From Candidatus Komeilibacteria bacterium CG11_big_fil_rev_8_21_14_0_20_36_20 (GTDB lineage: Bacteria; Patescibacteriota; Patescibacteriia; UBA1558; GWA2-36-10): a stretch of DNA of 64,000 bases. The stretch is from contig PCWQ01000007.1 in assembly GCA_002787405.1 (NCBI GenBank), positions 31,296 through 95,295 on the forward strand, in the 5' to 3' direction. The notes under the pieces were generated by a model. The model was not told where the DNA came from. It ran no database searches and saw nothing but the letters and a program-made list of their open reading frames with translations. A program made the translations under genes and the position numbers. This document shows positions 1 through 64,000 of the stretch, piece after piece. How positions within the stretch are numbered: position 1 is the stretch's first letter; each line of letters begins with the position of its first letter.

Positions 1-942
1 TACAGCCATCTCTGTTATTTTCTTCCAATCAATCCCTCGACCATTATCAGAAACCTCCACTTGGATCTGATCATTTTGCAAAGAAGCTTCAATTATAATG
101 CGTCCATCTTTCTGTTGAGAGCTAATGCCGTGCACCACTGCATTGGTTAATAATTGAATGACAATCTCCACTAATTCATCAATAATCGCCTTATCTAGAG
201 ACAGGTCATTATCTCTAATCACCAATTCCACATTTTTGCCTTCCTTATTGGCAATATCCCTCACCAAATAAGGCAAAGAAGAAAATATCTGCGATAAAGA
301 TACTATTCTCATTTTCTCCAACTCTCGCTTTAAATTGATAACAATCCTATCAATCTCCATATATGAACTCAAAATTTTGGTATCACCAATTTCTTTAGCT
401 AAGCCCTTAGCTCCCATAATATTGATTAATAAATCATCTAATAAGTTATGCAGGGTATTCAAATTATAGGTGGATAATGTGATTTCAGTTGGTGTATACC
501 AGCTATAAGACATGCTGGATTTTTTGGAACCAGCACCTTGGCGGGACCCTTTAGATTTTTTTTCTACCTGTTTCAAAAACCTATTTAAAAAACTGCTATA
601 TTTAGTTAAATTAATCTCTTGGCCTTTATTTTTTATAGACTTAAAATTAGACTGCAAAACCTCTAAATAATCAAAAAAAGTATCCATGATTTTCTGATTA
701 ACCGATAATTCTTGACGATAAGCGGCGCTGAACACATCTTCAATAGAATGAAGCAAAATTACTGTCTTTTTATAACCCATCGTAGCAGAAGCTCCTTTCA
801 TAGAATGGATCAAACGCAAAATGTCTTCAATTATATCTCTATTTTGCGTCTCTTTTTCCAAGGAAATAAATAAGTCAGCCAGCTTCTTTAATTGCTTACT
901 CGCTGTCGCTACGTAAAAATCTTTATACTTCTCACTAATCAT
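1..942 (-). CDS. cheA: CheA-like chemotaxis histidine kinase (partial; C-terminus runs off the window edge)
   Basis: Minus-strand translation starts MISEKYKDFYVATASKQL and has an HPt motif (HSMKGASATMGY). The HATPase_c N-box and G1 motifs (LTNAVVHG, DNGRGID) lie near position 1. It overlaps the 3' end of cheW by 8 nt. Confidence 0.8.
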   Translation of the reverse strand, partial: MISEKYKDFYVATASKQLKKLADLFISLEKETQNRDIIEDILRLIHSMKGASATMGYKKTVILLHSIEDVFSAAYRQELSVNQKIMDTFFDYLEVLQSNFKSIKNKGQEINLTKYSSFLNRFLKQVEKKSKGSRQGAGSKKSSMSYSWYTPTEITLSTYNLNTLHNLLDDLLINIMGAKGLAKEIGDTKILSSYMEIDRIVINLKRELEKMRIVSLSQIFSSLPYLVRDIANKEGKNVELVIRDNDLSLDKAIIDELVEIVIQLLTNAVVHGISSQQKDGRIIIEASLQNDQIQVEVSDNGRGIDWKKITEMAV

Positions 943-1369
943 AAATATCAACTATTTTCCAGATTTCTTCTGGATATAAAATATAAACTTTATTTTGCCC
1001 TACTTTAATATACTTCTTGAAATATACCTGAGATTTATCAGTTAAAACTCCCTTAACAGTCACTGTTTCACCTCCTTTTGTAGCCAATAAAGCATAAGTA
1101 TCATTTTGAAAGTCAAAGAGTAGACATTGCTTATCTTCCTGACTCTCTTTGATTTTATTTTTGGGAAAGACTTTCTGTAATATTTTAAATGTATTCAAGA
1201 CCGTCACTATTCTACCTTTATTATAAATCAAGCCAACAATATTAATATTAACCTTTGGTATTGGAGTAATATTGCCACCGTCGATAAATTGAGTACCTGG
1301 CAAAAGCGGCAAAGCCCATAGCTTTTGCTCGATCATGAATAAAACAAATTTTTCTGATTTAACAGCCAT
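935..1369 (-). CDS. cheW: CheW-like coupling protein
   Basis: A 144-aa ORF with a CheW-domain-like sequence and size, positioned between the MCP and CheA genes. Confidence 0.75.
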   Translation of the reverse strand: MAVKSEKFVLFMIEQKLWALPLLPGTQFIDGGNITPIPKVNINIVGLIYNKGRIVTVLNTFKILQKVFPKNKIKESQEDKQCLLFDFQNDTYALLATKGGETVTVKGVLTDKSQVYFKKYIKVGQNKVYILYPEEIWKIVDIYD

Positions 1370-1370
1370 T

Positions 1371-2519
1371 TTAAGTTTTGCCGACTAAACTATTTAAAGT
1401 GCCAGTTACTTTATTCAAAGATCTTGATGATCTGTTCAGGTTTCTAGTAACGGCTGATTGTTGATCAATAATCTTAGTGATATCATTTGTCTGTTTAACC
1501 AGAGATTTAGCTTCATTGTTTAAATCGCCGATCATGGAATTAATTTTACTAGCTTCATTGTCGGTCTCCTCTGTTTCTTTACTAATTACTTTAATGCTCT
1601 GCGATATGCTACTGACATTATTAATTATACGACCTAAAAATTTAATTGCTTGAGTGATAATATTAATACTTTTACTTGTCTCTTCCTGTTCAAAAATAAC
1701 TGTTTGCTTAGACTGCTGGATTTGCCTCTGCATATCTTTAGCTAGTGTCTGAATGCTGGTCGCTGCCTGTTCCGTATTAATATTCAACTCTCTAATCTGT
1801 AAAACTAAATCCGAAAATGCTTCGCTAAAAGAAGTTTTATTGGCCTCAATAGAAACATTAAGACTTAAAAAATTAGCTGTTTCAGTCAGAGCTTCCGCTC
1901 GTTTGGCAATATTTTGCACTTGCGTGGCATATTCACCTAAAGCCTGGGTTAATTTCTGGTTTTCAGTGGCTAAATGCTTCAGAACCACCAAACTATCTAG
2001 AGACAACTTAGCTTGATCTCCGCCTTGGCTAGCTAATTTGTCAATTCTAACAGCATCTTGGGCAGATGCTTTTGTCTTTTGAGTAATTTGATTAAGGGAT
2101 TGCACCATCTCTTCTACTGCCTGATTGCCAGACTTTAATCCTTTTTGCTGTTGACGACTACTAGCCAACAGAAATTGGGCTACTTGACTATTATCTTTAC
2201 TAATTTCTAATAAATCCTGAATCGATTTAGATAAAGACTTAACTACTCTGGATAACTCTTGCACCGAAATATGAATAGGTTTGGTAATCAGCCCAGCTAA
2301 ATATTTAGTGGCTATCAGCGACAAAATTAAAACAAAGGCCAATGATATAAAGATGCCCAACAAAACCGCTCTTTGCAATCCTGAAGTATCAATGGTATTC
2401 ATTTCCGGTTTAAAAGCGTAAAAAATAATAAATAAAATGGCGATTGGTAAGAATGAAACGCCAATAAACCAAAAAATAAACTGCAGATAAATTTTTGTTT
2501 CGGCTAACTTCACTGCCAA
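1371..2519 (-). CDS. methyl-accepting chemotaxis protein (two N-terminal TM helices, then HAMP and MCP signalling domains)
   Basis: 382 aa with an N-terminal hydrophobic pair and a long coiled-coil. An MCP-signal-like segment reads LSLNVSIEANKTSFSEAF. It forms an operon with cheW and cheA. Confidence 0.7.
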   Translation of the reverse strand: MAVKLAETKIYLQFIFWFIGVSFLPIAILFIIFYAFKPEMNTIDTSGLQRAVLLGIFISLAFVLILSLIATKYLAGLITKPIHISVQELSRVVKSLSKSIQDLLEISKDNSQVAQFLLASSRQQQKGLKSGNQAVEEMVQSLNQITQKTKASAQDAVRIDKLASQGGDQAKLSLDSLVVLKHLATENQKLTQALGEYATQVQNIAKRAEALTETANFLSLNVSIEANKTSFSEAFSDLVLQIRELNINTEQAATSIQTLAKDMQRQIQQSKQTVIFEQEETSKSINIITQAIKFLGRIINNVSSISQSIKVISKETEETDNEASKINSMIGDLNNEAKSLVKQTNDITKIIDQQSAVTRNLNRSSRSLNKVTGTLNSLVGKT

Positions 2520-2624
2520 AATTATAACTTTTTATCTCCTAAATTATAACATATTCTAGCCCTAAAAACAAAATCGTCTAGCCAAAATAGACTAGAACGA
2601 CTGGACGAGATAATTAGAATAAAA

Positions 2625-4739
2625 CTATCTTATAAAACTATTAATCATCTCCGCCAAAGCAGACTGATTATTCTCCTCTAATTGCCTGGCAAATTGTTGG
2701 AGATGTTGATACTCATCATCCGTCAAGGCCTGCTTTCTTTCTGAAAAATTAATTTCCCTAATCTTATTTAGATTCTCCTCCATACCTGACAAATCGCCAC
2801 TAATCAAATAAACCTGGAACAGATTCCAATAGACCGGTTTAGCCCAAGGAGCTAGATTTTTTAATTCTATAGCGTTCTCCTCAGCCGCCTGAATATCACC
2901 GAAGATTAAATAGGTTCTAGTTAATTGTAAATAAATATCCGGCCTCTGGGGAGCTTGATTTTTTAATTTATTTAATAAATCAAGATTTTTTAAAATAAAC
3001 TCCTGATCAATTGTCGCAAAATCACTATAAAAACTGGACAGCATCATGTTTAACCTAACGTCGTAGGGATGCCTTTTACTCTCCTCTTCTAGATAACCCT
3101 CCACCAAGACAAACAACTTAGTTTTACTTTGATCATCAAGATAAGGATTAGTGGATACGTTTAGCATCATTTGCAATAAAACCTCCACTTTCTCTTTCTC
3201 GCCTAAACTACTTAAAGTAAAGGACCGCTGCCACTCCTCCAGGGCTTGATCAAAACTTTGCTGATCCCGAGCTAAGCTAATATTTCTAAATGATTTAGTT
3301 AATAATAAATTGCTTCCCAGTGGATTCCAGAAAAAAGTTAAAGAAAAACTAATGATAATCATTAAACTCAGTAAAGCATGAACTCCGTGTCCTCTTTTAA
3401 AAGGAATATGATCTCTCTTTTGTTGCTTAACACCGACCATAAATAAAAAAGAAAGGATCAGATACAAGATAAGGTTAGTATTTAAATTATCAAAAATAAA
3501 AAAATCATGAAACAGAAAACTTATCAGGAAAGCGATCCAAAAAAAACTAAAAAACCAATCATTATCCTGTTTATATTTTTGATATAAATAAAATATCAAG
3601 AAAACAAACACTGACAGATACAAAAAAAATCCGACAATACCCCCTTGCACCAAATGCTGAACTAAAATATTATGAGGCCGATCAAACCATAATTCCGAAC
3701 TTTCATCACGAAAAATTTCTATGGGAAAATAACCATTAAAAACATAATGAAAATTTTCTTCACCCCAACCCAATAAAGGCCTCTCCTGAACACCTCGCCA
3801 GCTATTACGCCAGATAGTTAAACGGGATTGAGTGGTAATATCATTTAAAGAAATGTGGGTTAATTTATAAGCCAGATGAATTCTGTCTACCCAGGCGCTA
3901 TCTTTTTGTTGCCATAATAATCCCAACAGTAAAAAGCTAGCCAACAAAATCCCTAGAGCAAAATAATACCCTGCCTTTCTTTCCCTTCTTTTAAACCAAA
4001 GATAGAATATTATTAATAAGAATATAAAAAATGCTAGACCTAAAAATGCCCCTCTAGTTTGAGTGACTATTAAAATAAAAATAAATAAACCGACGCTTAG
4101 AATATACCAAAAATTCAAAAAAGACCAACCTTTTAACCTTAATCTATTAAATAAGAGATAAACTGCCACTACTGTCTGAAGGAACATATATGACCCAACA
4201 TAAGCCGCATTACCTAAAGTGGAAGTTAATCTGCCTCCACCATATGATGGTAAAATAAAATTTAAATTAAATTGCTGCCCTAAAGCAACTAAAGCGACCA
4301 GCCAGGCGGCAATCAGAGAAATATTGAGAAGCTGCCGCCAAGATTTAGTGCTATTAACAACTCCCAACAAAACAAAAATATACATTAACAAATGATACCA
4401 ATTCACCAATCCATCCATTCTTTCAAAATTGCTCCAGAAACTAAAAGAAAAATTCATTCCCAGAAGACTGGAAACTGTTAACCCGATGACAAATAAAAAT
4501 ATAAAAATAAAAGCTTTATTAAATTTTGGACGAAAACTTTTGTTAGTTAGAATTAAATAAAAATAAAGACCAAAAATAATATCTATAATTAAACGAAAAA
4601 ATAAATTTCTTGGAACGATGAAAGGAAAATAAAAACCATCAATCACCACTAAAGGCAAAAATAGAACCAATAACAGCCCGATTTTAATTAATAATAATAG
4701 GCAATTATCCAGTCTGTTTAATTGAGATAAAACACGCAT
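2625..4739 (-). CDS. O-antigen ligase-like (Wzy_C domain) polytopic membrane protein with C-terminal TPR repeats; candidate O-oligosaccharyltransferase or polymerase
   Basis: 704 aa with more than 10 TM helices and a Wzy_C-like core (QTRGAFLGLAFFIF). The C-terminal third is soluble, TPR-like and helical. It is a paralog of 47034..49307. Confidence 0.65.
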   Translation of the reverse strand: MRVLSQLNRLDNCLLLLIKIGLLLVLFLPLVVIDGFYFPFIVPRNLFFRLIIDIIFGLYFYLILTNKSFRPKFNKAFIFIFLFVIGLTVSSLLGMNFSFSFWSNFERMDGLVNWYHLLMYIFVLLGVVNSTKSWRQLLNISLIAAWLVALVALGQQFNLNFILPSYGGGRLTSTLGNAAYVGSYMFLQTVVAVYLLFNRLRLKGWSFLNFWYILSVGLFIFILIVTQTRGAFLGLAFFIFLLIIFYLWFKRRERKAGYYFALGILLASFLLLGLLWQQKDSAWVDRIHLAYKLTHISLNDITTQSRLTIWRNSWRGVQERPLLGWGEENFHYVFNGYFPIEIFRDESSELWFDRPHNILVQHLVQGGIVGFFLYLSVFVFLIFYLYQKYKQDNDWFFSFFWIAFLISFLFHDFFIFDNLNTNLILYLILSFLFMVGVKQQKRDHIPFKRGHGVHALLSLMIIISFSLTFFWNPLGSNLLLTKSFRNISLARDQQSFDQALEEWQRSFTLSSLGEKEKVEVLLQMMLNVSTNPYLDDQSKTKLFVLVEGYLEEESKRHPYDVRLNMMLSSFYSDFATIDQEFILKNLDLLNKLKNQAPQRPDIYLQLTRTYLIFGDIQAAEENAIELKNLAPWAKPVYWNLFQVYLISGDLSGMEENLNKIREINFSERKQALTDDEYQHLQQFARQLEENNQSALAEMINSFIR

Positions 4740-4854
4740 TGTTAATAAATAAAGGCAATAAAAAGATAATCCATAAATAAACTAAATAAATAATAAAAAT
4801 TTGACAGTTAAGGTTATTTATATTATAATATAAAATACTATTTAATTCAAGCAA

Positions 4855-6219
4855 ATGAAAAAAATTACCCTATTTATCATTGACATTGTTTTACTCTATG
4901 CGAGTTTAGCTCTAACTTTATGGCTGCGCTATGGCCAGATCAACAAAGATTTATGGATGAGACATTTCTGGCCTTTTTCTATAATCTTTGCTCTTTGGAT
5001 TGTTGTTTTTTTTATTAATGGCTTATATGAAATACGTAAAGTTAGAAATGATTTTAAATTTTATGGAAATTTAATTCAAAATTTGCTAATCAATGCTCTG
5101 CTAGCCGTCTTAGTTTTTTATGTAATCTTAGGTAACTTCACCACCTTAAAACCGCAAACAGTTTTAGTTGTCCTGTTAATTATTTTTACAATACTTTTCC
5201 TTGTCTGGCGCAGATTATTTTACGAACTTATTTCCAGCGCTACCCTCAGAGACAATCTAGCTATTATCGGGATTAATGAAGGGTCACTACTCTTAGCTGA
5301 AGAAATCATTACTAAACCGCACCTGGGTTATAATTTAAAACTAATCATCAATCCCGATTATTCTTTGATCCCTGAAAAATTTCACATTATCTCTATTAGT
5401 AAAGATATCTCTGATTTAAAAAATCAACTAGTCACCCACAAAATTAACACTGTGGTCAGCGTTAATAACCCGAAATACAGTCCCGAAGTGGCTCGGTATT
5501 TATTTGAAACTATTGATTTAAAAATACAATATCTGAACCTCACCGACTTTTATGAAAAAGTTACTGGAAAAATACTGGTTACTGCTTTGGAGCGCAACTG
5601 GTTTCTAGAAAATATCACCAGAAAAAATAATGAATTATTTAAAGCTACTAAAAGAACCATCGATATAGTTTGCTCTGTTATTTTTGGCTTAATATCATTA
5701 ATTATTATGCCTATCCTCGCTCTATTAATTAAATCAGAATCAAAGGGTCCTTTAATTTATAAACAGGAACGAGTAGGGTTAAACGGCAAAAAAATCACGG
5801 TCTATAAATTTCGTTCTATGGTTCACAATGCAGAAACTACTCAAGAAATCTGGGCCCAAAAAAACGATAATCGGATCACCCGCATAGGCAAATTTATTCG
5901 TAAAACTCGGCTGGATGAAATACCCCAATTTTGGAATATCTTCAGAGGCAATATGAGTTTTGTCGGGCCAAGACCGGAAAGGCCTAAATTTGTAGAGCAA
6001 CTCAAAAAAAAGGTGCCTTTTTATAACGAAAGGCATCTGGTCAAACCTGGCTTAACCGGCTGGGCGCAAATCAATTTCCCCTATGGATCTTCAATTGAAG
6101 ATGCCCATGAAAAACTGCAATATGATCTGTTCTATATAAAAAATCAGTCAATCTCCTTAGATATTTCCATTATTTTAAAAACTATTAACGCTATTTTTAG
6201 TATTAATCTAGGCAGATAA
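4855..6219 (+). CDS. polyprenyl-phosphate hexose-1-phosphate transferase (WbaP/WcaJ-like initiating sugar transferase, Bac_transf domain)
   Basis: 454 aa with N-terminal TM helices. The C-terminal region reads IDIVCSVIFGLISLIIMPILALLIKSESKGPLIYKQERVGLNGKKITVYKFRSM...PRPERP, which is typical of this family. Confidence 0.85.
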   Translation: MKKITLFIIDIVLLYASLALTLWLRYGQINKDLWMRHFWPFSIIFALWIVVFFINGLYEIRKVRNDFKFYGNLIQNLLINALLAVLVFYVILGNFTTLKPQTVLVVLLIIFTILFLVWRRLFYELISSATLRDNLAIIGINEGSLLLAEEIITKPHLGYNLKLIINPDYSLIPEKFHIISISKDISDLKNQLVTHKINTVVSVNNPKYSPEVARYLFETIDLKIQYLNLTDFYEKVTGKILVTALERNWFLENITRKNNELFKATKRTIDIVCSVIFGLISLIIMPILALLIKSESKGPLIYKQERVGLNGKKITVYKFRSMVHNAETTQEIWAQKNDNRITRIGKFIRKTRLDEIPQFWNIFRGNMSFVGPRPERPKFVEQLKKKVPFYNERHLVKPGLTGWAQINFPYGSSIEDAHEKLQYDLFYIKNQSISLDISIILKTINAIFSINLGR

Positions 6220-6232
6220 AACTTTTAACCCT

Positions 6233-7216
6233 ATGAAAAATAAAAAATCAAACCTAAAAAATAAGACTATTCTTGTAACCGGCAGCGCCGGTTTCATTGG
6301 TTTTCATTTATCTAAGAGACTTTTAGAAGAAGGTGTCAAAATAATCGGACTAGACAATTTCAATAATTATTATGATCCCCAACTGAAAGAATCTCGAAAT
6401 AAAATCCTGGAAAAGTTTGATAACTTTAAGTTATATAGAGGCGACCTAACTGATTTAAATTTTGTCAAGAAAATTTTTCAAGAAAATAAAATTGATAAGG
6501 TTTGCCATCTAGCCGCTCAAGCTGGGGTAAGATACAGCTTAATTAACCCCTACGCCTATATTCAATCCAACTTAGTCGGCTTTCATCATATTATTGACGA
6601 AGCTAAAAATGCCGGCATCAAAGACTTCATCTATGCTTCCAGTAGTTCTGTTTACGGTAATAATAAAAAGGTTCCTTTTTCTGTAGATGATAGGATTGAT
6701 CATCCAATATCATTATACGCAGCCACTAAAAAATCTAATGAACTCCTAGCTCATACTTACCATCATCTTTATGACATGAATTGCACCGGTCTACGATTTT
6801 TTACAGTCTATGGCCCTTATGGCCGTCCAGATATGGCTTTATTTCTATTTACCAAAGCTATTCTAGAGAATCAACCAATTAAAGTATTTAACTTCGGCAA
6901 AATGGAAAGAGACTTTACTTATATTGATGATATTATTGATGGGGTTGTTTCCAGCTTAGAATATTCTTATCCCTATGAAATATTCAATCTAGGCAATAAT
7001 CAACCGGTCAAACTTGAAGATTTCATCCAACACATTGAAAATGAATTAAACCAAAAAGCCCAAAAAGAATATTTACCGATCCAACCCGGTGACGTGCCTA
7101 AAACTTTTGCGGATATAACCAGCAGCAAAGAAAAACTTAACTATCAACCCACTACACCTATAAAAAAAGGAATTAATAAATTTATGAATTGGTATAAAGA
7201 CTATTATAAAATATAA
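6233..7216 (+). CDS. NAD-dependent nucleotide-sugar epimerase (UDP-glucuronate 4-epimerase / WbpP-like, SDR family)
   Basis: The Rossmann motif reads TGSAGFIGFHLSKRL. A YASSSSVYG serine and a YAATKKSNE YxxxK motif are present. The N-terminal sequence matches UDP-glucuronate 4-epimerases. Confidence 0.8.
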   Translation: MKNKKSNLKNKTILVTGSAGFIGFHLSKRLLEEGVKIIGLDNFNNYYDPQLKESRNKILEKFDNFKLYRGDLTDLNFVKKIFQENKIDKVCHLAAQAGVRYSLINPYAYIQSNLVGFHHIIDEAKNAGIKDFIYASSSSVYGNNKKVPFSVDDRIDHPISLYAATKKSNELLAHTYHHLYDMNCTGLRFFTVYGPYGRPDMALFLFTKAILENQPIKVFNFGKMERDFTYIDDIIDGVVSSLEYSYPYEIFNLGNNQPVKLEDFIQHIENELNQKAQKEYLPIQPGDVPKTFADITSSKEKLNYQPTTPIKKGINKFMNWYKDYYKI

Positions 7217-7291
7217 TGTTTCAAAATTTAAGGCATAAGAGTTATTTTAATTGCAAATAAGCTTATAACTCCCAATAATTGGCCTATATAA

Positions 7292-8047
7292 CTATACAAT
7301 TATTTTGATAATAATACCTTTACCAAATAATTTAGGGAATATTTTATTTAAAATCGGAAGCCCTTCGTAAATTATAATCTTGTCCAATTTTAAATTTAAA
7401 GCCTTGCTCCACCATCTAACATCCTCTGCTGTCCAAAAACGCAAATGCTCTCCAGGATGAGCCATCCACTGCACAGGAAAACGGCCGCATAACAACCTCA
7501 AACGATGAATATAGTAACCTGTGTTGGGTATAGAGAAAATCAGTGCTTTCCTAGCTTTACTTTTTATATTTAAAACGAATTCCTCTGAGTTAGACATGTG
7601 TTCAATAATCTCTAACCCCAATATATAATCCACCTCCGGCAAATTCTTTAAATTATCAAAATTATTGATATCCATAGTTATTGTTTTGATACCTTCCTGT
7701 TTAGCTTTAACTAAAATTTCACTACTAATATCAACACCAATTCCATTTATACTCATCTTCTCCTTTAAATATTTTAAGATTCCACCATCTCCACAACCTA
7801 TATCTAGAACTTCTGAATTTGGCTCTAACATATCTAAAATATATTTTAGCCTTTGTTTTTGCCAACCAGACAAAACAGAAACCGACCCTTTTCTTTTTAA
7901 TTTCCAATATTTATTATAATCAACGGCTGTGCCGTTATTTAAATCACACCTTGGATAATTAAATAATGACGAAAAATCCCGTTTAATTTTGTATAAAAAA
8001 ATTTTAAACATATTATTAGACATATATATTAGTTTTATATAACTCAA
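7292..8047 (-). CDS. class I SAM-dependent methyltransferase (MetW-like)
   Basis: A SAM-binding motif reads LDIGCGDGGILKYL. The C-terminal segment PNTGYYIHRLRLLCGRFPVQWMAHPGEHLRFWT resembles the MetW family. Confidence 0.6.
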   Translation of the reverse strand: MSYIKLIYMSNNMFKIFLYKIKRDFSSLFNYPRCDLNNGTAVDYNKYWKLKRKGSVSVLSGWQKQRLKYILDMLEPNSEVLDIGCGDGGILKYLKEKMSINGIGVDISSEILVKAKQEGIKTITMDINNFDNLKNLPEVDYILGLEIIEHMSNSEEFVLNIKSKARKALIFSIPNTGYYIHRLRLLCGRFPVQWMAHPGEHLRFWTAEDVRWWSKALNLKLDKIIIYEGLPILNKIFPKLFGKGIIIKIIV

Positions 8048-8093
8048 TAATGTCTTTTGCTATATTTTCACTTAATTAATCAACCTATGATTA

Positions 8094-9407
8094 TTAAGAC
8101 AATCTCTCGAAACTAGAATGCACCACTGGCCCTTCTAATAAATCATAAAGTTTATGTGATACAACCGCTTGCTCTAATAAATTACAAACCTTTTCTGCTG
8201 CCTTCACATATAATTTGGCATAATCTTCTGTGAGGCTATAACTAACATATATAGTAGCCGAAGCCAAAACGCCTCTTTTAAGCATTTCTTGAGTAAATAA
8301 GGTACGAATAGCTTGACTATCTTTACCATAATCAAAAAAAAGATGAATCAATGGCGGTAATCCACTAATCTTAAGTTTCAAACCGCTATTTTCAGCTGAT
8401 GTCTTTAATCCTTTTATTATTAAGCGTCCAATTTTATCAAGCTGTTTAGGGACATCTTTGTCTATCATCTTCTTAATGGTCGTTATAGCCGCCATTGGGC
8501 CAACCCTCTCTGTCCAATAAGAACTGCTAATAAATGAAGTTTGAGCCGCTTGCATAACATTCCTATTGCCAATAATAGCCGCCATTGGGAAACCATTGCT
8601 CATTCCCTTAGCAAAAACAGCTATGTCAGGATTTACGTCGTATTTTAGATGAGCACCCCCAACATTAAGACGCCAAGCAATGGTTACTTCATCAAAAATG
8701 AGAACCGCTCCAATTTTATCAGCCAGATTTCTTATTTTTTTTAAAAAATCATCCTCTGGCTCATCATTCCTTAAAGGCTCCATAACAATTGCGCCAATAT
8801 CATTGTTTTTTAAAACAATATCCTCTAACTCCTTTATTTTATTATAGTGAAAAGGGATCGCTGTGCCAGCCAGCCCTCTTGGCACGCCCCTTGGCTCTAA
8901 TCCTGCTAATAAATGCCCATCCAGATGTTTATCGTTAAATAAATTAGCAGCTAAATACCAATCATGCCAACCATGATAGCCACAAAAAGCAATCTTATCT
9001 TTCCCTGAATATGCCCGAGCGATTCTGACAGCTACTGCCATTGCTTCTCCGCCACCTCTGGTATATCTAACCATCTCGGCCCAAGGATGCAATTTACATA
9101 GCAACTTCGCCAATTCTACATCTTCAGGAGAATTGAGTGTACAGATAGAACCTGATCTAATTACTTTTTCTACTGCTTCATTGACATCTGGATCGGCATA
9201 ACCCAATATACAAGCACCGACGCTAGCATAAGTATCAATATATTCATTGCCATCTAAATCCCAAACTTTAACGCCTTCCGCTTTTTTAAAATAAGAAGGC
9301 CAATGTTCTGGCAAAAACATCTCTGAACGTTTTGATAGTAATTGTGTTCCACCTGGAATAATTTTCTTTGCTTCGTTCCATAATAGAACACCTTTTGTTG
9401 ACTTCAT
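8094..9407 (-). CDS. class III aminotransferase (glutamate-1-semialdehyde aminomutase-like)
   Basis: 437 aa. The N-terminus (IIPGGTQLLSKR...KAEGVKVWDLDGNEYIDTYASVGACILGY) matches HemL-type PLP-dependent enzymes. Confidence 0.8.
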   Translation of the reverse strand: MKSTKGVLLWNEAKKIIPGGTQLLSKRSEMFLPEHWPSYFKKAEGVKVWDLDGNEYIDTYASVGACILGYADPDVNEAVEKVIRSGSICTLNSPEDVELAKLLCKLHPWAEMVRYTRGGGEAMAVAVRIARAYSGKDKIAFCGYHGWHDWYLAANLFNDKHLDGHLLAGLEPRGVPRGLAGTAIPFHYNKIKELEDIVLKNNDIGAIVMEPLRNDEPEDDFLKKIRNLADKIGAVLIFDEVTIAWRLNVGGAHLKYDVNPDIAVFAKGMSNGFPMAAIIGNRNVMQAAQTSFISSSYWTERVGPMAAITTIKKMIDKDVPKQLDKIGRLIIKGLKTSAENSGLKLKISGLPPLIHLFFDYGKDSQAIRTLFTQEMLKRGVLASATIYVSYSLTEDYAKLYVKAAEKVCNLLEQAVVSHKLYDLLEGPVVHSSFERLS

Positions 9408-10254
9408 AGCTGTTTGTTTTAAGTATAAAATAATTTTCTAAAAATAAAGCATCTAGCTCAGTATTGTTAAAAAGATTTAATGCCTGCTCAGGATTCTCCA
9501 CAATAGGTTCTCCCCTACCATTCATTGATGTATTCATAACAAGAGGGATCCCTGTAATTTTGTAAAATTCTTTTATTAAATTGTAATATGATTCATTAAC
9601 ATCTTTTTTTACAACTTGTGGTCGCGTTGAATTATCAACATGTAAAGCCGCCGGAATTTTATCTTGCATATTATTTTGTATATATCTAGCAATAATCATA
9701 AAATCGGCACAATTGGGAATATAGCCCTGGAGATATTTATGTTTATATTCATCTAAAATTGATACAGCAAGTGGCCGCCACTGTTCTCTATATTTTATTG
9801 TATTCATTCTTTCTTTGTTTTTCTTTTTTGTTGGGTTTGATAAGATACTTCTGTTCCCTAAAGCTCTTGCACCAGCTTCCATTTTGCCATTAAACCAACC
9901 AATAACTTTATCCTCAGCGATTAACTTTGCTGCTTGCTTATATGGTTCTTTAAGATATTCAAATCTTAGACCCTTAGATTTTAGCATTTTTTCTATATAA
10001 CTATTACTATATTTAGTGCCATAATATAGATGGCGCATCTCTTCAAAATCATTCCTCCCAGTTTTTTCAACATATTTCAACATTGCTGAACCAATCATAC
10101 TACCATTATCTCCAGCTAAAGGCTGGATAAAAATATCTTGAATCAACCCTGACTCTAAGATTTTACTATTCATAACGCAGTTCATCGCCACGCCACCAGC
10201 TAGACATAAATTATTACTTTTAAATTTCCTTTTCCCTATTTTTATTAGAATCAA
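9286..10254 (-). CDS. carbamoyltransferase (NodU/CmcH family), C-terminal part of a gene split by a frameshift
   Basis: Contains NLCLAGGVAMNCVMN, typical of O-carbamoyltransferases. Reading on in the +1 frame from the upstream ORF across the T8 run at 10323..10330 gives an uninterrupted sequence. Confidence 0.75.
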   Translation of the reverse strand: MILIKIGKRKFKSNNLCLAGGVAMNCVMNSKILESGLIQDIFIQPLAGDNGSMIGSAMLKYVEKTGRNDFEEMRHLYYGTKYSNSYIEKMLKSKGLRFEYLKEPYKQAAKLIAEDKVIGWFNGKMEAGARALGNRSILSNPTKKKNKERMNTIKYREQWRPLAVSILDEYKHKYLQGYIPNCADFMIIARYIQNNMQDKIPAALHVDNSTRPQVVKKDVNESYYNLIKEFYKITGIPLVMNTSMNGRGEPIVENPEQALNLFNNTELDALFLENYFILKTNSYEVNKRCSIMERSKENYSRWNTITIKTFRDVFARTLAFLF

Positions 10255-10268
10255 TAATACTTCTTCAA

Positions 10269-11090
10269 CTAAATCCTGGACCGCATAAGCAAGATCAACA
10301 TATTTCTTATCAAAATTTTCTCTTTTTTTTCTTCTAAAATATCAATTGCAAATGTAGCTTTAATATAATTGAATCTATCTTTCCAAGACGATGCTAATTT
10401 CTTGTGTCTTATTTGATAACCACTTCTTCTAAGTTTCATTATTTTTTTATCAAATAACTTTTTTATTTTTTTATCATAATTTCCATAAGCAGATAGTCCC
10501 ATAGTTTGACCTTCACCACTTATTGGTTTAAAACCTAGGAATCCTGTTATATCGGTATATATTTCTCCAATCGAATTAGGCCAATCAAATACTTTAATTT
10601 CTTTGAGCTTACCCTCCACTCCTTTAAAAATAACGGAAGATTCTTTTTCGCCAGCTCCATCTACTGTAATAACCAATGATTCATCAAACCCACTCAAATA
10701 GTAAGCTGATGCGGCGTGTGATAAGTGATGATTATAAAATGTAATTGGTGGCATTTTTAAATTACCAAATTTTAATTTAAGTTGATCATATATAATATCT
10801 TTTGCCTCTAATATCACCTCGCTATGTTTTAATCCTTTTTGTTTTACAAAAGGCCATTGTGTGGGTTCAAAAGGAATGGTGATATAATCTATATCAGATA
10901 AAGTTAAATTATTCATATTAAGTGTTATACTAATAGCATTAATAGGAAATTGTCCTTCTGCGTGCTTAACCCTAGTAAATCTTTCCTCTTCTAAAATTGA
11001 TATAATTTTGTTATCTTCCAATAAAATTACCGCCCCATCGTGAGTTCCAAAATAAGGTGGTATGCTTGGTTTAAAAGATAAAATTTTCAT
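10269..11090 (-). CDS. carbamoyltransferase (NodU/CmcH family), N-terminal part of a gene split by a frameshift
   Basis: The N-terminus reads MKILSFKPSIPPYFGTHDGAVILLEDNKIISILEEERFTRVKH, as in the carbamoyltransferase N-terminal domain. With 9286..10254 the total is about 595 aa, a normal size for the family. Confidence 0.75.
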   Translation of the reverse strand: MKILSFKPSIPPYFGTHDGAVILLEDNKIISILEEERFTRVKHAEGQFPINAISITLNMNNLTLSDIDYITIPFEPTQWPFVKQKGLKHSEVILEAKDIIYDQLKLKFGNLKMPPITFYNHHLSHAASAYYLSGFDESLVITVDGAGEKESSVIFKGVEGKLKEIKVFDWPNSIGEIYTDITGFLGFKPISGEGQTMGLSAYGNYDKKIKKLFDKKIMKLRRSGYQIRHKKLASSWKDRFNYIKATFAIDILEEKKEKILIRNMLILLMRSRI

Positions 11091-11106
11091 AATGTTATTT
11101 TAAATT

Positions 11107-11948
11107 ATTAAAATTTATTATATATTTTTTTCTTTCTGCAATAACCATAAAAGTATAGCTTTTTGTATATGTAATCTATTTTCAGATTGATTAAAAATAA
11201 TAGAATTATCGTGATTAATTGCATCACGAGAAATTTCATATCCTATTAACTTTACCATCAGTAAAAAATTCCATATTCATCCAAGTATCTGTATGTATAT
11301 AATTAACATCTTTTAATGCCTCTTGTAAATCTAGTGTTCTAATAACTAACCCAGTTGATTCAGCTTGTTTATTAAGCTTTGCATCAATGCTGCTTTTATC
11401 TGCTTTAGGGGAAACAATTATAAATTGAATGCCTAATTTTACACAGGCTAACATTAAAGTATTTGATACATTATTTTCAATCCCTAACCAAGCTACTCTT
11501 TTAATTTTATCTACCCCTTGGAATGCTCTGCCATAGTTAATATATCACTCAAGGCTTGGGAAGGATGATATTTTTCACTACATCCATCAATAACTGGAAT
11601 TTGATTATGCTTAGCAGCACTCAAGATATCATCTGTATTCACGGCACGAAACATTAAAATATCGCCAAAATTCATCATTGATTTTATTTCATCATTGAAA
11701 TCTGTTATAGAAAACTGAGTTGTTCGTATATCTATAAAAATAGCGTGACCACCTAGTTCGGTCATGGCTGTCTCATAAGACAATCGAGTTCTTGTAGATG
11801 TTTTTTGAAATAACATGAGTAAGGTTTGATTATGTAAATAATCTGGCAAATAATTTTTCTTTCTTTGCTTTTTTAATTTTTGTGCTAAAGTTAATATAGA
11901 TAAAATATCTTCCTTGCTTTGCTCTTTAAGAGAAATTAAATGTCTCAT
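11107..11948 (-). pseudogene. ornithine/aspartate carbamoyltransferase-like gene disrupted by at least two frameshifts
   Basis: STRTR and HPSQ motifs are found in ORF 11511..11948. The polypeptide continues in other frames (KIKRVAWLGIENNVSNT...VSP, then ISRDAINHDNSIIFNQSENRLHIQKAILLWLL). The HCLP active-site motif is replaced by EFFT. Confidence 0.65.
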
Positions 11949-11980
11949 AATCCTTTAAAGTTATTAAAATTGTTGATTGA

Positions 11981-12976
11981 TTATCGTGCCCCTTTTATAG
12001 CAATCACCACCATATGAGATGATAAACCATTATCTGCTAACCACTTCTGAAAAGAATCTGAGTATTTTTCCCATTCATCAATTAAGACCCGCTTGAAAAA
12101 TGCTTGTTTATCAAGTGAAATAACCCCCTCTCTTACTTTGTTTCTAACTAACTCAGCATCTAATTTACCAGGAGTTTTAATCTCCAAAACTTCAAAACCG
12201 TTGGTTTCTAATAATAAAGAAATGGATTCTGGATGAAAATAATTCAAATGATCTGGAGCAGTTGTATTATCAGAATGCTCTCCTAAAACTAATAAATCAA
12301 AACCTTTAATATTTGGGGTTGTTAAAAATAATAATCCACCGTCATTTAATTTATCTGATATGCTCTTAAGATACTCAATTGGATTAAACACATGCTCTAT
12401 GGACTCAATACTTGTCGCCACATTAACTTTATTAATATTCACATTTTCAATAAAACCCTCTACGACCTGCAAACCTTTCTGACGACAAGACTCTGCTGGA
12501 CTTGGGTCTGGCTCAACAGCAATTACTTGTTTAAATTTTCCTGTCTTTTTTATCTGCTCACAAAAAGTGCCACAACCAGCCCCAACATCCATGAATGATT
12601 CAGTAGGAATTTTATATTTTTCACAAAATTTAATAATTTCCTTCACCCGTGGCATAATAATATGCTTTATTCTAGCTGCCTCTGATTGAGGATAAACGTT
12701 TTCGTTCCAAAATTTTTCAGCTAAAGAAGTTTTATAATGTTCAAAGACTATTTGCTGCGTCGGTCGAGGATTTACAAAAACTGTTTCGCAAATATTACAT
12801 TGTACAAAAATAAAGCCGTCTCTTTTATAAAAAAAATTGTACTCTTTCTTGCCACAGGCAGGACAATTTATCTCTACAAATTGATCTTTCTTTGACAATA
12901 CCCTATCCTGATCTAATTTGTATAATCTCCTACCCTCGGCACGAAAATTATCCGCCCTGATATCATTTTCCTTCAT
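11981..12976 (-). CDS. SAM-dependent methyltransferase with an N-terminal Cys4 zinc ribbon (sugar C- or O-methyltransferase-like)
   Basis: A zinc-ribbon-like CPACG...CNIC is followed by the MTase motif DVGAGCGTFCEQI. 331 aa. Confidence 0.65.
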   Translation of the reverse strand: MKENDIRADNFRAEGRRLYKLDQDRVLSKKDQFVEINCPACGKKEYNFFYKRDGFIFVQCNICETVFVNPRPTQQIVFEHYKTSLAEKFWNENVYPQSEAARIKHIIMPRVKEIIKFCEKYKIPTESFMDVGAGCGTFCEQIKKTGKFKQVIAVEPDPSPAESCRQKGLQVVEGFIENVNINKVNVATSIESIEHVFNPIEYLKSISDKLNDGGLLFLTTPNIKGFDLLVLGEHSDNTTAPDHLNYFHPESISLLLETNGFEVLEIKTPGKLDAELVRNKVREGVISLDKQAFFKRVLIDEWEKYSDSFQKWLADNGLSSHMVVIAIKGAR

Positions 12977-13001
12977 TACTAATAAATTAATATTTATCGA
13001 G

Positions 13002-14105
13002 CTATTTGATTGGATCTTTCAATATCCACTCCCCTATTTTATTCTTTTTCCACATTGGTCCCCTAAATTTTTCAGCTACATTCCAGAATTTATCTAAAGT
13101 GATACCGATATAATCACAAAACTGTTTGATAAATTTCACGCCACATTTACCATCATATTCCCTAACGAGTTTGACGCCCTCTTCTCTGGTTATTCTACCA
13201 GCCCAGATATCAGCGCAAGCTTCATCGGTGGCAAAACCATAACCAAGTTTCATATGTTTTAACATCTGATTCATAATTCCCGTATCATCATCAAGGGCGT
13301 GATATTTTGTATAACGTCCCAACTCCAAAGCATCATCGGTTCTAATATGTAGACCTCTATTAATGGCAAACATTGCATGCTCATGTGGCGACCATCTCTT
13401 ATAATAGCCAAGATATATCATTTTGACTCCTGATTGTCTTATCTCCTCTTGAGATGGATAATGATAAGGGATTAGATCTTTAGCTGTCACACCATCACAA
13501 AGAAGATGGGATGAGTCACCCGAAAAACCTAAAGTATTTTGTTCATTAATTCTTGATGCATCACCACCATTTTTGTCTTCAGTGTCATCATCTAAAGTCG
13601 TAGTTTCAATATCAAAAATAACTAAGGGAACTTTATACATAATAGCTGCTCTCACCGGCGTTGCATATAAAGCATATTCCGAAGGCTTAACAGGGTTCCC
13701 CCAAGTATAAAAAGCCATTTTAGCCACTTTTTGACAGACCTTAGGATTAGGTCTAAACATAAAACAATCAAAGCCCATTTTTTGTAAATTATTGATATTA
13801 TGTCTGCCTATTTCAGTGATACCGTCAGGAACCATGTTGGCCAGCAGAACATTAAGACCAAGTACATCTCTGGCATAAAGCGCCATATAAGTACTGTCTT
13901 TGCCACCACTCACTCCAACCACACAATCATATTGAGCCCCTTTGTTTTTAGCTTCCTGAGCTATGTCTATAAGCTGTTTCCTCCTTCCCTCCCAGTCTAT
14001 CTTATCCAAGGATTCATAATAACGACAAAAGTTACAAACACCCCTGTCATCGAAATTTATACCTGGCCTTGTTTCAGGTACAACACATTTTGTACAATAC
14101 CTCAT
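13002..14105 (-). CDS. N-acetyl sugar amidotransferase (WbpG/PseA-like PP-loop ATP pyrophosphatase)
   Basis: An N-terminal Cys-rich region (MRYCTKCVVPETRPGINFDDRGVCNFC) and the PP-loop VVGVSGGKDSTYMALYA fit the WbpG/PseA family. Confidence 0.75.
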   Translation of the reverse strand: MRYCTKCVVPETRPGINFDDRGVCNFCRYYESLDKIDWEGRRKQLIDIAQEAKNKGAQYDCVVGVSGGKDSTYMALYARDVLGLNVLLANMVPDGITEIGRHNINNLQKMGFDCFMFRPNPKVCQKVAKMAFYTWGNPVKPSEYALYATPVRAAIMYKVPLVIFDIETTTLDDDTEDKNGGDASRINEQNTLGFSGDSSHLLCDGVTAKDLIPYHYPSQEEIRQSGVKMIYLGYYKRWSPHEHAMFAINRGLHIRTDDALELGRYTKYHALDDDTGIMNQMLKHMKLGYGFATDEACADIWAGRITREEGVKLVREYDGKCGVKFIKQFCDYIGITLDKFWNVAEKFRGPMWKKNKIGEWILKDPIK

Positions 14106-14130
14106 AATTTTATTATTAGTTTATTAATAA

Positions 14131-14985
14131 TTATCTTGATGTTAATTTTCTTTTTTTGAAAAATAAAGCTGTTTTTAACCAACTATAATATCTTAAATAT
14201 GTTATTAATATTAAAAATGGAAGAATGGCGATATCTTTAACAAAACCCGAACTTTTAAATGGTGTAATAAAATCGGTCATAAATGGATGACAATAAGATT
14301 TTAATTTTCTACTAATGCTCCAATTCTTAGCGTATTTCTTATAAAATAAACAGTCGCCACGACCATAACGAATCCAACGATCTATAATTGCTCCTATTGA
14401 AGCAAAACCCTTTTCATAACAAATAGCCTCAGAAATGGCAAATTTATGACCATCTTTAGCCATTCTAGTACAAAGATCTGTATCATCACTATTAGTCATA
14501 AAAGTATCATATCTATACTTTTTTAATACCTCTCTTAGAAAGAGAGTTGGCGTGCCAACTACATTCTTATAACCCGGCTTATATTTTTCTCTGTAAATAT
14601 TCTGAGCCCAACCAAGATAAGAATCTGTTTCACTTAACATTGTTATAGCAGAAACTATCGCACACTTATACTTCTCTAGATACTCTATCATCTTTATTAA
14701 AGATCCCTGGGGCATTATATTGTCAGCGCCAACAAAAACGATGTATTTACATTCGGCTGCATCTAATCCTATGTTTCGTGCATTGCCAAGCCCTTTTCGG
14801 CTATCATTAACAATTTTATCTACAAAAGGTCTGGCTATCTCTGTTGTTTTATCAGTTGAACCAGCGTCGACTAAAATTATTTCTTTAGGATTATTTTCTT
14901 TAACCGAGCTTAAGCATCCTTCTATTATCTCCTCACAATTATACGAACAAACAACCACCGATAGATCTAATAATTCATCTTCCAT
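14131..14985 (-). CDS. family 2 glycosyltransferase
   Basis: A GT-A signature reads LSVVVCSYNCEEII...ILVDAGSTDKT. 284 aa. Confidence 0.75.
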   Translation of the reverse strand: MEDELLDLSVVVCSYNCEEIIEGCLSSVKENNPKEIILVDAGSTDKTTEIARPFVDKIVNDSRKGLGNARNIGLDAAECKYIVFVGADNIMPQGSLIKMIEYLEKYKCAIVSAITMLSETDSYLGWAQNIYREKYKPGYKNVVGTPTLFLREVLKKYRYDTFMTNSDDTDLCTRMAKDGHKFAISEAICYEKGFASIGAIIDRWIRYGRGDCLFYKKYAKNWSISRKLKSYCHPFMTDFITPFKSSGFVKDIAILPFLILITYLRYYSWLKTALFFKKRKLTSR

Positions 14986-14986
14986 A

Positions 14987-16417
14987 TTATCTTTTCATGA
15001 CTAATTTTAAATAATGCATAATATAAATAAAGCTATCTTTAGTGTTTTTCACTTCATATTTTAAATTCCTTCTAATAGATGGCACGTCTTTGATTATTAA
15101 AAAAATTCTATTTGGCGGCAATTTAATCAATAAATTTACTAGCCATTTCAAATTCGGGAAACGAATTAAAAGATAACATAATTTATCTAAATTTATTAAT
15201 TGTCTTATATTATCCTGTTTTATAAGCGAATTATTGCTATCGGCGGTTGAACCAGCATTTTTGTAGGTAATTATATCTTTAAGATAATTATTATCAAGGC
15301 AATAATTCCCTATCTGAGTTTTAGGATAAGGTACCAAGACATTAGAGTTAATATCATCTAAATCAAGCTGCCTACATAAATTTATAGTCTCATAAGCATT
15401 ATCCATAGTTTCTCCTGGCCAGCCAAATATAATATCTGCGCCTATTCTAATTTGATATTTTTTTAACAGTTGACAAGCTGCTATTATTTGCTTATTGCTC
15501 ATGTTACGATTTAATAGCTCTTTTCTTAAAGTTTCATTGCCAGTTTGGATACCAATAACAAGCTTATCGCAACCAGCTTTTTTTAAAAGAGCAATATATT
15601 CTTCACTAATATCTTCAACTCTGGCATAAATTATAAATCCTGGCAATTTTTTTTCTATGTACAATTTCAAAAACTCTCTTACTTGTTCTAATTTTACATT
15701 AAAAGTTGCATCTTGAAACCTAGCCCATTTCAAACCATATTTATCTTTAACATATAATAGCTCCGCTATGAGCTTTTGAGGCGAATATAAGCGAAAATGA
15801 GTCCCGCCTCCATCCCTATAAAATTGATTTATCCAATTAGTATAGCAATAGGAACATCGAAAAGGGCAACCTCGTGATAAAATGAACGGTTTTGTCTCTA
15901 ACTTTCTTAATTTCTCATATTTCTTAAAATAAATATCTCTATCAAAAGAAGGTAAATGTTCTATATTATTAACATATGCTATGGCTGTATTTTTTTCCAC
16001 TTGTCCATTTTTCTTAAACCAAATTCCTGGAATATTGAAAAAATTTTCTTTCTTGTCTAGTCGATTTAAAATTTCTAGACAAGCTAACTCGCCGTCACCC
16101 ACACACATTAAATCTATACAATCCTCATTAACTATTTCCGGAAAAACTAAAGTAAATGCCCCGCCAATTAAAGTTAAAATATCTTTATTTATCTTCTTTA
16201 TCTCTCTCAAAATTGCAAGAACATCTTCCTGCTCTCCGATACATAAACTACAAGCAACTATATCGGGCTTAAAATTCATTACTGATTCGTAAAAACTATC
16301 TTCTTCCTCTAAACAAAAAACATCAACTACATGACCATGCTCCTTCAAAACTGAAGATATGGCCATGACGCCTAAATTTTCTAACAAGATATGCTGAAGA
16401 AAAGCAATTCTGGCCAT
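14987..16417 (-). CDS. cobalamin-binding radical SAM enzyme (class B radical SAM)
   Basis: An N-terminal B12-binding-like domain precedes the radical SAM motif CPFRCSYCY. The start codon overlaps the stop of the upstream paralog. Confidence 0.8.
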   Translation of the reverse strand: MARIAFLQHILLENLGVMAISSVLKEHGHVVDVFCLEEEDSFYESVMNFKPDIVACSLCIGEQEDVLAILREIKKINKDILTLIGGAFTLVFPEIVNEDCIDLMCVGDGELACLEILNRLDKKENFFNIPGIWFKKNGQVEKNTAIAYVNNIEHLPSFDRDIYFKKYEKLRKLETKPFILSRGCPFRCSYCYTNWINQFYRDGGGTHFRLYSPQKLIAELLYVKDKYGLKWARFQDATFNVKLEQVREFLKLYIEKKLPGFIIYARVEDISEEYIALLKKAGCDKLVIGIQTGNETLRKELLNRNMSNKQIIAACQLLKKYQIRIGADIIFGWPGETMDNAYETINLCRQLDLDDINSNVLVPYPKTQIGNYCLDNNYLKDIITYKNAGSTADSNNSLIKQDNIRQLINLDKLCYLLIRFPNLKWLVNLLIKLPPNRIFLIIKDVPSIRRNLKYEVKNTKDSFIYIMHYLKLVMKR

Positions 16418-18150
16418 TAAAGAGCCCCCCCTTCCAACAAATTCAATTCCTTGTTTATATCAATTTTAAAATGCTTAAAATAACTTCTAGAAGTCTCACT
16501 TGTCTTTAATATATCTTGAGCTTTATGCCAATTATCTTTAACCTTTAATAAATCCCCTTTGATTTCATACGCTTTGCCGAGAACATAATAAGCAATCGCA
16601 TGATCTGGTGCTAATTCAATCACTCCTTTAAAATCTCTAATTGCCTGATCTACTCTATCAGAATTTAAATTTCTGGAATTTATAAAATTGACCTCGAGAT
16701 TGGCTAAATAATTTTTTTCCAAAATATATTCTTTAGAAAAATTTGGCCAATCTACATTACTTGTAACCAAGGGATACCCATATCTTATACTATCAGCCAC
16801 AATATATCCTTTCTGGAGACACTCTTCAAATATTCTTGACCCAGGAATTGCTTGATAATTCCTAATTAAAGCCCAATCTAGATCTAAAGATCGAGCAAAC
16901 TCCAAAGTTTCTTCAACTTCTTTTTTAGTTTCAAAATGAAAACCCGAAATAAAAAAACCAATAATATAACCCTTGCCTAATTTTCTTATTCTTCTAACAA
17001 CATTTTTTGATATCTCTAAATTTAACACTTTGCCAATTTCTTTAAGTGTTTTCTGGCTGCCAGATTCAAAAGCAAGATTAAAGATAGCTATGCCACTATC
17101 ATACATCTTTTTTATTATTTCTTCATCTAGAAAATTTACACCTAAACCTCCTCCAACTCCCCAGCGAATATTCAAACCTCTTTTGATTATTTCATCCATA
17201 ATAGCCACAGCTTTTTTGGTGCTAACTGTAAAATTATCATCATTAAAAACTATTGCATTAACACCATATTCCTTAATAAGTAATTCTATCTCATCTACCA
17301 CATTTTTGGAATTACGATAACGTATTGATCTACCCCAAATGTGTTTTGCTGAACAAAAAGAACAAGAATATGGACAGCCTCGAGAAGCAGTCATAATGCC
17401 TATTTTAGCATTGTTACGACCTAAAACACGAAAGAGAAAATTTCTGCTTAAATTTCCATATTCTGAAAAATCATTGGGCATAATATAGTCATCCGGCGAT
17501 ATGTTAGTTCTGTCAGGAAAAGGCAACTCGTCTAAATTTTTGATTAAAAATTTATTTTCTTTAAATATAATATTTTTATCATCTCTATAAGCTATTCCAT
17601 GCAAATTTTCTACTCCTTTTTCTTTATTTAAAAAAAGAATTAAATCCATAAAACAAATCTCACCTTCTCCAATTATTGCATAATCTATATTATTATCTTT
17701 TAAAGCATCTGAATAAGAAATTGTAGGATAACTGCCGCCTATGACAGTGATTATGTCTGGTGATATTTTCTTTATAAGTGTACATGTTTGATGAACAATA
17801 TGTGATGTAGAATGAAACAAAGAACTCACTCCTATAATATCTGGGGAAACTTCTTCTATTTTATCTTTTAATAAACCCCAAGCTGCAGACATATCAACCT
17901 TCCCCTTAGAAATAAAATGCTTCATAGCCATTAAATTAGCATCAAAAATTTCAATCTCTACATCATTAATCTTACTTTGCAGATAAGAAGAAATATAACC
18001 AAGACCCAGTGGTGACTCTGCAAACTGACCACCAGATATTACCGTCTCGTAATTATAAGAATTGGTCTCTATAATAAATGGATTTATTAATAAAATTTTC
18101 TTGACTCTAGGCATAATTTTTATATAGTTTTTTTGATTTCCAGACAGCAT
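16417..18150 (-). CDS. cobalamin-binding radical SAM enzyme with a C-terminal TPR-like extension
   Basis: A B12-binding-like N-terminal domain precedes CPYSCSFCS. The C-terminal roughly 100 aa are TPR-like. Confidence 0.8.
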   Translation of the reverse strand: MLSGNQKNYIKIMPRVKKILLINPFIIETNSYNYETVISGGQFAESPLGLGYISSYLQSKINDVEIEIFDANLMAMKHFISKGKVDMSAAWGLLKDKIEEVSPDIIGVSSLFHSTSHIVHQTCTLIKKISPDIITVIGGSYPTISYSDALKDNNIDYAIIGEGEICFMDLILFLNKEKGVENLHGIAYRDDKNIIFKENKFLIKNLDELPFPDRTNISPDDYIMPNDFSEYGNLSRNFLFRVLGRNNAKIGIMTASRGCPYSCSFCSAKHIWGRSIRYRNSKNVVDEIELLIKEYGVNAIVFNDDNFTVSTKKAVAIMDEIIKRGLNIRWGVGGGLGVNFLDEEIIKKMYDSGIAIFNLAFESGSQKTLKEIGKVLNLEISKNVVRRIRKLGKGYIIGFFISGFHFETKKEVEETLEFARSLDLDWALIRNYQAIPGSRIFEECLQKGYIVADSIRYGYPLVTSNVDWPNFSKEYILEKNYLANLEVNFINSRNLNSDRVDQAIRDFKGVIELAPDHAIAYYVLGKAYEIKGDLLKVKDNWHKAQDILKTSETSRSYFKHFKIDINKELNLLEGGAL

Positions 18151-18914
18151 ACAGATAGTTGTTGGGGAATTGAATCAGATGATGTTCCATCATTCCATCC
18201 ATAATTATTATCATAAACAAAAATCTTTTTTTCTTCAATTTTAATATTAGGAAAATCTAACAATTTGTTTAAACGTTTATTGTCATATCGCAGCTCCAAA
18301 GCATACAACCCTAAACTATCTTTTTCAGTAATTATTTTTTCTCCTCCAAAAGGAACTGTTAATAATAGTTTGCCTCCTGGTTTTAAAACTCTAATCATTT
18401 CTTTCATTACCTTAAAATCTTCAGTCCATGTTTCAAGAGATGGAAAAAAATCAGGTAAATCTTTAGAACGATCAAATGAAGACCTCCCTCCCGCTAAATT
18501 AACCTTATCAAAGCCAATATGCTCAATGGTGGATATGCACATAATTTGGTTAAAAAAATTATCCGGATATGGTATATTGCGGGCATCAGCTTTTTGAAAT
18601 TTAATCTTTTCTTTCAACAAATCTGTCTCTACAAAATCTGCAAATCTTTTATAATTGAATGGAATAATATCTATAGAATAAAAATCTTCAGTGGAAAGTA
18701 TGAGTGATTCAAAAAAAACTTTAAAATATTTCCGATCAAAAAATGTTGTACTTAGATCTAATACTTTTTCATGTTTATCTTTTAAAACCCGTAAAATAAC
18801 CCAAGGAATTTCCACGCAACGCATTGATTTTTCCATTAACAAACTACTAAATCCCTGCTCACCGTGGCCAATATCATTTTTTTTATCTTGAAGGAATTTT
18901 TTTATTTCTTCCAT
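18120..18914 (-). CDS. class I SAM-dependent methyltransferase
   Basis: Methyltransf_11-like motifs are present (IPYPDNFFNQIMCISTIEHI and LKPGGKLLLTVPFG). Confidence 0.55.
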   Translation of the reverse strand: MEEIKKFLQDKKNDIGHGEQGFSSLLMEKSMRCVEIPWVILRVLKDKHEKVLDLSTTFFDRKYFKVFFESLILSTEDFYSIDIIPFNYKRFADFVETDLLKEKIKFQKADARNIPYPDNFFNQIMCISTIEHIGFDKVNLAGGRSSFDRSKDLPDFFPSLETWTEDFKVMKEMIRVLKPGGKLLLTVPFGGEKIITEKDSLGLYALELRYDNKRLNKLLDFPNIKIEEKKIFVYDNNYGWNDGTSSDSIPQQLSVCCLEIKKTI

Positions 18915-18915
18915 A

Positions 18916-21084
18916 TTAATGACTTAAATCAATGACTATTTTATTTCTAAATAAAGAATCTGATGAACTCAATAATTTTTCCTCTTTATTAGCTATAACA
19001 ATTATCTCTGAAAATTTGACAAGCTCTTTCAAGTTATCCGTCAATAATGAAGATATATGTGGAATATGATTTATAATATAGTTTTTATTAGCTCCAAATA
19101 TTCTTGCCATATAAATATTTTTATCAAATATTGACACTTCAATCCCTTTGCCTATTAAATGCTCTACTATATCTATCATGGGGCTGTTTCTTAAATCATC
19201 TGTATTTTCTTTAAACGATAAACCAATTATCCCAATTTTCTTTTTATTAAAAGATAAAATAGTCTTTAAAATATTCTTTATATGCATGTTGTTGCTATTT
19301 AAAATATTAAATATCACCGGCAATTCTAAATCTCTCTTTTTAGCTCTGTTAACAAAAGCATTCAAATCTTTAGGAAGACATGAACCACCAAAGGGTTTGC
19401 CTGGCTTTAAATAATACGGTGATAAATTTAATTTTCTATCTTTGCAAAATATCTCCATAACTTTATGAGAATTAACACCAGCTGACTTACAGAATGTATC
19501 AATTTCATTAGCAAATGAAACCTTAAGAGCATGAAAAACATTATCAACATATTTAACAGTCTCTGCTGTTTTAATGTCAGTAACCATTTTCTCGCCAGAA
19601 ACATTATTATACAATAAATCCATCAAAAATTTGCCATCCTTTTCATCTTCTGCTCCAATAATTATTTTAGGGGGATTATAAAAATCAAAAATAGCTGAAC
19701 CCTCTCTTAAAAACTCCGGATTATGACATAATTTAATATTCTTGAATACTTTTTCTCCACATATTTTTAATAACATTGGCTTAATTATTGAATCAATTGT
19801 CCCTGGTAAAATAGTACTCCTAATTATAATAGTATGTTCCGAATTCTTTACCAATAAAGCTTTTGCTATTGTCGTAATAGCTTTTTCAATACTTGTATAA
19901 TCAATGCTGCCATTAGCTAAAGATGGCGTACCCACGCAAATCACGCTAATAGCCGTATTGATTATTGCAAAATCAACATCATCGGTGGCTTTTAATCTTC
20001 CGCACTCGACAGCGCTTTTTATTAAAGGACCTAATTCTGTTTCTATTAATGGGGCAACTCCTTGATTAATGGCTCCGATTTTAATAGGATTAACATCAAC
20101 ACCGATAATTTCAAAATTATTCTTTGCTAAACAGGCAGCGGAAACACAACCAACGTAGCCTAAACCGAAAATGCTGATTTTATTTATTTGATCTACGGAG
20201 GGCAAGCTTATTTTATCAACCGGCTCGCTTACCTTGTGTACACTAGAGAAATCCTGATGCTGCATCAAACTTCTAATTGCTAATTGCTCCTCTTCTTTCA
20301 AGGATTTAAAATAACCATCATCTCTTTTTATGTCACTATTGATTTCTAGCAACTCCGGATAATCTTTTAATAAATTAAGTATATCTTTCATGAAAAAAAT
20401 ATTTCTATCTTTGTATAAATTCTTATACACTTCTCTGACAAATTTTAAATCGCGTTCTTCATCAACTGTCCAACGCATTTGAGAATAATCCTGATCACAA
20501 TCATCTCCCTGAAAAGTATTAATTTTAAAGATTTGAGAATTATTCCAAATATAAGGCGTCACATGTTCTCTCTCGGATTTTAACTTTGCTTCTTTCCATG
20601 CTTTTTCTAAAGAACTAAAATTAAATACTTCCGTGTCTAAACCATCAGGATATGCTGAATCCATTGATTTATTAGTATGAGCTGTGCTAACATAATCAAA
20701 ATTATTTTTTAAGAAATATTCTATTGTTTTATCTATGATATTTGGATCTATCAAAGGACAGTCGCCTGTGATCCTTACAATGATATCAGTTTTATATTTC
20801 TTTGCTGCTTGATAATATCTATCTAAAACATCTGATTCGCTTCCCGTATAAACATCAATGCCTATTTGAGACGCGACTTCAACTAACTTCTGATCTATCA
20901 GCTTGTCACTAGTGGCTAATATTACTTTATCAATTTTACTAGTGCTTTTGACCCTATTTACTACATGCCAAATCATTGGTTTGCCAGCAATATCAGCTAT
21001 TACTTTATTAGGCAACCTTTCCGCACTCATCCTAGCTTGAATAATTGCTACTATCATAATATTTGTGGGGCTAGACCATAACAA
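18916..21084 (-). CDS. bifunctional fusion of an N-terminal PseF/SpsF-like acylneuraminate cytidylyltransferase and a C-terminal UDP-sugar 6-dehydrogenase
   Basis: The N-terminus (IIQARMSAERLPNKV) is characteristic of the CTP_transf_3 family. The C-terminal half carries the NAD-binding motif GLGYVGCVSAACLA and the catalytic-Cys motif FGGSCLPKD of the UDP-glucose/GDP-mannose dehydrogenase family. Confidence 0.75.
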   Translation of the reverse strand: MLWSSPTNIMIVAIIQARMSAERLPNKVIADIAGKPMIWHVVNRVKSTSKIDKVILATSDKLIDQKLVEVASQIGIDVYTGSESDVLDRYYQAAKKYKTDIIVRITGDCPLIDPNIIDKTIEYFLKNNFDYVSTAHTNKSMDSAYPDGLDTEVFNFSSLEKAWKEAKLKSEREHVTPYIWNNSQIFKINTFQGDDCDQDYSQMRWTVDEERDLKFVREVYKNLYKDRNIFFMKDILNLLKDYPELLEINSDIKRDDGYFKSLKEEEQLAIRSLMQHQDFSSVHKVSEPVDKISLPSVDQINKISIFGLGYVGCVSAACLAKNNFEIIGVDVNPIKIGAINQGVAPLIETELGPLIKSAVECGRLKATDDVDFAIINTAISVICVGTPSLANGSIDYTSIEKAITTIAKALLVKNSEHTIIIRSTILPGTIDSIIKPMLLKICGEKVFKNIKLCHNPEFLREGSAIFDFYNPPKIIIGAEDEKDGKFLMDLLYNNVSGEKMVTDIKTAETVKYVDNVFHALKVSFANEIDTFCKSAGVNSHKVMEIFCKDRKLNLSPYYLKPGKPFGGSCLPKDLNAFVNRAKKRDLELPVIFNILNSNNMHIKNILKTILSFNKKKIGIIGLSFKENTDDLRNSPMIDIVEHLIGKGIEVSIFDKNIYMARIFGANKNYIINHIPHISSLLTDNLKELVKFSEIIVIANKEEKLLSSSDSLFRNKIVIDLSH

Positions 21085-21710
21085 GATCTAATAACCAGAT
21101 GGCGATGGATATTAAATCCATTTTTATTAATTTTTTCTGGATCTACATAACGTCCTATATAAACCCTATCACCATTGTGGTCCTTGTCAGAACACCAAAT
21201 AAAATCGTGCGCCCATAAAATCTGACCCTTATTTAATAAATAATAAGAAAAGAAAGTAAAAGCTGCTAAAATGGCTGAAGGGAAACCTTCCTTCATTTTT
21301 AAATCATTGTGTATTGTTTCAGGACTTTTACCACGACTATCTTCTGTAACATTTTTTTTAATTAAATACCATTTAAAATCTAAAACTTGATCATTAGCGA
21401 ATTTCTCATTCAAATACCAGTCCTGACTATAAAAACAGGGCTCTGATTTATCAGGCTGCCAACCAAAAATTGATCGCAGTTTGTTGATTGTTAATTTTTG
21501 TCCATCTGAGCTTTCGGGCATTCCTAGAATCAAAATATAATCATGTTTAATATTAATTTGCTCTAGATAATCCACGCTAAAAGGAACTTTTGGTATTGAT
21601 GATCTAAAGTTAAACGTATTAGATATTTTAAACTCGGAACTTATCGTCTTAAGCTCTTCCGGCCCAATAAAATCCGAGCCCATTATTTTTTTTATTTGTT
21701 GAAAATCCAT
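21054..21710 (-). CDS. hypothetical protein
   Basis: A 218-aa ORF in operon context with no recognisable motif. Confidence 0.4.
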   Translation of the reverse strand: MDFQQIKKIMGSDFIGPEELKTISSEFKISNTFNFRSSIPKVPFSVDYLEQINIKHDYILILGMPESSDGQKLTINKLRSIFGWQPDKSEPCFYSQDWYLNEKFANDQVLDFKWYLIKKNVTEDSRGKSPETIHNDLKMKEGFPSAILAAFTFFSYYLLNKGQILWAHDFIWCSDKDHNGDRVYIGRYVDPEKINKNGFNIHRHLVIRSCYGLAPQIL

Positions 21711-21716
21711 ATTTAA

Positions 21717-22310
21717 CTACTTTTGTTTCTCTTTCCAACTTTGATAATCCACTGCTGCTCTAATACTAACCAGATGGCCCTTTTTTCTATATTGTTTTAT
21801 TTTTGCCAACTCCACCCCTAAAAGTTGCAAGCGAGTTAGATTAGAATAACTAGTTTGTTCAAACCAGGAAAGGTCGCGAGCAGGCGCATTAAATATTTGT
21901 ATTTTTAATCTTGCCTGCTTCATTGCTTGTAAAAATGTAAGAAATGCTCTATCTTGATGAAAATGTGAAGCAACCAAAATTATTTTTTTCCACTTTTTAT
22001 TCCTTACTATCTTCATCACCTCCACCCCCTGATCATAGGTGTTCTGAGAATTATCTTCTATAACAATTTTATTTTTTGGTACACCTGCTTTTAATAATTT
22101 TTTAGCTAATAGACCAGCAGGAATAGTAAACTGCGGTACACTAGTGCACCCGCCTGAGACAACAATATTTTTTGCTAAGCCATCTTGAAATATTTTTAAG
22201 GTCTGTTTGAATCGATTATAACCATCTCCTTCTAACCAAATAACAGCATCTGATTTTTTAACAATGTCATTACTAGTGATGGCTATTAATGCTACCTCGT
22301 TAAATTTCAT
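21717..22310 (-). CDS. hypothetical protein (possibly DUF218/YdcF-like)
   Basis: 197 aa. The IVVSGG stretch is reminiscent of DUF218; the similarity is weak. Confidence 0.35.
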   Translation of the reverse strand: MKFNEVALIAITSNDIVKKSDAVIWLEGDGYNRFKQTLKIFQDGLAKNIVVSGGCTSVPQFTIPAGLLAKKLLKAGVPKNKIVIEDNSQNTYDQGVEVMKIVRNKKWKKIILVASHFHQDRAFLTFLQAMKQARLKIQIFNAPARDLSWFEQTSYSNLTRLQLLGVELAKIKQYRKKGHLVSIRAAVDYQSWKEKQK

Positions 22311-22325
22311 AATTATTTTAATTAT

Positions 22326-23438
22326 CTAATTAAGATCTCCCCAATATATTGCTTCTCTGGCTTTAATATCATTCTTAGCTCTGCGTCCAACTATAGTATC
22401 CTTATGTTTTGGAAGAATACCTACCGCTGGTCTTAATTCAATAATATCATCATCTTTAATAACTTCGCCTTTATTAATGTCTTTCTTGGCGTGCAATGAA
22501 CGACGTTGAACAATTACCGTTTCTGCTTCTTCTTCAACCACATCTTTCACGGTACTGCCAAGGGCTTTCTCTAATAATCTTATTTGCTCAACCATTTTTT
22601 TGAATTTTTGTGCTTCCATTGAATGAGGATGATCTGGTCCATTGTCTTTATTGCTCAAAGTAAAATGTTTTTCAATCACCCTTGCTCCTAAGGCGACTGC
22701 TCCTAAAACCACTAAACTGCCAGGGGAATGATCAGAATAACCAGTCATAACATCAAAAGTGTTTTGATACGTTTTTAATACATTAATATTAGCACTCTCA
22801 ACTTTTGATGGATAATTAGTAATGCACTGCAAAAGCACTAAATCATTATTGCCTGTTGATTTGATAATTTTAACCGCCTCATCTATTTCAGCGAGGGTGC
22901 TATCTCCAGTTGACAGCATTATTGGTTTATTTTTCTTAGCAATGTATTTTAATATTTCATGCCAAGTGATATCTCCTGAACCAATCTTAAAAAAATCAAC
23001 TCCTAACTCATCCAAAAGATCTACAGCTGCAAAATCATAAGGAGCAGAAGTAAACAAGACACCTATTTGCTGACAATAATCAAAAAGTTCTCTATGCCAT
23101 TCTCTTGGAAATTCAGCTTCCTTAAAAACTTCATCAATAGGCTTATCCCATGTTCCATGCACTCCCTTTAACTTCATTTTGGAAAAACTTGGCCCAGAAA
23201 CAATCGTATCAGCCGAAAAAGTCTGAAACTTTACTACATCAGCACCAGATTTTTTAGCAGCCAAGGCTAACTTTTTAGCTTTTTCTAAACTACCATCAAA
23301 ATTTGCTCCAATATCAGCTATAATTAAGGTAGAGTGACCTTCACCAATAAATTTATGAGCAATGGGAATATTTTTAGAAAATTTACTCATACACTTTACT
23401 TTAATAATAATTTCTTTAAATCTTTTGCTGTCATCCAC
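22326..23438 (-). CDS. nonulosonic acid synthase (NeuB/PseI/LegI family, with C-terminal SAF domain)
   Basis: LIIADIGANFDGSLEKAKKLALAAKKSGADVVKFQTF is typical of NeuB-family aldolases. 370 aa. Confidence 0.85.
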   Translation of the reverse strand: MDDSKRFKEIIIKVKCMSKFSKNIPIAHKFIGEGHSTLIIADIGANFDGSLEKAKKLALAAKKSGADVVKFQTFSADTIVSGPSFSKMKLKGVHGTWDKPIDEVFKEAEFPREWHRELFDYCQQIGVLFTSAPYDFAAVDLLDELGVDFFKIGSGDITWHEILKYIAKKNKPIMLSTGDSTLAEIDEAVKIIKSTGNNDLVLLQCITNYPSKVESANINVLKTYQNTFDVMTGYSDHSPGSLVVLGAVALGARVIEKHFTLSNKDNGPDHPHSMEAQKFKKMVEQIRLLEKALGSTVKDVVEEEAETVIVQRRSLHAKKDINKGEVIKDDDIIELRPAVGILPKHKDTIVGRRAKNDIKAREAIYWGDLN

Positions 23439-24367
23439 TCTTTATTTGTGTCGCTAACAAAACCAATGTTAGACTCCATCTTCTTCCCCATATCTAAAAA
23501 CTTTTTAAAATGTTCTTCCTTATTATAAGACTCGGACAAAACAACAAAATATTTATCTAACTCTACTGTATGTCTGGTTTCTTCTTTAGTTACCAGTGTT
23601 TCGTGTAATTTTTCACCAGGCCTGATGCCAATGATTTCCCTAGGGACGTTAGGCGCTAGGGCGTTAACTAAATCAACTAGTTTCATACTCGGAATTTTTG
23701 GTATAAAAATTTCTCCTCCCTGCATATTCTCTAGAGTAAATAACACTAATCTAAAAGCTTGCTCTAAGGTTATCCAAAATCTAGTCATCCTTTCATCAGT
23801 TATATATACCTTTTCAAGACTTGATTTCTTCAAAAGATGTTCCACAATACTTCCCCGACTGCCTATAACGTTGCCGTATCTAACACAACTAAACTTAGTT
23901 TTATCAGTGGCGTAAGAATTACCACTGCTAAATAATTTTTCTGCACAAAGTTTGGTCGACCCGTATAAATTGACCGGCTGAGCAGCTTTATCAGTCGAAA
24001 TTAATACCACTCTCTTAACTTGCTGATCAATAGCGGCATCAATAACGTTCTGGCTGCCTAGAATATTCGTTTTTACTGCCTCAAATGGATTATATTCTAA
24101 TGTTGGAATTTGTTTTAAAGCCGCTGCATGAATAATAATATCAACCCCACGAAAAGCCCGTTGCAATCTCTGTAAATCTCGCACATCACCAAGAAAAAAT
24201 CTTAACCTATCATCAGATATTTCTTTTTTCATTTCTGACTGCTTTAATTCATCACGGCTGAAGACGATTAATTTCTTTAGTTGATAATTATCAAGTAAAA
24301 ATTTTGTAAAGCTTTTGCCAAAAGATCCGGTTCCACCGGTGACTAAAACGGTTTTATTGTCTAACAT
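23396..24367 (-). CDS. UDP-GlcNAc 4,6-dehydratase (PseB/CapD-like SDR)
   Basis: The N-terminus reads MLDNKTVLVTGGTGSFGKSF...IVFSRDELKQSEM, as in PseB/FlaA1. Confidence 0.85.
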   Translation of the reverse strand: MLDNKTVLVTGGTGSFGKSFTKFLLDNYQLKKLIVFSRDELKQSEMKKEISDDRLRFFLGDVRDLQRLQRAFRGVDIIIHAAALKQIPTLEYNPFEAVKTNILGSQNVIDAAIDQQVKRVVLISTDKAAQPVNLYGSTKLCAEKLFSSGNSYATDKTKFSCVRYGNVIGSRGSIVEHLLKKSSLEKVYITDERMTRFWITLEQAFRLVLFTLENMQGGEIFIPKIPSMKLVDLVNALAPNVPREIIGIRPGEKLHETLVTKEETRHTVELDKYFVVLSESYNKEEHFKKFLDMGKKMESNIGFVSDTNKEWMTAKDLKKLLLK

Positions 24368-24414
24368 AAATTTAAAATTATAATTTATTATTATTTTATT
24401 AAAATTTAAGATTA

Positions 24415-25836
24415 CTATTTTAATGCCTCAATTACTCTCTTGGTCATATTAGACATACTCTCTTGTCTACTAATTTTTGTTGGTAAATCAGTGGGATTGA
24501 TAATAAAAGCATCAAAATTAATATTATCGACGCTTTTCAAATAATTAATAATATCCTGCTGATTTATACGAAAACCATTTTTAATTCTATTAAAAGCCAC
24601 CTTACAACTTTCAACATTATTCACTCTAAAAACACCAGGACAATCTCTATACCAGGGAAGTCCGAAGATAAGAGGTGGCTTAGAATTTAATAATGCTTCC
24701 CAGCCAGCTGTCCCAGTAACTGTAGCCACCGCTTGTGCTTTATAGATAAGATCAAAGGTACTAGTCGAAACTGGGATTAAAGACACATTCTTTAATTTTA
24801 AAATCTTTGTATAATAACCTGGATAGCGACCATCTGCATAATTTATTCCATGAAACCACCATTGAGCAGGGTGTTCCTTTGTATATATAACCCAATCATC
24901 AGGCAAGGCGCTACTCAAAACCTCTAACATAAGAATTTGATCAACAAATACATCGCCCATAGGGCTAGTTGTATATTCGGGCTGATATTGCAGTGGTACG
25001 TAAATAAATTTTTTGGATAAATCCGGAACACATTGAAATTTAAGATATTCTTTTTTGGTATTTTGTTTTAATCTCTTATTAAGATGCCCCATGGCCGATT
25101 TCAAAATCTTCCCCCGCTTAATATGCTTACCTGTAATTTTTAATTTAGTTAAAAATAAATTGACCCCAGTATACTGCCTCCTTCCTTCTTTCATATATAT
25201 TGGCGTCGCATCGCGATTCTTATCCACACCTTGAATATAGTGTTCTCGTAAATCATTACTAAGATCTTCGATGGAAAAATGTTTACCTCTATTACTCTCT
25301 ATTTCCTTACATAAGACCTGACTACCCTTACGAAAGTCTTCGTACATGATAGTTTTACCAAACTGCCATGTTGATTCGAACATTAGTGTTTTTATTCTGA
25401 ATAATTTTGCTAAGGAATAAATCACATAATCATGCGATGAATGAGGTGGAAAGGCATAAACAATAGCATCTGGTTTATATTTTTTAAGAACGCCATTCCA
25501 ATATTGTAAAAGGTTGTAATATAAATGTTTGCGTTCATCAACCCTCTGCATGCCATGACACTTTCTATTCATCATGGTTAAAATTAAAGATTCATCATGA
25601 TATAATTTCTCTATTAAATCAACACCCGGCGCTGGAAATTGCGATGTATCAACACCCGGCGCTGGTTTAGCGACCCAAGCATCTGGATGATTATGAAAAA
25701 TAATTTCAGGATATTTCTTTTCTACTCCCCCAGAAAACCCTAGCCAATAAACAACCTTATGAGAATTTCTTTTTAATTCTAATAGTAATTCTTCTATTTC
25801 TGGCCCACATTGTGTCCAACTCAAAAGTATACGCAT
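24415..25836 (-). CDS. capsule-polysaccharide-biosynthesis-like protein (KpsC/KpsS family, Capsule_synth); candidate retaining Kdo or nonulosonic-acid transferase
   Basis: The segment YVPLQYQPEYTTSPMGDVFVDQILMLEVLSSALPDDWVIYTKEHP matches the Capsule_synth core pattern (vLfPLQ...vvKeHP). Confidence 0.5.
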   Translation of the reverse strand: MRILLSWTQCGPEIEELLLELKRNSHKVVYWLGFSGGVEKKYPEIIFHNHPDAWVAKPAPGVDTSQFPAPGVDLIEKLYHDESLILTMMNRKCHGMQRVDERKHLYYNLLQYWNGVLKKYKPDAIVYAFPPHSSHDYVIYSLAKLFRIKTLMFESTWQFGKTIMYEDFRKGSQVLCKEIESNRGKHFSIEDLSNDLREHYIQGVDKNRDATPIYMKEGRRQYTGVNLFLTKLKITGKHIKRGKILKSAMGHLNKRLKQNTKKEYLKFQCVPDLSKKFIYVPLQYQPEYTTSPMGDVFVDQILMLEVLSSALPDDWVIYTKEHPAQWWFHGINYADGRYPGYYTKILKLKNVSLIPVSTSTFDLIYKAQAVATVTGTAGWEALLNSKPPLIFGLPWYRDCPGVFRVNNVESCKVAFNRIKNGFRINQQDIINYLKSVDNINFDAFIINPTDLPTKISRQESMSNMTKRVIEALK

Positions 25837-25841
25837 ACAAA

Positions 25842-27623
25842 CTAATTATTTCTTAAATTATATATTTTAAAAAAATAAGAATTTTTATTTTTTAATAATG
25901 CCTTTGGCCTTCCTTGTTCAATAATTTTACCTCCACTTAAAACAATCAATCTATCCGCATCAGTTATCGTTGATAATCTATGCGCAATCACTAGAACTGT
26001 CATATAACCTTTAAGATGATTAATAACTTCTTGTATTTCTTTTTCCGATTCAACATCCAAAGCGCTCGTTGCTTCATCAAAAATCAATAATTGTGGATTT
26101 TTAACCAAAATACGCGCAATAACAACTCTTTGACGCTGTCCAGCTGAAAGTAAAATACCGCGCTCGCCAATTATAGTATCAAACTTATCAGGATAACCTT
26201 GAATAAAATTATAGATACTAGCCATCTTAGCAGCTTGTTCTACTTCTTGATCACTAATGGAGTTATCATAAAATTTAATATTATTGGCAATTGTATCGTT
26301 TATTAAAAATATATCTTGAGAAACATAACCAATGTTCTTTCGCCAATCATCTAAACTAATGGAATTAATATTTTTTCCGTCCAACAAAATTTGTCCATCC
26401 TTAGGATTAAATAAACGCAAAATCAAATCAATTAACGTGGTCTTTCCAACTCCCGAAGGACCTATAATACCAATCATCTCCCCTTTCTTGACTCCAAAAT
26501 TAATATTAGACAATATTTTTTTATGATGCTCATAATAAAAATTTATATTTTTAAATTCTAAATTTTTATTAAACAAAAAGGGAGCTGATCCCTTATTAAT
26601 TTCTTTGTTAGCGACAGCTTTTTGTTCGTAACTTAATACACTATTCAAATATGGAACAAATTCATTAATAGTATTTAAATTGCTTTGTAATTGCTGAAAA
26701 TATACAAAAATTCTTTCTATTAAATATATTATTGCCGCTAGAGACGCAAAATTAAAATCGGGTGATTTATAGAAAAAAGCAAAGATTAAACAAATAAAAA
26801 TTATACTAACAGGTTGAATAAGAGAATATGAGATGGCCTGCAATAAAAGAATTTTTATTGATATTTTTTTTAACTTATTAAAATAATCTTGCCCCTTTAA
26901 CAATACTTTATTCTCAACAGACATTCCTTTGACTGTTTTAATCCCCATAATATTCTCATTAACATAATGCGCTATCTCCTTATTACTATCTGACATCTTT
27001 CTAGAAGATACTTTAATCTTATAAATTATCGGTTTTAAAAAAAGAAACAGTAACATTCCTATGGCGAAAACCAGTGCAGTAATAGTCATAGAAATGTTTA
27101 TTGCTACTAAAGTATAAATCAATAAACTAGTTATTTGCATTATAGCGGCACTAATTTGTCTTAATAAAACCGCACTGGCACGCACATCTGTCATTATGAC
27201 AGTTTCTAGATAGCCTAACTTTTGCTTTAATAAATATGGCCAGTCGGCCTTAAGAGTTTTATCTAATAATAAGCCCCTGGTTTTTTCTTCATAATCCGAA
27301 GTTATTTTTATCTTAATATAATTAAAAATAACTGTTGCAACTGTTTTTAAAAAAAACAAAATACTAATAAATATTAGTAGCCATATTACACTTGGGGTAA
27401 TATGAATAAACGAGAAAAAATTACCAATAATTCTAGATATCAAATTATCGCCAGATTGATCCTTTAAGATAAAAGAAAATAAAGGAATTAAAGTATTAAT
27501 TCCAATACCTTCCAACAAACTTGCTATAAAGCCCAATATTACTAAAATTATGATTTGTGATTTATATTTTCCAAACGCTTCTTTTGATAATTTTAGAATT
27601 GTAGTTACTCTATTATTTCTCAT
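25842..27623 (-). CDS. ABC exporter, fused permease and ATPase (MsbA/PglK-like)
   Basis: Six N-terminal TM helices are followed by Walker A (GPSGVGKTT), the ABC signature (LSAGQRQRVVIAR) and Walker B (LLIFDEATSALD). Confidence 0.85.
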   Translation of the reverse strand: MRNNRVTTILKLSKEAFGKYKSQIIILVILGFIASLLEGIGINTLIPLFSFILKDQSGDNLISRIIGNFFSFIHITPSVIWLLIFISILFFLKTVATVIFNYIKIKITSDYEEKTRGLLLDKTLKADWPYLLKQKLGYLETVIMTDVRASAVLLRQISAAIMQITSLLIYTLVAINISMTITALVFAIGMLLFLFLKPIIYKIKVSSRKMSDSNKEIAHYVNENIMGIKTVKGMSVENKVLLKGQDYFNKLKKISIKILLLQAISYSLIQPVSIIFICLIFAFFYKSPDFNFASLAAIIYLIERIFVYFQQLQSNLNTINEFVPYLNSVLSYEQKAVANKEINKGSAPFLFNKNLEFKNINFYYEHHKKILSNINFGVKKGEMIGIIGPSGVGKTTLIDLILRLFNPKDGQILLDGKNINSISLDDWRKNIGYVSQDIFLINDTIANNIKFYDNSISDQEVEQAAKMASIYNFIQGYPDKFDTIIGERGILLSAGQRQRVVIARILVKNPQLLIFDEATSALDVESEKEIQEVINHLKGYMTVLVIAHRLSTITDADRLIVLSGGKIIEQGRPKALLKNKNSYFFKIYNLRNN

Positions 27624-27644
27624 TGATAATTATAAAATATTTGA

Positions 27645-27932
27645 TTACCATTTATTAATTTTATTCACTACTTTTTTCTTGGCTGTCAAATAATATTTAG
27701 TCGCCTTTTTTTCTGCTTTAGGGGATATCAAACGTAATATTTCCTTACCCAAAATTCTATATTGTCCGCCAACTTTGTTAGCCCTAATAAGTCCCTTTTT
27801 TAACATGCGCTTAATAGTGCTGTTACTTATTTTTAACAGCTCTTGTGCCTCACTGGTAGTGTAAACAATGTTTGGTCTTATTTCTCTATTATCCATAATA
27901 ATATAATACACTGAAGTATCAAATGGTGTCAA
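27645..27932 (-). CDS. excisionase-family HTH (HTH_17) DNA-binding protein with a Lys-rich tail
   Basis: The sequence TTSEAQELLKISNSTIKRMLKKGLIRANKVGGQYRI has the MerR/excisionase-type HTH pattern. Confidence 0.6.
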   Translation of the reverse strand: MTPFDTSVYYIIMDNREIRPNIVYTTSEAQELLKISNSTIKRMLKKGLIRANKVGGQYRILGKEILRLISPKAEKKATKYYLTAKKKVVNKINKW

Positions 27933-28017
27933 TAAGTGTCAATGTGGATAAAAAATATATCCAACCTTGCTAAATTGAATATATTTTATCATTTTTGGCT
28001 CTAATAATCATATTGAA

Positions 28018-28728
28018 TCATGGACGTTCAATAGATCTTAAATAATTTGAACATTCTTCATTGTCAATGTTATCTAATTTAAGTTTACCGTCCGTTTTTT
28101 CAAAAAGATATTCCTCTACTTCCTTATAATATCTATGCCATTTATCATAAAATTTCTGATCTTTAGGAACCTTTGCTTTATTTTTGTCTCGTGCTTCTTC
28201 AAGAGAAACTACATTAACATTTCTTACTCTAGCATCAGAATAGGCTATTATAAGTTGTTCTAGGGGTATCTCATCAATTGCTTTACTTCGTGCCTCATTA
28301 TCTTCAATATAAATTTCAGGTACTCGACCTGCATATGAAGCAGTTTGTATGAATTGTTCTGAATAACCAGCCTGTTCTAGTAAAATTGTAAGTCGACCCT
28401 CTTTTTTTTCAGTATCGTATCTAACATCCCTTTCTATATCTATCCTTTTACTGACATCATGTAAAATAGCAGCTGACTCAACTAGTTCTGGATCAATGTC
28501 TTGGCCAGCTGTTTTTAATTTTTCTGCTAAAAATCCGGCTAAAGAACTAACCACCATAAGATGTTCTGTAACATTACGCCAATCCTTATTATCTTTTCCT
28601 AAGAGTCCGGCCTTTTTAATAACTCTCATTTCTTTCATATGCCTCTTAGCAAAGCTATCCCAAGTCTTTATTTTTTCTTTTTCCCCACCAGTAAATTGAG
28701 TAGTATCTATATTAAATTTTTCTGGCAT
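28018..28728 (-). CDS. HD-domain phosphohydrolase
   Basis: The segment VTEHLMVVSSLAGFLA...AAILHDVSKR fits an HD motif. Confidence 0.55.
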   Translation of the reverse strand: MPEKFNIDTTQFTGGEKEKIKTWDSFAKRHMKEMRVIKKAGLLGKDNKDWRNVTEHLMVVSSLAGFLAEKLKTAGQDIDPELVESAAILHDVSKRIDIERDVRYDTEKKEGRLTILLEQAGYSEQFIQTASYAGRVPEIYIEDNEARSKAIDEIPLEQLIIAYSDARVRNVNVVSLEEARDKNKAKVPKDQKFYDKWHRYYKEVEEYLFEKTDGKLKLDNIDNEECSNYLRSIERP

Positions 28729-28806
28729 AGATTATTTTGTTTCATGATACATATAATTATATTAGACGGTATCATATTAAAATTGAATTTTTATTCCTTT
28801 TATTAT

Positions 28807-28818
28807 CCCCCCCCCCCC
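28807..28818. repeat. C12 homopolymer tract (G12 on the coding strand) about 80 nt upstream of the HD-domain gene start
   Basis: Twelve consecutive C residues were counted directly in a region that is otherwise about 25% GC. Confidence 0.9.
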
Positions 28819-28864
28819 TCTTATTCCAAATATAGTTTTTTACTTCATCATCATTAAAAAAATT

Positions 28865-29968
28865 TTAATTTTTCTGACTATAGTATTCATAATATTTACT
28901 AACTGTCTTATACCAAGAAAATCTACTGGCAAATTCTTGAGAATGATGTTTCCACTGCTCTTGATCTGATGCTAACACTTTTATAATTTTATCATAGATA
29001 TCATTAGGTTGTCTCTGCTCGGCCAGATATCCGTTATAGCCATTCTGCAAAGCGTCTTCTATCCCACAATTTTTACTGCCAATGACTGGTAAACCAAAAG
29101 TTGCAGCCTCCAAAAAGACCAAGCCGAATCCTTCAAAATAATCACCGTTATTAACTGAAGTCATAATAAAAACATCAGATCTTTGATAAAAAAAAGATAA
29201 AACCTTGTCGCTCGCTTTATTGATGATGATGACATTATCAGAAATTTTATTGTTATGGCAATATTTCTTTATCTTATCAACATATTTTTTGTCAGCATCA
29301 GAACCGATGATAAAGTATCTAAAATCAGGATATTTTGATTTTAATTGCGTTATAGCTTGTAAACTATAATACTGGCCTTTTCTGCTCTTGATGGCGCCGA
29401 CTGTCAAAAATACAGGATAATGGTCTTTCAGCTTGTATTCTATTTTAAATTTACTTACCTCTTCATCAGACAATAAATTTAATCTCGTGGCACCCAACAA
29501 GACAGTTAATAAATTAGATGGTTTTAGCTTTTCTGATATTTTCTTTTTGGTGTAATCACTAATGCAAAAAATTTTTTCTGCCCTGATGAATGCTTTTTTC
29601 ATCAACCATTTTTTGCATTTAAAGTTAAACGGATCCACCGAATAAGTGCCTACACCACTAATAAATAATTTTTTATTCCTCCCTAAGGAGGAAAAGTAAC
29701 CATAAACGGCATAAGGCCAACCATCAAAGGCATGAATAATATCAAAGTCTTTGGCTAGTTTTCTGACTTTGAAAATATTACTTATTAATTTAAAAACGGA
29801 AATAGTGGGAGATAAAATATTCAGTTCATTGCTCTGATTGCTCCCTTTTTCCGTCACTACTTTATAGACCAGACCAAACTTAAGATACTCCTTAAGAATT
29901 GAAGAAGAATATCTGCCCCAACCGGATTTATTATTTATATCATGAGTAATAACTAGAATTTTTATCAT
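28865..29968 (-). CDS. family 4 glycosyltransferase
   Basis: A GT4 C-terminal motif reads EGFGLVFLEAATFGLPVIGS. Confidence 0.8.
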   Translation of the reverse strand: MIKILVITHDINNKSGWGRYSSSILKEYLKFGLVYKVVTEKGSNQSNELNILSPTISVFKLISNIFKVRKLAKDFDIIHAFDGWPYAVYGYFSSLGRNKKLFISGVGTYSVDPFNFKCKKWLMKKAFIRAEKIFCISDYTKKKISEKLKPSNLLTVLLGATRLNLLSDEEVSKFKIEYKLKDHYPVFLTVGAIKSRKGQYYSLQAITQLKSKYPDFRYFIIGSDADKKYVDKIKKYCHNNKISDNVIIINKASDKVLSFFYQRSDVFIMTSVNNGDYFEGFGLVFLEAATFGLPVIGSKNCGIEDALQNGYNGYLAEQRQPNDIYDKIIKVLASDQEQWKHHSQEFASRFSWYKTVSKYYEYYSQKN

Positions 29969-29992
29969 AATCTTTTTATCTATTGTAACTCA

Positions 29993-30254
29993 TCAGGTTA
30001 TAAAATCTATTATCTGTTTGGCTCGCTCCAACCAAGTATACTTTTGAACTTTAGAATAAGCTTTATCAGATAATTTCTCTCTTAAATCAGGATTAGGATT
30101 ATCTAATAGAAATTTAATCTGCTTGGCTAAATCTGCAGGATCATCCGGCTGTCAGAAAACCATTGGCCAATGGTGTCTGGCCTAAATCTAAAATTTTAAC
30201 TAAATCTTTTGAACCACATATTCTACAATCATCCTTATGTATATAATTCCTCAT
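29993..30254 (-). pseudogene. gene remnants: the N-terminal 35 aa of a sugar C-methyltransferase (TylCIII/TcaB9-like zinc ribbon) abutting the C-terminal roughly 50 aa of a GT4
   Basis: Minus-strand translation gives MRNYIHKDDCRICGSKDLVKILDLGQTPLANGFLTAG followed by a stop. The next frame reads DDPADLAKQIKFLLDNPNPDLREKLSDKAYSKVQKYTWLERAKQIIDFIT, homologous to the C-terminus of the GT4 at 31673..32863. Confidence 0.6.
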
Positions 30255-30264
30255 AGTTAATTAT

Positions 30265-31128
30265 CTAGTATCTAAGTAATTTTAAAGTAGGAAGCCACTC
30301 TTCTCTAAGATATTCTTCTAATGCTTTTTGCCAATCTCTGGCTAAATCAAAACGTTTTGAGACCATACTTTCGTTCATACCTCTTTGCGCTGGTAAATTG
30401 AAATAACTTGAATCCACTGGCATTACTTTGACATCTTTCCCCAGCACTTCAATAATTTTCACTACCATATCATAACGTGAACATACGCCTTTATTGCTAA
30501 GATGAAAAATTCCTTTAGCATCTTTTTTTATGAGGTATTTTAAATGATTTATCAAATCTTTACCAAATGTCGGCGAGATAAATGAATCGTTAATCGCTTT
30601 TATCTCCTGACAATCTTTTTTCTTAAGCTGATTAATTATTTTACTGACAAATTTCTGATCTTTCTTGGGGCCACCTCCAAAAACTCCACATACTCGAGCA
30701 ATAATATAATCATCTGAAATGTCCCTCACTACAACTTCTCCGATATATTTTGACCGTCCGTAAAAATACTGTGGATTAGTTTTATCATCCTCACTATAAG
30801 GATCCTTGCTAAATCCGTCAAATACCGCTGAAGTAGAAACATAGACCATCTTTGCTCCTACTTTTTGAGCGGCTACCGCCACATTATAAGTGCCGATTGC
30901 GTTAACAAAATAAGCATACATAGGGTCTCTTTCACATCTATCAACATCTGTCTCAGCCGCTAAATGTATAATTGCTCTTGGTTGGTATTGATCAATAATT
31001 TTCATTGTCTCCATAAGATCAGTCACATCAAGCAAACGTTTATTTACTTTGATACCAAAATCCACATAAGACCCCACCATGCCATTGGCACCGGTAATAA
31101 CAGTTTTATCTAAAATATTATCATCCAT
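30265..31128 (-). CDS. NAD(P)-dependent sugar reductase/epimerase (RmlD-like)
   Basis: An N-terminal Rossmann motif reads VITGANGMVGSYV. 287 aa, SDR fold. Confidence 0.65.
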   Translation of the reverse strand: MDDNILDKTVITGANGMVGSYVDFGIKVNKRLLDVTDLMETMKIIDQYQPRAIIHLAAETDVDRCERDPMYAYFVNAIGTYNVAVAAQKVGAKMVYVSTSAVFDGFSKDPYSEDDKTNPQYFYGRSKYIGEVVVRDISDDYIIARVCGVFGGGPKKDQKFVSKIINQLKKKDCQEIKAINDSFISPTFGKDLINHLKYLIKKDAKGIFHLSNKGVCSRYDMVVKIIEVLGKDVKVMPVDSSYFNLPAQRGMNESMVSKRFDLARDWQKALEEYLREEWLPTLKLLRY

Positions 31129-31142
31129 AATTATTCAATTAA

Positions 31143-31598
31143 TTATCTATTTTTAACCTGCCAATCAAAACCAATCTCCTTAGAATCATAAGGAATACGA
31201 TGTTCATCAGGATTGTCGGCGTCATAACGCTCGGTGGTATGATAAAACAATCCAACTTTCTTATTACCTAAAACACTATAACCATGCGCTACCCCTTTGG
31301 GTATATAGATTAAGACCGGATTGTCTTCTCCAGCGCAAATCACCTGTGTCTCCCCTTTAGTTTTTGATTTATCTCTCAAATCATATAAAACAACCTTGGC
31401 CATGCCTCGAGAAACAAACCAGATATCATCTTGCTTTTTATGATAATGAAAGGCCTTAATAACACCAGGATGCGTCTCGGTATAGGAAGTTTGTTTTATG
31501 ACAGAAAAAAATGGATCATCCGAGGCCAATATTTCAGCAAAAAATCCTCTGTCATCACAATATTTGACTATTTTCTTTATTTGTACGCCATCTATCAT
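31143..31598 (-). CDS. dTDP-4-dehydrorhamnose 3,5-epimerase-like cupin (RmlC family)
   Basis: An RmlC-like pattern is present (DDRGFF...HYHKKQDDIWFVSRG...PKGVAHGYSVL...Y). Confidence 0.7.
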   Translation of the reverse strand: MIDGVQIKKIVKYCDDRGFFAEILASDDPFFSVIKQTSYTETHPGVIKAFHYHKKQDDIWFVSRGMAKVVLYDLRDKSKTKGETQVICAGEDNPVLIYIPKGVAHGYSVLGNKKVGLFYHTTERYDADNPDEHRIPYDSKEIGFDWQVKNR

Positions 31599-31672
31599 AA
31601 TTTATGTTTTAATTTATTTAATTCATATAAACATTAACAATTATAAACCCAAAAGACAAATATGACAACCAA

Positions 31673-32863
31673 TTATGACACAAAATCTACTATCTTGTCC
31701 ACTCTGTTCTGCCAAGTATAATTCTGCACCTTATTATAAGCTTGCTTGGCTATTTTTTCACTTAACATGTCATCATTGAGCACTACTTTAATTTTCTCAG
31801 CCAAATCTTTTGGATTATCCGGTTGGAAGAAAACACAGTTTTCTGAATCCAAAACTTCTCTGGCGCTAGGCAAATCAGAGCTGACAATTGGTCTTTGCAT
31901 CGCCATATATTCAAATAACTTCAAAGGTGAAGTATATAATCTTGAAATATCATTTTTCGCAGAATTAGGCAACACCAAAATATCAGCCGCTCTCAAATAT
32001 AAAGGCACCTCCTCATGGGGCTTGCGTCCAGCTATTAAAATATTTTTATGCTTATTATTTTTTTCCTTAAATTTTATAATATCTTCATCTGTACCTCCAA
32101 GAAAAATAATTAATTCCTTTTCTGACAAAAAACCTGCTGCGTCCGCTAAAATCTGCGCGCCCTTCCAGTCATATAAATGTCCCGAATAAAGAATTACTTT
32201 TTTATCTAGTGGAAATTTTAATAAACTTCTTATTTCTTCTTTACTTTTTTGATCACCTGAAAATAGTTCTAAATCCACTCCATCCGGAGCAACAATTATT
32301 TTATCTCTACTTAATCCTAAATTAATCAATTCACTTTTTAAACCATTACTAATCGTGATAATACCCGCGCACTTCTTCCAGTATTTTAAATAATACTTAT
32401 GATGTTGCGGTAAATCATGACACTCCCAATAAACTTTACTGGAAAATAATTGCAACACCGGCAATAAATATTCATCTCGTGTATAAAATATTTTATCTTT
32501 CTTATTTTTCAAAAAAATAAAATAGAAAAATAATCTTACAATAAAAAATAAGGATTGAAACTTTATATAGGTGCCCGCTGGAAATTTTAAAAGAAAACGC
32601 GGATCAATCGTCCAAAGTTTTCTAATTTTAAAATTTTCTTCAATTTTATAATAATCAAAAATATTCTCTTTACTAAAAGATGGATTTTTTCTTTTTGGCA
32701 AAATTAATGTCAAATCAATATTTCGAACAGCAAAAAGATGGCACATTTTTAATATCTGTAAACCATGCGCCTTCTCTGTGGGAATTCTTGAATTTGCTAT
32801 GTATAATAATTTCACCGCGCTAGAAATTTCACTTTTATTACTTCTTATTTTTTCCATAGTCAA
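31673..32863 (-). CDS. family 4 glycosyltransferase
   Basis: A 396-aa GT4-like protein whose C-terminus ([13 protein letters not shown]) is shared with the remnant at 29993..30157. Confidence 0.75.
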
Positions 32864-32894
32864 TGATGGTTATCCCCGTGATTTCTAACGGGGT

Positions 32895-34742
32895 TCACAT
32901 CTTATACTTTTTATACCAAATCTGAAAATTAATCAAAGACCAAACAGTGTTCAAGGCATATTCCTTTTGGCTAATATGATTATCCAAAATTACTTTTATT
33001 GCCTCAAAATTAAACAATTCTTTTGTTTCTGGATTATAATCCGGTGATAAAACCTCATAGGCCATATTTTTCATGCCCGTCCTTAACCACTTGGCGGTTG
33101 GCGCAAAAAATCCTCTCTTCTTCTGATTATACACAAAATCAGGAATATATTCTTTCAAAGCTTGTTTGAAAATTAATTTACCTTGTTCGGCACTATTTAT
33201 TTTATATTTACTGGCAATCTTCATAGATAATTCAACTACCTCTTTATCTAAAATAGGCACTCTTTGTTCCACTCCCCAAGCCATACTCATTTTATCTGAT
33301 TGAGCTAAAGACTCGTCAATCAGCCAAGTGTCTATATCTGCTTTCATTAATTTTTTCAAAAAATCATCTGGTTTACCTTTGAAATTATGATCAGCAATAT
33401 ATTCTTTATTGGCTGTTAAATTACTAACTTGAGGATTAAGAAACCGGCTAACCATTTTTTCTTTTTGAGCTCGCCAAGACCAAAAGACATCAAGTGGCGC
33501 AGTTAAATTCAGTTTATTATAATTCTTTTGTTTGCCTGATAAAGCAAAAATTTTTTCAATTAAACCATTCTGGCGCAGAACTTTTGGCATCCTCTGCCAG
33601 CGACGAATTAAATTATAATAATAATAACGATCATAACCACCAAATAATTCATCACCTCCATCACCACCAAGCACAACCTTGATGCCCTCTTGTTTAGTAA
33701 ACTTAGATAAAAGAAAAATTGAAATTTGGGTAGGGTTGGCTACCAAATCATCCATATGCCAAATGACCTCCTCTAAATTATCCAAAACATCCTGCGACTT
33801 AATAATCAGCTCATGATGCTCCGTCTGATAATGTTTAGCCGTCTGACGGGCCAAAAGATAATCACTATTAAATTTATCCTGTTCCACGTCTATATCAAAG
33901 CCAACGGAAAAGGTCTGAATTGGCTGATCAGTAAATTCCGACATCAAACCCAAAACTACTGTTGAGTCAATGCCACCTGATAAAAACATGCCAACCGGCA
34001 CATCGGCAATCATTTGTCGTTTAACTGCGGCTTTTAGCGTCTCTCTAATTTTATCAATTGACTCCTCTCTATTAAAACTATCTTCGTAATCCTCTATTTG
34101 CCAATATTTTTGAATATTAATTTTATTATTTTTTAAGACTAAATAACTAGCCGGTGGTAATTTATAAATATTCTGCCAAATTGTTTCCGGACCATTAATA
34201 TACAAAAACCTGAAATATAAATTTAGGGCATTAATATTGAGATCTCTTTTAACATCATGTTTTAAAACCGCTTTAATCTCTGAGGAAAAAATAAATTTGG
34301 AACCGTCAAAATAATAGAAAACTGGCTTAACTCCTAAATGATCGCGAGCAATAAACAACTCTTGTTTCTGGTTATCCAAAATAGCTAGAGCAAAAATGCC
34401 ACTAAATTTATTTACACAATCATAGCCCCATTTTCTATAGGCAGCGAGAATAACTTCCGTGTCGCTCTGCGTCTTAAACGGATAAATATCCTTTAATTCT
34501 TTTTTTAATTCACGATAATTATAGATTTCTCCATTAAAAACAATCCCCTGTTTTTTATCAAAACTAAACATTGGTTGGTTTGCTTCTTTTGATAAATCAA
34601 TAATGCTCAAACGATTATGCCCTAAAGAAATATCACTACTAGTAAAAACCCCGGCATCGTCCGGGCCACGATATGAGATTATTTCATTCATATCTAGAAT
34701 TAAGGCCTCATCTTTATAATTAAAACCGTTAATAGAGCACAT
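32895..34742 (-). CDS. asparagine synthetase-like glutamine amidotransferase (AsnB/WbpS-like)
   Basis: The N-terminus MCSINGF provides a Cys2 nucleophile. The PP-loop SGGIDS is present. 615 aa. Confidence 0.85.
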   Translation of the reverse strand: MCSINGFNYKDEALILDMNEIISYRGPDDAGVFTSSDISLGHNRLSIIDLSKEANQPMFSFDKKQGIVFNGEIYNYRELKKELKDIYPFKTQSDTEVILAAYRKWGYDCVNKFSGIFALAILDNQKQELFIARDHLGVKPVFYYFDGSKFIFSSEIKAVLKHDVKRDLNINALNLYFRFLYINGPETIWQNIYKLPPASYLVLKNNKINIQKYWQIEDYEDSFNREESIDKIRETLKAAVKRQMIADVPVGMFLSGGIDSTVVLGLMSEFTDQPIQTFSVGFDIDVEQDKFNSDYLLARQTAKHYQTEHHELIIKSQDVLDNLEEVIWHMDDLVANPTQISIFLLSKFTKQEGIKVVLGGDGGDELFGGYDRYYYYNLIRRWQRMPKVLRQNGLIEKIFALSGKQKNYNKLNLTAPLDVFWSWRAQKEKMVSRFLNPQVSNLTANKEYIADHNFKGKPDDFLKKLMKADIDTWLIDESLAQSDKMSMAWGVEQRVPILDKEVVELSMKIASKYKINSAEQGKLIFKQALKEYIPDFVYNQKKRGFFAPTAKWLRTGMKNMAYEVLSPDYNPETKELFNFEAIKVILDNHISQKEYALNTVWSLINFQIWYKKYKM

Positions 34743-34743
34743 T

Positions 34744-35553
34744 TTACAAAGAATTATACAATTTACTAATTATTTTTTGTGCATCTTCATCTACATTTAG
34801 ATATTTAGTTACAACTATTCGTAAAAATCTGATAGCTACCAAAGTGATATAAATAATAAAAAACCATTTTAAGAAATGACTACTATTAAAGAAATCAACA
34901 ACGTAAACCAGTAAAAACATAAATATCATTAAATCATTTCTAGCGATGATAGTTGAAAATTTAAGAATCTTTAATAGCTTTAATAATGCTCTATTAGCTG
35001 GTGTGATTTTCCTTTCCTGATTATGATATTGCCTAACCCATTCTATCTTCTTGAAAAACAACATAAAATAGATAAAAGTTGAGCTGATAGTATTAAAAAT
35101 AATTAAAACTACAACTAAAAGAGTTAAAAATAGATAAATATTGTCTTGATAAGTAAAAAATAATTTTAGTCCCAGACCAGTTAAAATACTCGGCATAAAA
35201 ACAAAATGGTAAACTTGTTCTAATAATCCCCCCCTTAAGGTGTCTCTTTTTAGATAACGAGCTAATTCCCCATCAACCTTATCCAAAAGAATACTCAGAA
35301 TAATTAAAATGAAAGCTAAAATATTTATACGAAAACTATGGTGGCGCAGCGTTAGGCCTCCAAGTATTATTAATATAATATTCAAGACGGAAATAAAATT
35401 AGGGTTTATTTTTTTATTAGTAATTAACAAAAAAAATTTTGTAATGTAAATAGAAATATCACGATATAATAAATATCCTGCCATACTAAACTTGGGTGGT
35501 TTATTTCTTTTACTAGCTTGGCAAATTTCTTTTAACTCTTTAATTGATTCCAT
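34744..35553 (-). CDS. polytopic membrane protein with a degenerate CDP-alcohol phosphatidyltransferase-like motif
   Basis: LDKVDGELARYLKRDTLRGGLLEQVYH matches D-x2-DG-x2-AR-x8-G-x3-(D>E)-x3-(D>H). Confidence 0.4.
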   Translation of the reverse strand: MESIKELKEICQASKRNKPPKFSMAGYLLYRDISIYITKFFLLITNKKINPNFISVLNIILIILGGLTLRHHSFRINILAFILIILSILLDKVDGELARYLKRDTLRGGLLEQVYHFVFMPSILTGLGLKLFFTYQDNIYLFLTLLVVVLIIFNTISSTFIYFMLFFKKIEWVRQYHNQERKITPANRALLKLLKILKFSTIIARNDLMIFMFLLVYVVDFFNSSHFLKWFFIIYITLVAIRFLRIVVTKYLNVDEDAQKIISKLYNSL

Positions 35554-36875
35554 TACTTTGTATATCTAAAATTAATTATAGGTGTTAAACTAAAAATTTT
35601 CTTCAAAATATTATTTTTCTCCAAAGCGGTCCAGACATATTCAGCTGCTTGACTCTGCTTTAAACTAACTGATTCTTTGTGCCGGAAAATTGAAAAATTA
35701 ATCTCATTCTTTAAAGCTATTTTTCTAACCTGATGATTAGTGTATTGATTTTTATTTTGCAATTCAGTAGTTGAAAAATTACTAGTGGCTTTTCCATAAC
35801 CATGGTCAGACAATTTTAATATCTCATTATTAGGTATTCCTCGGCCAACATAACTTTTCAAATTATATAACCCTGACAAAACCACCGGCTGATCATCCTT
35901 GACTAAATTAGCATTATTGGCATAAAGAAAATAAATACTGTCTTCTTTTTTTATTTCTTTGACAAAATCATGAGTGTGATCCGAAAAATAATTTAGATCA
36001 GTAATTTGATTCAAAACATCCTGCAACAACATAAAAGTAGTCAAACGAGTAGCCAAACCGTAATTTATCAAAACCTTAAGCGTATCTCTAAAAATATTAT
36101 AATATTTATTACCTTGATTAAGGCCGATAAATTCTGACCGATAAACTATTTTATTTAAAATTTCTGAATTAAGCACAGAGCTTGGGCCCCCTTGACCCAT
36201 ATGATAAAGAATAAAAATCTGCCCTTCTTTAACTCCCCATTTGCTGGCCTGTTCTTGGTCAAAAATCTCGTCAGCAACTTGAACTTCAATAAAATGATTA
36301 CCTTGCAGAAAACTCCCAATATTATTCCTTAAATATTGATGGCCATTTTTCCAATCATCATTAAAATAATCAAAAATATCTTTATTGATATTTGCTACTT
36401 GGGGAGAATCTACATTAAATATATTATCAACTGATTGTTTAAATTTACTCTGCAAATATGCCGGCCCTTGCAGACACACTTCATAAAACTCCTTCCGACT
36501 TAAAGAATATTTATTAGGCAAAGGACGTCTTAATTTAGAAAATATTCCTTTAATAAGGCCTTTATTAAAATTTAATAAAGCTTTTTCCAGCTTATCTATG
36601 GTCTCGGTGCTATAACTCAGTTCTGTTTTGATTAAAGACTTTCCGCAATTAATATTAACGGCGCTTAATTGGGGATACAAAATATCTCTACTTAGCGAAC
36701 CAAAACTGGATGGGATATATCCTTTGTACCCCATTCTGGCTCCTTCTTTTTTTAAATGTATATCAGGCAAAACTAAGAGCTCTTCTACGCCAGGCAAACT
36801 CGCTATCTCCTGAATTCTTTGCAAAAGTTTTGTTGATAATTTTTCCTTATCAATGGTAAATTTTATATTTGCCAT
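35553..36875 (-). CDS. divergent RtcB-family protein (RNA 3'-phosphate ligase fold) embedded in the glycan operon
   Basis: RtcB motifs were found in order: LPGVEELLVLPDIH (PDxH), AVNINCGKS (the D/N-I-N-C-G metal site), GNHFIEVQ, and HMGQGG in place of HSGSRG. Confidence 0.6.
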   Translation of the reverse strand: MANIKFTIDKEKLSTKLLQRIQEIASLPGVEELLVLPDIHLKKEGARMGYKGYIPSSFGSLSRDILYPQLSAVNINCGKSLIKTELSYSTETIDKLEKALLNFNKGLIKGIFSKLRRPLPNKYSLSRKEFYEVCLQGPAYLQSKFKQSVDNIFNVDSPQVANINKDIFDYFNDDWKNGHQYLRNNIGSFLQGNHFIEVQVADEIFDQEQASKWGVKEGQIFILYHMGQGGPSSVLNSEILNKIVYRSEFIGLNQGNKYYNIFRDTLKVLINYGLATRLTTFMLLQDVLNQITDLNYFSDHTHDFVKEIKKEDSIYFLYANNANLVKDDQPVVLSGLYNLKSYVGRGIPNNEILKLSDHGYGKATSNFSTTELQNKNQYTNHQVRKIALKNEINFSIFRHKESVSLKQSQAAEYVWTALEKNNILKKIFSLTPIINFRYTK

Positions 36876-36880
36876 AAATC

Positions 36881-37954
36881 TTACTTTTTATATAAATCTA
36901 CAATTTCTTTAGATAATACTTCCAAATTTTGATGATGCTGAATATATTGACTTAAAGACAGTAATAACCCCCCTGAACTTTCATTGATAGCTTTGATCAC
37001 TTTATCCGCCATATCTTTATGGTCGTATATATATAATGAAGGATGCAGAGAGTTTAAAATATCTTCAAAAGCAACATTAGAAGATATTACTAAAGTTCCG
37101 CAACTCATTGCTTCTAGAACATTTTTATCTAAACTGCCGGTCTTGCTAAAATTTAAGAAAATATCTGCCTCCTGATAGAACTTAGGGGTATTAACATTGG
37201 AAACCGAGCCGACAAATTCCACACTGTCCTCTAGATTAAAACTCTTCACGTTTTTCTTTAATTCCTCCAGATAAATTTTATCCCCAGCCAAACTTGGCGC
37301 GCCCACAATTTTTAATAAAACTGGCTTGGACAATTTTTGCCTTAACTCACGAACTAAGTCAATCATCAATTGAATATTTTTAGTTGGTGAAATCCGACTG
37401 ACGGATAATAAAATTAATTTTTCTTTATTAATTGTCTCTTTAAAATAAAAAATGTCACTATCAATACCATGATGCATGACGATTAATTTTTTGCTCGGCA
37501 AACGGAAACTTTCTTTAGATGCTGTAACCATTACATCCGAAAGCATATTTAATAGCCGCAGCTTCCAGTTAACGCCCTTGTGTGTATACCAAGCTATTAA
37601 TTTTTTTCTAAAAATTTTAGCCCAAGGGGCAATCAAAATGCCATACTCCGGATTTTGATGGGCAAAAACGCCATCCACTTTTGGCAATAATCTGACTGCT
37701 AACCGCTGAAACTGCCAAAACTCTTGCCAACGATTTTTACCTTTTTCCTTACCTAAAGAATAAACTCTAATATTATCCGGCAAGCCGCTATCATTGCCTT
37801 TTTCCAAACAAATAACGTAAAGTTTATCCAAGTTAGCGGCTATTTTTTTAATCCAATTATAAGTAAAACCGGCCAAACCGTCATCTTGATCTACTCTTCT
37901 AGTAATCATTAATAATTTCATCTTGGTAATTTTTGCTCTATAATATCTTCCCAA
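36881..37954 (-). CDS. family 4 glycosyltransferase
   Basis: The GT4 C-terminal domain reads NVLEAMSCGTLVISSNV. Confidence 0.8.
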   Translation of the reverse strand: MGRYYRAKITKMKLLMITRRVDQDDGLAGFTYNWIKKIAANLDKLYVICLEKGNDSGLPDNIRVYSLGKEKGKNRWQEFWQFQRLAVRLLPKVDGVFAHQNPEYGILIAPWAKIFRKKLIAWYTHKGVNWKLRLLNMLSDVMVTASKESFRLPSKKLIVMHHGIDSDIFYFKETINKEKLILLSVSRISPTKNIQLMIDLVRELRQKLSKPVLLKIVGAPSLAGDKIYLEELKKNVKSFNLEDSVEFVGSVSNVNTPKFYQEADIFLNFSKTGSLDKNVLEAMSCGTLVISSNVAFEDILNSLHPSLYIYDHKDMADKVIKAINESSGGLLLSLSQYIQHHQNLEVLSKEIVDLYKK

Positions 37955-39057
37955 AATTTAACAATCTGTTCTGTATTATCACTAAATTTTTCCCTCATTA
38001 ACTGACGCCCGTTTTCTCCTAGGCGCTCTGCTTCGGTTGGAGAATTTAATAAATATAAAATTTTATCAGCCATAGCTTGAGCGTCTCCGATCGGCACCAG
38101 CCAGCCGTTATAACCATCTCGCACTATTTCTTTGGCTCCGGTGGTGGCGGTTGCCACAACCGGCTTGCCACAGGCGTTGGCCTCCACTAATACTTTGCCG
38201 AAACTTTCAGAATCTGATGACAAAACAAACAAATCACAATTTCTATATTCTTTCGGTAAATCATCATGATCTTTGGCTCCTAATAATTCTATATAATCTA
38301 AACCAGCTGTTAATTTTTTTATTTTATCTTTTTCAGGCCCCGCACCAGCAATACGAAGTATGATATCCTTTCTTTTCTTATAAACAATCTCTATTGCTTT
38401 TATTAACAAAGGAATATTTTTAACTATTACCAATCGTCCTACCGAAAGAATAATTTTTTTATCTCTACTTTGTTTCTTTTCTACAGGTAAAGAAAACTTC
38501 TGTAAATCAACGGGCGTGGGGATTACTCGAATTTTATTTTCTCTAAGGCCAAAATTAATTAGCTTATCCTTAATGCCTTGACTCATTACCCGAATAGCGT
38601 CCGCTTGCCTAACGACCTTCTGGCCTAAAATCAATAACAAGCGATTATACCAATCTTCTCTCAGCCATAGTTTGTTGTCAAAAAAATCTCCGTGAAAATG
38701 GATTAACAACTGACAATTAAATTTTTTCTTCACCAAAGTGCCAACCAATCCTGTCAAAAAAGGATCCTGCGTCAAAACTAAATCAATTTTATTTTGTAAA
38801 CAAATATTCTTAGCAATCTTCCAGGCATCCCACAAAAAATTTATCTGATTAGCCGAATTAGTCGGATAAACAAAAACATTATGAGATAATTTTTTATTTT
38901 TTAAATTTAAACTTTTCTTAGCATAAGTAATAGAATGAATACTGTTAACATATTTACCATATTCTATATTGCGAATCTGCGCATCACCAAAATCCGGCTG
39001 ATTCATTGCCAAAGTCGGATCCCAGGAAACAGTCAAAATGTTAATTGCTCTAGCCAT
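37918..39057 (-). CDS. family 4 glycosyltransferase
   Basis: The GT4 motif reads FGKVLVEANACGKPVVATATTGAKEIV. Confidence 0.8.
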   Translation of the reverse strand: MARAINILTVSWDPTLAMNQPDFGDAQIRNIEYGKYVNSIHSITYAKKSLNLKNKKLSHNVFVYPTNSANQINFLWDAWKIAKNICLQNKIDLVLTQDPFLTGLVGTLVKKKFNCQLLIHFHGDFFDNKLWLREDWYNRLLLILGQKVVRQADAIRVMSQGIKDKLINFGLRENKIRVIPTPVDLQKFSLPVEKKQSRDKKIILSVGRLVIVKNIPLLIKAIEIVYKKRKDIILRIAGAGPEKDKIKKLTAGLDYIELLGAKDHDDLPKEYRNCDLFVLSSDSESFGKVLVEANACGKPVVATATTGAKEIVRDGYNGWLVPIGDAQAMADKILYLLNSPTEAERLGENGRQLMREKFSDNTEQIVKFWEDIIEQKLPR

Positions 39058-40493
39058 TATGTTTTTCTAATAAGATTATAAATTTTTCTTAAAGCTTTAC
39101 CTAAAACGCCTTTCTGCTCAATGGCGATGCCTGATAAATATTCCACAGCGTAAATATCAAGGGCTAAGCCAAAAAAACGATGACGGATCCTCCACTCAAA
39201 CCAGCTGATCACTGGACCTAATCTCCAATTTAAAAATTTAAAATATTCCCGAATGCGCCAGACCTTTTTAACGTCAGTCCAAGGCGATTCAAAATTCTTG
39301 CGAAAACGATCTATTTTGCCCCAATCCTCGGTTCTGGTTGGCGGCTGAAAACCGCTTTCTATGGCAAAATCATACATTTTTGAACCAGGATAAGGCAAAT
39401 AAGCCCCAAGGGTAAAAACGGCCTGCGGATGAATTTTATAGATTTGATACAATAAATCAATAGTTGACTCAAACTCTTCTTCGGTCTCTGTCGGCAGTCC
39501 AACAATCACCGAATAGCTGGCCGGCAAATCGTATTTTTTTAAGATTTTCACTGCTTCAATTATTTTGTCTGTCGTGAATTTTTTGTCTATTAACTTCAAT
39601 AAACGGTTACTGCCAGATTCAACGCCAATAAGCATATCAAACACCCGATACTCTTTTAATTTCGCCGCTACCTCATCATTAATGGAATCAATCCTAATCT
39701 CCAGATGGGAAGGCAGATTAATGCGTTCTAATATTTCCAGAGCCCGATACTTATTAACAAAAAAATTATCATCATAAAATTTAATGGCGTCAATATTGTA
39801 TTTTTCTTTTAAAAAGTTAATATCCTCAACCACCGCATCAATAGACCAAGTGCGCCATTTATTTTTATTAAAGGCATTATTATAACAAAAAGCACAATTA
39901 AAAGGACAACCGCGGGAACTTTTATAAGCAATCGCCCTTTTATACTTTCCTAAAGGGAAAATAAATTTAGACATGTCAATTAAAGAAAAATCTAAACGGT
40001 ATTGATCAAGATTTTCTATAAAAGGCCGCCAAGGATTAATCACCGGCTGATTATTCTTTTTATAACCAACGCCCAACACTCCTTCCATTTCTTTCTGATC
40101 TACAATCCGCTGGGTAAACTCAACCACACTGATTTCACCCTCGGAAATAATAACATAATCAATATAATCTTCCTGCAGACATTGTTCTGGTAAAAGTGAA
40201 GGATGGATACCGCCCCACAAAACAGGAATGGAACTTTTGGCTTTAATCCTTTGTGATAACTCGGCGCTGTGTTGAGTTTGGATACCGGTCATGATCGACA
40301 AACCAAAATATAACGGCTTTTCTTTAACAATATAATCAGCCGTGTCATTAATTTCTTTTTCAGTAATATTAATCAACTCTACCGTAAAACCTGCTTCTTT
40401 TAGAGCACTGCCCACGCATAAAATCCCCATTGGCAGAATCTTCTCTGAATGATCTTGACTATAATTAATTTGCGCTAAAATAATCTTAGGCAT
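39057..40493 (-). CDS. cobalamin-binding radical SAM enzyme
   Basis: A B12-binding-like N-terminal domain is followed by CPFNCAFCY. Confidence 0.8.
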   Translation of the reverse strand: MPKIILAQINYSQDHSEKILPMGILCVGSALKEAGFTVELINITEKEINDTADYIVKEKPLYFGLSIMTGIQTQHSAELSQRIKAKSSIPVLWGGIHPSLLPEQCLQEDYIDYVIISEGEISVVEFTQRIVDQKEMEGVLGVGYKKNNQPVINPWRPFIENLDQYRLDFSLIDMSKFIFPLGKYKRAIAYKSSRGCPFNCAFCYNNAFNKNKWRTWSIDAVVEDINFLKEKYNIDAIKFYDDNFFVNKYRALEILERINLPSHLEIRIDSINDEVAAKLKEYRVFDMLIGVESGSNRLLKLIDKKFTTDKIIEAVKILKKYDLPASYSVIVGLPTETEEEFESTIDLLYQIYKIHPQAVFTLGAYLPYPGSKMYDFAIESGFQPPTRTEDWGKIDRFRKNFESPWTDVKKVWRIREYFKFLNWRLGPVISWFEWRIRHRFFGLALDIYAVEYLSGIAIEQKGVLGKALRKIYNLIRKT

Positions 40494-40498
40494 ATTCT

Positions 40499-41941
40499 CT
40501 ACTTGGTGACAAATTTCTTAGCTAGTTTAAATTCTAATGGAAAAGCAAAAAACTTTAATTTCCATCTCAACTTGCATAAGAGCACAAAAACTAATTTAAT
40601 CAATTTTTGCGCCTTAATGCTGGAGCCCATCGCGCTACTGATACTATGCGCGCCAAATCTAACATAGGCCTCCATTGATTCCACAAAATCTTTATGCTTG
40701 ACCCAAGGAAAATTTTGGACAGTTAAATAACTTAATTCATTTTCTACTAAGTGCGCCCATGCTTCTGAGTTTTGTGGAGCTTTCCAGCCAGCGGCCAAAC
40801 ATTCCTGATATAATTCTGATCCAGGATATGGCCGAAAAGCTTGTGGGCCTAAAATCTGCACTTTATTATCTAATTTAATCAACTTGTCAATCAAATCCAA
40901 GGTCATTCTCATATCTTTTTTGGATTCACCGGGCAAACCAATCATAAAAGAATATTGCGGGATAATATCATATTTTAAACACATCTTAGCTGAATGTAAA
41001 ATTTCCGCCGGTGTAATATCTTTTTTAATTTTTTTTAAGATAATCGGACTACCTGACTCCGCGCCAAAAGATAATAAATAACAACCTGACCTTTTCAGTT
41101 TTGCCATTAACTGATCATCAATCCTTCCTTCTCTAATATAATTAGCCCTGACTGTTGTTTCCCAAGGAATAGTTAATCCTTTTGCAATCATACCTTCGAT
41201 AATTTTCTTTGATCTTTCAATATCCACAAAAAAATTTTCGTCCCAAAAACGCAATCTCTTACCTTTAAAATAATCTTTCTCCTTAATTATTTTGATATCT
41301 TCCAAAACCTGCCCCACTGTGCGATATCTCCACCTATTCTTCAAAATGGCATTAATACAAAAAGTACATCTGTGTGGACATCCTCTCGAAGTTAAAGAAG
41401 GAATGATATCTAATTTATACAAAATACTCTTAGGCATTAGATCCCATTTAAATAAAGGCATCTTGGCCGGATCATGTAATTCCTGAGGCGGATTAATAAC
41501 AATGCTGCTATCTTTATAGGCAATGCCTTGAATTTTATTTAAATCCTTATGACTGGCGATCTCATACAAAGTATGTTCTCCCTCACCCACACAAACAATA
41601 TCCACTAAGGGATGGTCAATGGTCTGCTCAACAAAAAATGTTGGGTGCGAGCCCCCCCAAATAATCGTGCAGTCTGGCTTAATATCCTTAATAAATTTAC
41701 TAACTTCCAAAGCATTGGAAATTTGAGTGGTCATCACGGAAATGCCAGCATAATCACAGTCAACAATCTTTTCTTTTATTAAATCAAAATAATTCTTTTC
41801 ACGAGCACCATCAACAATCTCCACCGGCATGTCTTTACTATTCAAATAACTAGCTAAACTTAACAAGCCAACCGAAATTGAGCTGTCATAATTTTCTTTG
41901 GCAATATTAAAAGGTGGATTGATTAATAAAACTTTACTCAT
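40499..41941 (-). CDS. cobalamin-binding radical SAM enzyme
   Basis: A B12-binding-like N-terminal domain is followed by CPHRCTFCINA. Confidence 0.8.
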   Translation of the reverse strand: MSKVLLINPPFNIAKENYDSSISVGLLSLASYLNSKDMPVEIVDGAREKNYFDLIKEKIVDCDYAGISVMTTQISNALEVSKFIKDIKPDCTIIWGGSHPTFFVEQTIDHPLVDIVCVGEGEHTLYEIASHKDLNKIQGIAYKDSSIVINPPQELHDPAKMPLFKWDLMPKSILYKLDIIPSLTSRGCPHRCTFCINAILKNRWRYRTVGQVLEDIKIIKEKDYFKGKRLRFWDENFFVDIERSKKIIEGMIAKGLTIPWETTVRANYIREGRIDDQLMAKLKRSGCYLLSFGAESGSPIILKKIKKDITPAEILHSAKMCLKYDIIPQYSFMIGLPGESKKDMRMTLDLIDKLIKLDNKVQILGPQAFRPYPGSELYQECLAAGWKAPQNSEAWAHLVENELSYLTVQNFPWVKHKDFVESMEAYVRFGAHSISSAMGSSIKAQKLIKLVFVLLCKLRWKLKFFAFPLEFKLAKKFVTK

Positions 41942-41942
41942 G

Positions 41943-43097
41943 CTACACTTCTTTTAACAATTTTACTGTTTCATTAATTGTATTTTCCCAATTAAATTTC
42001 TTTAAAGTTAACTTAGCATTATTAACTAAATTATCAGCAAATTGTTCATCACTTAATATTTTGATAGCTGCATTCTTTAATTCTTCAATATTATTATAAC
42101 CAATTAATAAACCATTTCTATGATTCTCAATAACTTCCGGGTTACCTCCAATATTAGTTGTAATGATTGGAACGGCTGCTTTAATAGCTTCTAATAAAGT
42201 ATGTGATAAACCTTCATAATTTGTATTTAAAACAAATAGATCTGCTGCCTTAAAATAATTGATAATTTCATCATGTCTAATTCTGCCCAGAAAATGAACA
42301 CTATCGGCAACGTTGAATTCATTGGCTAGATGCTTTAAATTATCCATTTCCGGACCATCTCCCAAAACAAGAAAATTAACGTTACCTATTTTTTGTTTAA
42401 TCTGTGGTAAGGATTTGATAATCCCATCAACTCCTTTCCAGCGGGTAAGCCGACAGGCGGTAACAATTATCTCTGCATCCTGACCATATTGTTTTTTAAT
42501 TTCTTCAACTTTATCTAGTTGAACAACGTTGTCTTTAATAAAATCTATGGAATTATAAATAACTTTAATTCTATCTTTATCAACACCAATTTTTTCAGCG
42601 ATCATGGCAATAAAATTACTAACGGCAATAATTCTATTGGCATTAACCAAAATTTTCTGCCTTCTCTTTTTTAACCTTTCAATCTGATCATTATAAACCT
42701 TATCCTGAAAATCAACGATGTAATCCTGAGTCCAACCGCTGGCTACGGCCATCTCCCAAGCTCCGTCACCGGCAAAACGCACAATATATTTCTTACCGGT
42801 CATCTTTTTAATTAAGTAAGCAAAATATCCGACGCTATAAGTATCGGTAACATAAATTAAATCTGCCTGGCGTGACAATCTGAACATCTTCCATAAATAC
42901 TGCCAACGGCTAAAAAATTTATTTTTGACAATTCTAAAAACTTCTTCCCTATCATTATTATGTTTTTTAATATTGGAATAAGTAATTATCTGTACACTTA
43001 AACCTTTCTCCTTTAAAGAATAGGAAAGGGCTTCCAAAATTGTTGCTGGTCCTCCAATATCCGGCGGATAAATACCTGTTGCGATTAAAATTTTCAT
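41943..43097 (-). CDS. family 4 glycosyltransferase
   Basis: The GT4 C-terminal domain reads EGLSHTLLEAIKAAVPIITTNIGGNPEVI. Confidence 0.8.
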   Translation of the reverse strand: MKILIATGIYPPDIGGPATILEALSYSLKEKGLSVQIITYSNIKKHNNDREEVFRIVKNKFFSRWQYLWKMFRLSRQADLIYVTDTYSVGYFAYLIKKMTGKKYIVRFAGDGAWEMAVASGWTQDYIVDFQDKVYNDQIERLKKRRQKILVNANRIIAVSNFIAMIAEKIGVDKDRIKVIYNSIDFIKDNVVQLDKVEEIKKQYGQDAEIIVTACRLTRWKGVDGIIKSLPQIKQKIGNVNFLVLGDGPEMDNLKHLANEFNVADSVHFLGRIRHDEIINYFKAADLFVLNTNYEGLSHTLLEAIKAAVPIITTNIGGNPEVIENHRNGLLIGYNNIEELKNAAIKILSDEQFADNLVNNAKLTLKKFNWENTINETVKLLKEV

Positions 43098-43202
43098 AAT
43101 TTCTATTTATAATTTATAGTAGCAACCCTGAGCGACCTCGAGTCTGTGAAGAGGGAGTCGAAGGGTGGCGATTAAAATTTTCATAATTTCTATTTATAAT
43201 TT
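43081..43202. repeat. 35-bp perfect direct repeat (43081..43115 and 43168..43202) flanking a 52-bp GC-rich insert
   Basis: The sequence gcgattaaaattttcataatttctatttataattt occurs twice. It contains the start codon plus 18 nt upstream of the GT4 gene at 41943..43097. The intervening sequence is about 60% GC in a background of about 30% GC. Confidence 0.85.
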
Positions 43203-43923
43203 TCTTAAAAATACACACTAATGCTTGACCATAATTTTTAAACATAGGCAGTTTACAAAAATAATTATCAATAGTATGAATAAACTTATTAGAAAACCAA
43301 AATCTTGGTATCTTTAAATAATGAAGTGGAGGAAACAAAGTGCTGGCTCTGGAATCAACTAAAACGAAGTTTTGCTTCTCCATAATCTCAATCCATTTTC
43401 TTAATTTAAAATCATATTGATGTTGATTAGGGTCCCACCCTTCTTTATAAACCGTCTTGCCTTTTCTTCTAATAATTTTACGCCCGACAAATCGAAATAA
43501 ATTTTCCCATTTATCATGCATGGCCGGAAAAGTAATTAATACTTCTCCATCATCTTTTAATAACCTATAAATCTCACTTACTAACTTATCTGGATTAATA
43601 ACGTGCTCGATAATATCAATAGCAATACATTTATCAAAGGGTTCATCTAAAGGTAAATCTTCTACATTGGCTTCCCTGGCCTCAAAATTATCTATTTCAT
43701 AATATTCCATCAATTTTCGGGCGGTTTCTAAACTCTTAGAATTTATATCAACGCCTACCATTCTCTTAAAATTTCCTTTGTAGGTCAGCGCCTGTACACC
43801 GTCACCACAACCAACATTCAACACGGAATCTTCTTTGTTGATTGGAAAAAATTCTGGATAAATAACCCCCGATGTTAATTTCCCTTTTTTAAATTCAAAG
43901 TCTGGATATTTTCTTTCTCGCAT
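43114..43923 (-). CDS. class I SAM-dependent methyltransferase
   Basis: LNVGCGDGVQALTY and LKDDGEVLITFP are present. The last 17 aa or so are encoded by the GC-rich insert and the second repeat copy. Confidence 0.7.
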   Translation of the reverse strand: MRERKYPDFEFKKGKLTSGVIYPEFFPINKEDSVLNVGCGDGVQALTYKGNFKRMVGVDINSKSLETARKLMEYYEIDNFEAREANVEDLPLDEPFDKCIAIDIIEHVINPDKLVSEIYRLLKDDGEVLITFPAMHDKWENLFRFVGRKIIRRKGKTVYKEGWDPNQHQYDFKLRKWIEIMEKQNFVLVDSRASTLFPPLHYLKIPRFWFSNKFIHTIDNYFCKLPMFKNYGQALVCIFKKIINRNYENFNRHPSTPSSQTRGRSGLLL

Positions 43924-43925
43924 GA

Positions 43926-45068
43926 TTATCTTTTCATATTTTGGAAAATAATCTTCATTTTAGCGGCAACGCTGTCCCAAGAATATTTTTCTAAAACAAG
44001 CTGGCGACCGTTATCAGCAATCCGCTGATATAAATCTTTATCCCTGACATATCTCTCTACGGCCTGGCCAATACTAACTGGATTTCTAACTTTACAAAAA
44101 ACTCCGGTTTCTCCATCTTTTAAAAAATCGGGAATTCCACCTACCTCTGTGCCAATAATCGGCGTGCCAAGCACCATCGCTTCCAAAAAAGAATTACCTA
44201 GTCCCTCTGATAAAGACGGGCGGATAAAAATATCAGACATTTCCACATATTTTGGCAATTGACTGTGCTCCATATAACCTAAGAATAAAACATGGTCGGC
44301 TATACCAAGCTTCTTGGCCAGATTTTTCAATTCCTCTTCATCTGGTCCAGTGCCTAAAATAATCAATTTGGCTTTAATCCCACTTTTAAACAACAAAAAA
44401 TTCATAGATTTAATCAAATCATCTAAACCGTTTTTTAAAGCCAAACGCGAAGTAGTGATGAGTACAGTTTGATCAGGGCTAATGCCTAATTCACTTTTCA
44501 TTTTCTCTTTTTCCTCCACCGACAAAGTGTTTTTAAAAACATTAAAATCAACTCCATTGGGGATTAAGACTATTTCTCCTTTATTACCCTCTTTCCTAGA
44601 ACGTTTGGCTAAAAATTTACTAATCGCCTGGGTAATTTTAGCCCGACGGTAAATTCTCTTATATAAAAAACTCCAAAACCAAGTTCTCTTTCTTAAAAAT
44701 TCATCGCTGTCTCCGCTTTGTAAAGTTAAAAGATAAGAAACTTTGATTCGGTATTTCAAAAACAAAGCAGCCAGGCCAGCATAAAAAGCCATCATACTCC
44801 AAGCAAAATCAAATTTAATTCGTCGATGGAGTTTAACCGCATAGGCAACAGCTCGAAAAGGAAATAGATATTTATCGATTTTTTTGCCTTGGCCCAGACG
44901 ATAAATATAAACCTGGCCGATTTTTTCCTGCTCCGGCCATTGGGCGTCGAATTTATTAGTAATTAAATGATATTCATTTTCCGGCAAACGATCGGTTATT
45001 TCTTTAATCGCTATTTCTGCTCCGCCGACAAAAGGATAATAGGCAATGGAAAATATTAAGATTTTCAT
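43926..45068 (-). CDS. family 4 glycosyltransferase
   Basis: The GT4 C-terminal domain reads EGLGNSFLEAMVLGTPIIGTEVGGIPDFL. Confidence 0.8.
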   Translation of the reverse strand: MKILIFSIAYYPFVGGAEIAIKEITDRLPENEYHLITNKFDAQWPEQEKIGQVYIYRLGQGKKIDKYLFPFRAVAYAVKLHRRIKFDFAWSMMAFYAGLAALFLKYRIKVSYLLTLQSGDSDEFLRKRTWFWSFLYKRIYRRAKITQAISKFLAKRSRKEGNKGEIVLIPNGVDFNVFKNTLSVEEKEKMKSELGISPDQTVLITTSRLALKNGLDDLIKSMNFLLFKSGIKAKLIILGTGPDEEELKNLAKKLGIADHVLFLGYMEHSQLPKYVEMSDIFIRPSLSEGLGNSFLEAMVLGTPIIGTEVGGIPDFLKDGETGVFCKVRNPVSIGQAVERYVRDKDLYQRIADNGRQLVLEKYSWDSVAAKMKIIFQNMKR

Positions 45069-45142
45069 AAAACAAGACTTGCTTTACCTTATTAAATACT
45101 ATAAAATTATACCAGTATTTACGAAATAAATCAATTGATAAA

Positions 45143-46342
45143 ATGCCTAATCTTAGCAAAAAAGATAAATTAAAAAACCAAAAAATCCTCTTCTTAATCA
45201 CCCAAACTAAGTGGGGTGGAGCCCAGAAGTATGTTTTAGAATTGGCTGAATACTTTAGCCAAAACAATGAAATTCACCTGACCTATGGAGAAACTGATAA
45301 TATTAACCAGCAGTTTCTAAATTATTGTAAAGAATTAAAAATCAAAACCATACCAATCCCCACTTTACACAGGAAAATAAATTTTACCAAAGATTTCCTA
45401 GCCATAGTCGATACGCTCAAAATTTTGAATAAAGAAAATTATAATTTAATTCACCTCAATAGTTCTAAAGCTAGTTTTGTCGGCAGCGTGGCTGCTAAAA
45501 TGTACAGCTATAACCCAGCCAACACAAAAACGCGGGTTGTTTACACGGCTCATGGCTTTGTCTTCAATGAACCATTGTCTAAAATAAGAAAAAAGGCATA
45601 TATCTTTTCAGAAAAAATAGCGGCTGCTTTTCAATATTTAATCATTGCTGTTTCTGAAACCGACCGGCAAAGTGCTATTGACCAGCAAATATGTAATCCT
45701 AATAAAATTTTCACCGTGCACAACGGCTTGAATTTTGATAAATATAATTTTTATAGTAAAGAAGAAGCCAGAAATAAATTAAATTTATCAGCAGATAAAA
45801 AATATTTTGGCACGATTGCCAGCTTTTATGAAACTAAGGGCTATGAATATTTAGTAGAAGCCATTAAAATACTGCGAAATAAACAGTCTCAAATCTTAAA
45901 AAATTATCAGTGGGTCTTAATTGGTGAAGGACCAAATCTAGAAAAAATAAAAAAACAAGTCGCAGACAATAATTTGTCTCCCTACATTAAATTTATTCCT
46001 GCTCAAGATAATGACTGGAAATTTTTAAAAGCTTTTGACTGTTTTATTTTGCCTTCAATCAAAGAAGGCCTGCCTTATACTATTCTGGAAGCTGGCTTAG
46101 CTCAAATTCCGATCATTGCCACCAAAGTTGGCGGTCTTCCTGAAATCATTACCAATGAAAAAACCGGCTTATTGATAACGCCGGCTAATCCTCTCTCTTT
46201 AGCGCAAGCTATGGAAAAAATGTCTCAAGATCATGATCTCTCTGAAAAATTTGCAGAAAGCAACTATCAAAATATTAAAAATAATTTTAATCTCCAAAAT
46301 ACTTTAGATAAGACTGAAGAACTATATTTAAAATTATTTTAA
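45143..46342 (+). CDS. family 4 glycosyltransferase
   Basis: EGLPYTILEAGLAQIPIIATKVGGLPEII. This is the only plus-strand gene in the right half of the cluster, divergent from 43926..45068. Confidence 0.8.
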   Translation: MPNLSKKDKLKNQKILFLITQTKWGGAQKYVLELAEYFSQNNEIHLTYGETDNINQQFLNYCKELKIKTIPIPTLHRKINFTKDFLAIVDTLKILNKENYNLIHLNSSKASFVGSVAAKMYSYNPANTKTRVVYTAHGFVFNEPLSKIRKKAYIFSEKIAAAFQYLIIAVSETDRQSAIDQQICNPNKIFTVHNGLNFDKYNFYSKEEARNKLNLSADKKYFGTIASFYETKGYEYLVEAIKILRNKQSQILKNYQWVLIGEGPNLEKIKKQVADNNLSPYIKFIPAQDNDWKFLKAFDCFILPSIKEGLPYTILEAGLAQIPIIATKVGGLPEIITNEKTGLLITPANPLSLAQAMEKMSQDHDLSEKFAESNYQNIKNNFNLQNTLDKTEELYLKLF

Positions 46343-46908
46343 CCTTCGAGGTCGATTTCAACTAATCTTCTGATATAAACATCTAAATTCTTAGTATACT
46401 CTTGAAAGTCAACTAGATAATCCTGGTTGACTAATTTAAATTTTGCTCGATGAATATAATCATAATGGGAGCTGTAGAGCCAATCATTAATATTCTTTGT
46501 TAACTTATGTTTAAGCGGATTTAGATTAATATAACTAATGACAGTCTCAAGATAATTATCATCTTCGACAAGTTTAGACTTAAATGAACCCGCAAAAATT
46601 CTCCCTGAATGCTCTTTATGTATATTAAAATATTTACTATAAGAATTAGATAAAAGTGAAATAAAACGAGATATAGCTGATGATTCGACCTTCGAGGTCA
46701 AATCCGGCTCTTGCAATAGAAAATGCCAATGGTTGGGCATTACGCAATAAGCTAGAATTTTAACATGCGTTTTTTCTTTATAAAATAAAGCTTTTTCAAG
46801 AAAATAAGTATAATCTTGCTCCGTATAAAAAATAGTCCTTTTTTCCACCGCACGATTATAAATATGGTGGATAGTATTGGGGAAAAAATTTCTTGGTTTA
46901 TTAGGCAT
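46339..46908 (-). CDS. IS200/IS605-family Y1 (HUH) transposase-like protein, probably a REP-associated tyrosine transposase (RAYT)
   Basis: The HUH motif reads CVMPNHWHFLLQ. A C-terminal WLYSSHYDY (W-x-SS...Y) is present. 189 aa. The gene is flanked by palindromic repeats. Confidence 0.75.
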   Translation of the reverse strand: MPNKPRNFFPNTIHHIYNRAVEKRTIFYTEQDYTYFLEKALFYKEKTHVKILAYCVMPNHWHFLLQEPDLTSKVESSAISRFISLLSNSYSKYFNIHKEHSGRIFAGSFKSKLVEDDNYLETVISYINLNPLKHKLTKNINDWLYSSHYDYIHRAKFKLVNQDYLVDFQEYTKNLDVYIRRLVEIDLEG

Positions 46909-46919
46909 AAAACAAAATC

Positions 46920-46950
46920 AACCTCGAAGGTTGTTTCAACCTTCGAGGTT
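46920..46950. repeat. REP-like hairpin: 13-bp perfect stem (aacctcgaaggtt / aaccttcgaggtt) with a 5-nt loop, immediately 5' of the RAYT gene
   Basis: Inverted repeat verified by eye. Related copies of aaccttcgaggtc lie at 46341..46355, 46686..46700 and 47023..47036. Confidence 0.8.
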
Positions 46951-47033
46951 ATAAATCAAAAATAAAAAAACCGCTTTTCTTCATATGTAAAATAATATCC
47001 AAATCTTACAATATTGTCAACCAACCTTCGAGG

Positions 47034-49307
47034 TCAAGACGGCTGAAACTCGCCGTTTTTAATTCTCTCGATAAAATCTTCGGATTGAGTCAAATATGGC
47101 TCGCCGAATTTTTTAACTTCTTCAGCAATAGCAATGGCCTGATCATTCATCCCCAAACTAGCGTAGGATAAAGCTAAACTAATATAATACTGGGGATTCT
47201 CTGAATACTGCTGCCTCAAAATATCGTAAAAATAAGCCGACCAAGTAAAATCTTGGGCGTTGACTGCTGCACTGGCCATGCGGTTCAAGGGTTCCTCTTG
47301 TTTATAATTCAAATTCATTGAATCCATGGTTTCAAGATATGGCTGCACTTTATCCGGCTGATGACTGGCCAATAAAACCATAACCATATTAATATAAGAT
47401 TCTAAAACATCGTCATTCAAATCTATGGCTTTTTGAAAATTAACCACCAAATCGCTCTGATACTTAGCGGCTTCTTCTGGTTTGCCCTGATCTGTCAGCC
47501 ATAAATAAAGATACAAATCAGCATAGCCCATTTCCTCATAAATTTGCAGTCTAGTAGGACTATATTTTAAAGCCGTTTCTCCCAACGGAAAAACTTTATA
47601 CAATCTATTTGGATCTAAAACATAAGTATAGTTATAATGACGCATAAATAACAAATAATTAGCTACGTCAGCTGGATTTTCTGCAATGCGTTTTTCCAAT
47701 TCCTGATCTATATGTGTGACATACTGTGTGGCATTATAGGGCGTAATTAACTGATGAACAATTAAACCATCAACAAATTCAACAACTCTTCTCCTAAATT
47801 CATTGGTGCCGGAAGTACGGTAATCAATTGCCTGAAAATAAGTATTAACCGCCTGAGGAACATCAACATTTTCCAAATGCAAGGCATCAATCACAGTCAA
47901 ATTGGCTTTAGCTTCTTTAAGATTAACCCAATACATAATTGGACCCAAGGCAATAAGGTAAACCACCAAAATAGCCGCCATAACTTTACGTCCAGTGAAC
48001 TCAAATTTAGGTTTGGTATATTTTTGAGCTATCAAAACTATAATCAAAAACAAAGGTAGATAAGTAACCATGGCCTCAAAAACAAAAATTCCTTGAACAA
48101 TAAAAGCTATAATGGCTAGAGCCAAAATTTGATTGCCAAAATCAATATTTTTTGATTCCTCTTTTCTCCCAGCCGTTGCTTTCTTTAAAACTATATAAAG
48201 CGGCCATAATATTAAAAGACTATACAAAAGCAAACCAATAATGCCCCCCGTAACTAAATGATCAAGAAAAATATTATGAGCTCGGTCAAACCAAACTTGT
48301 GAACCGGCGTGTGAATATATTTCCGGATTAAAATACTTGTTAAAAACAACAGAAAAATTTTCCTGACCATAACCCAAAATCGGCTTTTCTTTAAATCCCT
48401 GCCAAGCGGAATTCCAGGTCATTAAACGGGTCTGGGCGGTTCTTTCTGATAAAGAAATACTGGTCATTCTCCTTAGAGCTTCATTATTCTGAATAAAATC
48501 GCTTGAGCGATTGACATAGATAACGGCGCCCAGCACACACAAAATCAACCCCAGAGCAATTAATGAATATTTGATTTTTTTATGGCTTATTCGAAAAATA
48601 TTGTAGATAACAAAAATCAAGGCACTAGCTAAAATTGCCACAAAAGCACCACGAGTACCGGTCTGAACCATGACAAACAAATCAATCAAAATGGCCACAA
48701 TATAATAAATACTTAAATACTTATTGTGACGTTTAATCATCAAATAAAGACCAAAAAAGACCGCCAACAAAGAATAACCAGCCAGATAAGCAGCATTACC
48801 AATAGTCGAAGCGACCCGACCATCAGTCACTCCTGTTCTATTAATAAAATCAACATTAAAATACTGCAACAAGCCGATTAAGACCACTATTTGAGCGGCA
48901 ACGAAAAATACTTCCCATAAAAATAGCCACTCTTTTCGGTTGGAGATAAAATTACGCAGGATAAAAAATAAAATAAACATGTGAGACCAGAGCAAAAGGC
49001 CTTCTGATCTCTCAATATTACTCCAGAAGCTAAAATAAAAATTATCACCCAGTAAAGAGGAAAGAAACATAGAAACCAATAAGATAAAAAAGACAATCGT
49101 CAGCCAATCAATTTTAACCTTAATTTCTTTCTTCACTAGAACGTAAATGAGCCACAATAAGAGCAAGACTTCCACTAAAATTCTAAAAGCCAGGGCTTTA
49201 CTGTAAATATAGGGAAAGAAAAAATTACTATTAATATAAATAGGGGTCAGCATAATTAGAATCAAAGCTGACCAAATAAGCTTGGAAAATATTTTATCTG
49301 CTTTCAT
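47034..49307 (-). CDS. O-antigen ligase-like (Wzy_C) polytopic membrane protein with C-terminal TPR repeats; paralog of 2625..4739
   Basis: 757 aa. Shared blocks with 2625..4739 include FSFWSNIERSEGLLLW and QTGTRGAFVAILAS. The C-terminal half is TPR-like and soluble. Confidence 0.65.
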   Translation of the reverse strand: MKADKIFSKLIWSALILIMLTPIYINSNFFFPYIYSKALAFRILVEVLLLLWLIYVLVKKEIKVKIDWLTIVFFILLVSMFLSSLLGDNFYFSFWSNIERSEGLLLWSHMFILFFILRNFISNRKEWLFLWEVFFVAAQIVVLIGLLQYFNVDFINRTGVTDGRVASTIGNAAYLAGYSLLAVFFGLYLMIKRHNKYLSIYYIVAILIDLFVMVQTGTRGAFVAILASALIFVIYNIFRISHKKIKYSLIALGLILCVLGAVIYVNRSSDFIQNNEALRRMTSISLSERTAQTRLMTWNSAWQGFKEKPILGYGQENFSVVFNKYFNPEIYSHAGSQVWFDRAHNIFLDHLVTGGIIGLLLYSLLILWPLYIVLKKATAGRKEESKNIDFGNQILALAIIAFIVQGIFVFEAMVTYLPLFLIIVLIAQKYTKPKFEFTGRKVMAAILVVYLIALGPIMYWVNLKEAKANLTVIDALHLENVDVPQAVNTYFQAIDYRTSGTNEFRRRVVEFVDGLIVHQLITPYNATQYVTHIDQELEKRIAENPADVANYLLFMRHYNYTYVLDPNRLYKVFPLGETALKYSPTRLQIYEEMGYADLYLYLWLTDQGKPEEAAKYQSDLVVNFQKAIDLNDDVLESYINMVMVLLASHQPDKVQPYLETMDSMNLNYKQEEPLNRMASAAVNAQDFTWSAYFYDILRQQYSENPQYYISLALSYASLGMNDQAIAIAEEVKKFGEPYLTQSEDFIERIKNGEFQPS

Positions 49308-49314
49308 ATTTAAT

Positions 49315-50019
49315 TTAAAAAGTATGCTCCGGGTCTAATTCTAAAATTTTGTTTTTATAATACTCGGCCTTATTGGCGTCTAGTTGTTTATCTTTAAAGA
49401 AATAATACAAATACTGGTAAAAATTAACATCCGACTGTCCGGCCGGCTTACTCATTCCATCCAACATAATAGTCTCTACTCTATAGGACTCTGCCGGTAA
49501 ATAAGTTTCGTATAAATCAGCATAAGAAACATAATAGTGATAATAGCCAATATTATCTTTGTTAATGGATAAATCAAAATAATAAGCAGCCTGATCATAA
49601 TCTCGGGCAAATGACTTGTAATAGTTGCCTAAATTGGAAAAAGCTAAAGGATTGATGGGATTTAAAACAGTGTCATATTTCCAGGCCTCTACCGCCCCCT
49701 CGAAATCCATCAAGCCAAGCTTAAGATTGCCGATTTCTATCCATAAATCATAAACATCATAGTCATCCGCCTGATGTAAATATCCATAATCATTATTCAG
49801 CCGGTCCACTAAGTTCTGGGTAGACTCTTCATCCATATCCGTATCAGGAAAATCACTAAGCTGATAAACATAATCAATCGGTGGTTGATTATTATTATTT
49901 TGACCTTGGTTGTTATTAGAACCAAAAATCAACCAAATAGCTAGGGCGATAACCGCCAAAATTAAAATAATAAAAAGATTTTTTTTATTCACCCTGTTAG
50001 AAATTTTAAGATTATTCAT
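49315..50019 (-). CDS. hypothetical membrane-anchored protein (N-terminal TM; Asn/Gln-rich linker; Tyr-rich TPR-like C-terminus)
   Basis: A 234-aa ORF with a single N-terminal hydrophobic helix. Confidence 0.4.
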   Translation of the reverse strand: MNNLKISNRVNKKNLFIILILAVIALAIWLIFGSNNNQGQNNNNQPPIDYVYQLSDFPDTDMDEESTQNLVDRLNNDYGYLHQADDYDVYDLWIEIGNLKLGLMDFEGAVEAWKYDTVLNPINPLAFSNLGNYYKSFARDYDQAAYYFDLSINKDNIGYYHYYVSYADLYETYLPAESYRVETIMLDGMSKPAGQSDVNFYQYLYYFFKDKQLDANKAEYYKNKILELDPEHTF

Positions 50020-50117
50020 AAAATAAAACTTAATAATATGACCTCGCTAGATTTTGTGAATTTCTAACGGGGTTCATAATACTTGTCTATTGTATTATAT
50101 CTGCTTATATTTGACAA

Positions 50118-50147
50118 CACCCTTCCCCCTTTACAGGGGGAAGGGTG
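50118..50147 (-). terminator. candidate intrinsic terminator hairpin downstream of the surface-protein gene
   Basis: A 12-bp GC-rich stem (cacccttccccc / gggggaagggtg) with a 6-nt loop lies about 45-70 nt 3' of the stop at 50191. On the minus strand it is followed by a T-rich stretch. Confidence 0.5.
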
Positions 50148-50190
50148 AATTGTCTATCTCTAATTACTTATTGCAAGTAAAAAGATTTTC

Positions 50191-53100
50191 TTAACCTGAC
50201 CAGCTAATAGTATAACTTGGAGTTGACGTAGTGACAGCTCCTAAGCCGGATACGAGGTATCCATTATACCATTGTCCGTATTCTGTAGCGGTAGCTCCTG
50301 TTGTGTCTATACCTCTACCTTTATAGTTGTCTGACCAGACAAAGTTACCTTGATTTAAGGCGCCCCAAGCATCAGCATAGTTAGTATTAATATCTGTGGT
50401 TGGATTACCATAACCATCAGATGACGTCGAAGAAGCAGTATCACCTAACATAGCTACACTAACATTCTCTCCTGTTCCAGCAAGAGCAATAGTACAATTA
50501 TAGTAATAAGTCTCGCTAGAGCCGGCTGAAATTTGTAAAGGCTCTAATTCATCACTATGTGAAATAAGAGGATTATCAAAGGTGTAAGTATTATAGCCAC
50601 CATAGCCGTCACCTCCATCTAAATCGGTTGGATCAGCAGCAGTGCCGACAACATTACCGTCGCTATCTCTTAGATAACAACTGGTAACATTAATAGTACC
50701 ACCAGTAGCCACAGTAAGAGTAGCGCGATATAGCAACACTTCATTGCCCGAAGCATCAGCCGCCACATTAAAGGCATAAAGATCAATTGCGCCGTTAGTC
50801 AAAGATGTAGCTGCGCCTAAAGGAGCGCTGGCAGTTGAATGAGTAACAGTTGGCAAAGCTTTGTGAAGCACCATACCAGTAGTGGTTGAACCATTATAAG
50901 TCTCGGAAGTAACCACATCGTTAGAATCAACACCTGTGGTTTTAACACCATCTGTGCCGCCTAGACCAAATCTGACATCAGCGCCTGGAGTACCAGGAGC
51001 ATTATCAGCACTTGAACTAATAGTTCCTAGGTCAGCTTTAACAGTAATGGTTTTTGAACCGTCTTGAGGAATGGTTAAAGTGTTATTAGGAAAGTTGAAA
51101 GTATAGTATCCAGTTGATGGAATGGCAGCACTACCTAATAAAGTAGAACCGTCATATAAATACACTTTTGAGACATCCTGATAATTACCGGTAGCTGTAC
51201 CAGTAATATTACCGTCAGCCACAAAAACTTTCAATTGATCAAGATCAAGATTTTCATTAAACGCTTCCAGTCGAATATTACCAAAGGTTACTCCAGTAGC
51301 GCCGGCTCTAACAATTGCGGCGCTAGGATTGTTGTAAGTGCTAATGGTCAAAGTGCCGGCTGTGGCTACAGTCATGGTAGCACCCATGTCAGCGGTCAAA
51401 GTAACTATCCCTCTGTTTCCACTAGTAACACCATAAGCAATGACTGAAGCATTAGCTGTGGTGCTTACATCAACTAAACCAAAGATACCTACTTGTTCAG
51501 CAACAGCTCCGGTATTGACATCGGCAATCAACTGAATGGTCTTTGAAGTTCCTTTAGTAAGCACAATTGGATCATCAAAGGCAAAAGTTGAAGAAGCTGA
51601 ATCATAGCCATCGTTGTCTGCTGGGGCATCATTGACTGGACTCTTGGCTACACCACCGCTGCCAAAGACACCGTCATAAATAGTCAAGTTGGTGAAATTG
51701 GTGGAAGAGGCATGAACAACTATTGAAGTTATTCTAATATCTTCACCTGAATTTGTACCGTCAAAGTTCCAAGAACCCACTAAAACATCTTGAGCGCCGG
51801 CAATTACTGTAGCGTTGGCTGGCAAGGTGTTTCTAGTGACAGTCAAATTAGCGGCCTTAACTGTCTGGGTGTTGGTATCAACATTAGCTGCTGGGCTAGC
51901 GGTAATTGAATTACCGGTTACCTGACCAGTAGCAGTAATAGCGCTAGCTGCAGTTGCAAGTCTAGCATAAATAGTATCGTCAGTAGCCCATCCGCCGCTG
52001 ATATTCAAATTACCCATAATTGTATATTCACTCTCGCCAACTGGCAAAGTAAATGTATCCGTGAAAGCTACGGTTAAAGCATCATTGGTAATATCAGTTG
52101 GACCGGCCACAGTTACGCCATTGCTATCAACTATTTTAACTCCTTCCAAAGCATCTTCAATCTGAGCGCCAGAAGAAGAAACAATGGTTAAGGTCAATTC
52201 AGTGACGTCAATTGGTTCACCTTTAACCGTAAATTTAAAGGCGCCTAGAGTTTGGTCGCTTCCAACTGTAACATTGTCAGCACCAACACTGGATCCTCTT
52301 TCCACAGTCATATTACCATTAGCAATTTGAAATTCATTAGCGCTTAAGACTGGCTTAGTAGCAGCAGAACCAGTACCGCTATAGGTTGGGGTAATATTAT
52401 AACCATAAGTATTACCTTTTACTAATAGGTCTGTAGTTCTGTAGATACCTAAATCAACTGTTCGGGCTGAACCGCTCTCAACATCGGCTTGCACCTGATA
52501 TTGATAGGTCTGGCCTTTAGGAATAGTGGTGGCAGCAATACTAAAGTTAATATACTTACCATCAACCACACCGTCGGCGATCTTGGTACCGTCTTTTAAC
52601 AAGGCATATCCAGAAAGATCTTCACTTAAGCTGGCTGTACCTTCTTGGTAAACAGAAACCTGATTAAAGGTCACATCTTCAACTGAACCTGCTTGGATTT
52701 GGAAAGCAAAGAAAGTATAGTCCTGTTTGCCTACTTCAATGGTAGTAGAACTAGCATTGTTATAGGAACCTCTTTGAACAGTAGCTGTACCAATTGTAAT
52801 GGTATGGTTTAAAGTCTGGGTATTACCATAGGCAGGCAATGAGCCAATAACTGAACCACTACCTTTCAAAGTAATAGAAGCTAAACCAAGGGCTGGATTT
52901 TCACCAGCATAGCTGTCTAAAGAAGCAGCCATATTACCGGCTAAATAAATATATTGAGTGGTGTTGGCTGGGATGACAACATCCTTGGTAAAGGTAGCTT
53001 GGTGATTGGAGTTGAAAGTCTTTGAGTTTTGATCAAAAGGAATCATGGTGCTGCCGTCCAAAACATCAATGGTTGAAAAAGCAGCATCCTGCCCGATTCC

Positions 53101-53994
53101 ACCTCTTTGAACAACCATTGTGTCAATGGTTACTCCTTCGCTACCGGTGGTTAATTTAAGTTTGGTGAAAGGATATCTAGCGGCACCTTCAACTACAATG
53201 CCGGAAGCTGGCGTATCGCTAGCCAATGACACTGTTAGGTCGCCACCAGAAACTGGTCCACCGCCTTCACCCGGCATATAACCTGCCAGTTCTGTTTCTT
53301 CACCGGTGATTGATTCGCCGGTTGAATAACCATCTACGTTAGCCACGTCAATAACATAGTCATAACTAAAGTTATTGGCTTCAAAGGCATCAGAAGTAGC
53401 AAATGGTCGGACTGTATCGCCTTCACCGACATAATACAAATCCTCGCCCACCTGCAGCAATGTACCTTCTGGATACATAGTGCTTAAATCAGAACCAGTG
53501 GTATAGCTGGATGAAAAATAACCTGGGATAACATCTAGAACTCTAGATCCCCAATCGGCACCATACAAATCTTCAGCCACGTCTCCTGTAGGAATCCAGT
53601 GGAGTGTTCCACCCGGACCAACAGCATAAATTTTGGCTGTATTCATATGGGTAACCAATTTGGTTCCCGGTCGATAAGTCACGGCGCCGCCGTCTGCATA
53701 CAAATCCAGTTCAGCTACGTTAACTCTGACCACATTGTCAAAGTTATCATACCAAGTATTATATGTTTTTCCATCTGGGAAAACATATTTCATACCATCT
53801 GAACCAATGTAATAAACAGCTGCACCAGATTGACCTTCTAAGGCAAGCAAAGAGCCTGCTCCGTAATTACCAGCGGCTTTGGCTACTGGCGCAAAAGATA
53901 CGCCAACTGACCAAAGGGCAGTGGTAATCACCAAAGAAAATACAGCAAATTTCTTTAATAAGTGCATGTTTCTTTTTTTTAAAAAAGTCCCCAA
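50191..53994 (-). CDS. large secreted Thr/Ser/Gly/Ala/Val-rich surface protein (S-layer or adhesin-like, repeated beta-sandwich-like modules)
   Basis: 1267 aa. The signal-peptide-like N-terminus reads MGTFLKKRNMHLLKKFAVFSLVITTALWSVGVSFAPVAKAAG. Two related modules of about 90 aa are followed by more than 1000 aa of low-complexity T/S/G-rich repeats. GC content is about 45% against about 30% elsewhere. Confidence 0.7.
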   Translation of the reverse strand: MGTFLKKRNMHLLKKFAVFSLVITTALWSVGVSFAPVAKAAGNYGAGSLLALEGQSGAAVYYIGSDGMKYVFPDGKTYNTWYDNFDNVVRVNVAELDLYADGGAVTYRPGTKLVTHMNTAKIYAVGPGGTLHWIPTGDVAEDLYGADWGSRVLDVIPGYFSSSYTTGSDLSTMYPEGTLLQVGEDLYYVGEGDTVRPFATSDAFEANNFSYDYVIDVANVDGYSTGESITGEETELAGYMPGEGGGPVSGGDLTVSLASDTPASGIVVEGAARYPFTKLKLTTGSEGVTIDTMVVQRGGIGQDAAFSTIDVLDGSTMIPFDQNSKTFNSNHQATFTKDVVIPANTTQYIYLAGNMAASLDSYAGENPALGLASITLKGSGSVIGSLPAYGNTQTLNHTITIGTATVQRGSYNNASSTTIEVGKQDYTFFAFQIQAGSVEDVTFNQVSVYQEGTASLSEDLSGYALLKDGTKIADGVVDGKYINFSIAATTIPKGQTYQYQVQADVESGSARTVDLGIYRTTDLLVKGNTYGYNITPTYSGTGSAATKPVLSANEFQIANGNMTVERGSSVGADNVTVGSDQTLGAFKFTVKGEPIDVTELTLTIVSSSGAQIEDALEGVKIVDSNGVTVAGPTDITNDALTVAFTDTFTLPVGESEYTIMGNLNISGGWATDDTIYARLATAASAITATGQVTGNSITASPAANVDTNTQTVKAANLTVTRNTLPANATVIAGAQDVLVGSWNFDGTNSGEDIRITSIVVHASSTNFTNLTIYDGVFGSGGVAKSPVNDAPADNDGYDSASSTFAFDDPIVLTKGTSKTIQLIADVNTGAVAEQVGIFGLVDVSTTANASVIAYGVTSGNRGIVTLTADMGATMTVATAGTLTISTYNNPSAAIVRAGATGVTFGNIRLEAFNENLDLDQLKVFVADGNITGTATGNYQDVSKVYLYDGSTLLGSAAIPSTGYYTFNFPNNTLTIPQDGSKTITVKADLGTISSSADNAPGTPGADVRFGLGGTDGVKTTGVDSNDVVTSETYNGSTTTGMVLHKALPTVTHSTASAPLGAATSLTNGAIDLYAFNVAADASGNEVLLYRATLTVATGGTINVTSCYLRDSDGNVVGTAADPTDLDGGDGYGGYNTYTFDNPLISHSDELEPLQISAGSSETYYYNCTIALAGTGENVSVAMLGDTASSTSSDGYGNPTTDINTNYADAWGALNQGNFVWSDNYKGRGIDTTGATATEYGQWYNGYLVSGLGAVTTSTPSYTISWSG

Positions 53995-54371
53995 ACATTA
54001 TTTAATCATCTAAAATATAAGCGCTTCTGTTTGTTTTCTAAACAGAAACCAAACCATTATCTTGAGTGCCCCCAGCATACGCCGGACCGACCTTTCAGAC
54101 AACACTAAGCCAATGGGCTTATAAGTTAGTTTGATAAAAATTTTGTTTAGGAACGACTAATTAGAGCCCGAAATTGATTTCTCAACTTCAGGACTTACCA
54201 CATACCAATAAGTATATGGTCAAATCCCTAATCGCGCGCGATTTAGCGATAAGTTAGGGATAATAGCTTTCAAACTTTTTGAAAGCTAAATACCCTCAAC
54301 CTATCTGCCAACTCGACAAGCTGGATAATCGCGCTTTAAGGATTTTTTATAATTAATTATTAAACGACAAA

Positions 54372-55712
54372 TTAATTATTAATTTCCGTAACTGCAGAAT
54401 CATCGACTACTGGTTCTTCTAATTCTACTTCTTTTAATTCTACTTCATCAATCCCAACTGCAGAGGCCTCTACTGTTTCTGACTCTTCTTTTAAATTACC
54501 GTCCATATCAGCAGGAGTCGTGCTGGCTGTCTGTCCACTATCAATAGAATCCTTATTTTCTGCCTGCTTATTGTTGGATATCTGTTCTAAAACTGTTTCT
54601 GCCTCACTATTGATCTCTTTACTTTCAGAAACTTTATTAAGTGCATCTTTCAAGGCACCTTCTCCCAATAAAACCTTGGCTTCATCCAGAACAACCTCCG
54701 CTGCTCCCGGTTTTGACTTAATGCTATTAATGTTTGTTAAATCCTCTTGCTGGCCAACTGATGCATCTGTATTATTTTCTTGTTCTTCACCAGCAACATC
54801 CACCTTTTCTTTAGTGTTTTTAATTTCTGAAGACAAATCGTCAATTTCAGAGGCAATAATTTCAGTCACTAAATTTTTAATTGTTTGAGCATCCCTTTCT
54901 TCAATATAAGTTTGCGGAGTAGTACTATTAGTGGAAATCTCTTGGTCAATTACTGATTTTTTCATAGCTGATTCTACTTCTTCATGAACTTCTACCGCTA
55001 AATTGACCGCTGATTCTTTAGCTTCTTCATTAAATTTTTTAACATCATTCAACGCTTCTTTAAAAACTGCATTTTTACTCTTATTGGCTTCTTCCAATGA
55101 GCTCACTTTATTCTTAGTTTCCTTAGTAGCATCTTTAACTTTTTTAGCTAAAGAGACTGCTTCTACTGGTTTCTTCTCCTCTTTAACTATCTTCAAAGAA
55201 GTGTCAACTGCTGTGACGTCCTGTTCTAAATGGCCGACTGCCTTTTTTATTGCTTTTTCACTTTTGACAGTTTGTCCGGGTTGATCGGTTTTATTTAAAT
55301 CTTTCACAATTTTATCAATTTCTGCCAATCTTTTATTGACATGCTTAATATGAACTTCTGTCTCTCTAACCGGACTAAGAGTAACCGTTAATTCCGCTTT
55401 TTCTATTGATCTCTTAATCGGCCAAAGAACTTCACCAGGCACTGAAGCTTGAGCGGCAAAACCGACTCCTGAACCCATCATGATAATCAAAAATCCAGCA
55501 ATAACTTTACTAACCGAAGGAACAGTGCGGCGCATTACCCGACTAACAAATAAATCAACCTTTTCTGAATTGGTTAATTTTTGCGCTTTCATTAATCTGT
55601 TCTGAGCAGAGATTTCAGAAAGTAAATCATATTTAGTTGTGTCTTCCCATTTTTTATTCGGCTGTAATTCAGCTAAATTCTTTAGTTGGGAAATTTTTTT
55701 AGTTAAACTCAT
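54372..55712 (-). CDS. anti-sigma-factor-like protein (single TM; coiled-coil, acidic extracytoplasmic region)
   Basis: It lies immediately downstream of the ECF sigma gene. A short N-terminal cytoplasmic segment is followed by a TM helix (VIAGFLIIMMGSGVGFAA) and a long helical, Glu/Lys-rich C-terminus. Confidence 0.55.
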   Translation of the reverse strand: MSLTKKISQLKNLAELQPNKKWEDTTKYDLLSEISAQNRLMKAQKLTNSEKVDLFVSRVMRRTVPSVSKVIAGFLIIMMGSGVGFAAQASVPGEVLWPIKRSIEKAELTVTLSPVRETEVHIKHVNKRLAEIDKIVKDLNKTDQPGQTVKSEKAIKKAVGHLEQDVTAVDTSLKIVKEEKKPVEAVSLAKKVKDATKETKNKVSSLEEANKSKNAVFKEALNDVKKFNEEAKESAVNLAVEVHEEVESAMKKSVIDQEISTNSTTPQTYIEERDAQTIKNLVTEIIASEIDDLSSEIKNTKEKVDVAGEEQENNTDASVGQQEDLTNINSIKSKPGAAEVVLDEAKVLLGEGALKDALNKVSESKEINSEAETVLEQISNNKQAENKDSIDSGQTASTTPADMDGNLKEESETVEASAVGIDEVELKEVELEEPVVDDSAVTEINN

Positions 55713-55734
55713 ATATTTGAGATTATTTTATATA

Positions 55735-56286
55735 TTATTTTTCCGTAATTTCTTTTAATTTATTTAAAGCCCTATGTAAAATAACTCGAACATTATTTTT
55801 ATCTTTTTCTATAATTTGGGAAATGTCCTCAATTGATAAATCTTCCACATAACGCAAGAGTAGGATTTCTTGATATTCTGGCTTAAGTTGAGATAACTGC
55901 CGCAATAAATTATCTGCATCTAATGACTTATCTAAATTGGTTATAGTTTTATCAGTCAAATAATTATTTGTTTCGAAGATATAATCCAAAGGTAACTCCT
56001 GTCGATTGGATCTCCGATAATGATCAATCACGGCGTTGCGAGCTATGCGGAAAATAAATGCCTGGAAATTTTTAATATGCCTCTTATCAACTAAATGCTG
56101 CCAAATTTTTAAAAAAATATCTTGAGTTAAGTCTTCTGCTATTTGCTTGTTTGATACCTTGATCATAACAAAGCGGTAGATACGAGATACATATTTGTCA
56201 TAAAAAAAGGCAAAAGCGTCAGAATCCCCGGCTTTTAATTTTAAAAAAGCTATTCTTTCTTGTAAATTGTCTTTAAAACTTTTCAT
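55735..56286 (-). CDS. RNA polymerase ECF-type sigma-70 factor
   Basis: Region 2 (EDLTQDIFLKIWQHL...ARNAVIDHYR) and a region 4 HTH (LSIEDISQIIEKDKNNVRVILHRALNKLKE) are present. 183 aa. Confidence 0.8.
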   Translation of the reverse strand: MKSFKDNLQERIAFLKLKAGDSDAFAFFYDKYVSRIYRFVMIKVSNKQIAEDLTQDIFLKIWQHLVDKRHIKNFQAFIFRIARNAVIDHYRRSNRQELPLDYIFETNNYLTDKTITNLDKSLDADNLLRQLSQLKPEYQEILLLRYVEDLSIEDISQIIEKDKNNVRVILHRALNKLKEITEK

Positions 56287-56339
56287 ATATATAGACGTAA
56301 CAACCCTAAAAATATTACATTTTTAATAATTATAAATTT

Positions 56340-56353
56340 AGCTAATATTAGCT
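56340..56353. promoter_or_regulatory. 14-bp perfect palindrome agctaatattagct in the divergent promoter between the ECF sigma gene and the HTH gene; candidate operator
   Basis: Self-complementary 14-mer verified by eye. A second 10-bp inverted repeat (catctaaaat / attttagatg, 20-nt spacer) lies at 56395..56434. Confidence 0.35.
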
Positions 56354-56619
56354 AAAAAAATAAATAAATCTTAATAATTTTTCTCTAATATAGTCATCTA
56401 AAATAAAGTGGAGCTAATTATAGCATTTTAGATGTTTTTTGTAAATGTAAATTCCCCACAAAATTTGAACTGATGATACCAAATATTAACATATTTTAGA
56501 TTATTTGTCTTATAAAAAGAGCCCTATATTTTATAAAGTTATCCACAGATATTGATAAAAAGTATAGAATATTCTATACTTAATTATATAAAATAATCAA
56601 AATATTAACTGTATATTAT

Positions 56620-56901
56620 ATGGAAAATATTATTCGTTTATCAGTATCTGAAGCAGCTAAATTGTTTGGGGTATCCACTAAAACTATTCGGCAAGCCATT
56701 AAAAAAGAGGAAATAAGATATATTGTGGTCAACGGTCGTTATAAAATAAACTTCGCTTCTTTAATGGAGTGGTCGCAACTTTCTACCCGCCGCGCTAATT
56801 TACTCAAACAACAGGGAGTTGGTCAGTATATTGATCGGTGGAAAATAAGGAATAAAAAATTCAGCCCCAGTGAAAAATTAATAAACAAAAAAACTTTCTG
56901 A
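56620..56901 (+). CDS. excisionase-family HTH (HTH_17) DNA-binding protein
   Basis: LSVSEAAKLFGVSTKTIRQAIKKEEIRYIVVNGRYKI resembles 27645..27932. Confidence 0.6.
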   Translation: MENIIRLSVSEAAKLFGVSTKTIRQAIKKEEIRYIVVNGRYKINFASLMEWSQLSTRRANLLKQQGVGQYIDRWKIRNKKFSPSEKLINKKTF

Positions 56902-56935
56902 ACAGCAGAAAGTTTTTCGAAAATGATTTATATAG

Positions 56936-58030
56936 TTATAGTTTGACTTCTAAATCCTGCTCTACACCCTCTCTAGAAACTTTAATAATAACAATGTCTC
57001 CGGGACGATAATTTTGAATAATTGAAGTTAGGGTTTTATTATTTGAGATGGCTGTATTGTTGACTGCGACAATTTGATCCCCGGCCTGTAAACCAGCTTG
57101 ATAGGCTGGAGAGTTGAAACTAACTGCTCTTAAAGTAGGGTGGAAGATAAAATTGCCTAATTCAGTAAAACCGCTATTATTCTCCTTGTCCACATACCAA
57201 ATACCTAAACTAGGCCTTTCTGTATTATTTAATAAATGTTTAACTGCTTGTTTTAAATATTCAGCCGGTAAAAGAACTTCGCTATCATTAACTTTATAAG
57301 CAAGTCCTAATAAATCCCCTTCCATATTAAAATACGGGGCGGCTAAAAAATTATCATTTGATAAATCATCAGACACCTGCAAATAGTAATCAATCCTATC
57401 ACTTGATAAGTACTGCCCTACACTATAATGAATATTAGATAAAAATGTTGCATAAAAAGTATGATAAAAACTATGCGGTAAATCAATATTAGTAAACAAT
57501 CTTTCTCCTGCTTTCAAACTATCAGTTAATTGAAAATCAACTGGTTGCAAAGACTGGCCATCTACCTTAATAAATACAGCTCCTGTAAATTCATCTATTT
57601 TAATGTCTTCTATAATATATAAATCATCATTAAGAGCCACCACACCCTGCTGATCAGTAATCACTTGATCAGTTGTCATCAACCAGCCATCAGAAGTCAC
57701 TACGACCGCTGAACCTAAAAATTGATCTTCATTAAACAATGGCTGCCCCACTGTCGCAATGGTCTTAACAGGCCGATAGACGCCGGCTACGCTATTTTGA
57801 TATTTATCAGCCACATTAGTCAATGGCTGCTCTATATTAATCTTGATGTCCCGCTGATTATTGATCAAATCTAAATAATTGACATCCGTCATTGGTTTAA
57901 AAGTCTTGGCCATTAGATATCCCCCAAAACCAGCCGCCGCTCCAAATAAAACCGCCAAAAGCGTCAAATTAAACAATGAAGGTGGCCTAGTGGTTGTTGG
58001 CCTCTCAAAATGAGTTTTTCTTTCTTCCAT
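56936..58030 (-). CDS. membrane-anchored HtrA-like trypsin-fold protein with a C-terminal PDZ domain; probably catalytically inactive
   Basis: GSAVVVTSDGWLMTTDQVI aligns to GSGFII..G.ILTNNHVV with His replaced by Gln. FNMEGDLLGL aligns to GNSGGPL with Ser replaced by Glu. The PDZ-like C-terminus reads GDQIVAVNNTAIS...GDIVIIKVSREG. Confidence 0.5.
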   Translation of the reverse strand: MEERKTHFERPTTTRPPSLFNLTLLAVLFGAAAGFGGYLMAKTFKPMTDVNYLDLINNQRDIKINIEQPLTNVADKYQNSVAGVYRPVKTIATVGQPLFNEDQFLGSAVVVTSDGWLMTTDQVITDQQGVVALNDDLYIIEDIKIDEFTGAVFIKVDGQSLQPVDFQLTDSLKAGERLFTNIDLPHSFYHTFYATFLSNIHYSVGQYLSSDRIDYYLQVSDDLSNDNFLAAPYFNMEGDLLGLAYKVNDSEVLLPAEYLKQAVKHLLNNTERPSLGIWYVDKENNSGFTELGNFIFHPTLRAVSFNSPAYQAGLQAGDQIVAVNNTAISNNKTLTSIIQNYRPGDIVIIKVSREGVEQDLEVKL

Positions 58031-58043
58031 ATTTTTAAAATAA

Positions 58044-58775
58044 TTAAGTAATAATTGAAGTGCCCAATAAAAGAAAAATGCTTAATAAAAATAATCCTAA
58101 ATATAGCTGAAAATACTTTAACTGACTAACGATATTGTCTATTATAAAGAAAAACCATAAAGTTGCAATAGTGCCGGCTATATAAAAGCTAACTGGCAAA
58201 AAATATAAAGCCGCCAAGGCCTGGGCTAATAAAAACATAGCAAACCAAACGTAGTATTTATTAATATTCTCTGCAGATTTAAATATATCTTGCATCCATA
58301 AAAAAGTAGCTAGCAACATCAAGAATAGACAAGACAGAGCTGATAAATTCAAAAAAATAATCAGAGAATACAAACTAGACGACAAAAACCAAAAACCAAG
58401 ATAATAAAAAAATCTGCTAAAGGCCAAATAATCCTTATTGCCCGTATCTTTATCTTTAATAACCTGAAAATATTTTTTAAGTAAAATCCACAACACCAAC
58501 CAAGCCAGCACTAAAATAAAAGAACTAAGATATCTAACTGTTTCTGAAGTTAATAATAATAAAAATAATAATTCCGCTATATAAACAACCATTAAATTAA
58601 ACCAAAGTAATTTAAATTTCCAAAAATAGCGTTGAGATAATATTCTGCCAGTCAAAAGAATAGCCAGTAATGAAAGTACAACCAGCCAAACAAGACCGGA
58701 TTGATAATAAAAAAATAGCCAAAAACCAACAAGTAAAATTAAAGGATTGAAAAATAGAACAAGATACTTATACAT
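58044..58775 (-). CDS. polytopic membrane protein of unknown function
   Basis: 243 aa, about 7 hydrophobic helices. Confidence 0.4.
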   Translation of the reverse strand: MYKYLVLFFNPLILLVGFWLFFYYQSGLVWLVVLSLLAILLTGRILSQRYFWKFKLLWFNLMVVYIAELLFLLLLTSETVRYLSSFILVLAWLVLWILLKKYFQVIKDKDTGNKDYLAFSRFFYYLGFWFLSSSLYSLIIFLNLSALSCLFLMLLATFLWMQDIFKSAENINKYYVWFAMFLLAQALAALYFLPVSFYIAGTIATLWFFFIIDNIVSQLKYFQLYLGLFLLSIFLLLGTSIIT

Positions 58776-58778
58776 AAG

Positions 58779-59096
58779 TTAAAATAAAGAATCAGCGTCT
58801 ACCTTCTGCCAATCATCCTTGTCTTCCGACCAAATAAAAATTTCCAGATAAGAAACATTTTCATCTTCGGAATAAATATAATCAACTTTAACATCTGAAC
58901 CAGCCCGATTAGAATAGGTAGTCTTCTTATCTAACACTTTCGGCTTAGTGACAAACCTCATCTGCGTCTTCCCCTGTGGGCCAACAAATTCAACAACTTC
59001 AACTGCGCCGGGAGATAACTCCTCCGAATATTCATTCTCAATACTAAAACTTTCTTTTATTTGATGTTTTATTTCTCGCCAACGTTCTTCGGTCAT
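58779..59096 (-). CDS. hypothetical protein
   Basis: A 105-aa ORF in operon context. Confidence 0.35.
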   Translation of the reverse strand: MTEERWREIKHQIKESFSIENEYSEELSPGAVEVVEFVGPQGKTQMRFVTKPKVLDKKTTYSNRAGSDVKVDYIYSEDENVSYLEIFIWSEDKDDWQKVDADSLF

Positions 59097-59113
59097 ATAT
59101 TTAAAATAATAAA

Positions 59114-59602
59114 TTAAGAACTATAATACTGTATCTTAACTTCATCGCCTACTTTAATATCAAATTTTTCAATACTACCACTAGAAAATTCAAGAACTTT
59201 ATTAACTGGTGATGGTGAAATATATCTTGGTAAATTACTGTCGCTCAGACCTGTTTCTGGAGGAAGCATATTATGTTCAAAACCAACAATTTGATTATTA
59301 TTGATCCATAATAGATCAATCGCAAAATTCATGTCTTTCATCCAAAAAGATCTTAAATCAGCTTCTGGAAAAACAAATAACATTCCTTGATTATCTCTTA
59401 TCTCTAATCGACCTGATAATCCTCTAATCAGCTCTTCACTACTTGCAGCTATTTCAGCATTAATTAAATTATTATTAATAAATACAGAGGCTCCTTCTAC
59501 TTCGATTAACGGACCAATTTCTTTTGGCTGAGACCAAACAAAATAAATAATAGCTGCTAAAATTATCAATAATATCAAAATAATAACTTTAACCTTCTTC
59601 AT
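59114..59602 (-). CDS. DUF192 (COG1430) family protein
   Basis: GMLFVFPEADLRSFWMKDMNFAIDLLWI matches the DUF192 core. An N-terminal TM or signal sequence is present. Confidence 0.6.
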   Translation of the reverse strand: MKKVKVIILILLIILAAIIYFVWSQPKEIGPLIEVEGASVFINNNLINAEIAASSEELIRGLSGRLEIRDNQGMLFVFPEADLRSFWMKDMNFAIDLLWINNNQIVGFEHNMLPPETGLSDSNLPRYISPSPVNKVLEFSSGSIEKFDIKVGDEVKIQYYSS

Positions 59603-60674
59603 TGATTCTTCTTAAGCGATAATTCAGCCAAATGCTTAATAAAAACATAAAAACTAATAAAATTATCAAGGCGCTAATTTTTGCTTTAGTAGTAAAAAAT
59701 ATTGAAACTAAACCAAAACACAGACTGATTAAACTCAAAAATACAACAATCTGCCGTTGCGATAGACCTAATGATAATAACCTAAAATGCAAATGTTGTC
59801 TATCTCCCTTGAAGATATTCTGACCTTTTTTTAAGCGCCAAAATATTACCCAAATAACGTCTAAAAAGGGCAAGCCCATGACTAATAAAGCAGTCGCTAT
59901 TTTGCTGCCGGAAATAATAGCCAAAACACCCAAAGAAAAACCAATAAAGGTGCTGCCTCCTTCTCCTAAAAATATTTTAGCTGGATGCCAATTCCAAATT
60001 AAGAAACCTAACAAAATACCTGCTAAGCTCAAAGATAATAAAGATGTAGTAGAGCCAACTACATCCCAAGACAAACTAACTATAAAAATCACCAAGCTCG
60101 CTATCAGACCAACGCTAGTAGTTAAACCATCAATACCATCTAATAATTTAGTGGTGTAAGTAATGCTCATCAACCAGATAAAAGTAATTATAGCTGTCAG
60201 CCAAGAAAAACTATATTCTAATCCACCCCATTGGAACAACCAAGTAAACAAATTATCTAAATATAACACTCCTCCGTCCGGATGGGTAATATAAGTGATT
60301 TTCAACCCCCCTATGATGATAAGTATAGAAGCAATTATCGGCCCCCAAATAGTGATATGAGCCGGCCAAGAAAATTTATCATCAAGAAAACCGTTAATAA
60401 TCAAAATCAGCCCCGCTAATAAAAACCAGCAAATAATCGACCAACTAATCCGTTCATCCAAAAGTTGGTGACTTTGCCATAATATAAAAACCGCTATTAT
60501 AAAAGAAAAGAAAATAGCCACTCCGCCTAAGAGAGGCATGGGTTGCTGATGAATCTTCCGTTGATCTTTCGGATAATCCAAAATAGCTGTCCTCTTGGCT
60601 AAAACCATCACGAATTTAGTGATGACAAAAGACAAAGCCAGAGAAATGAGAAAGACAAAAATATAATTATTCAT
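59589..60674 (-). CDS. MraY/WecA-family polyprenyl-phosphate N-acetylhexosamine-1-phosphate transferase
   Basis: 361 aa, 10-11 TM helices. LDGIDGLTTSVGLIAS matches the N-x-x-D-G-(I/L)-D-G-L motif. Confidence 0.7.
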   Translation of the reverse strand: MNNYIFVFLISLALSFVITKFVMVLAKRTAILDYPKDQRKIHQQPMPLLGGVAIFFSFIIAVFILWQSHQLLDERISWSIICWFLLAGLILIINGFLDDKFSWPAHITIWGPIIASILIIIGGLKITYITHPDGGVLYLDNLFTWLFQWGGLEYSFSWLTAIITFIWLMSITYTTKLLDGIDGLTTSVGLIASLVIFIVSLSWDVVGSTTSLLSLSLAGILLGFLIWNWHPAKIFLGEGGSTFIGFSLGVLAIISGSKIATALLVMGLPFLDVIWVIFWRLKKGQNIFKGDRQHLHFRLLSLGLSQRQIVVFLSLISLCFGLVSIFFTTKAKISALIILLVFMFLLSIWLNYRLRRINEEG

Positions 60675-61074
60675 TGGTTTGAGATAAAAAAGTATCCAAA
60701 ATAGCTGTAGCGGCGTGTTTATCTATCTCCTGACTAACTCCCATTTTATAAAATAATTTAGAGGTTAATTGTTCATCAACTGTCTTGACTGGTATATTTT
60801 GAGCTAATAAATATTTACTTAGTAATTTAATAAAATTCTCCGTTATTTTTAATCTCTCATTATCATAGCCGGTTAAACTATGCGGCAATCCAACTACCAC
60901 TATACTGATATTTTCTTCTTTAATGATTTTGTCTAAATCATCTATTAATGTCTCTAAATTTTTATTAAACAAGATTTTATAAGGAACAGCAATACTACCA
61001 ACTTCCGCCATAGCCAAACCAACTCTCCGATCGCCATAATCAATACCTAATACTTTTTTTCTTTGATTGCTCAT
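60667..61074 (-). CDS. ruvX: Holliday-junction resolvase-like / pre-16S rRNA nuclease RuvX (YqgF)
   Basis: The N-terminus KKVLGIDYGDRRVGLAMAE is present. 135 aa. Confidence 0.85.
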   Translation of the reverse strand: MSNQRKKVLGIDYGDRRVGLAMAEVGSIAVPYKILFNKNLETLIDDLDKIIKEENISIVVVGLPHSLTGYDNERLKITENFIKLLSKYLLAQNIPVKTVDEQLTSKLFYKMGVSQEIDKHAATAILDTFLSQTNE

Positions 61075-61075
61075 T

Positions 61076-61822
61076 CTACTCTGTCAAAATTAAATAACCG
61101 GTTTCTGTGACTGCTACTGAATGCTCAAAATGAGCCGTTAAGCTACTATCCTGTGAATTGATGCTCCAACCGTCATTACCGATTATTACTTTATGATTAC
61201 CTCCCATAATAATCATGGGCTCAATAGCAATAACCAGACCGGGAAACATTTTATCCAGTTTTTTACCAGAATCATAATTAGGAACCATTGGGTCTTCGTG
61301 AATATCTCGCCCCACCCCATGACCAGCTAAATCACGCACAATACCATAGCCCAAAGGGCTAATATAGGCCTCTATGGCCCTTCCAATATCTCCAATGTAA
61401 CCATCGGGGCTTACTTGAGAAATTCCCACAAATAAGGACTCTCTAGTGGCCTTTAAGAGCTGTTTAACTTCCTCCCTAATCTGACCAATAGCCACAGTAG
61501 AAGCAATATCAGTATAAAATCCCTTGTATTTCATACCCATATCCAAGCCAACTAAATCGCCCTCCTTAAACGGTAGATTATTAGGAATGCCGTGCACTAC
61601 TGTTTCATTAACAGAAACACAAAGGGCACAAGGAAACCCCTGATAATTTTTAAAAGCAGGTGCACCTCCGGCTTCTTTAATCAAATCTTCCGTGATTTTA
61701 TTTAACTCGTGACCAGTTATTCCCAACTTTGCTCTGCTCTCCACTGTACTTAAAATTTGACTTAATATCTTACCGCCTTCCCTTAAGATATTAATTTCTT
61801 CTGATGTTTTTTTGTTTAACAT
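61076..61822 (-). CDS. map: type I methionine aminopeptidase
   Basis: 248 aa with MetAP metal-binding motifs (D...D...H...E...E; GHGVGRDIHEDP). Confidence 0.9.
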   Translation of the reverse strand: MLNKKTSEEINILREGGKILSQILSTVESRAKLGITGHELNKITEDLIKEAGGAPAFKNYQGFPCALCVSVNETVVHGIPNNLPFKEGDLVGLDMGMKYKGFYTDIASTVAIGQIREEVKQLLKATRESLFVGISQVSPDGYIGDIGRAIEAYISPLGYGIVRDLAGHGVGRDIHEDPMVPNYDSGKKLDKMFPGLVIAIEPMIIMGGNHKVIIGNDGWSINSQDSSLTAHFEHSVAVTETGYLILTE

Positions 61823-62450
61823 TTCTTTGTAAATATTCTAAAATCTTTTTATTAACTGTAATGATAGAGCCGTGCCCATCAAAAATAACTAATTTTTGCT
61901 GTTGCATATAATAATCTAACAACTTGCTTGTGTTTTGATGATAGATGATTAATCTTTGGACCACCGCTTCCTCTTGATCATCTATTCTATGATATAAGGG
62001 CTGACGACAAATATCACACTGGTGATCTTTCATTGGCTGACGATAATCATTATGAAAAATATGCCCTTGCGGACAGATTAATCGACCTTGTATCCGCCTA
62101 ATGGCCTCATCATCTGAAATTTCAATATTAAAAACTTTATCAATAAAATAGTGTTTATCTAAAATTCTAGCTTGCCTAATATTGCGAGGAAAGCCATCCA
62201 ACAAAAATCCTTGCTGATATTCTGAATTATCTAATCTGCCAAATATCAATTCTATAATATCTTGATCTGGAATTAAAGCTCCTTTATTAACTAAACGGCC
62301 TATTCTTTTACCTAGGTCGGTTTTCCCCTCAATGGATCGTCTAATAATATCCCCCGATGATAAAATTTTTACTCCTAGAAAATCAGCTATTATTTTGCCT
62401 TGAGTGCTCTTGCCCGATCCTTGGGGACCCAAAATAATTACTCTGTTCAT
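61791..62450 (-). CDS. adk: adenylate kinase (Zn-lid type)
   Basis: The P-loop reads GPQGSGKSTQ. The zinc lid reads CPQGHIFH...CDICRQPL. Confidence 0.9.
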   Translation of the reverse strand: MNRVIILGPQGSGKSTQGKIIADFLGVKILSSGDIIRRSIEGKTDLGKRIGRLVNKGALIPDQDIIELIFGRLDNSEYQQGFLLDGFPRNIRQARILDKHYFIDKVFNIEISDDEAIRRIQGRLICPQGHIFHNDYRQPMKDHQCDICRQPLYHRIDDQEEAVVQRLIIYHQNTSKLLDYYMQQQKLVIFDGHGSIITVNKKILEYLQRNVKQKNIRRN

Positions 62451-62568
62451 TATTGAAAATTAGTCCTACTGATTAAAAGTATAACAAAATCTGGCGATTT
62501 ACTCAATTTCTGACAAAACAAAAAACCTGGCGATTTTAAATAATTAGCCGGGTTTTATAAATCAGATT

Positions 62569-63849
62569 TTAAAATCCTTCGTAATCCCTCATAACTAACT
62601 GCGCATCTATTTGCTTCACTGTCTCAATAACTACTGCTACAACGATCAATAAACTAGTGCCGCCAATAGTCATTGTAGCGAGTCCAGTTAAAGGACCCAC
62701 CACCAAAGGTAAAACAGCTATCAGACCTAGAAATAATGCTCCGGTTAAAATAATACGATTCATTACTGTATTTAAATAATCAGCCGTATGCCGACCGGGT
62801 CTGATACCAGGTATAAACCCGCCCTGTTTTTGTAAATTTTCTGCAATTTGCTGTGGATGGAAAATGACGGCTGTATAAAAATAAGTAAAAATAACCACCA
62901 TTAAAAAATAGAATATAGCATAAAATCTTCTGTTTTGGAAAAAGTCTATAATCCATTGAGAGGAAGCAGCAATCCAAGATACATCTGAATGCAGAAAAAA
63001 CTGAGCAATCATCGGTGGAATAATAATTACGGAAATAGCAAAGATGATTGGAATTACTCCGGCCTGATTAACTCTTAAAGGTAAATGCGTGTTGACTCCC
63101 CCCACACTTTTTTGGCCAACCATATGCCGAGCATAGGAGATAGGAATATTCCTTTGCCCTTCAGTAATAAATACAATAGTGACAATAGTTACTAAAGCAA
63201 TTAAGATAAAAATAACTAAACTTAAAACCATAGTACTATCAAAGGCAACTAAAGTGTTTCTAATAGACTGCGGTAAACCAGCCACAATACCGGCAAAAAT
63301 AATCAAAGAAACACCATTGCCAATATGTTTTTCTGATATTAACTCACCGAGCCACATTAAGAAGATTGTGCCAGCAGTGACAATAATAATAGTGGATAAG
63401 AGCTGAAACCCGGTTATATCAGCTAATAAACGTCCTTGAGTCTGATTAGATAATAATTTAATAAAACTATAAGTCTGGACAGTGGCTAAAGGAATAGTTA
63501 ATAATCTGGTATATTGATTAATCTTCTGCTGACCATAGTCCCCTTCTTTTGACAAAGCTTCCAATTTAGGAACAATCATAACCAACAACTGAAAAATGAT
63601 GGAAGCGGTAATATAAGGTCCGACGCCCAGCATCACTACAGAAAAATTTTCCATTGCTCCGCCAGAGAATAGATTTAAAAATCCCAAAACCTGGTTGCCT
63701 TGAAAAAATTCCTTCAAATCACCAACATTAACTCCAGGAATAGGCACATGGGCGGCAATTCTAAAAACAACCAACAAAGCCAAAACAAACAAAATATTTT
63801 TGCGGATATCTTTAGCTTTCCATAATTGTTTTAATTTATCACTAATCAT
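62569..63849 (-). CDS. secY: preprotein translocase subunit SecY
   Basis: 426 aa with 10 TM helices. The SecY pattern is present (GVNVGDLKEF...GGAMENFSVVMLGVGPYITASII). Confidence 0.9.
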   Translation of the reverse strand: MISDKLKQLWKAKDIRKNILFVLALLVVFRIAAHVPIPGVNVGDLKEFFQGNQVLGFLNLFSGGAMENFSVVMLGVGPYITASIIFQLLVMIVPKLEALSKEGDYGQQKINQYTRLLTIPLATVQTYSFIKLLSNQTQGRLLADITGFQLLSTIIIVTAGTIFLMWLGELISEKHIGNGVSLIIFAGIVAGLPQSIRNTLVAFDSTMVLSLVIFILIALVTIVTIVFITEGQRNIPISYARHMVGQKSVGGVNTHLPLRVNQAGVIPIIFAISVIIIPPMIAQFFLHSDVSWIAASSQWIIDFFQNRRFYAIFYFLMVVIFTYFYTAVIFHPQQIAENLQKQGGFIPGIRPGRHTADYLNTVMNRIILTGALFLGLIAVLPLVVGPLTGLATMTIGGTSLLIVVAVVIETVKQIDAQLVMRDYEGF

Positions 63850-63857
63850 CTTAAAAA

Positions 63858-64000
63858 TTATTCGCTTTTATTTTTTTTCTCTTCACTAGCTGAGAACTGA
63901 CCAACCACTACGGTTTGACCACCGGCTTTCTCAATTTTGGCTTTAGCCGTAACGGAAAAAGCATCGGCCTCCACTGTGAATTTTTTGCTTAATTTTCCTT
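63858..64000 (-). CDS. rplO: 50S ribosomal protein L15, 3' end (partial; continues beyond the window)
   Basis: Minus-strand translation gives GKLSKKFTVEADAFSVTAKAKIEKAGGQTVVVGQFSASEEKKNKSE followed by a stop. This is the L15 C-terminus in the conserved rplO-secY arrangement. Confidence 0.8.
   Translation of the reverse strand, partial: GKLSKKFTVEADAFSVTAKAKIEKAGGQTVVVGQFSASEEKKNKSE

Follow-up and report, generated by a model that had tools for sequence, protein, structure and literature searches.

A candidate surface-glycoprotein locus with two Wzy_C-TPR proteins in Candidatus Komeilibacteria

What purpose does a large glycan gene cluster serve in an ultra-small bacterium, when two ligase-like membrane proteins bracket it and the gene for a giant secreted protein lies beside it? 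Candidatus Komeilibacteria (CPR/Patescibacteria) is uncultured, and the few CPR cells described to date have a single membrane (PMC8871954). We analysed 64,000 nucleotides of a metagenome-assembled genome (the window). Its proteins match a Candidatus Komeilibacteria assembly at 100% identity, and all protein matches with a named source come from Patescibacteria or an unclassified bacterium. A sequence-only reading had placed about 45 kb of glycan genes between two Wzy_C proteins, outside any LPS context, and had proposed en-bloc protein O-glycosylation. Pfam and NCBIfam confirm this layout and its components; the window holds no LPS genes. We see an even chance that this is a surface-glycoprotein locus of a single-membrane CPR bacterium, resembling the slg loci of Gram-positive S-layer glycosylation, in which one Wzy_C protein (Wzy757) glycosylates the surface protein.

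The glycan cluster and its genes

The cluster is anchored on the left by a gene for an MCP-signalling-like protein (1371..2519, minus strand; Pfam MCPsignal E=2.4e-7, below cutoff), near a CheW-like ORF (935-1369). This anchor is conserved: it follows the gene of the left Wzy_C type in the relative loci L049-L051, and in relatives a chemotaxis and type IV pilus cluster comes after it. The putative initiating enzyme is a WbaP-like polyprenyl-phosphate hexose-1-phosphate transferase (4855..6219, plus strand; Pfam Bac_transf E=1.3e-68), an earlier assignment upheld by TIGR03025 at 376 bits against a cutoff of 295. An NAD-dependent sugar epimerase/dehydratase gene follows (6233..7216, plus strand; Pfam Epimerase E=7.8e-56). 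A possible second initiating enzyme is a polyprenyl-phosphate HexNAc-1-phosphate transferase of the WecA/MraY family (59589..60674, minus strand; Pfam Glycos_transf_4 E=2.1e-26), whose top NCBIfam match, WecA, scores 113 bits, under its cutoff.

Sugar-tailoring genes fill 7292..24367 (minus strand; Pfam, NCBIfam). They encode methyltransferases, a class-III aminotransferase, a split carbamoyltransferase, the amidotransferase WbuX (NCBIfam, 318 bits against a cutoff of 203), a GT2 transferase, and two B12-radical SAM enzymes. The same block includes a CMP-type cytidylyltransferase fused to a sugar dehydrogenase (18916-21084), a NeuB-family synthase (22326-23438), and PseB (23396-24367; NCBIfam, 462 bits against an equivalog cutoff of 408). 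These last three support the nonulosonic-acid module proposed earlier, but only in part, since PseC, PseH, and PseG were not found among the window genes. Next to the block lies a Capsule_synth-like protein (24415..25836, minus strand; Pfam PF05159 E=2.9e-9; no match in the NCBIfam search), possibly an enzyme that transfers a nonulosonic or keto-sugar acid.

The predicted MsbA/PglK-like ABC exporter is also confirmed. It is a fused protein of the MsbA/PglK/HepA type (25842..27623, minus strand; Pfam ABC_membrane and ABC_tran), and its top NCBIfam matches, HepA, MsbA, and PglK, each fall under the equivalog cutoff; it is a candidate flippase for a lipid-linked glycan. As had been claimed, Wzx, Wzz, and outer-membrane export families have no match in any window ORF of at least 150 aa. 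The relative loci L049-L051 have a Wzx instead, beside WbaP.

The core glycan block (28865..46342, minus strand except for a GT4 gene at 45143-46342 on the plus strand; Pfam) encodes seven GT4 transferases, RmlC/RmlD-like enzymes, an AsnB-type amidotransferase, a CDP-alcohol phosphatidyltransferase-like protein, an RtcB-like protein, two further B12-radical SAM enzymes, and a methyltransferase. Its order of GT4, methyltransferase, radical SAM, and AsnB genes is kept after the Wzy757-type gene in two relative loci (L001, L002). The ten glycosyltransferases first counted come down to about nine: eight by Pfam (GT2 at 14131; GT4 at 28865, 31673, 36881, 37918, 41943, 43926, and 45143) and the Capsule_synth-like protein at 24415. 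An IS200/IS605-type Y1 transposase-like gene (46339..46908, minus strand; Pfam Y1_Tnp E=9.1e-10) comes next.

The Wzy_C-TPR proteins and the surface-protein cassette

Both bracketing proteins combine a WaaL-like core, formed by 13 membrane helices, with an outward-facing tail of helical repeats (TPR). Wzy704 (704 aa; 2625..4739, minus strand; Pfam Wzy_C E=6.5e-24) has a C-terminal helical, TPR-like tail; in Wzy757 (757 aa; 47034..49307, minus strand; Pfam Wzy_C E=1.4e-21), the tail is an extracytoplasmic TPR solenoid. The two are paralogs, with 29% identity over 635 aa (E=1e-71). Pfam alone makes no TPR call in either protein (best E=0.038). A family profile of 38 sequences matches PDB TPR proteins at E=1e-53, and the AlphaFold2 model of Wzy757 (pLDDT 91.4) contains an all-helical solenoid at residues 483-750. 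Judged by profile and model, the tail is genuine despite the missing Pfam call, and the 13 membrane helices of Wzy757 place it outside the cell. The description of two paralogs with large TPR ectodomains, one at each end of the cluster, is borne out.

The notion that these paralogs are interchangeable ends of a bracket is not: they form distinct orthogroups with different conserved neighbours. Among 839 matches to Wzy704, the closest 45 or so are 41-54% identical and about 650-735 aa long, and they define an orthogroup of their own. In every relative locus fetched (L049-L051), the Wzy704-type gene is divergent from WbaP and Wzx. This adjacency makes Wzy704 likelier to be a polymerase or ligase, and we regard it as a candidate for that role in the WbaP-initiated pathway. 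The bracket layout recurs on a 405-kb contig of a relative, with Wzy704 and Wzy757 types about 21 kb apart. Genomes carry two or three Wzy_C-TPR orthogroups, and some relatives have another Wzy_C gene next to the one of Wzy757 type (compare L001, L005, L008). The different neighbours suggest which paralog polymerises and which transfers, with Wzy757 a candidate O-oligosaccharyltransferase (OTase) for the adjoining surface protein.

The surface protein, encoded at 50191..53994 (minus strand), has a signal peptide; its N-terminal region is alpha/beta, about 10 modules are beta-sandwiches of the cohesin/Ig-like kind, and the motif GNFVWSD...QWYNGY is conserved at the C terminus. The product is acidic, with a Sec signal peptide and two Cys, and Ser and Thr make up 21% of its residues, versus 10.4% in other window proteins. 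It had been described as a secreted, Ser/Thr-rich protein of 1267 aa; secretion and composition stand, while the length is probably about 1,258 aa, counted from an ATG that lies ten codons inside the ORF as listed. It lacks SLH and any other known anchor. It has a variable N-terminal repeat region and belongs to a family so far restricted to CPR. We consider the protein a candidate acceptor for the glycan, and it may be a subunit of an S-layer.

Between this gene and Wzy757 lies a gene for a small membrane-anchored TPR protein of 234 aa with one N-terminal membrane helix (49315..50019, minus strand); its stop codon precedes the start of Wzy757 by 7 nt. Orthologs of this protein are true TPR proteins (L001, E=1e-10) and are encoded directly 5' of the Wzy_C gene in L002-L004. 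In L036 and L043, the small TPR gene follows the surface-protein gene and no Wzy_C gene was found. Distant homologs of the surface protein in Sungii- and Adlerbacteria keep the TPR gene, with no Wzy_C gene within 10 kb, so the small TPR protein may serve assembly rather than glycosylation.

A conserved cassette emerges: ECF sigma factor, DUF5667 protein, surface protein of about 1,200 aa, small TPR protein, and Wzy_C-TPR protein. The order is present in Komeili-, Falkow-, and Doudnabacteria, with surface proteins 42-48% identical over their full length. With the surface protein as query, 44 genome loci were found; 29 have a Wzy757 homolog on the same strand 0.6-6 kb downstream. The remaining 15 run into contig ends, are partial matches or fragments, or are distant homologs at no more than 34% identity. 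In the converse direction, Wzy757 orthologs follow the surface-protein and small TPR genes in all four loci fetched through Wzy757 homologs. A Falkowbacteria locus (L003) has the cassette with no glycan cluster alongside. Co-location this tight and wide would be expected of a dedicated protein OTase.

Putative regulatory genes lie upstream. An ECF-type sigma factor (55735..56286, minus strand; Pfam Sigma70_r2, Sigma70_r4_2, Sigma70_ECF) precedes the surface-protein gene in most loci, and next to it lies a DUF5667 protein with one membrane helix and conserved synteny (54372..55712, minus strand; Pfam DUF5667 E=3.1e-6), possibly an anti-sigma factor or sensor. Of the ECF-sigma control suggested earlier, the upstream sigma gene is real and the control itself is a prediction from synteny. 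A conserved GAAAGGTCG motif, with a hairpin of variable sequence after it, lies some 100 nt ahead of the start codon of the surface protein (54071..54096, minus strand); 21 of 27 upstream regions contain AAGGTCG, and this element has no Rfam match. Downstream, 44 nt past the stop codon, a strong hairpin, perfect over 13 bp and G+C-rich (50118..50147), may act as a terminator or 3' mRNA stabiliser; a promoter-like site and then the TPR and Wzy_C genes follow.

Known systems and competing explanations

By analogy, Gram-positive S-layer glycosylation is the closest known system. Its loci include WsaP, WsaA, WsaB, Wzm/Wzt, and SgsE in Geobacillus stearothermophilus NRS 2004/3a, and WsfP, WsfB, Wzx/Wzy, and SpaA in Paenibacillus alvei (PMC2943079). 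The sequence-only reading held TPR to be foreign to characterised PglL- and WaaL-type enzymes. The literature contradicts this: a 2010 review describes a C-terminal TPR motif in WsfB and PglL, and a small TPR protein, WsaA, comparable to the one in the window, encoded just upstream of WsaB (PMC2943079). The Wzy_C-TPR architecture is thus already known from these loci. The window shares with them a WbaP-type initiator with an exporter or flippase, a putative O-OTase with Wzy_C whose TPR is fused (WsfB) or encoded by a small upstream gene (WsaA/WsaB), an asparagine-synthase homolog, and a nearby target surface-protein gene seemingly transcribed alone (PMC2943079). It differs in that the acceptor belongs to an unrelated CPR-only family without SLH; a long TPR solenoid (about 270 aa) occurs together with a separate TPR protein; each CPR genome has two or three Wzy_C-TPR orthogroups; the exporter is of MsbA/PglK rather than Wzm/Wzt type; and the locus adds four B12-radical SAM enzymes, a nonulosonic-acid module, and an upstream ECF sigma factor and DUF5667 protein.

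In Neisseria, Acinetobacter, and Pseudomonas, the enzymes PglL, PglS, and PilO take glycans from Und-PP-glycan and attach them en bloc to Ser or Thr (PMC12800693; PMC2943079). Like them, the window proteins have a Wzy_C catalytic core in which Arg and His are conserved; they also share the 13 membrane helices and the C-terminal domain that lies outside the cytoplasm by the active site, a layout seen in the PglS model (PMC12800693). Unlike them, they lack by Pfam the PglL-specific N-terminal domain PglL_A, Wzy_C_2 matches are sub-threshold and in homologs only, the host is single-membrane, and Wzy757 seems to serve a single acceptor, encoded next to it, and not general glycosylation. Remote-homology searches gave both proteins a WaaL-like fold, but neither fold nor sequence tells OTase, ligase, and polymerase apart; WaaL is the sole solved relative in the fold libraries used, which contain no PglL or Wzy structures. 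WaaL itself (Cupriavidus metallidurans, PDB 7TPG/7TPJ) differs in having no C-terminal TPR and in acting on lipid A-core.

Three other explanations compete with surface-protein glycosylation by Wzy757. Both Wzy_C-TPR proteins could be ordinary polymerases that join repeat units in two pathways for capsule or exopolysaccharide, the adjacency to the surface-protein gene reflecting only a general clustering of envelope genes. Many Wzy polymerases do fall under Pfam Wzy_C, the Wzy704-type genes of relatives are grouped with WbaP and Wzx in the classical manner (L049-L051), and genomes hold three or more paralogs (P0010, P0264, and P0273 share one contig). We nonetheless judge this distinctly unlikely: Wzy757 keeps its place after the surface-protein and TPR genes in lineages where it is only 35-39% identical, even among ribosomal and division genes, and the window lacks a Wzz/PCP chain-length regulator. 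No characterised Wzy polymerase is known to need an external TPR domain of about 270 aa. Alternatively, PMT-family (GT-C) mannosyltransferase-like enzymes could glycosylate the surface protein, as in actinobacteria, leaving the Wzy_C-TPR proteins another envelope role. PMT or PMT_2 genes lie in or beside the cassette in many relatives (L002, L003, L004, L010, L016, L019, L026, L029, L030, L032, L039), and in L040 they occupy the usual place of the Wzy_C gene; the window, however, keeps the cassette without any PMT gene, and PMT_2-type enzymes also modify lipids and glycans. We regard this route as a very slim prospect.

A further explanation, somewhat improbable in our view, follows the proposal made for WpaA/WpaB of Bacillus anthracis: the Wzy_C-TPR proteins would build a secondary cell-wall polymer or lipoglycan, or attach it. 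Lipid-linked units would be polymerised and ligated, and the surface protein, itself unglycosylated, would bind the polymer through its N-terminal domain. Such a scheme accounts equally well for the linkage of the surface-protein and Wzy_C genes; the variable N-terminal repeat region could bind the wall, and proteins with PG_binding_1 domains adjoin the surface-protein homolog in L036. WpaA/WpaB share a Pfam clan with Wzy and WaaL, come from a single-membrane bacterium, and are proposed to deposit secondary cell-wall polysaccharide, and their depletion disturbs S-layer assembly (PMC6030368). They are assigned to a different Pfam family, PF13425; unlike for the Wzy_C-TPR proteins, the passage that describes them mentions neither a TPR fusion nor an adjacent TPR gene, and their activities are unproven (PMC6030368). 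The large protein-binding TPR solenoid with its translationally coupled TPR protein lies nearer to WsfB and WsaA/WsaB, and the Falkowbacteria cassette stands alone, without polymer synthesis genes.

A proposed route to the surface glycoprotein

En-bloc O-glycosylation, as first suggested, is partly supported by the linkage of Wzy757 to the surface protein, its OTase-like architecture, and the lack of LPS genes; homology stops short of assigning Wzy757 the OTase reaction. Our literature search found no paper with experimental proof of glycosylation of any CPR protein. The route below draws on family membership and gene context; for the transfer step, the structure model supports topology only.

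The WbaP-like, or possibly the nearby WecA-like, transferase would start the glycan on undecaprenyl phosphate at the inner membrane face. GT4 and GT2 transferases would extend it with sugars that the cluster's own enzymes make and modify: a pseudaminic-type nonulosonic acid, 6-deoxyhexoses, and uronic acids and their amides, bearing methyl and carbamoyl groups. The PglK/MsbA-type ABC exporter would flip the lipid-linked glycan, a task performed by Wzx in relatives. At the outer face, Wzy704 would polymerise or process the glycan, and Wzy757 would move it en bloc to hydroxyl residues of the secreted protein of about 1,260 aa, which the TPR solenoid outside the membrane would hold together with the small TPR protein. 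The acceptor would be an abundant, uniformly sized, acidic array of beta-sandwiches, plausibly an S-layer or outer coat.

Conservation of the cassette around the surface-protein gene

Gene neighborhoods provide the strongest evidence for a link between Wzy757, a 757-aa Wzy_C-TPR protein (47034-49307, minus strand), and a large surface protein encoded nearby (1,267 codons; 50191-53994, minus strand). Wzy757 is adjoined by the gene for a small, membrane-anchored TPR protein of 234 aa (TPR234; 49315-50019, minus strand), and the surface-protein gene comes next. Beyond it, in that order from Wzy757, lie genes for a DUF5667 protein and an ECF sigma factor. We refer to these genes together as the cassette. 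Contigs were fetched for Wzy757 homologs at 56%, 55%, 39%, and 35% identity, including one Falkowbacteria and one Doudnabacteria genome. All 4 contigs carry a gene for a protein of ~1,200-1,290 aa without Pfam domains, then one for a TPR protein of ~226-238 aa, and then the Wzy_C-TPR gene; ECF sigma and DUF5667 genes are located upstream in 3 of the 4. Full-length comparison of large proteins from these contigs with the surface protein of the window gives identities of 48% and 42%. In the Falkowbacteria locus, the genes for ribosomal protein L25 and FtsW directly follow the cassette, so it is the surface protein, rather than a sugar cluster, that the Wzy_C gene accompanies.

The sequence-only reading had proposed co-occurrence of ligase-TPR proteins and large surface proteins in related genomes as a check, and this association recurs. 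Surface-protein loci were scanned with one genome per species and a 12-sequence alignment subset, which gave 44 loci, and tblastn followed; a Wzy757 homolog is present 0.6-6 kb downstream, on the same strand, in 29 of them. The other 15 comprise 5 that end less than 3 kb from the gene, 2 partial matches, and 8 homologs at 34% identity or lower. The central point of the earlier reading, a ligase-like enzyme tied to a surface protein, is strengthened by this comparative evidence. The small TPR gene and the Wzy_C gene are also tightly spaced, with the stop of the former 4-22 nt before the start of the latter in the window (7 nt) and in L002-L004, 3 of the relatives' loci. TPR234 and the TPR tail of Wzy757 have no detectable similarity, and there is therefore no evidence of simple domain fission.

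Several features of the cassette vary. Directly beside Wzy757, the window carries an IS200/IS605-type Y1 transposase-like gene (46339-46908). In L001, L005, and L008, a second Wzy_C-TPR paralog occupies that position, which hints at a rearrangement in the window's genome. Genes for PMT/PMT_2-family GT-C proteins occur in the cassettes of 12 relatives' loci, in 2 copies in L010 and L040, and in L040 they stand at the usual place of the Wzy_C gene; the window has none. In L036, from Sungiibacteriota (15991-18164 and 19168-20466), a distant surface-protein homolog is followed by 2 PG_binding_1 proteins, a small TPR protein, a PKD/LTD protein, and a GT4-GT4 fusion, with no Wzy_C gene within 10 kb of the homolog.

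The glycan island and its bracketing genes

The window has a G+C content of ~33% and carries nearly all of its genes on the minus strand. All 50 ORFs of at least 150 aa were scanned against Pfam and NCBIfam, and the results bear out the gene inventory drawn up from sequence alone, with some adjustments. A WbaP-like initiating transferase (4855-6219; TIGR03025 above cutoff) and an ABC exporter of the MsbA/PglK/HepA type (25842-27623; Pfam and NCBIfam), rather than Wzm/Wzt, provide both an initiator and an exporter within the locus. Where 10 glycosyltransferases had been counted, Pfam recognizes 8 (1 GT2 and 7 GT4) and a Capsule_synth-like protein. The proposed nonulosonic-acid module is present in part: PseB exceeds its NCBIfam equivalog cutoff, a NeuB/PseI-family synthase matches strongly yet below equivalog cutoffs, and a cytidylyltransferase with a CTP_transf_3 domain is fused to a sugar dehydrogenase; no PseC, PseH, or PseG was found in the window by Pfam or NCBIfam. 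As the earlier reading had noted, no Wzx, Wzz, or outer-membrane export family was matched; specifically, no window ORF of at least 150 aa matched a Wzz/GNVR chain-length regulator, and Pfam detected no lpx, waa, or lpt family in the window. A Polysacc_synt_C match (the Wzx C-terminal domain; E=2e-11) falls on a 151-aa RmlC-like cupin (31143-31598); because this cupin is soluble, the match looks like a model artefact and not a flippase remnant.

Tailoring enzymes are numerous and include WbuX and AsnB amidotransferases, 5 SAM methyltransferases, RmlC/RmlD-like enzymes, an aminotransferase, a split carbamoyltransferase, and 4 B12-binding radical SAM enzymes. The radical SAM genes are located at 14987-18150 and 39057-41941, inside the glycan cluster, and none of the 4 proteins reaches an NCBIfam equivalog cutoff. 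One or 2 of these genes are kept at the same place in L001, L002, and L050, and their presence in the cluster suggests unusual sugar modification, such as C-methylation. The stretches 9286-11090 and 11236-11948 contain a NodU/CmcH-type carbamoyltransferase that is encoded in 2 ORFs, and 2 adjacent ORFs of 145 aa and 72 aa that were read by eye as fragments of an ornithine/aspartate carbamoyltransferase-like gene. The splits reflect frameshifts, pseudogenes, or errors of assembly. The AsnB and GT4 genes are separated (34744-36875) by genes for a CDP-alcohol phosphatidyltransferase-like protein and an RtcB-like protein (Pfam RtcB, 93 bits), the latter an RNA-ligase-family protein and an odd member for a glycan cluster.

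The far end of the island is marked by Wzy704, a 704-aa paralog of Wzy757 (2625-4739, minus strand; 29% identity over 635 residues, E=1e-71). It belongs to a separate orthogroup, with ~45 closest matches that are 41-54% identical and ~650-735 aa long. In relatives (L049-L051), Wzy704-type genes are divergent from the genes for WbaP and Wzx, which some loci supplement with an epimerase; glycan genes lie beyond, and the other side of the Wzy704-type gene is occupied by an MCP/CheW/CheA/CheY/PilB/PilC/pilin cluster. The window retains MCP, CheW, WbaP, and the epimerase near Wzy704; it lacks Wzx and has the ABC exporter instead. Only the first 2 genes of the chemotaxis/type IV pilus set, MCP and CheW, are visible in the window (935-2519). 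One relative has, on a 405-kb contig, a Wzy704-type pair and a Wzy757-type gene ~21 kb apart and in the same orientation, and this recurrence shows that the bracketed layout is conserved. The size of the enclosed glycan island is variable; the section on the Wzy757 side (GT4, methyltransferase, radical SAM, and AsnB) is shared with L001 and L002.

The Wzy_C-TPR proteins and their neighbor

Both Wzy704 and Wzy757 are firmly placed in the Wzy_C superfamily (PF04932 scores of 84.8 and 77.3 bits, gathering cutoff 31.7). In PDB searches with the single sequences, Wzy704 has no match and Wzy757 matches WaaL only (E=2e-6), and profiles were needed. A 38-sequence profile matches WaaL (7tpg) at E=5e-10, the structure 9rmk ("Oligosaccharyltransferase") at E=1.6e-7, and TPR proteins at E=1e-53 over positions 580-745. 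The 9rmk match is lost with a 12-sequence membrane-core profile and does not appear among the fold-search results. In the window's own Wzy_C proteins, the best Pfam TPR match (E=0.038) is below the level of a call; many homologs have strong TPR matches. The AlphaFold2 model of Wzy757 is confident (pLDDT 91.4, pTM 0.88). Its membrane part counts 13 helices, with a large loop joining helices 9 and 10, and residues 483-750 form an all-helical solenoid. The positive-charge distribution places this loop and the solenoid outside the cell. The membrane fold is WaaL-like, with an external catalytic loop.

Three residues, R219, R294, and H344, are invariant in the 38 sequences and align to R191, R265, and H313 of Cupriavidus WaaL, residues of its Und-PP-binding and catalytic site. 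The roles of WaaL-like Arg/His residues also draw on an AlphaFold model of the O-oligosaccharyltransferase (O-OTase) PglS, in which such a site lies next to a large C-terminal domain in the periplasm and the membrane helices number 13 (PMC12800693). A C-terminal domain of the PglL/PglS type, PF11846 (Wzy_C_2), was matched in homologs only and below cutoff (E=2e-4 and 7e-4). The N-terminal PglL_A domain (PF15864) is part of the PglL architecture, and it has no match at E≤5 in Wzy704 or Wzy757. Remote homology thus settles the superfamily, and the fold search does not separate protein oligosaccharyltransferases, lipid ligases, and polymerases, since the fold libraries offer no solved relative other than WaaL and no PglL or Wzy structure is among the results.

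The neighbor of Wzy757 is secreted, acidic, and rich in Ser and Thr, and consists of a beta-sandwich array of uniform length. Its Sec signal peptide ends in AKA, followed by AG; Ser and Thr make up 21% of residues against 10.4% in the other window proteins; and the protein has 126 acidic residues, 56 basic residues, and 2 Cys. An AlphaFold2 model of residues 68-1267 (pLDDT 84.4) comprises an N-terminal alpha/beta region, ~10 beta-sandwich modules, and a small C-terminal domain. When this single protein was queried against 1.84 billion representative proteins, 655 clusters (50% identity) matched at E≤1e-30. Among the best 150 of the 655, the match nearly always spans the greater part of the protein, and lengths are mostly ~1,100-1,300 aa. 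All homologs are annotated "hypothetical," their lengths are strikingly uniform, and those with a named source come from Patescibacteria. By analogy with known systems, the protein is a candidate glycan-bearing S-layer protein.

A perfect 13-bp G+C-rich hairpin without a clear U-tract (CACCCTTCCCCCT...AGGGGGAAGGGTG, 50118-50147) is located 44 nt past the surface-protein stop. Between this hairpin and the TPR and Wzy_C genes sits a sigma-70-like promoter (TTGTCA, 17 nt, TACAAT). This succession fits a surface-protein gene that is abundantly expressed and transcribed on its own. Upstream, the heptamer AAGGTCG (GAAAGGTCG in the window, 54071-54096, minus strand) occurs ~70-150 nt before the start codon in 21 of 27 loci (among L001-L048). 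A hairpin begins 0-3 nt after it, with a stem that differs between loci and a loop that is often a GNRA-type tetraloop. In a hairpin scan the mean score was 6.2 versus 4.7 for shuffled sequences, and for 8 of 20 loci no more than 6% of shuffles did as well, an only moderately significant result. The element has no Rfam match, and RNAalifold on a MAFFT alignment of it returned no consensus structure; it may represent an RNA element in the 5' leader of a gene with high expression. The same intergenic region holds a second conserved palindrome, TCCCTAACTTATCGCTAAATCGCGCGCGATTAGGGA (54215-54262, minus strand), whose k-mers TTATCGC, GCGCGCG, and CCTAACT recur in 8-12 of the 27 loci. Of the apparent ECF-sigma control described earlier, the synteny of the sigma gene holds and a shared ECF-type promoter was not found. 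The region preceding the surface-protein gene shows no convincing shared -35/-10 pair, and the one preceding the sigma gene lacks the GAAAGGTCG motif, so it is synteny that suggests such control.

A candidate glycosylation system and its alternatives

Both Wzy_C proteins are 100% identical to proteins of the metagenome-assembled genome [quoted passage not shown], and their source-named homologs, which number in the hundreds, all belong to Patescibacteria/Parcubacteria or to an unclassified "bacterium." CPR/Patescibacteria represent a large share of bacterial diversity, rely on contact with other cells, and have envelopes that are almost uncharacterized. Reliable cell-wall information is missing for most of them, and a passage in the same source, citing Luef et al. 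2015, describes the few CPR cells known so far as having a single membrane (PMC8871954). An LPS role for the window's "O-antigen ligase" proteins is therefore unlikely. Moreover, WaaL needs an LPS/lipid A-core context, whereas the window is devoid of lpx, waa, and lpt families. A literature search on CPR glycosylation, S-layers, and O-antigen ligases found no relevant paper.

The closest parallel is S-layer glycosylation (slg) in Gram-positive bacteria, which employs a WbaP-type initiator, as in the window, export by a Wzx/Wzy pair or an ABC transporter, and final transfer by a Wzy_C-domain transferase, WsaB or WsfB (PMC2943079). WsaB has no TPR, and a 168-aa TPR protein, WsaA, is encoded just upstream; the P. 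alvei locus includes an asparagine-synthase homolog; and S-layer genes are transcribed on their own, in Geobacillus near the slg cluster (PMC2943079). In slg loci the TPR is thus either fused to the Wzy_C transferase or encoded just upstream of it, and the window has both arrangements. The earlier statement that a TPR fusion is foreign to characterized PglL-like enzymes is incorrect, because PMC2943079 reports such an architecture; by this analogy, the window's architecture is of an already-known kind. What is new is the CPR lineage, the acceptor family, and a long fused solenoid on top of a separate TPR protein. Also new are the several Wzy_C-TPR orthogroups per genome, a PglK-type exporter in the place of Wzx, radical SAM enzymes, and, upstream of the surface-protein gene, conserved genes for a sigma factor and DUF5667. 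The sequence-only reading described the locus correctly and overstated its novelty, and its protein O-glycosylation interpretation is supported in part.

Family membership, topology, and synteny are established by the analysis, and from them we infer each catalytic step and the glycosylation itself. A glycan would be assembled on undecaprenyl phosphate, the ABC exporter would flip the lipid-linked product, Wzy704 would polymerize or process it, and Wzy757 would transfer it en bloc to the surface protein encoded next to it, while the TPR elements would keep this acceptor in place. This sequence of steps is the best supported account, and we give it about an even chance of being correct. Its main rival, which we consider rather unlikely, has the coat protein anchored by a wall glycopolymer that the Wzy_C enzymes polymerize or ligate. 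In B. anthracis, such a function has been proposed, with activity unproven, for WpaA and WpaB, and S-layer assembly is disturbed when these proteins are depleted (PMC6030368). Alternative accounts gain from the distant surface-protein homologs that keep the small TPR protein with no Wzy_C gene within 10 kb, and from the frequency of PMT-family GT-C genes in the cassette, with those of L040 at the Wzy_C position. That the Wzy_C proteins are ordinary capsule polymerases appears quite improbable. This possibility suits Wzy704, whose orthologs in relatives sit beside WbaP and Wzx, as in a Wzx/Wzy pathway, although the window has WbaP without Wzx; it fits the Wzy757 orthogroup poorly.

We also tentatively propose a wider role for the ~1,200-aa family, whose 655 clusters at 50% identity share a uniform length and no known domain. 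It may be the major S-layer/coat glycoprotein of much of Parcubacteria and related CPR, made by a dedicated, lineage-wide cassette of ECF sigma, DUF5667, surface protein, TPR chaperone, and Wzy_C-TPR O-OTase. A structured 5' leader of GAAAGGUCG and hairpin might support high expression, and the glycans might bear unusual B12-radical SAM modifications. If true, this would give CPR a defined and testable architecture of the cell surface, and would reveal a new clade of O-OTases that carry their own substrate clamp.

O-oligosaccharyltransferases are in use for conjugate vaccine production, and in a clade with a fused TPR substrate-binding domain the rules for acceptors could differ. By inference, the locus offers a concrete, testable handle on the CPR cell surface, and the cassette makes the idea of surface glycosylation directly testable. 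A conserved unit of surface protein and Wzy_C transferase, combined with a glycan island that varies, singles out molecules that probably make up the outer face of the cell. Should the enzymes build a wall polymer instead, the locus would nevertheless define the way in which the coat is anchored.

Follow-up and report, generated by a model that had tools for sequence, protein, structure and literature searches.

A carbamoyltransferase gene in an uncultured Candidatus Komeilibacteria bacterium is interrupted by the loss of one base at or beside an A-run in its lysine codons. With a probability of about 0.72, we read this as a real deletion, fixed in the sampled population, that splits the gene and has recently inactivated it. 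A recent inactivating mutation was one of several explanations offered by an earlier, sequence-only reading of this DNA, and it is the one that the data support, the run being constant at eight A residues (A8) across assemblies. The gene belongs to a very large nonulosonic-acid and surface-glycan biosynthesis island of this small-genome, groundwater-type organism, and in all likelihood it is a young pseudogene of the ordinary sort, rather than the product of a sequencing error or an on/off switch.

The split gene and its repair

Coordinates refer to the window, that is, the whole 64-kb stretch of DNA that was analysed. The features that matter to the argument are these:

10331..11090, minus strand: 5' portion of the carbamoyltransferase gene, read in its original frame (codons 1 to ~253) and coding for the greater part of the Kae1/ASKHA-like N-domain, with H121, H125 and D144
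10323..10330, minus strand: T8 on the plus strand and A8 on the coding strand, one base short; read in frame 0, this is the slippery heptamer A_AAA_AAA with a G after it
10269..10322, minus strand: out-of-frame tail of the 5' open reading frame, EKILIRNMLILLMRSRI and then a stop, included in the 273-aa product
9418..10322, minus strand: 3' part in the -1 frame, with what is left of the N-domain (A268, Q272, D328) and all of the YrdC-like C-domain
9286..9417, minus strand: atypical C-terminal extension of 43 codons and a stop, beyond the end of homologues and overlapping the next gene
11118..11948, minus strand: adjacent ornithine-carbamoyltransferase (OTCase) pseudogene with a frameshift and a deletion, and no intact two-domain frame
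28807..28818, minus strand: G12 tract (C12 on the plus strand), intergenic, 79 nt upstream of an HD-domain gene (28018..28728), its length differing between assemblies

The minus-strand open reading frames 10269..11090 and 9286..10254 are two parts of one TobZ/NodU/CmcH-type carbamoyltransferase. No single uninterrupted frame covers both of its domains, and the break lies at 10323..10330. The N-terminal (0-frame) product meets a stop at 10269 after 273 aa, while the C-terminal frame has a stop just upstream of the A8 run and is open only from about 10341; the change of frame must therefore fall within the ~70 nt that hold the run. One base inserted there yields a single carbamoyltransferase of 601 aa. 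The sequence-only reading had taken the two abutting frames for halves of one enzyme, and the coordinates, the family assignment and the colinearity with homologues all agree with it; its placement of the frame change in the T8 tract is likewise borne out, both by the frame limits and by a gapless alignment to homologues. It was also right that a single protein reads through, although the length it gave, about 595 aa, falls short of the 601 aa found.

The repaired protein matches Pfam Carbam_trans_N (PF02543) over residues 17-337 (profile 10-346 of 346, E 1.6e-57), in a match that runs unbroken across the junction, and Carbam_trans_C (PF16861, YrdC-like) over residues 388-558 (profile 1-170 of 170, E 3.9e-61). 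Residues 16-558 match PDB 9s2t (E 4e-71), TobZ 3VEN/3VER (E about 1e-69) and GdmN 7VYJ (E 3e-65). By these sequence matches the repaired protein is a TobZ/NodU/CmcH-type O-carbamoyltransferase; the NodU equivalog model (NCBIfam NF041651) gives it 166 bits where the curated cut-off is 1000, so it is a member of the family and not NodU proper. Residues H121, H125, D144 and D328 align to H120, H124, D143 and D344 of the TobZ PDB chain (native 114, 118, 137 and 338, with a 6-residue tag subtracted), positions that serve as metal ligands in the TobZ structure. Every one of the 61 positions with a conservation of at least 95% across 120 homologues is intact (61/61), and both frames are open over 1.8 kb. 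Such a combination of intact positions and open frames would fit a very recent lesion and, equally, a gene still under selection.

The nearest intact, orthologue-like genes are P0002 (locus L021) and P0001 (locus L022), which encode proteins of 563-564 aa with 65% identity to the repaired protein and, in contrast to the gene here, are both in frame at the K-K-R codons. No relative closer than 65% identity was found in the homology and representative-genome searches, and none was near enough for a dN/dS or frameshift-conservation test; the representative genome contigs, among which the source genome does not figure, gave only relatives of at most 36% identity when scanned with the repaired protein. 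Locus L021 is partly syntenic, with an epimerase, NeuB, DUF218, a 222-aa open reading frame, a cytidylyltransferase, GT2, the carbamoyltransferase and a further open reading frame (113 aa called, at the contig end) that we take to be the N-terminus of a B12-radical-SAM protein. Against intact homologues of 557-564 aa the junction is gapless, reading LEEKKRENFD here and LEEKKREKFN in P0002, and on this alignment the colinearity is far beyond chance.

At the site of the run, the DNA of the closest homologue reads GAA GAA AAA AAA CGA GAA, and the homologue codons stay in frame with A8 followed by CGA in L021 and with A7 in L022. We infer that the mutation was a deletion from an intact ancestor. 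The lost base may have been an A of an ancestral A9 or, equally, the C of a CGA codon directly 3' of A8; an ancestral GAA GAA AAA AAA AGA (A9), or the same stretch ending in AAA CGA, would then have become the present GAAG-A8-GAG. Only A9 (601 aa) or A6 (600 aa) restores the frame. The earlier expectation that either A7 or A9 would give back an intact reading frame thus holds for A9, while the A7 variant stops after 259 aa.

The 3' end of the gene is unusual as well. The frame continues ~40 codons past the stop position of homologues: the tail beyond the last conserved column is 54 aa long, while in homologues its median length is 13 and only 2 of the 120 reach 40 or more. This extension overlaps the start of the next gene, an aminotransferase, by 122 nt, and the aminotransferase start at 9407 is backed by NCBIfam alignments that begin at residues 2-9. 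In P0002 and P0001, by comparison, the stop comes 8-9 residues after the last conserved block, and L021 has a 4-nt ATGA overlap with its next gene. The normal carbamoyltransferase stop has probably been lost or shifted. Where the aminotransferase starts there is an ATGA whose TGA lies in another frame than the extension, and a second frameshift would be a plausible, though unproven, origin of the late stop, the tails being too diverged to align.

Decay in the adjoining gene

The OTCase gene alongside is a clear pseudogene that bears two independent lesions. One is a frameshift at a G4 (C4 on the plus strand at 11514..11517); the other, near 11232..11256, is the loss of about 38 residues at positions about 86-123 of the Pfam OTCace profile, the HCLP region. 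The carbamoyl-P N-domain is intact (profile 1-148 of 148), and the match to the second, Asp/Orn-binding domain, divided among three frames, is limited to positions 4-85 and 124-157 of a profile of 157. NCBIfam OTCase models reach at most 227 bits, short of the cut-off of 306, and gene calling breaks the gene up in the same way in every public assembly. The one-base deletion in the carbamoyltransferase sits in a decaying stretch, next to a gene with a frameshift and a ~38-residue deletion of its own.

It is possible that the OTCase served as a local source of carbamoyl phosphate. A role as conserved partner of this carbamoyltransferase clade was considered and rejected, since none of four homologue neighbourhoods (0/4) has an OTCase; the P0002 and P0001 loci, which differ from the present one in this respect, have no such neighbour. 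A functional link between the two genes can accordingly be proposed for this locus only.

Recurrence and rival explanations

Exact copies of the 273-aa frameshift product turn up in 46 blocks of the protein collection (24 contigs read), their sources being JGI 3300005237, ENA ERZ27293414, NCBI GCA_002788435.1 and Logan SRR6240784, and any contig that encodes this product must carry the frameshift. The identical truncated protein is deposited under three NCBI MAG protein accessions, from three separate MAGs. In all six contigs retrieved (6/6; JGI, ENA, NCBI and Logan) the run is A8: loci L017-L020 match the window base for base along 11-21 kb (100% identity), and two more low-coverage SPAdes-style contigs differ from it by one SNP each. 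The A8 contigs bear MEGAHIT-style (k141_), SPAdes-style (NODE_) and other names and come from at least six different samples. The frameshift is therefore fixed across the assemblies, a fixation that holds for a single lineage only, as all of them derive from one nearly clonal population.

An exact look-up of the repaired 601-aa sequence in a collection of 15 billion proteins, which covers consensus-level alleles only, found no record of it. This look-up was relied on in place of the homology search, which failed to list the two half-proteins encoded here even though the collection contains them (self and near-identical matches were apparently excluded) and was for that reason set aside as evidence against an intact near-identical allele. 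Variant P0129 gave no record on look-up. Scans of a metagenome collection with an A6-A12 pattern and with a fixed flank found no match for either, so that collection is without this organism and a survey of tract length there is impossible.

The window holds 22 other A8/T8 runs, none at the junction of two long same-strand frames, which argues against a systematic homopolymer artefact. A/T runs of nine or more are missing from it, against about 14 expected. The idea that A/T runs had been artificially capped at eight (23 runs of 8, none longer) was rejected, since the 7-to-8 run ratio of 0.35 follows the trend with no pile-up at 8, independent assemblies agree, and the other A8/T8 runs lie off frame junctions. 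The G12 tract at 28807..28818, which is not part of the carbamoyltransferase gene, served as an internal control; its heterogeneity is visible in the same assembly set, and the comparison thus has power for length variation. At the A-run there is no tract-length polymorphism in the six retrieved contigs.

Homopolymers are a classic place for indel errors, and a homopolymer site in a gene that is otherwise perfect invites the view that A8 is a miscall or assembly error and that the true genome carries an intact A9 gene. This explanation, also raised by the sequence-only reading, is contradicted by the 46 blocks with the 273-aa product and by the same A8 in 6/6 contigs from four sources, several contig-name styles and at least six samples. 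The identical truncated protein in three separate NCBI MAGs and the position of the 22 other A8/T8 runs speak against it too, and the adjacent OTCase remnant represents real decay, including a deletion that is impossible as a homopolymer error. Sequencing or assembly error is largely refuted and retains hardly any probability. Surface-glycan modification genes with homopolymers are, on the other hand, typical targets of phase variation, and the A-run could be a contingency tract that sets carbamoylation ON (A9/A6) or OFF (A8) by replication slippage, the samples being OFF. The lesion does lie at a homopolymer inside a gene of this class, the gene is intact apart from the frameshift, and the G12 tract of the same island varies in length between assemblies. 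Yet no ON allele is present among the retrieved contigs (all A8) or in the 46 blocks, the 15-billion-protein collection lacks the in-frame protein, and the same set of assemblies does reveal G-tract heterogeneity; moreover, the window has 22 other runs just as long as this A8 that leave long frames intact. Phase variation of glycan carbamoylation is thus unsupported and must be thought quite improbable, and the C12 tract once cited as its context is intergenic, 18.5 kb away and without bearing on the carbamoyltransferase gene.

What a real deletion would do to the enzyme can be read from its domain architecture. The frameshift truncates the Kae1-like domain after residue 255, leaving H121, H125 and D144 on one fragment and D328, with the YrdC-like domain, on the other. 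In the 3' frame, translation could begin no earlier than a TTG at 10254, so residues 256-278, with the conserved A268 and Q272, cannot be made separately. Given this truncation, the separation of the ligand-aligned residues and the want of a start for residues 256-278, the gene is most likely non-functional, and the glycan of the strain is presumably no longer carbamoylated. The lesion would be young, since every highly conserved position is still intact.

Two ways have been considered in which activity might survive. The two activities of the family reside in separable domains, and YrdC/TsaC and Kae1/TsaD are separate proteins in t6A synthesis; the N- and C-fragments might likewise be translated separately and then reassembled into a functional two-piece enzyme, and weak NCBIfam TsaD/Kae1 matches at residues 240-338 are in keeping with this. 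The break, however, falls inside the Kae1-like domain (17-337) and not at a domain boundary, residues 256-278 are encoded upstream of the first 3'-frame start codon, and the residues aligned with the TobZ metal ligands are divided three to one between the fragments, all of which makes a two-piece enzyme highly implausible. Alternatively, the frameshift might be tolerated because a little full-length, active carbamoyltransferase is still made by slippage on A8, either through an A added by RNA polymerase or through a -1 slip of the ribosome on A_AAA_AAA_G; the gene would then be a "pseudo-pseudogene", or a programmed device for low expression. The heptamer sits in frame 0, and shifting by -1 there, or adding an A, produces EEKKRENF, colinear with homologues; the 61 highly conserved positions are all retained, and the lack of A/T runs of nine or more suggests that this genome is under real selection from slippage. 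There is also a precedent in human apoB, where an A8 run with a one-base deletion gives about a tenth of full-length product by transcriptional slippage; the same paper suggests that some bacterial IS elements exploit 8A runs and puts the selection threshold on runs at nine nucleotides (Baranov et al. 2005, PMC1088944). Against rescue, there is no stimulatory RNA structure downstream, where 60 and 100 nt are less stable than shuffles (z +1.1 and +2.3), and no Shine-Dalgarno-like (GGAGG-like) motif upstream in the sequence. Nor is the frameshift conserved, the nearest homologues (65% identity) being in frame, and the OTCase neighbour has decayed and the carbamoyltransferase stop is displaced. 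As the 22 other A8/T8 runs mark no frame junctions, slippage at 8-base runs is presumably low, and rescue by slippage is on the whole unlikely.

Significance and likeness to known systems

In practice the finding is of use for annotation: the two "hypothetical protein / carbamoyltransferase domain" entries in public Komeilibacteria MAGs represent one disrupted gene, just as the three small OTCase open reading frames alongside represent one pseudogene. Together they point to ongoing gene decay within a very large surface-glycan island of a small-genome bacterium, and the strain is predicted to have a glycan without the carbamoyl group that its relatives may carry. The finding would gain greater importance only if slippage rescue or switching were demonstrated. 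Rescue, if true, would make this the first glycan-modification gene from a candidate-phyla-radiation bacterium with a documented "rescued frameshift", and would fit a genome purged of every A/T run of nine or more. As leads, the length-variable G tract and the absence of such A/T runs arguably hold more interest than the frameshift.

Campylobacter, Neisseria and Haemophilus have phase-variable glycan-modification genes with homopolymer tracts. The present gene resembles these contingency genes in having a homopolymer in a surface-glycan gene, with a variable G tract elsewhere in the island, but differs in that the run is A8 rather than a long G/C run and that neither length polymorphism nor an ON allele is seen. 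Endosymbionts, for their part, carry poly(A)-tract frameshift pseudogenes with partial rescue by transcriptional slippage. The likeness to poly(A) frameshift pseudogenes, in endosymbionts and as treated in PMC1088944, consists in a one-base deficit at an A-run in an AT-rich genome (32% GC), a frame that an added A repairs, and a window without runs of nine or more, in keeping with the nine-nucleotide threshold (PMC1088944). The run here is only 8, however, and no other gene in the window has the same pattern.

With TobZ, the NovN-type enzymes (decarbamoylnovobiocin carbamoyltransferase) and GdmN, the repaired protein shares both family domains at full length. It differs from these characterised enzymes in its low identity to them and in the interrupted frame of its gene, and its genomic setting is a nonulosonic-acid/glycan island rather than an antibiotic or Nod-factor cluster.

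The split carbamoyltransferase gene

The carbamoyltransferase gene is genuinely split, and its parts all lie on the minus strand:

10269..11090, minus strand, carbamoyltransferase 5' ORF (273 aa)
9286..10254, minus strand, carbamoyltransferase 3' ORF (322 aa counted from TTG)
10323..10330, minus strand, A8 run on the coding strand, read from sequence
9286..9417, minus strand, atypical C-terminal extension of the carbamoyltransferase frame, with no stop at the family's usual end

Frame inspection showed that the 3' frame does not open before about 10341 and that the 5' frame ends at 10269, so the frame change must fall within 70 nt holding the A8 run. The coding strand there reads ...ATT TTA GAA GAA AAA AAA GAG..., and one added base yields a 601-aa protein, whose residue numbering is used here. 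In Pfam searches of this repaired protein, Carbam_trans_N spans the junction as a single match (residues 17-337, profile 10-346 of 346) and Carbam_trans_C is matched at full length (residues 388-558). The junction is also gap-free against intact homologues of 557-564 aa, with FAIDILEE-KKRENFDKKYVDLAY in the window facing FSLDFLEE-KKREKFNQKYKNLAY in P0002, the nearest of them. The sequence-only reading had taken the two ORFs as parts of one carbamoyltransferase, which these matches bear out; it had also allowed A7 as a frame-restoring length, which fails, since only A9 (601 aa) or A6 (600 aa) regains the frame, and A7 and A10 lead to stops after 259 and 260 aa. At the run codons the closest homologue has GAA GAA AAA AAA CGA GAA and another has GAG AAA AAA AGA; the base missing from the window is an A from an ancestral A9 or else the C of a CGA codon that directly followed the A8.

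Apart from the frameshift the gene is undamaged: aligned with 120 homologues, the repaired protein agrees at 61 of the 61 columns that are at least 95% conserved. Such a state means either that the lesion arose very recently or that selection has continued. The 3' end is less regular. Past the last conserved column the window protein has 54 residues versus a median of 13, a tail of at least 40 occurring in only 2 of the 120 homologues, and homologues end 2-9 residues past the last conserved block. Lacking a stop where the family normally ends, the frame runs 122 nt into the following gene, a class-III aminotransferase; the long start of the latter at 9407 is backed by NCBIfam alignments from residues 2-9. 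An ATGA start/stop overlap, as at the P0002 locus, is present at 9404..9407 with its TGA out of the carbamoyltransferase frame. There are thus hints of a possible second small indel near the 3' end.

Across window positions 1..64000, A/T runs reach a length of 8 in 23 cases but never exceed it, although a steady length-to-length ratio of about 0.38 predicts about 14 longer ones. Truncation of longer runs at 8 was considered and rejected, there being no pile-up at that length. The sharp limit fits the report that selection against A/T runs typically begins at nine nucleotides (PMC1088944, Baranov et al.).

Gene decay and the glycan island

A second broken gene adjoins the first:

11118..11948, minus strand, ornithine-carbamoyltransferase (OTCase) pseudogene, immediately upstream of the carbamoyltransferase and within the glycan island

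Its carbamoyl-P N-domain is intact, yet the remnant is frameshifted at a G4 (C4 on the plus strand at 11514..11517) and lacks Pfam OTCace profile positions about 86-123 (about 38, including the HCLP region), near 11232..11256. This deletion cannot be a homopolymer artefact and recurs in all assemblies, which means that genuine decay is in progress in the stretch with the two genes; public annotation splits the remnant into two or three small ORFs. Since no OTCase neighbour was found beside the examined carbamoyltransferase homologues (P0002 and more distant ones), we infer only tentatively that OTCase might have been a functionally linked, local source of carbamoyl phosphate.

The glycan island, at about 2.6-49 kb of the window, encodes two Wzy_C proteins, a Bac_transf initiating transferase, PseB-like and NeuB nonulosonic-acid genes, a cytidylyltransferase/UDP-Glc-dehydrogenase fusion, a WbuX amidotransferase, an asparagine-synthase-like gene, about nine glycosyltransferases, four B12-radical-SAM enzymes and several methyltransferases. 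The partly syntenic P0002 cluster comprises an epimerase, NeuB, DUF218, a 222-aa ORF, a cytidylyltransferase, a GT2, the carbamoyltransferase and a truncated ORF that we read as a B12-radical-SAM N-terminus; more distant homologues sit in flagellin-glycosylation or polysaccharide clusters.

Several other features were observed. Four genes for B12-binding radical SAM proteins, arranged in the island as two tandem pairs (14987..18150 and 39057..41941, minus strand), suggest unusual C-methylation or similar sugar chemistry, and a G7 run (C7 on the plus strand, 16425..16431) lies at the junction of the first pair. Also within the island, an RtcB-like gene of the RNA ligase family (35553..36875, minus) has glycosyltransferase and CDP-alcohol phosphatidyltransferase genes around it. 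Inside the island or at its edge, an IS200-like Y1 transposase gene (46339..46908, minus) separates glycosyltransferase genes from the second Wzy_C gene (47034..49307). A 1267-aa ORF at 50191..53994 (minus) has a GC content of about 42%, markedly above the background of about 32%, and matches nothing in Pfam at E<=1e-5; it could encode a large surface or repeat protein, or represent foreign DNA. At the window start lies an MCP-signalling-like gene (1371..2519, minus; 31 bits, under the Pfam cut-off), and in matching public contigs a CheA-like gene (Hpt, HATPase_c) extends into the window's first 950 bases; both are unexpected in a genome labelled as a candidate-phyla-radiation bacterium.

Origin of the frameshift

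In the public assembly collection, 46 indexed blocks contain the 273-aa product exactly, out-of-frame tail included, and 24 contigs carrying it were read. Carriers include JGI 3300005237, ENA ERZ27293414, NCBI GCA_002788435.1 (PFRE01000024.1) and Logan SRR6240784, and the product also has three NCBI MAG protein accessions, each under the name Candidatus Komeilibacteria bacterium. The four loci retrieved match window 269..21090 at 100% identity, and each has A8; the run is likewise A8 in two low-coverage SPAdes-style contigs that come from other ENA samples and depart from the window by one SNP each. An exact look-up among about 15 billion proteins did not find the repaired 601-aa sequence. A representative-genome scan with it returned distant relatives only, and two metagenome_contigs scans gave no match; homology search apparently suppresses self-hits and is not taken as evidence for absence of an intact allele.

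A second homopolymer served as an internal control:

28807..28818, minus strand, G12 tract (C12 on the plus strand), intergenic

It lies 79 nt upstream of an HD-domain gene (28018..28728, minus) and just downstream of a GT4 gene (28865..29968, minus). Public assemblies of the otherwise identical strain give it lengths of 12, 13, 16 and at least 20, as well as at least 10 at contig ends; GCA_002788435.1 has an N-gap in its place, and several contigs terminate at this very point. These differences could be true hypervariability (e.g. a promoter-spacing switch) or Illumina failure on poly-G.

The best-supported reading (probability about 0.7) is that one base was recently deleted and that the deletion is fixed in a nearly clonal population: loss of a base at or next to the A8 run would break the carbamoyltransferase frame, and glycan carbamoylation would be lost. 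The sequence-only reading had offered recent inactivation beside homopolymer error and phase variation, and inactivation is favoured by an A8 fixed across assemblies and by the decayed neighbour. A sequencing or assembly error is very unlikely, given the recurrent A8 in all retrieved contigs, the absent repaired protein and the other 22 A8/T8 runs of the window, none of which lies at a junction of two long same-strand frames, so that there is no general homopolymer problem. Phase variation of glycan carbamoylation at the run is improbable and goes unsupported, because assemblies that reveal length heterogeneity or instability at the G12 tract show none at the A-run, a comparison of consensus assemblies in which minority alleles below consensus level would need reads.

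Rescue during expression, through -1 ribosomal slippage on the A8 heptamer or an extra A in the mRNA, is an unlikely alternative to recent inactivation, even though GA-A_AAA_AAA-G provides a correctly framed -1 slippery heptamer and either event would yield EEKKRENF. According to Baranov et al. (PMC1088944), rescue of about 10% is still possible with an A8 run, as in human apoB, and some IS elements may use such runs. However, the sequence downstream of the A8 has less structure than its shuffled versions, an SD-like element is missing upstream, and relatives do not share the frameshift, the homologues being in frame at the run codons. Nor do the window's other A8/T8 runs mark frame breaks, which argues that slippage at eight is low in this organism. 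That two separately made pieces form a functional enzyme is hard to credit: the break falls inside the Kae1-like domain, and translation in the 3' frame could begin no earlier than TTG 10254, by which point conserved A268 and Q272 have already been passed. Such a split would also part H121, H125 and D144 from D328; these align with TobZ positions 114, 118, 137 and 338, which we take to be metal ligands.

Comparison with known carbamoyltransferases

The repaired protein belongs to the PF02543/PF16861 carbamoyltransferase family, although the window gene lacks the intact frame of its members. A score of 166 bits, where the cut-off is 1000, sets it apart from NodU itself, and its closest solved structures are decarbamoylnovobiocin carbamoyltransferase (9s2t), TobZ (3VEN series) and GdmN. 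The gene is best seen as a frameshift pseudogene of the ordinary, homopolymer-associated sort, useful mainly as an annotation fix for public MAGs and as a flag for decay in a glycan island.

Follow-up and report, generated by a model that had tools for sequence, protein, structure and literature searches.

A decayed OTCase-type transcarbamylase gene beside a frameshifted O-carbamoyltransferase gene in a Komeilibacteria glycan cluster

In O-antigen and capsule loci, genes are inactivated by homopolymer slippage and small deletions. The locus described here resembles such cases in that a decoration step appears to have been lost by short-homopolymer frameshifts and a deletion, with the lesions confined to linked neighbours and the rest of the locus intact. 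It differs in its host, an uncultured CPR bacterium, and in the step that was lost, which is carbamoylation together with a putative carbamoyl-phosphate partner.

The first of the two affected genes belongs to the branch of the ornithine transcarbamylases (OTCase; ArgF/ArcB), which are unknotted two-domain proteins of ~315 aa, such as the P. furiosus enzyme (1a1s), with FxKxSxRT, STRTR and HPxQ motifs and a C-terminal ENRLHxQKA; the family of our gene shares these features. The SxRT, HPxQ and HxLP motifs bind carbamoyl phosphate and are common to all known transcarbamylases, DxxxSMG of the SMG loop recognizes ornithine, and the 240s loop determines second-substrate specificity (PMC4581275). 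Catabolic transcarbamylases, namely ArcB of the arginine deiminase pathway and putrescine carbamoyltransferase, cleave a ureido compound by phosphorolysis to give carbamoyl phosphate, with a downstream enzyme pulling the reaction, and this is also the role that we propose below for the ancestor of our gene. Such enzymes are one of three recognized enzymatic sources of carbamoyl phosphate; citrulline phosphorolysis is thermodynamically unfavourable, a downstream pull is needed, and a gene position next to carbamate kinase is a catabolic hallmark (PMC6022934). Phosphorolysis in vivo, together with a higher-order oligomer or cooperative kinetics, also characterizes them (PMC6022934). The second affected gene is related to the NodU/CmcH enzymes, which use carbamoyl phosphate and ATP to carbamoylate hydroxyls, often on sugars (PMC6022934).

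Lesions in the OTCase-type remnant

The window, a stretch of 64,000 nt from contig PCWQ01000007.1 of Candidatus Komeilibacteria bacterium CG11_big_fil_rev_8_21_14_0_20_36_20, carries three end-to-end open reading frames from which a single OTCase-type gene can be rebuilt (Table 1). Fragment 1 matched the Pfam model OTCace_N over its whole length (profile 1-148/148, E 4.5e-37), was alignable residue for residue with intact homologues, and alone scored 126 bits against TIGR00658. It contains FQKTSTRTR, with STRTR at residues 51-55, and HPSQ at residues 128-131; both motifs are thus intact in the first fragment, as the first-pass annotation had reported. Fragment 2 lies in a different frame and extends from VDKIKRVAWLGIENNV to HTDTWMNMEFFTDGKV; it matched Pfam OTCace at profile positions 20-86 (E 2.5e-07). 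Fragment 3, which ends in IGYEISRDAINHDNSIIFNQSENRLHIQKAILLWLLQKEKNI and a stop codon, matched the same model at 124-157/157 (E 4.8e-09). Hence OTCace_N and OTCace are not complete in one frame, the latter being matched only in these two parts, in two further frames, and of the superfamily motifs the remnant has SxRT and HPxQ and lacks HxLP in the C-terminal domain. A protein search of 5.8 billion clusters with the rebuilt remnant protein returned thousands of relatives, the best of them 313-337 aa long with E ~1e-120. The fragmented OTCase-fold gene is therefore real, far beyond chance.

Table 1. Coordinates of the two decayed genes and of their motifs and lesions (positions in the window, plus-strand numbering)
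Feature	Position	Strand	Basis or remark
OTCase-type pseudogene	11948..11118	minus	rebuilt from three fragments
ORF 1, 145 aa	11948..11511	minus	end to end with ORFs 2 and 3
ORF 2, 72 aa from its ATG	11454..11236	minus	
ORF 3, 46 aa	11258..11118	minus	
Fragment 1, complete carbamoyl-phosphate-binding domain, 145 aa	11514..11948	minus	OTCace_N profile, homologue alignment
STRTR	11784-11798	minus	fragment 1
HPSQ	11556-11567	minus	fragment 1
Lesion 1, G4 run (plus CCCC)	11514..11517	minus	1-nt loss, G5 to G4; three-frame translation and alignment
Premature TAG	11511-11513	minus	ends fragment 1
Fragment 2, start of second-substrate domain	11248..11513	minus	Pfam OTCace, alignment, motif counts
DTWMNME (240s loop, family variant)	11269-11289	minus	fragment 2
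EFFT	11260-11271	minus	fragment 2
Lesion 2, junction of internal deletion of ~122 nt (41 codons minus 1 nt)	11244..11248	minus	homologue alignment, ~columns 235-275
Out-of-frame TGA after the junction	11236-11238	minus	
Fragment 3, C-terminal end	11118..11246	minus	Pfam OTCace, alignment
NodU/CmcH/TobZ-type O-carbamoyltransferase, split	11090..9286	minus	Pfam, tblastn with intact homologue
Frameshift, A8 run (plus T8)	10323..10330	minus	A9 to A8; three-frame translation, homopolymer list, tblastn frames

We aligned the conceptual remnant protein with 12, and later with 60, intact homologues. At lesion 1 the homologues read uninterrupted through ...MAEHSxG(V/I)xxxKKxxWLGIENNV..., and a single G added to the run AAGGGGTAG gives the remnant the same continuity; the frame changes from 0 to 2, a shift of -1, and the TAG follows directly after the G run. 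At lesion 2 the remnant reads ...HTDTWMNMEFFTDGKV, its last codon being GTT (plus 11250-11248), then has one base, and resumes with ATA GGA TAT GAA..., that is, IGYEISRDAI. Between that V and that I the homologues have 41 residues, KPEFxxEYERRKKxFMPYQLNAxLIxxYAPxAKIMHCMPCH, which hold the catalytic H-C-M-P motif as well as the remainder of the 240s loop. The length of the deletion must be 3n+2 because of the observed frames, and with ~122 nt the two lesions sum to -123 (-1 and -122), fragments 1 and 3 sharing one frame. No repeat flanks the deletion, and the deleted stretch is kept in all 60 homologues, a few of which have extra insertions there. Both frame breaks noticed in the first-pass annotation are thus present.

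The same annotation had read the catalytic HCLP motif as being replaced by EFFT, which is wrong. EFFT lies within the loop NMEFF(E/T)xGKV, which is conserved in intact homologues, and the catalytic motif of the family is HCMP in 60/60 homologues. HCMP corresponds to the HxLP motif and is absent from the remnant, where ~41 codons are deleted. In addition, the remnant deviates at 8 of the 129 alignment columns that are ≥95% conserved (6.2%, one of the eight being an alignment effect at the deletion junction), whereas the 60 intact homologues deviate at 1.5 ± 1.2% of such columns, with a maximum of 4.1%. This excess of substitutions at conserved sites is what relaxed selection would produce.

An alternative genetic code can be rejected as well, since the window codes densely when read with table 11 and the earliest of the premature stops is a TAG.

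The neighbouring O-carbamoyltransferase and the glycan cluster

Downstream of the OTCase-type remnant, after a gap of 27 nt, begins a gene for an O-carbamoyltransferase, which is likewise broken, into frames of 273 and 322 aa. The two frames matched Pfam Carbam_trans_N (5.1e-33) and Carbam_trans_C (1.4e-61), the domain pair of the CmcH/NodU/TobZ enzymes, and an intact homologue aligned to the NovN, GdmN and TobZ structures with E-values of 1e-76 to 1e-96. Unlike those enzymes, this gene is frameshifted, is part of a CPR glycan cluster rather than of an antibiotic or Nod-factor cluster, and is paired with a transcarbamylase gene. Its Kae1-like N-terminal and YrdC-like C-terminal domains are not encoded as one polypeptide, a -1 frameshift separating them. 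With the intact homologue as query, tblastn aligned in two frames and placed the frame switch in the run GAAGAAAAAAAAGAG; one more A in this run brings back ...EEKKRENFDKKYVDL... The conserved motif blocks, compared by eye, are still there, and therefore this single lesion looks recent. The window showed three lesions in all, and these two neighbouring genes account for every one of them.

We asked how reproducible the locus is. Three fetched loci from different samples were 100% identical to the window, the compared length being 2801 nt for two of them and 1542 nt for the third; the identical locus is found in independent JGI and NCBI assemblies, and the same fragments appear in both sets of gene calls. 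The 145-aa product of fragment 1 has three NCBI protein accessions from Candidatus Komeilibacteria MAGs, is also present in JGI, ENA and Logan assemblies (26 contigs), and is indexed in 56 collection blocks. The lengths of the homopolymers at the lesions rest on this agreement between assemblies. Public records treat the pieces of the remnant as separate proteins, named hypothetical or domain-containing.

These data bear on the suggestion, made in the first-pass annotation as an alternative, that the region is poorly assembled. If the real genome were intact, the breaks would be homopolymer miscalls or the product of a collapsed assembly, and two of the three lesions of the gene pair are indeed single-base changes in homopolymers (G4 and A8). 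The third lesion, however, is a deletion of ~122 nt without a flanking repeat; the JGI and NCBI assemblies are identical although they come from different samples; no further frame break was noticed among the window ORFs of at least 100 aa; and the remnant has its excess of substitutions at conserved sites. We conclude that the assembly alternative fails and that an artefact has almost no chance of being the explanation. Compared with intact homologues, the gene has a disrupted frame and has lost an essential segment, both reproducibly across independent assemblies, and the first-pass reading of the OTCase-type gene as a pseudogene was borne out by the deletion. Judged from these alignments, the gene is a real pseudogene in which correction of sequencing errors would not restore HCMP, because the ~122-nt deletion removes the essential motif and no base-call change can bring it back. 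There is nothing unusual about it as a pseudogene: it adds one more decayed OTCase-branch transcarbamylase gene to a known kind. Fragments listed in databases as separate hypothetical proteins are one dead gene, and the database view is to be corrected in this respect.

One contig of 1362 nt, 99.86% identical to the pseudogene, was examined as a candidate for an undeleted allele and rejected. It has the G4 frameshift too, but its similarity to the pseudogene stops directly behind NMEFF, where GC-rich sequence and an unrelated gene take over, and it is probably chimeric or rearranged.

The split gene might alternatively still be functional, if frameshifting or slippage joined the fragments, if the 145-aa domain worked alone, or if the locus were a phase-variable switch. 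Consistent with this idea, fragment 1 is a complete domain with STRTR and HPSQ intact, fragments 1 and 3 share a reading frame, and both single-base lesions lie in homopolymers. On the other hand, a TAG stands directly after the G run, and even a perfect rescue of the frame would yield a protein without 41 residues including HCMP. For phase variation at high frequency, tracts such as G4 and A8 are short; a deletion cannot be reversed; and all assemblies of the population that were fetched show the same 'off' allele. Furthermore, carbamoyl phosphate is bound by SxRT, HPxQ and HxLP jointly with second-substrate loops that the other domain contributes, which makes both domains necessary (PMC4581275). 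Retained function is, in our judgement, highly improbable, and we regard the two genes as very probably a real, dead pseudogene pair. For the O-carbamoyltransferase with its single A8 lesion, some low-level expression might persist. In AT-rich endosymbionts, frameshifts at poly-A tracts longer than this one are rescued by transcriptional slippage.

Both pseudogenes lie within a glycan cluster of ~40 kb, mostly on the minus strand. The cluster encodes NeuB, a PseB-like dehydratase, a cytidylyltransferase fused to a UDP-sugar dehydrogenase, a WbuX-type N-acetyl-sugar amidotransferase, a class-III aminotransferase, methyltransferases, four B12-radical-SAM enzymes, AsnB, many glycosyltransferases, an initiating sugar transferase and Wzy_C proteins, and thereby includes genes for nonulosonic-acid and amidino-sugar glycans. 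Those of the other cluster genes that were scanned with Pfam or NCBIfam gave ordinary domain matches and none looked split. The window also carries SecY and DUF5667, in line with its CPR origin, and an Rfam scan of the window gave no match. The first-pass annotation had proposed that a pathway branch is being lost, and this proposal is strengthened by the frameshift in the adjacent NodU/CmcH gene and by the ordinary appearance of the other scanned genes. The carbamoylation branch of an otherwise intact-looking surface-glycan cluster is switched off in this Komeilibacteria population; a groundwater CPR population has thus dropped one of its glycan decorations.

Intact relatives and their genomic contexts

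Intact relatives of the remnant are ~315 aa long and 65-72% identical to it over aligned positions. Their sources are restricted to CPR bacteria and DPANN archaea, apart from some uncultured MAGs whose labels are generic or doubtful. The first-pass annotation had recommended looking for an intact ortholog, and no closer one emerged: among 5.8 billion protein clusters and in a scan of genome contigs, whose species representatives did not include the window's own genome, none exceeded 71-72% identity and none was labelled Komeilibacteria.

The best solved relatives are all OTCases, with the P. furiosus enzyme at E 1.7e-59, and this match is enough to establish the fold. An intact homologue scored 285.7 bits against TIGR00658, barely above the equivalog cutoff of 280.85, and fell below the cutoffs of other OTCase models (NF001986: 289.5 versus 306). 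Lysine occupies the third position of FxKxSxRT, the remnant and the family consensus both having FQKTSTRT. By contrast, the OTCase motif DxxxSMG of the 240s/SMG loop is absent: the remnant has DTWMNME and 60/60 homologues have D(T/A/S)Wx(N/D)ME and a 240s loop 8 residues longer than that of the P. furiosus OTCase. Together with HCMP in place of HCLP, the DTWx(N/D)ME motif sets the family apart from OTCases, as do its restriction to CPR/DPANN and its occurrence in pyrimidine, carbamate-kinase or NodU-type contexts instead of arg/arc operons; the window copy differs further in being broken and without an HxxP motif. From these motifs and profile scores, the family is an OTCase-branch transcarbamylase with an altered second-substrate loop.

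Two other assignments were rejected. Putrescine carbamoyltransferase would have Gln rather than Lys in FxQxSxRT and a C-terminal extension of ~20 residues, which is absent here, and TIGR04384 gave 236 against a cutoff of 500. A YgeW or knotted transcarbamylase would have a proline-rich loop and an extended 120s loop and be ~390 aa long rather than ~315 aa, and the YgeW models gave 39-42 bits against cutoffs of 453-500. Of the two kinds of profile, OTC and YgeW, that the first-pass annotation had named for comparison, the Pfam models of the former (OTCace_N and OTCace) match the remnant, the cutoff of TIGR00658 is barely exceeded by the intact homologue, and the YgeW models stay far below their cutoffs.

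To place the family in its genomic surroundings, we tabulated contexts for 72 non-redundant CPR/DPANN loci. Pyrimidine genes accompany the OTCase-type gene in 24 of the 72: in 18 loci it lies inside operons of the form pyrB-pyrI-pyrC-[X]-pyrK-pyrD/E/F, and in 6 there is only a pyrB-like gene 4-5.5 kb away. In one locus it is fused in frame to pyrC. A NodU/CmcH O-carbamoyltransferase gene is the partner in 11/72, on the same strand, with a gap of ~5-25 nt in five of them and never together with pyrimidine genes. The OTCase-type gene directly follows a carbamate kinase gene in 6/72, two of these having a second transcarbamylase of ~400 aa, and the remaining 31/72 show none of these contexts, some of the contigs being short. 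Of the 11 carbamoyltransferase-linked loci, 5 have homologues of window-type glycan genes; from the operon-type pyrimidine and carbamate-kinase classes 24 loci were tested, and none has them. Identity within context classes is the same as between them, 66-73%, and therefore we treat the sequences as one family doing one job. Every context partner is a carbamoyl-phosphate-using enzyme, and the context of the family points to general carbamoyl-phosphate metabolism, not to a glycan-specific substrate. We found no description of this context pattern, or of the pairing with NodU-type genes, in the searchable literature (subscription journals being outside its scope).

The first-pass annotation had held that an ATCase/OTCase-fold gene in a glycan operon would normally mark a novel sugar or amine modification. 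A specific version of this idea is that the ancestral enzyme transferred a carbamoyl group to the nitrogen of an amino sugar, or of some other amine in the glycan pathway, as a second modifier beside the O-carbamoyltransferase. Its setting in a glycan cluster, adjoining a class-III aminotransferase gene that could make the amine acceptor, favours this view, as do the missing DxxxSMG and the longer 240s loop, that loop being the one that sets second-substrate specificity, and the diamino-acid transcarbamylases known from antibiotic gene clusters (PMC4581275). Against it, 24 loci place the same family inside pyrimidine operons or close to pyrB and 6 place it beside carbamate kinase, with none of the 17 glycan genes tested near the pyrimidine-operon or carbamate-kinase loci and no subdivision of the sequences by context; moreover, an intact member scores just above the OTCase equivalog cutoff of NCBIfam and the best solved relatives are OTCases. 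We therefore consider N-carbamoylation unlikely, and the family, present at 66-73% identity in pyrimidine operons and beside carbamate kinase as well, does not support the gene as a marker of a novel modification.

A CPR/DPANN gene that is automatically named 'ornithine carbamoyltransferase' thus travels with carbamoyl-phosphate users, not with arginine genes. Because of this co-encoding, metabolic reconstructions of reduced CPR/DPANN organisms may misread it.

Possible ancestral role and order of decay

The pairing of transcarbamylase and O-carbamoyltransferase genes is conserved, and in the window both are dead. We propose that the intact transcarbamylase would have acted on a common small metabolite, ornithine- or citrulline-like, and would have been coupled to its neighbour through carbamoyl phosphate. 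Phosphorolysis of a citrulline-like ureido compound would most likely release the carbamoyl phosphate, and O-carbamoylation of a sugar hydroxyl, which consumes ATP, would pull this reaction forward by using up the carbamoyl phosphate irreversibly. In such an arrangement, once one partner was dead the other would be without use and would decay; that two adjacent partners died together supports a functional link between them.

In gene context the family resembles the catabolic transcarbamylases, its gene lying next to carbamate kinase in 6 of the 72 loci. Unlike in those systems, the proposed pulling enzyme would here be the O-carbamoyltransferase or ATCase, not carbamate kinase; neither arginine deiminase nor agmatine deiminase was seen nearby, and the signatures of putrescine carbamoyltransferase are absent. 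A related candidate role, that the family replaces CPSase, was weakened by carB, which lies in the same operon in 4 of the 18 pyrimidine-operon loci and would make a second source of carbamoyl phosphate redundant there. We put the role of the transcarbamylase as a supplier of carbamoyl phosphate to its neighbour at slightly under an even chance, because of these four carB loci, the arginine deiminase that was not seen nearby, the unfavourable reaction and the non-OTCase loop.

More broadly, and with more doubt, the CPR/DPANN-specific family with its DxxxNME and HCMP motifs may make carbamoyl phosphate or hand it over to a co-encoded consumer, and together with the O-carbamoyltransferase it may form a two-gene glycan-carbamoylation module that has not been described before; we offer this tentatively. 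The consumers in the handover reading are ATCase in pyrimidine operons, carbamate kinase, and the NodU-type glycan O-carbamoyltransferase. If such a module exists, its joint decay in Komeilibacteria would be natural evidence that both genes work together.

As to the course of the decay, one G was very probably lost from a G5 run by replication slippage, and a deletion of ~122 nt removed the 41 codons including H-C-M-P. Extra substitutions at conserved sites have built up since the inactivation. The linked O-carbamoyltransferase gene was inactivated by the loss of one base in an A9 run. Because the transcarbamylase gene carries two lesions and drift against one lesion in the O-carbamoyltransferase gene, the comparison weakly suggests that the transcarbamylase was lost first.

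A palindromic element in the 240s loop

A GC-rich double hairpin of ~30 nt, TCCGCCnnnGGCGGA-TCCGCCTnnGGCGGA, recurred across CPR loci, with no copy in the window. In several intact members of the OTCase-type family the element lies in frame within the 240s loop (the second-substrate loop of transcarbamylases), directly 3' of the NMEFF codons, where it translates as SA(E/Q)GG(S/P)ASGG. It is similar to the Rickettsia palindromic elements, which are inserted in coding sequences.

The element is also found on contig L078 (ENA k141_327825), which is 99.86% identical to the window pseudogene and has the G4 frameshift in common with it. Homology between the two ends exactly 3' of NMEFF, ~20 nt ahead of the deletion junction of the window pseudogene, and the non-homologous part of L078 runs from the palindromic element through GC-rich sequence to an apparent small septum-formation-type gene. 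Either L078 is a chimeric contig, or a separate rearrangement took place at the identical spot.

Distribution and gene companions of the family

The family is common to CPR bacteria and DPANN archaea (Woesearchaeota and Nanoarchaeota; loci L006-L074). Its presence in both groups at 60-75% identity suggests that it was transferred between bacteria and archaea. In carbamate-kinase-linked loci, a second transcarbamylase (~400 aa) is found alongside the family gene, as is a conserved ~440-aa protein with an N-terminal Rossmann-like VVIIGAAGRDF motif, for which Pfam matches were weak only. Separately, we noted unusual fusions among pyrimidine genes in Magasanikbacteria (loci L050 and L005).

Coordinates of features in family loci and in the window
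Feature	Locus	Position
Non-homologous part	L078	933-1362
Palindromic element	L043	1880-1910
Palindromic element	L078	933-965
Palindromic element	L010	~6476; ~7388
Palindromic element	L031	several sites
Palindromic element	family proteins P0008, P0057	
Companion genes (~400-aa transcarbamylase / ~440-aa protein)	L039	1042-2244
	L049	7816-9018
	L014	10945-12261
	L031	7481-8797
	L008	4752-6077
In-frame fusion, dihydroorotase + OTCase-type protein, 750 aa	L050	8732-10981
Next gene: 844-aa triple fusion of DHO-dehydrogenase, phosphoribosyltransferase and OMP-decarboxylase	L050	10995-13526
901-aa fusion; domain matches DHO-dehydrogenase + phosphoribosyltransferase	L005	8956-11661
HD-domain gene flanking C12	window	28018..28728
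GT1 glycosyltransferase flanking C12	window	28865..29968

Other sites in the window

The last 122 nt of the O-carbamoyltransferase frame (9286-9407) overlap the 5' end of the gene for the class-III aminotransferase, the latter being called at 437 aa by NCBI versus 408 aa by JGI. This 122-nt tail is either natural or the product of loss of the original stop codon. Elsewhere, an open frame of 1267 aa (50191-53994) had a GC content of 42%, compared with ~32% in the rest of the window, and gave no Pfam match. We also noted a C12 homopolymer at 28807-28818 (G12 on the coding strand), which could be a slippage-prone tract or an assembly weak point.
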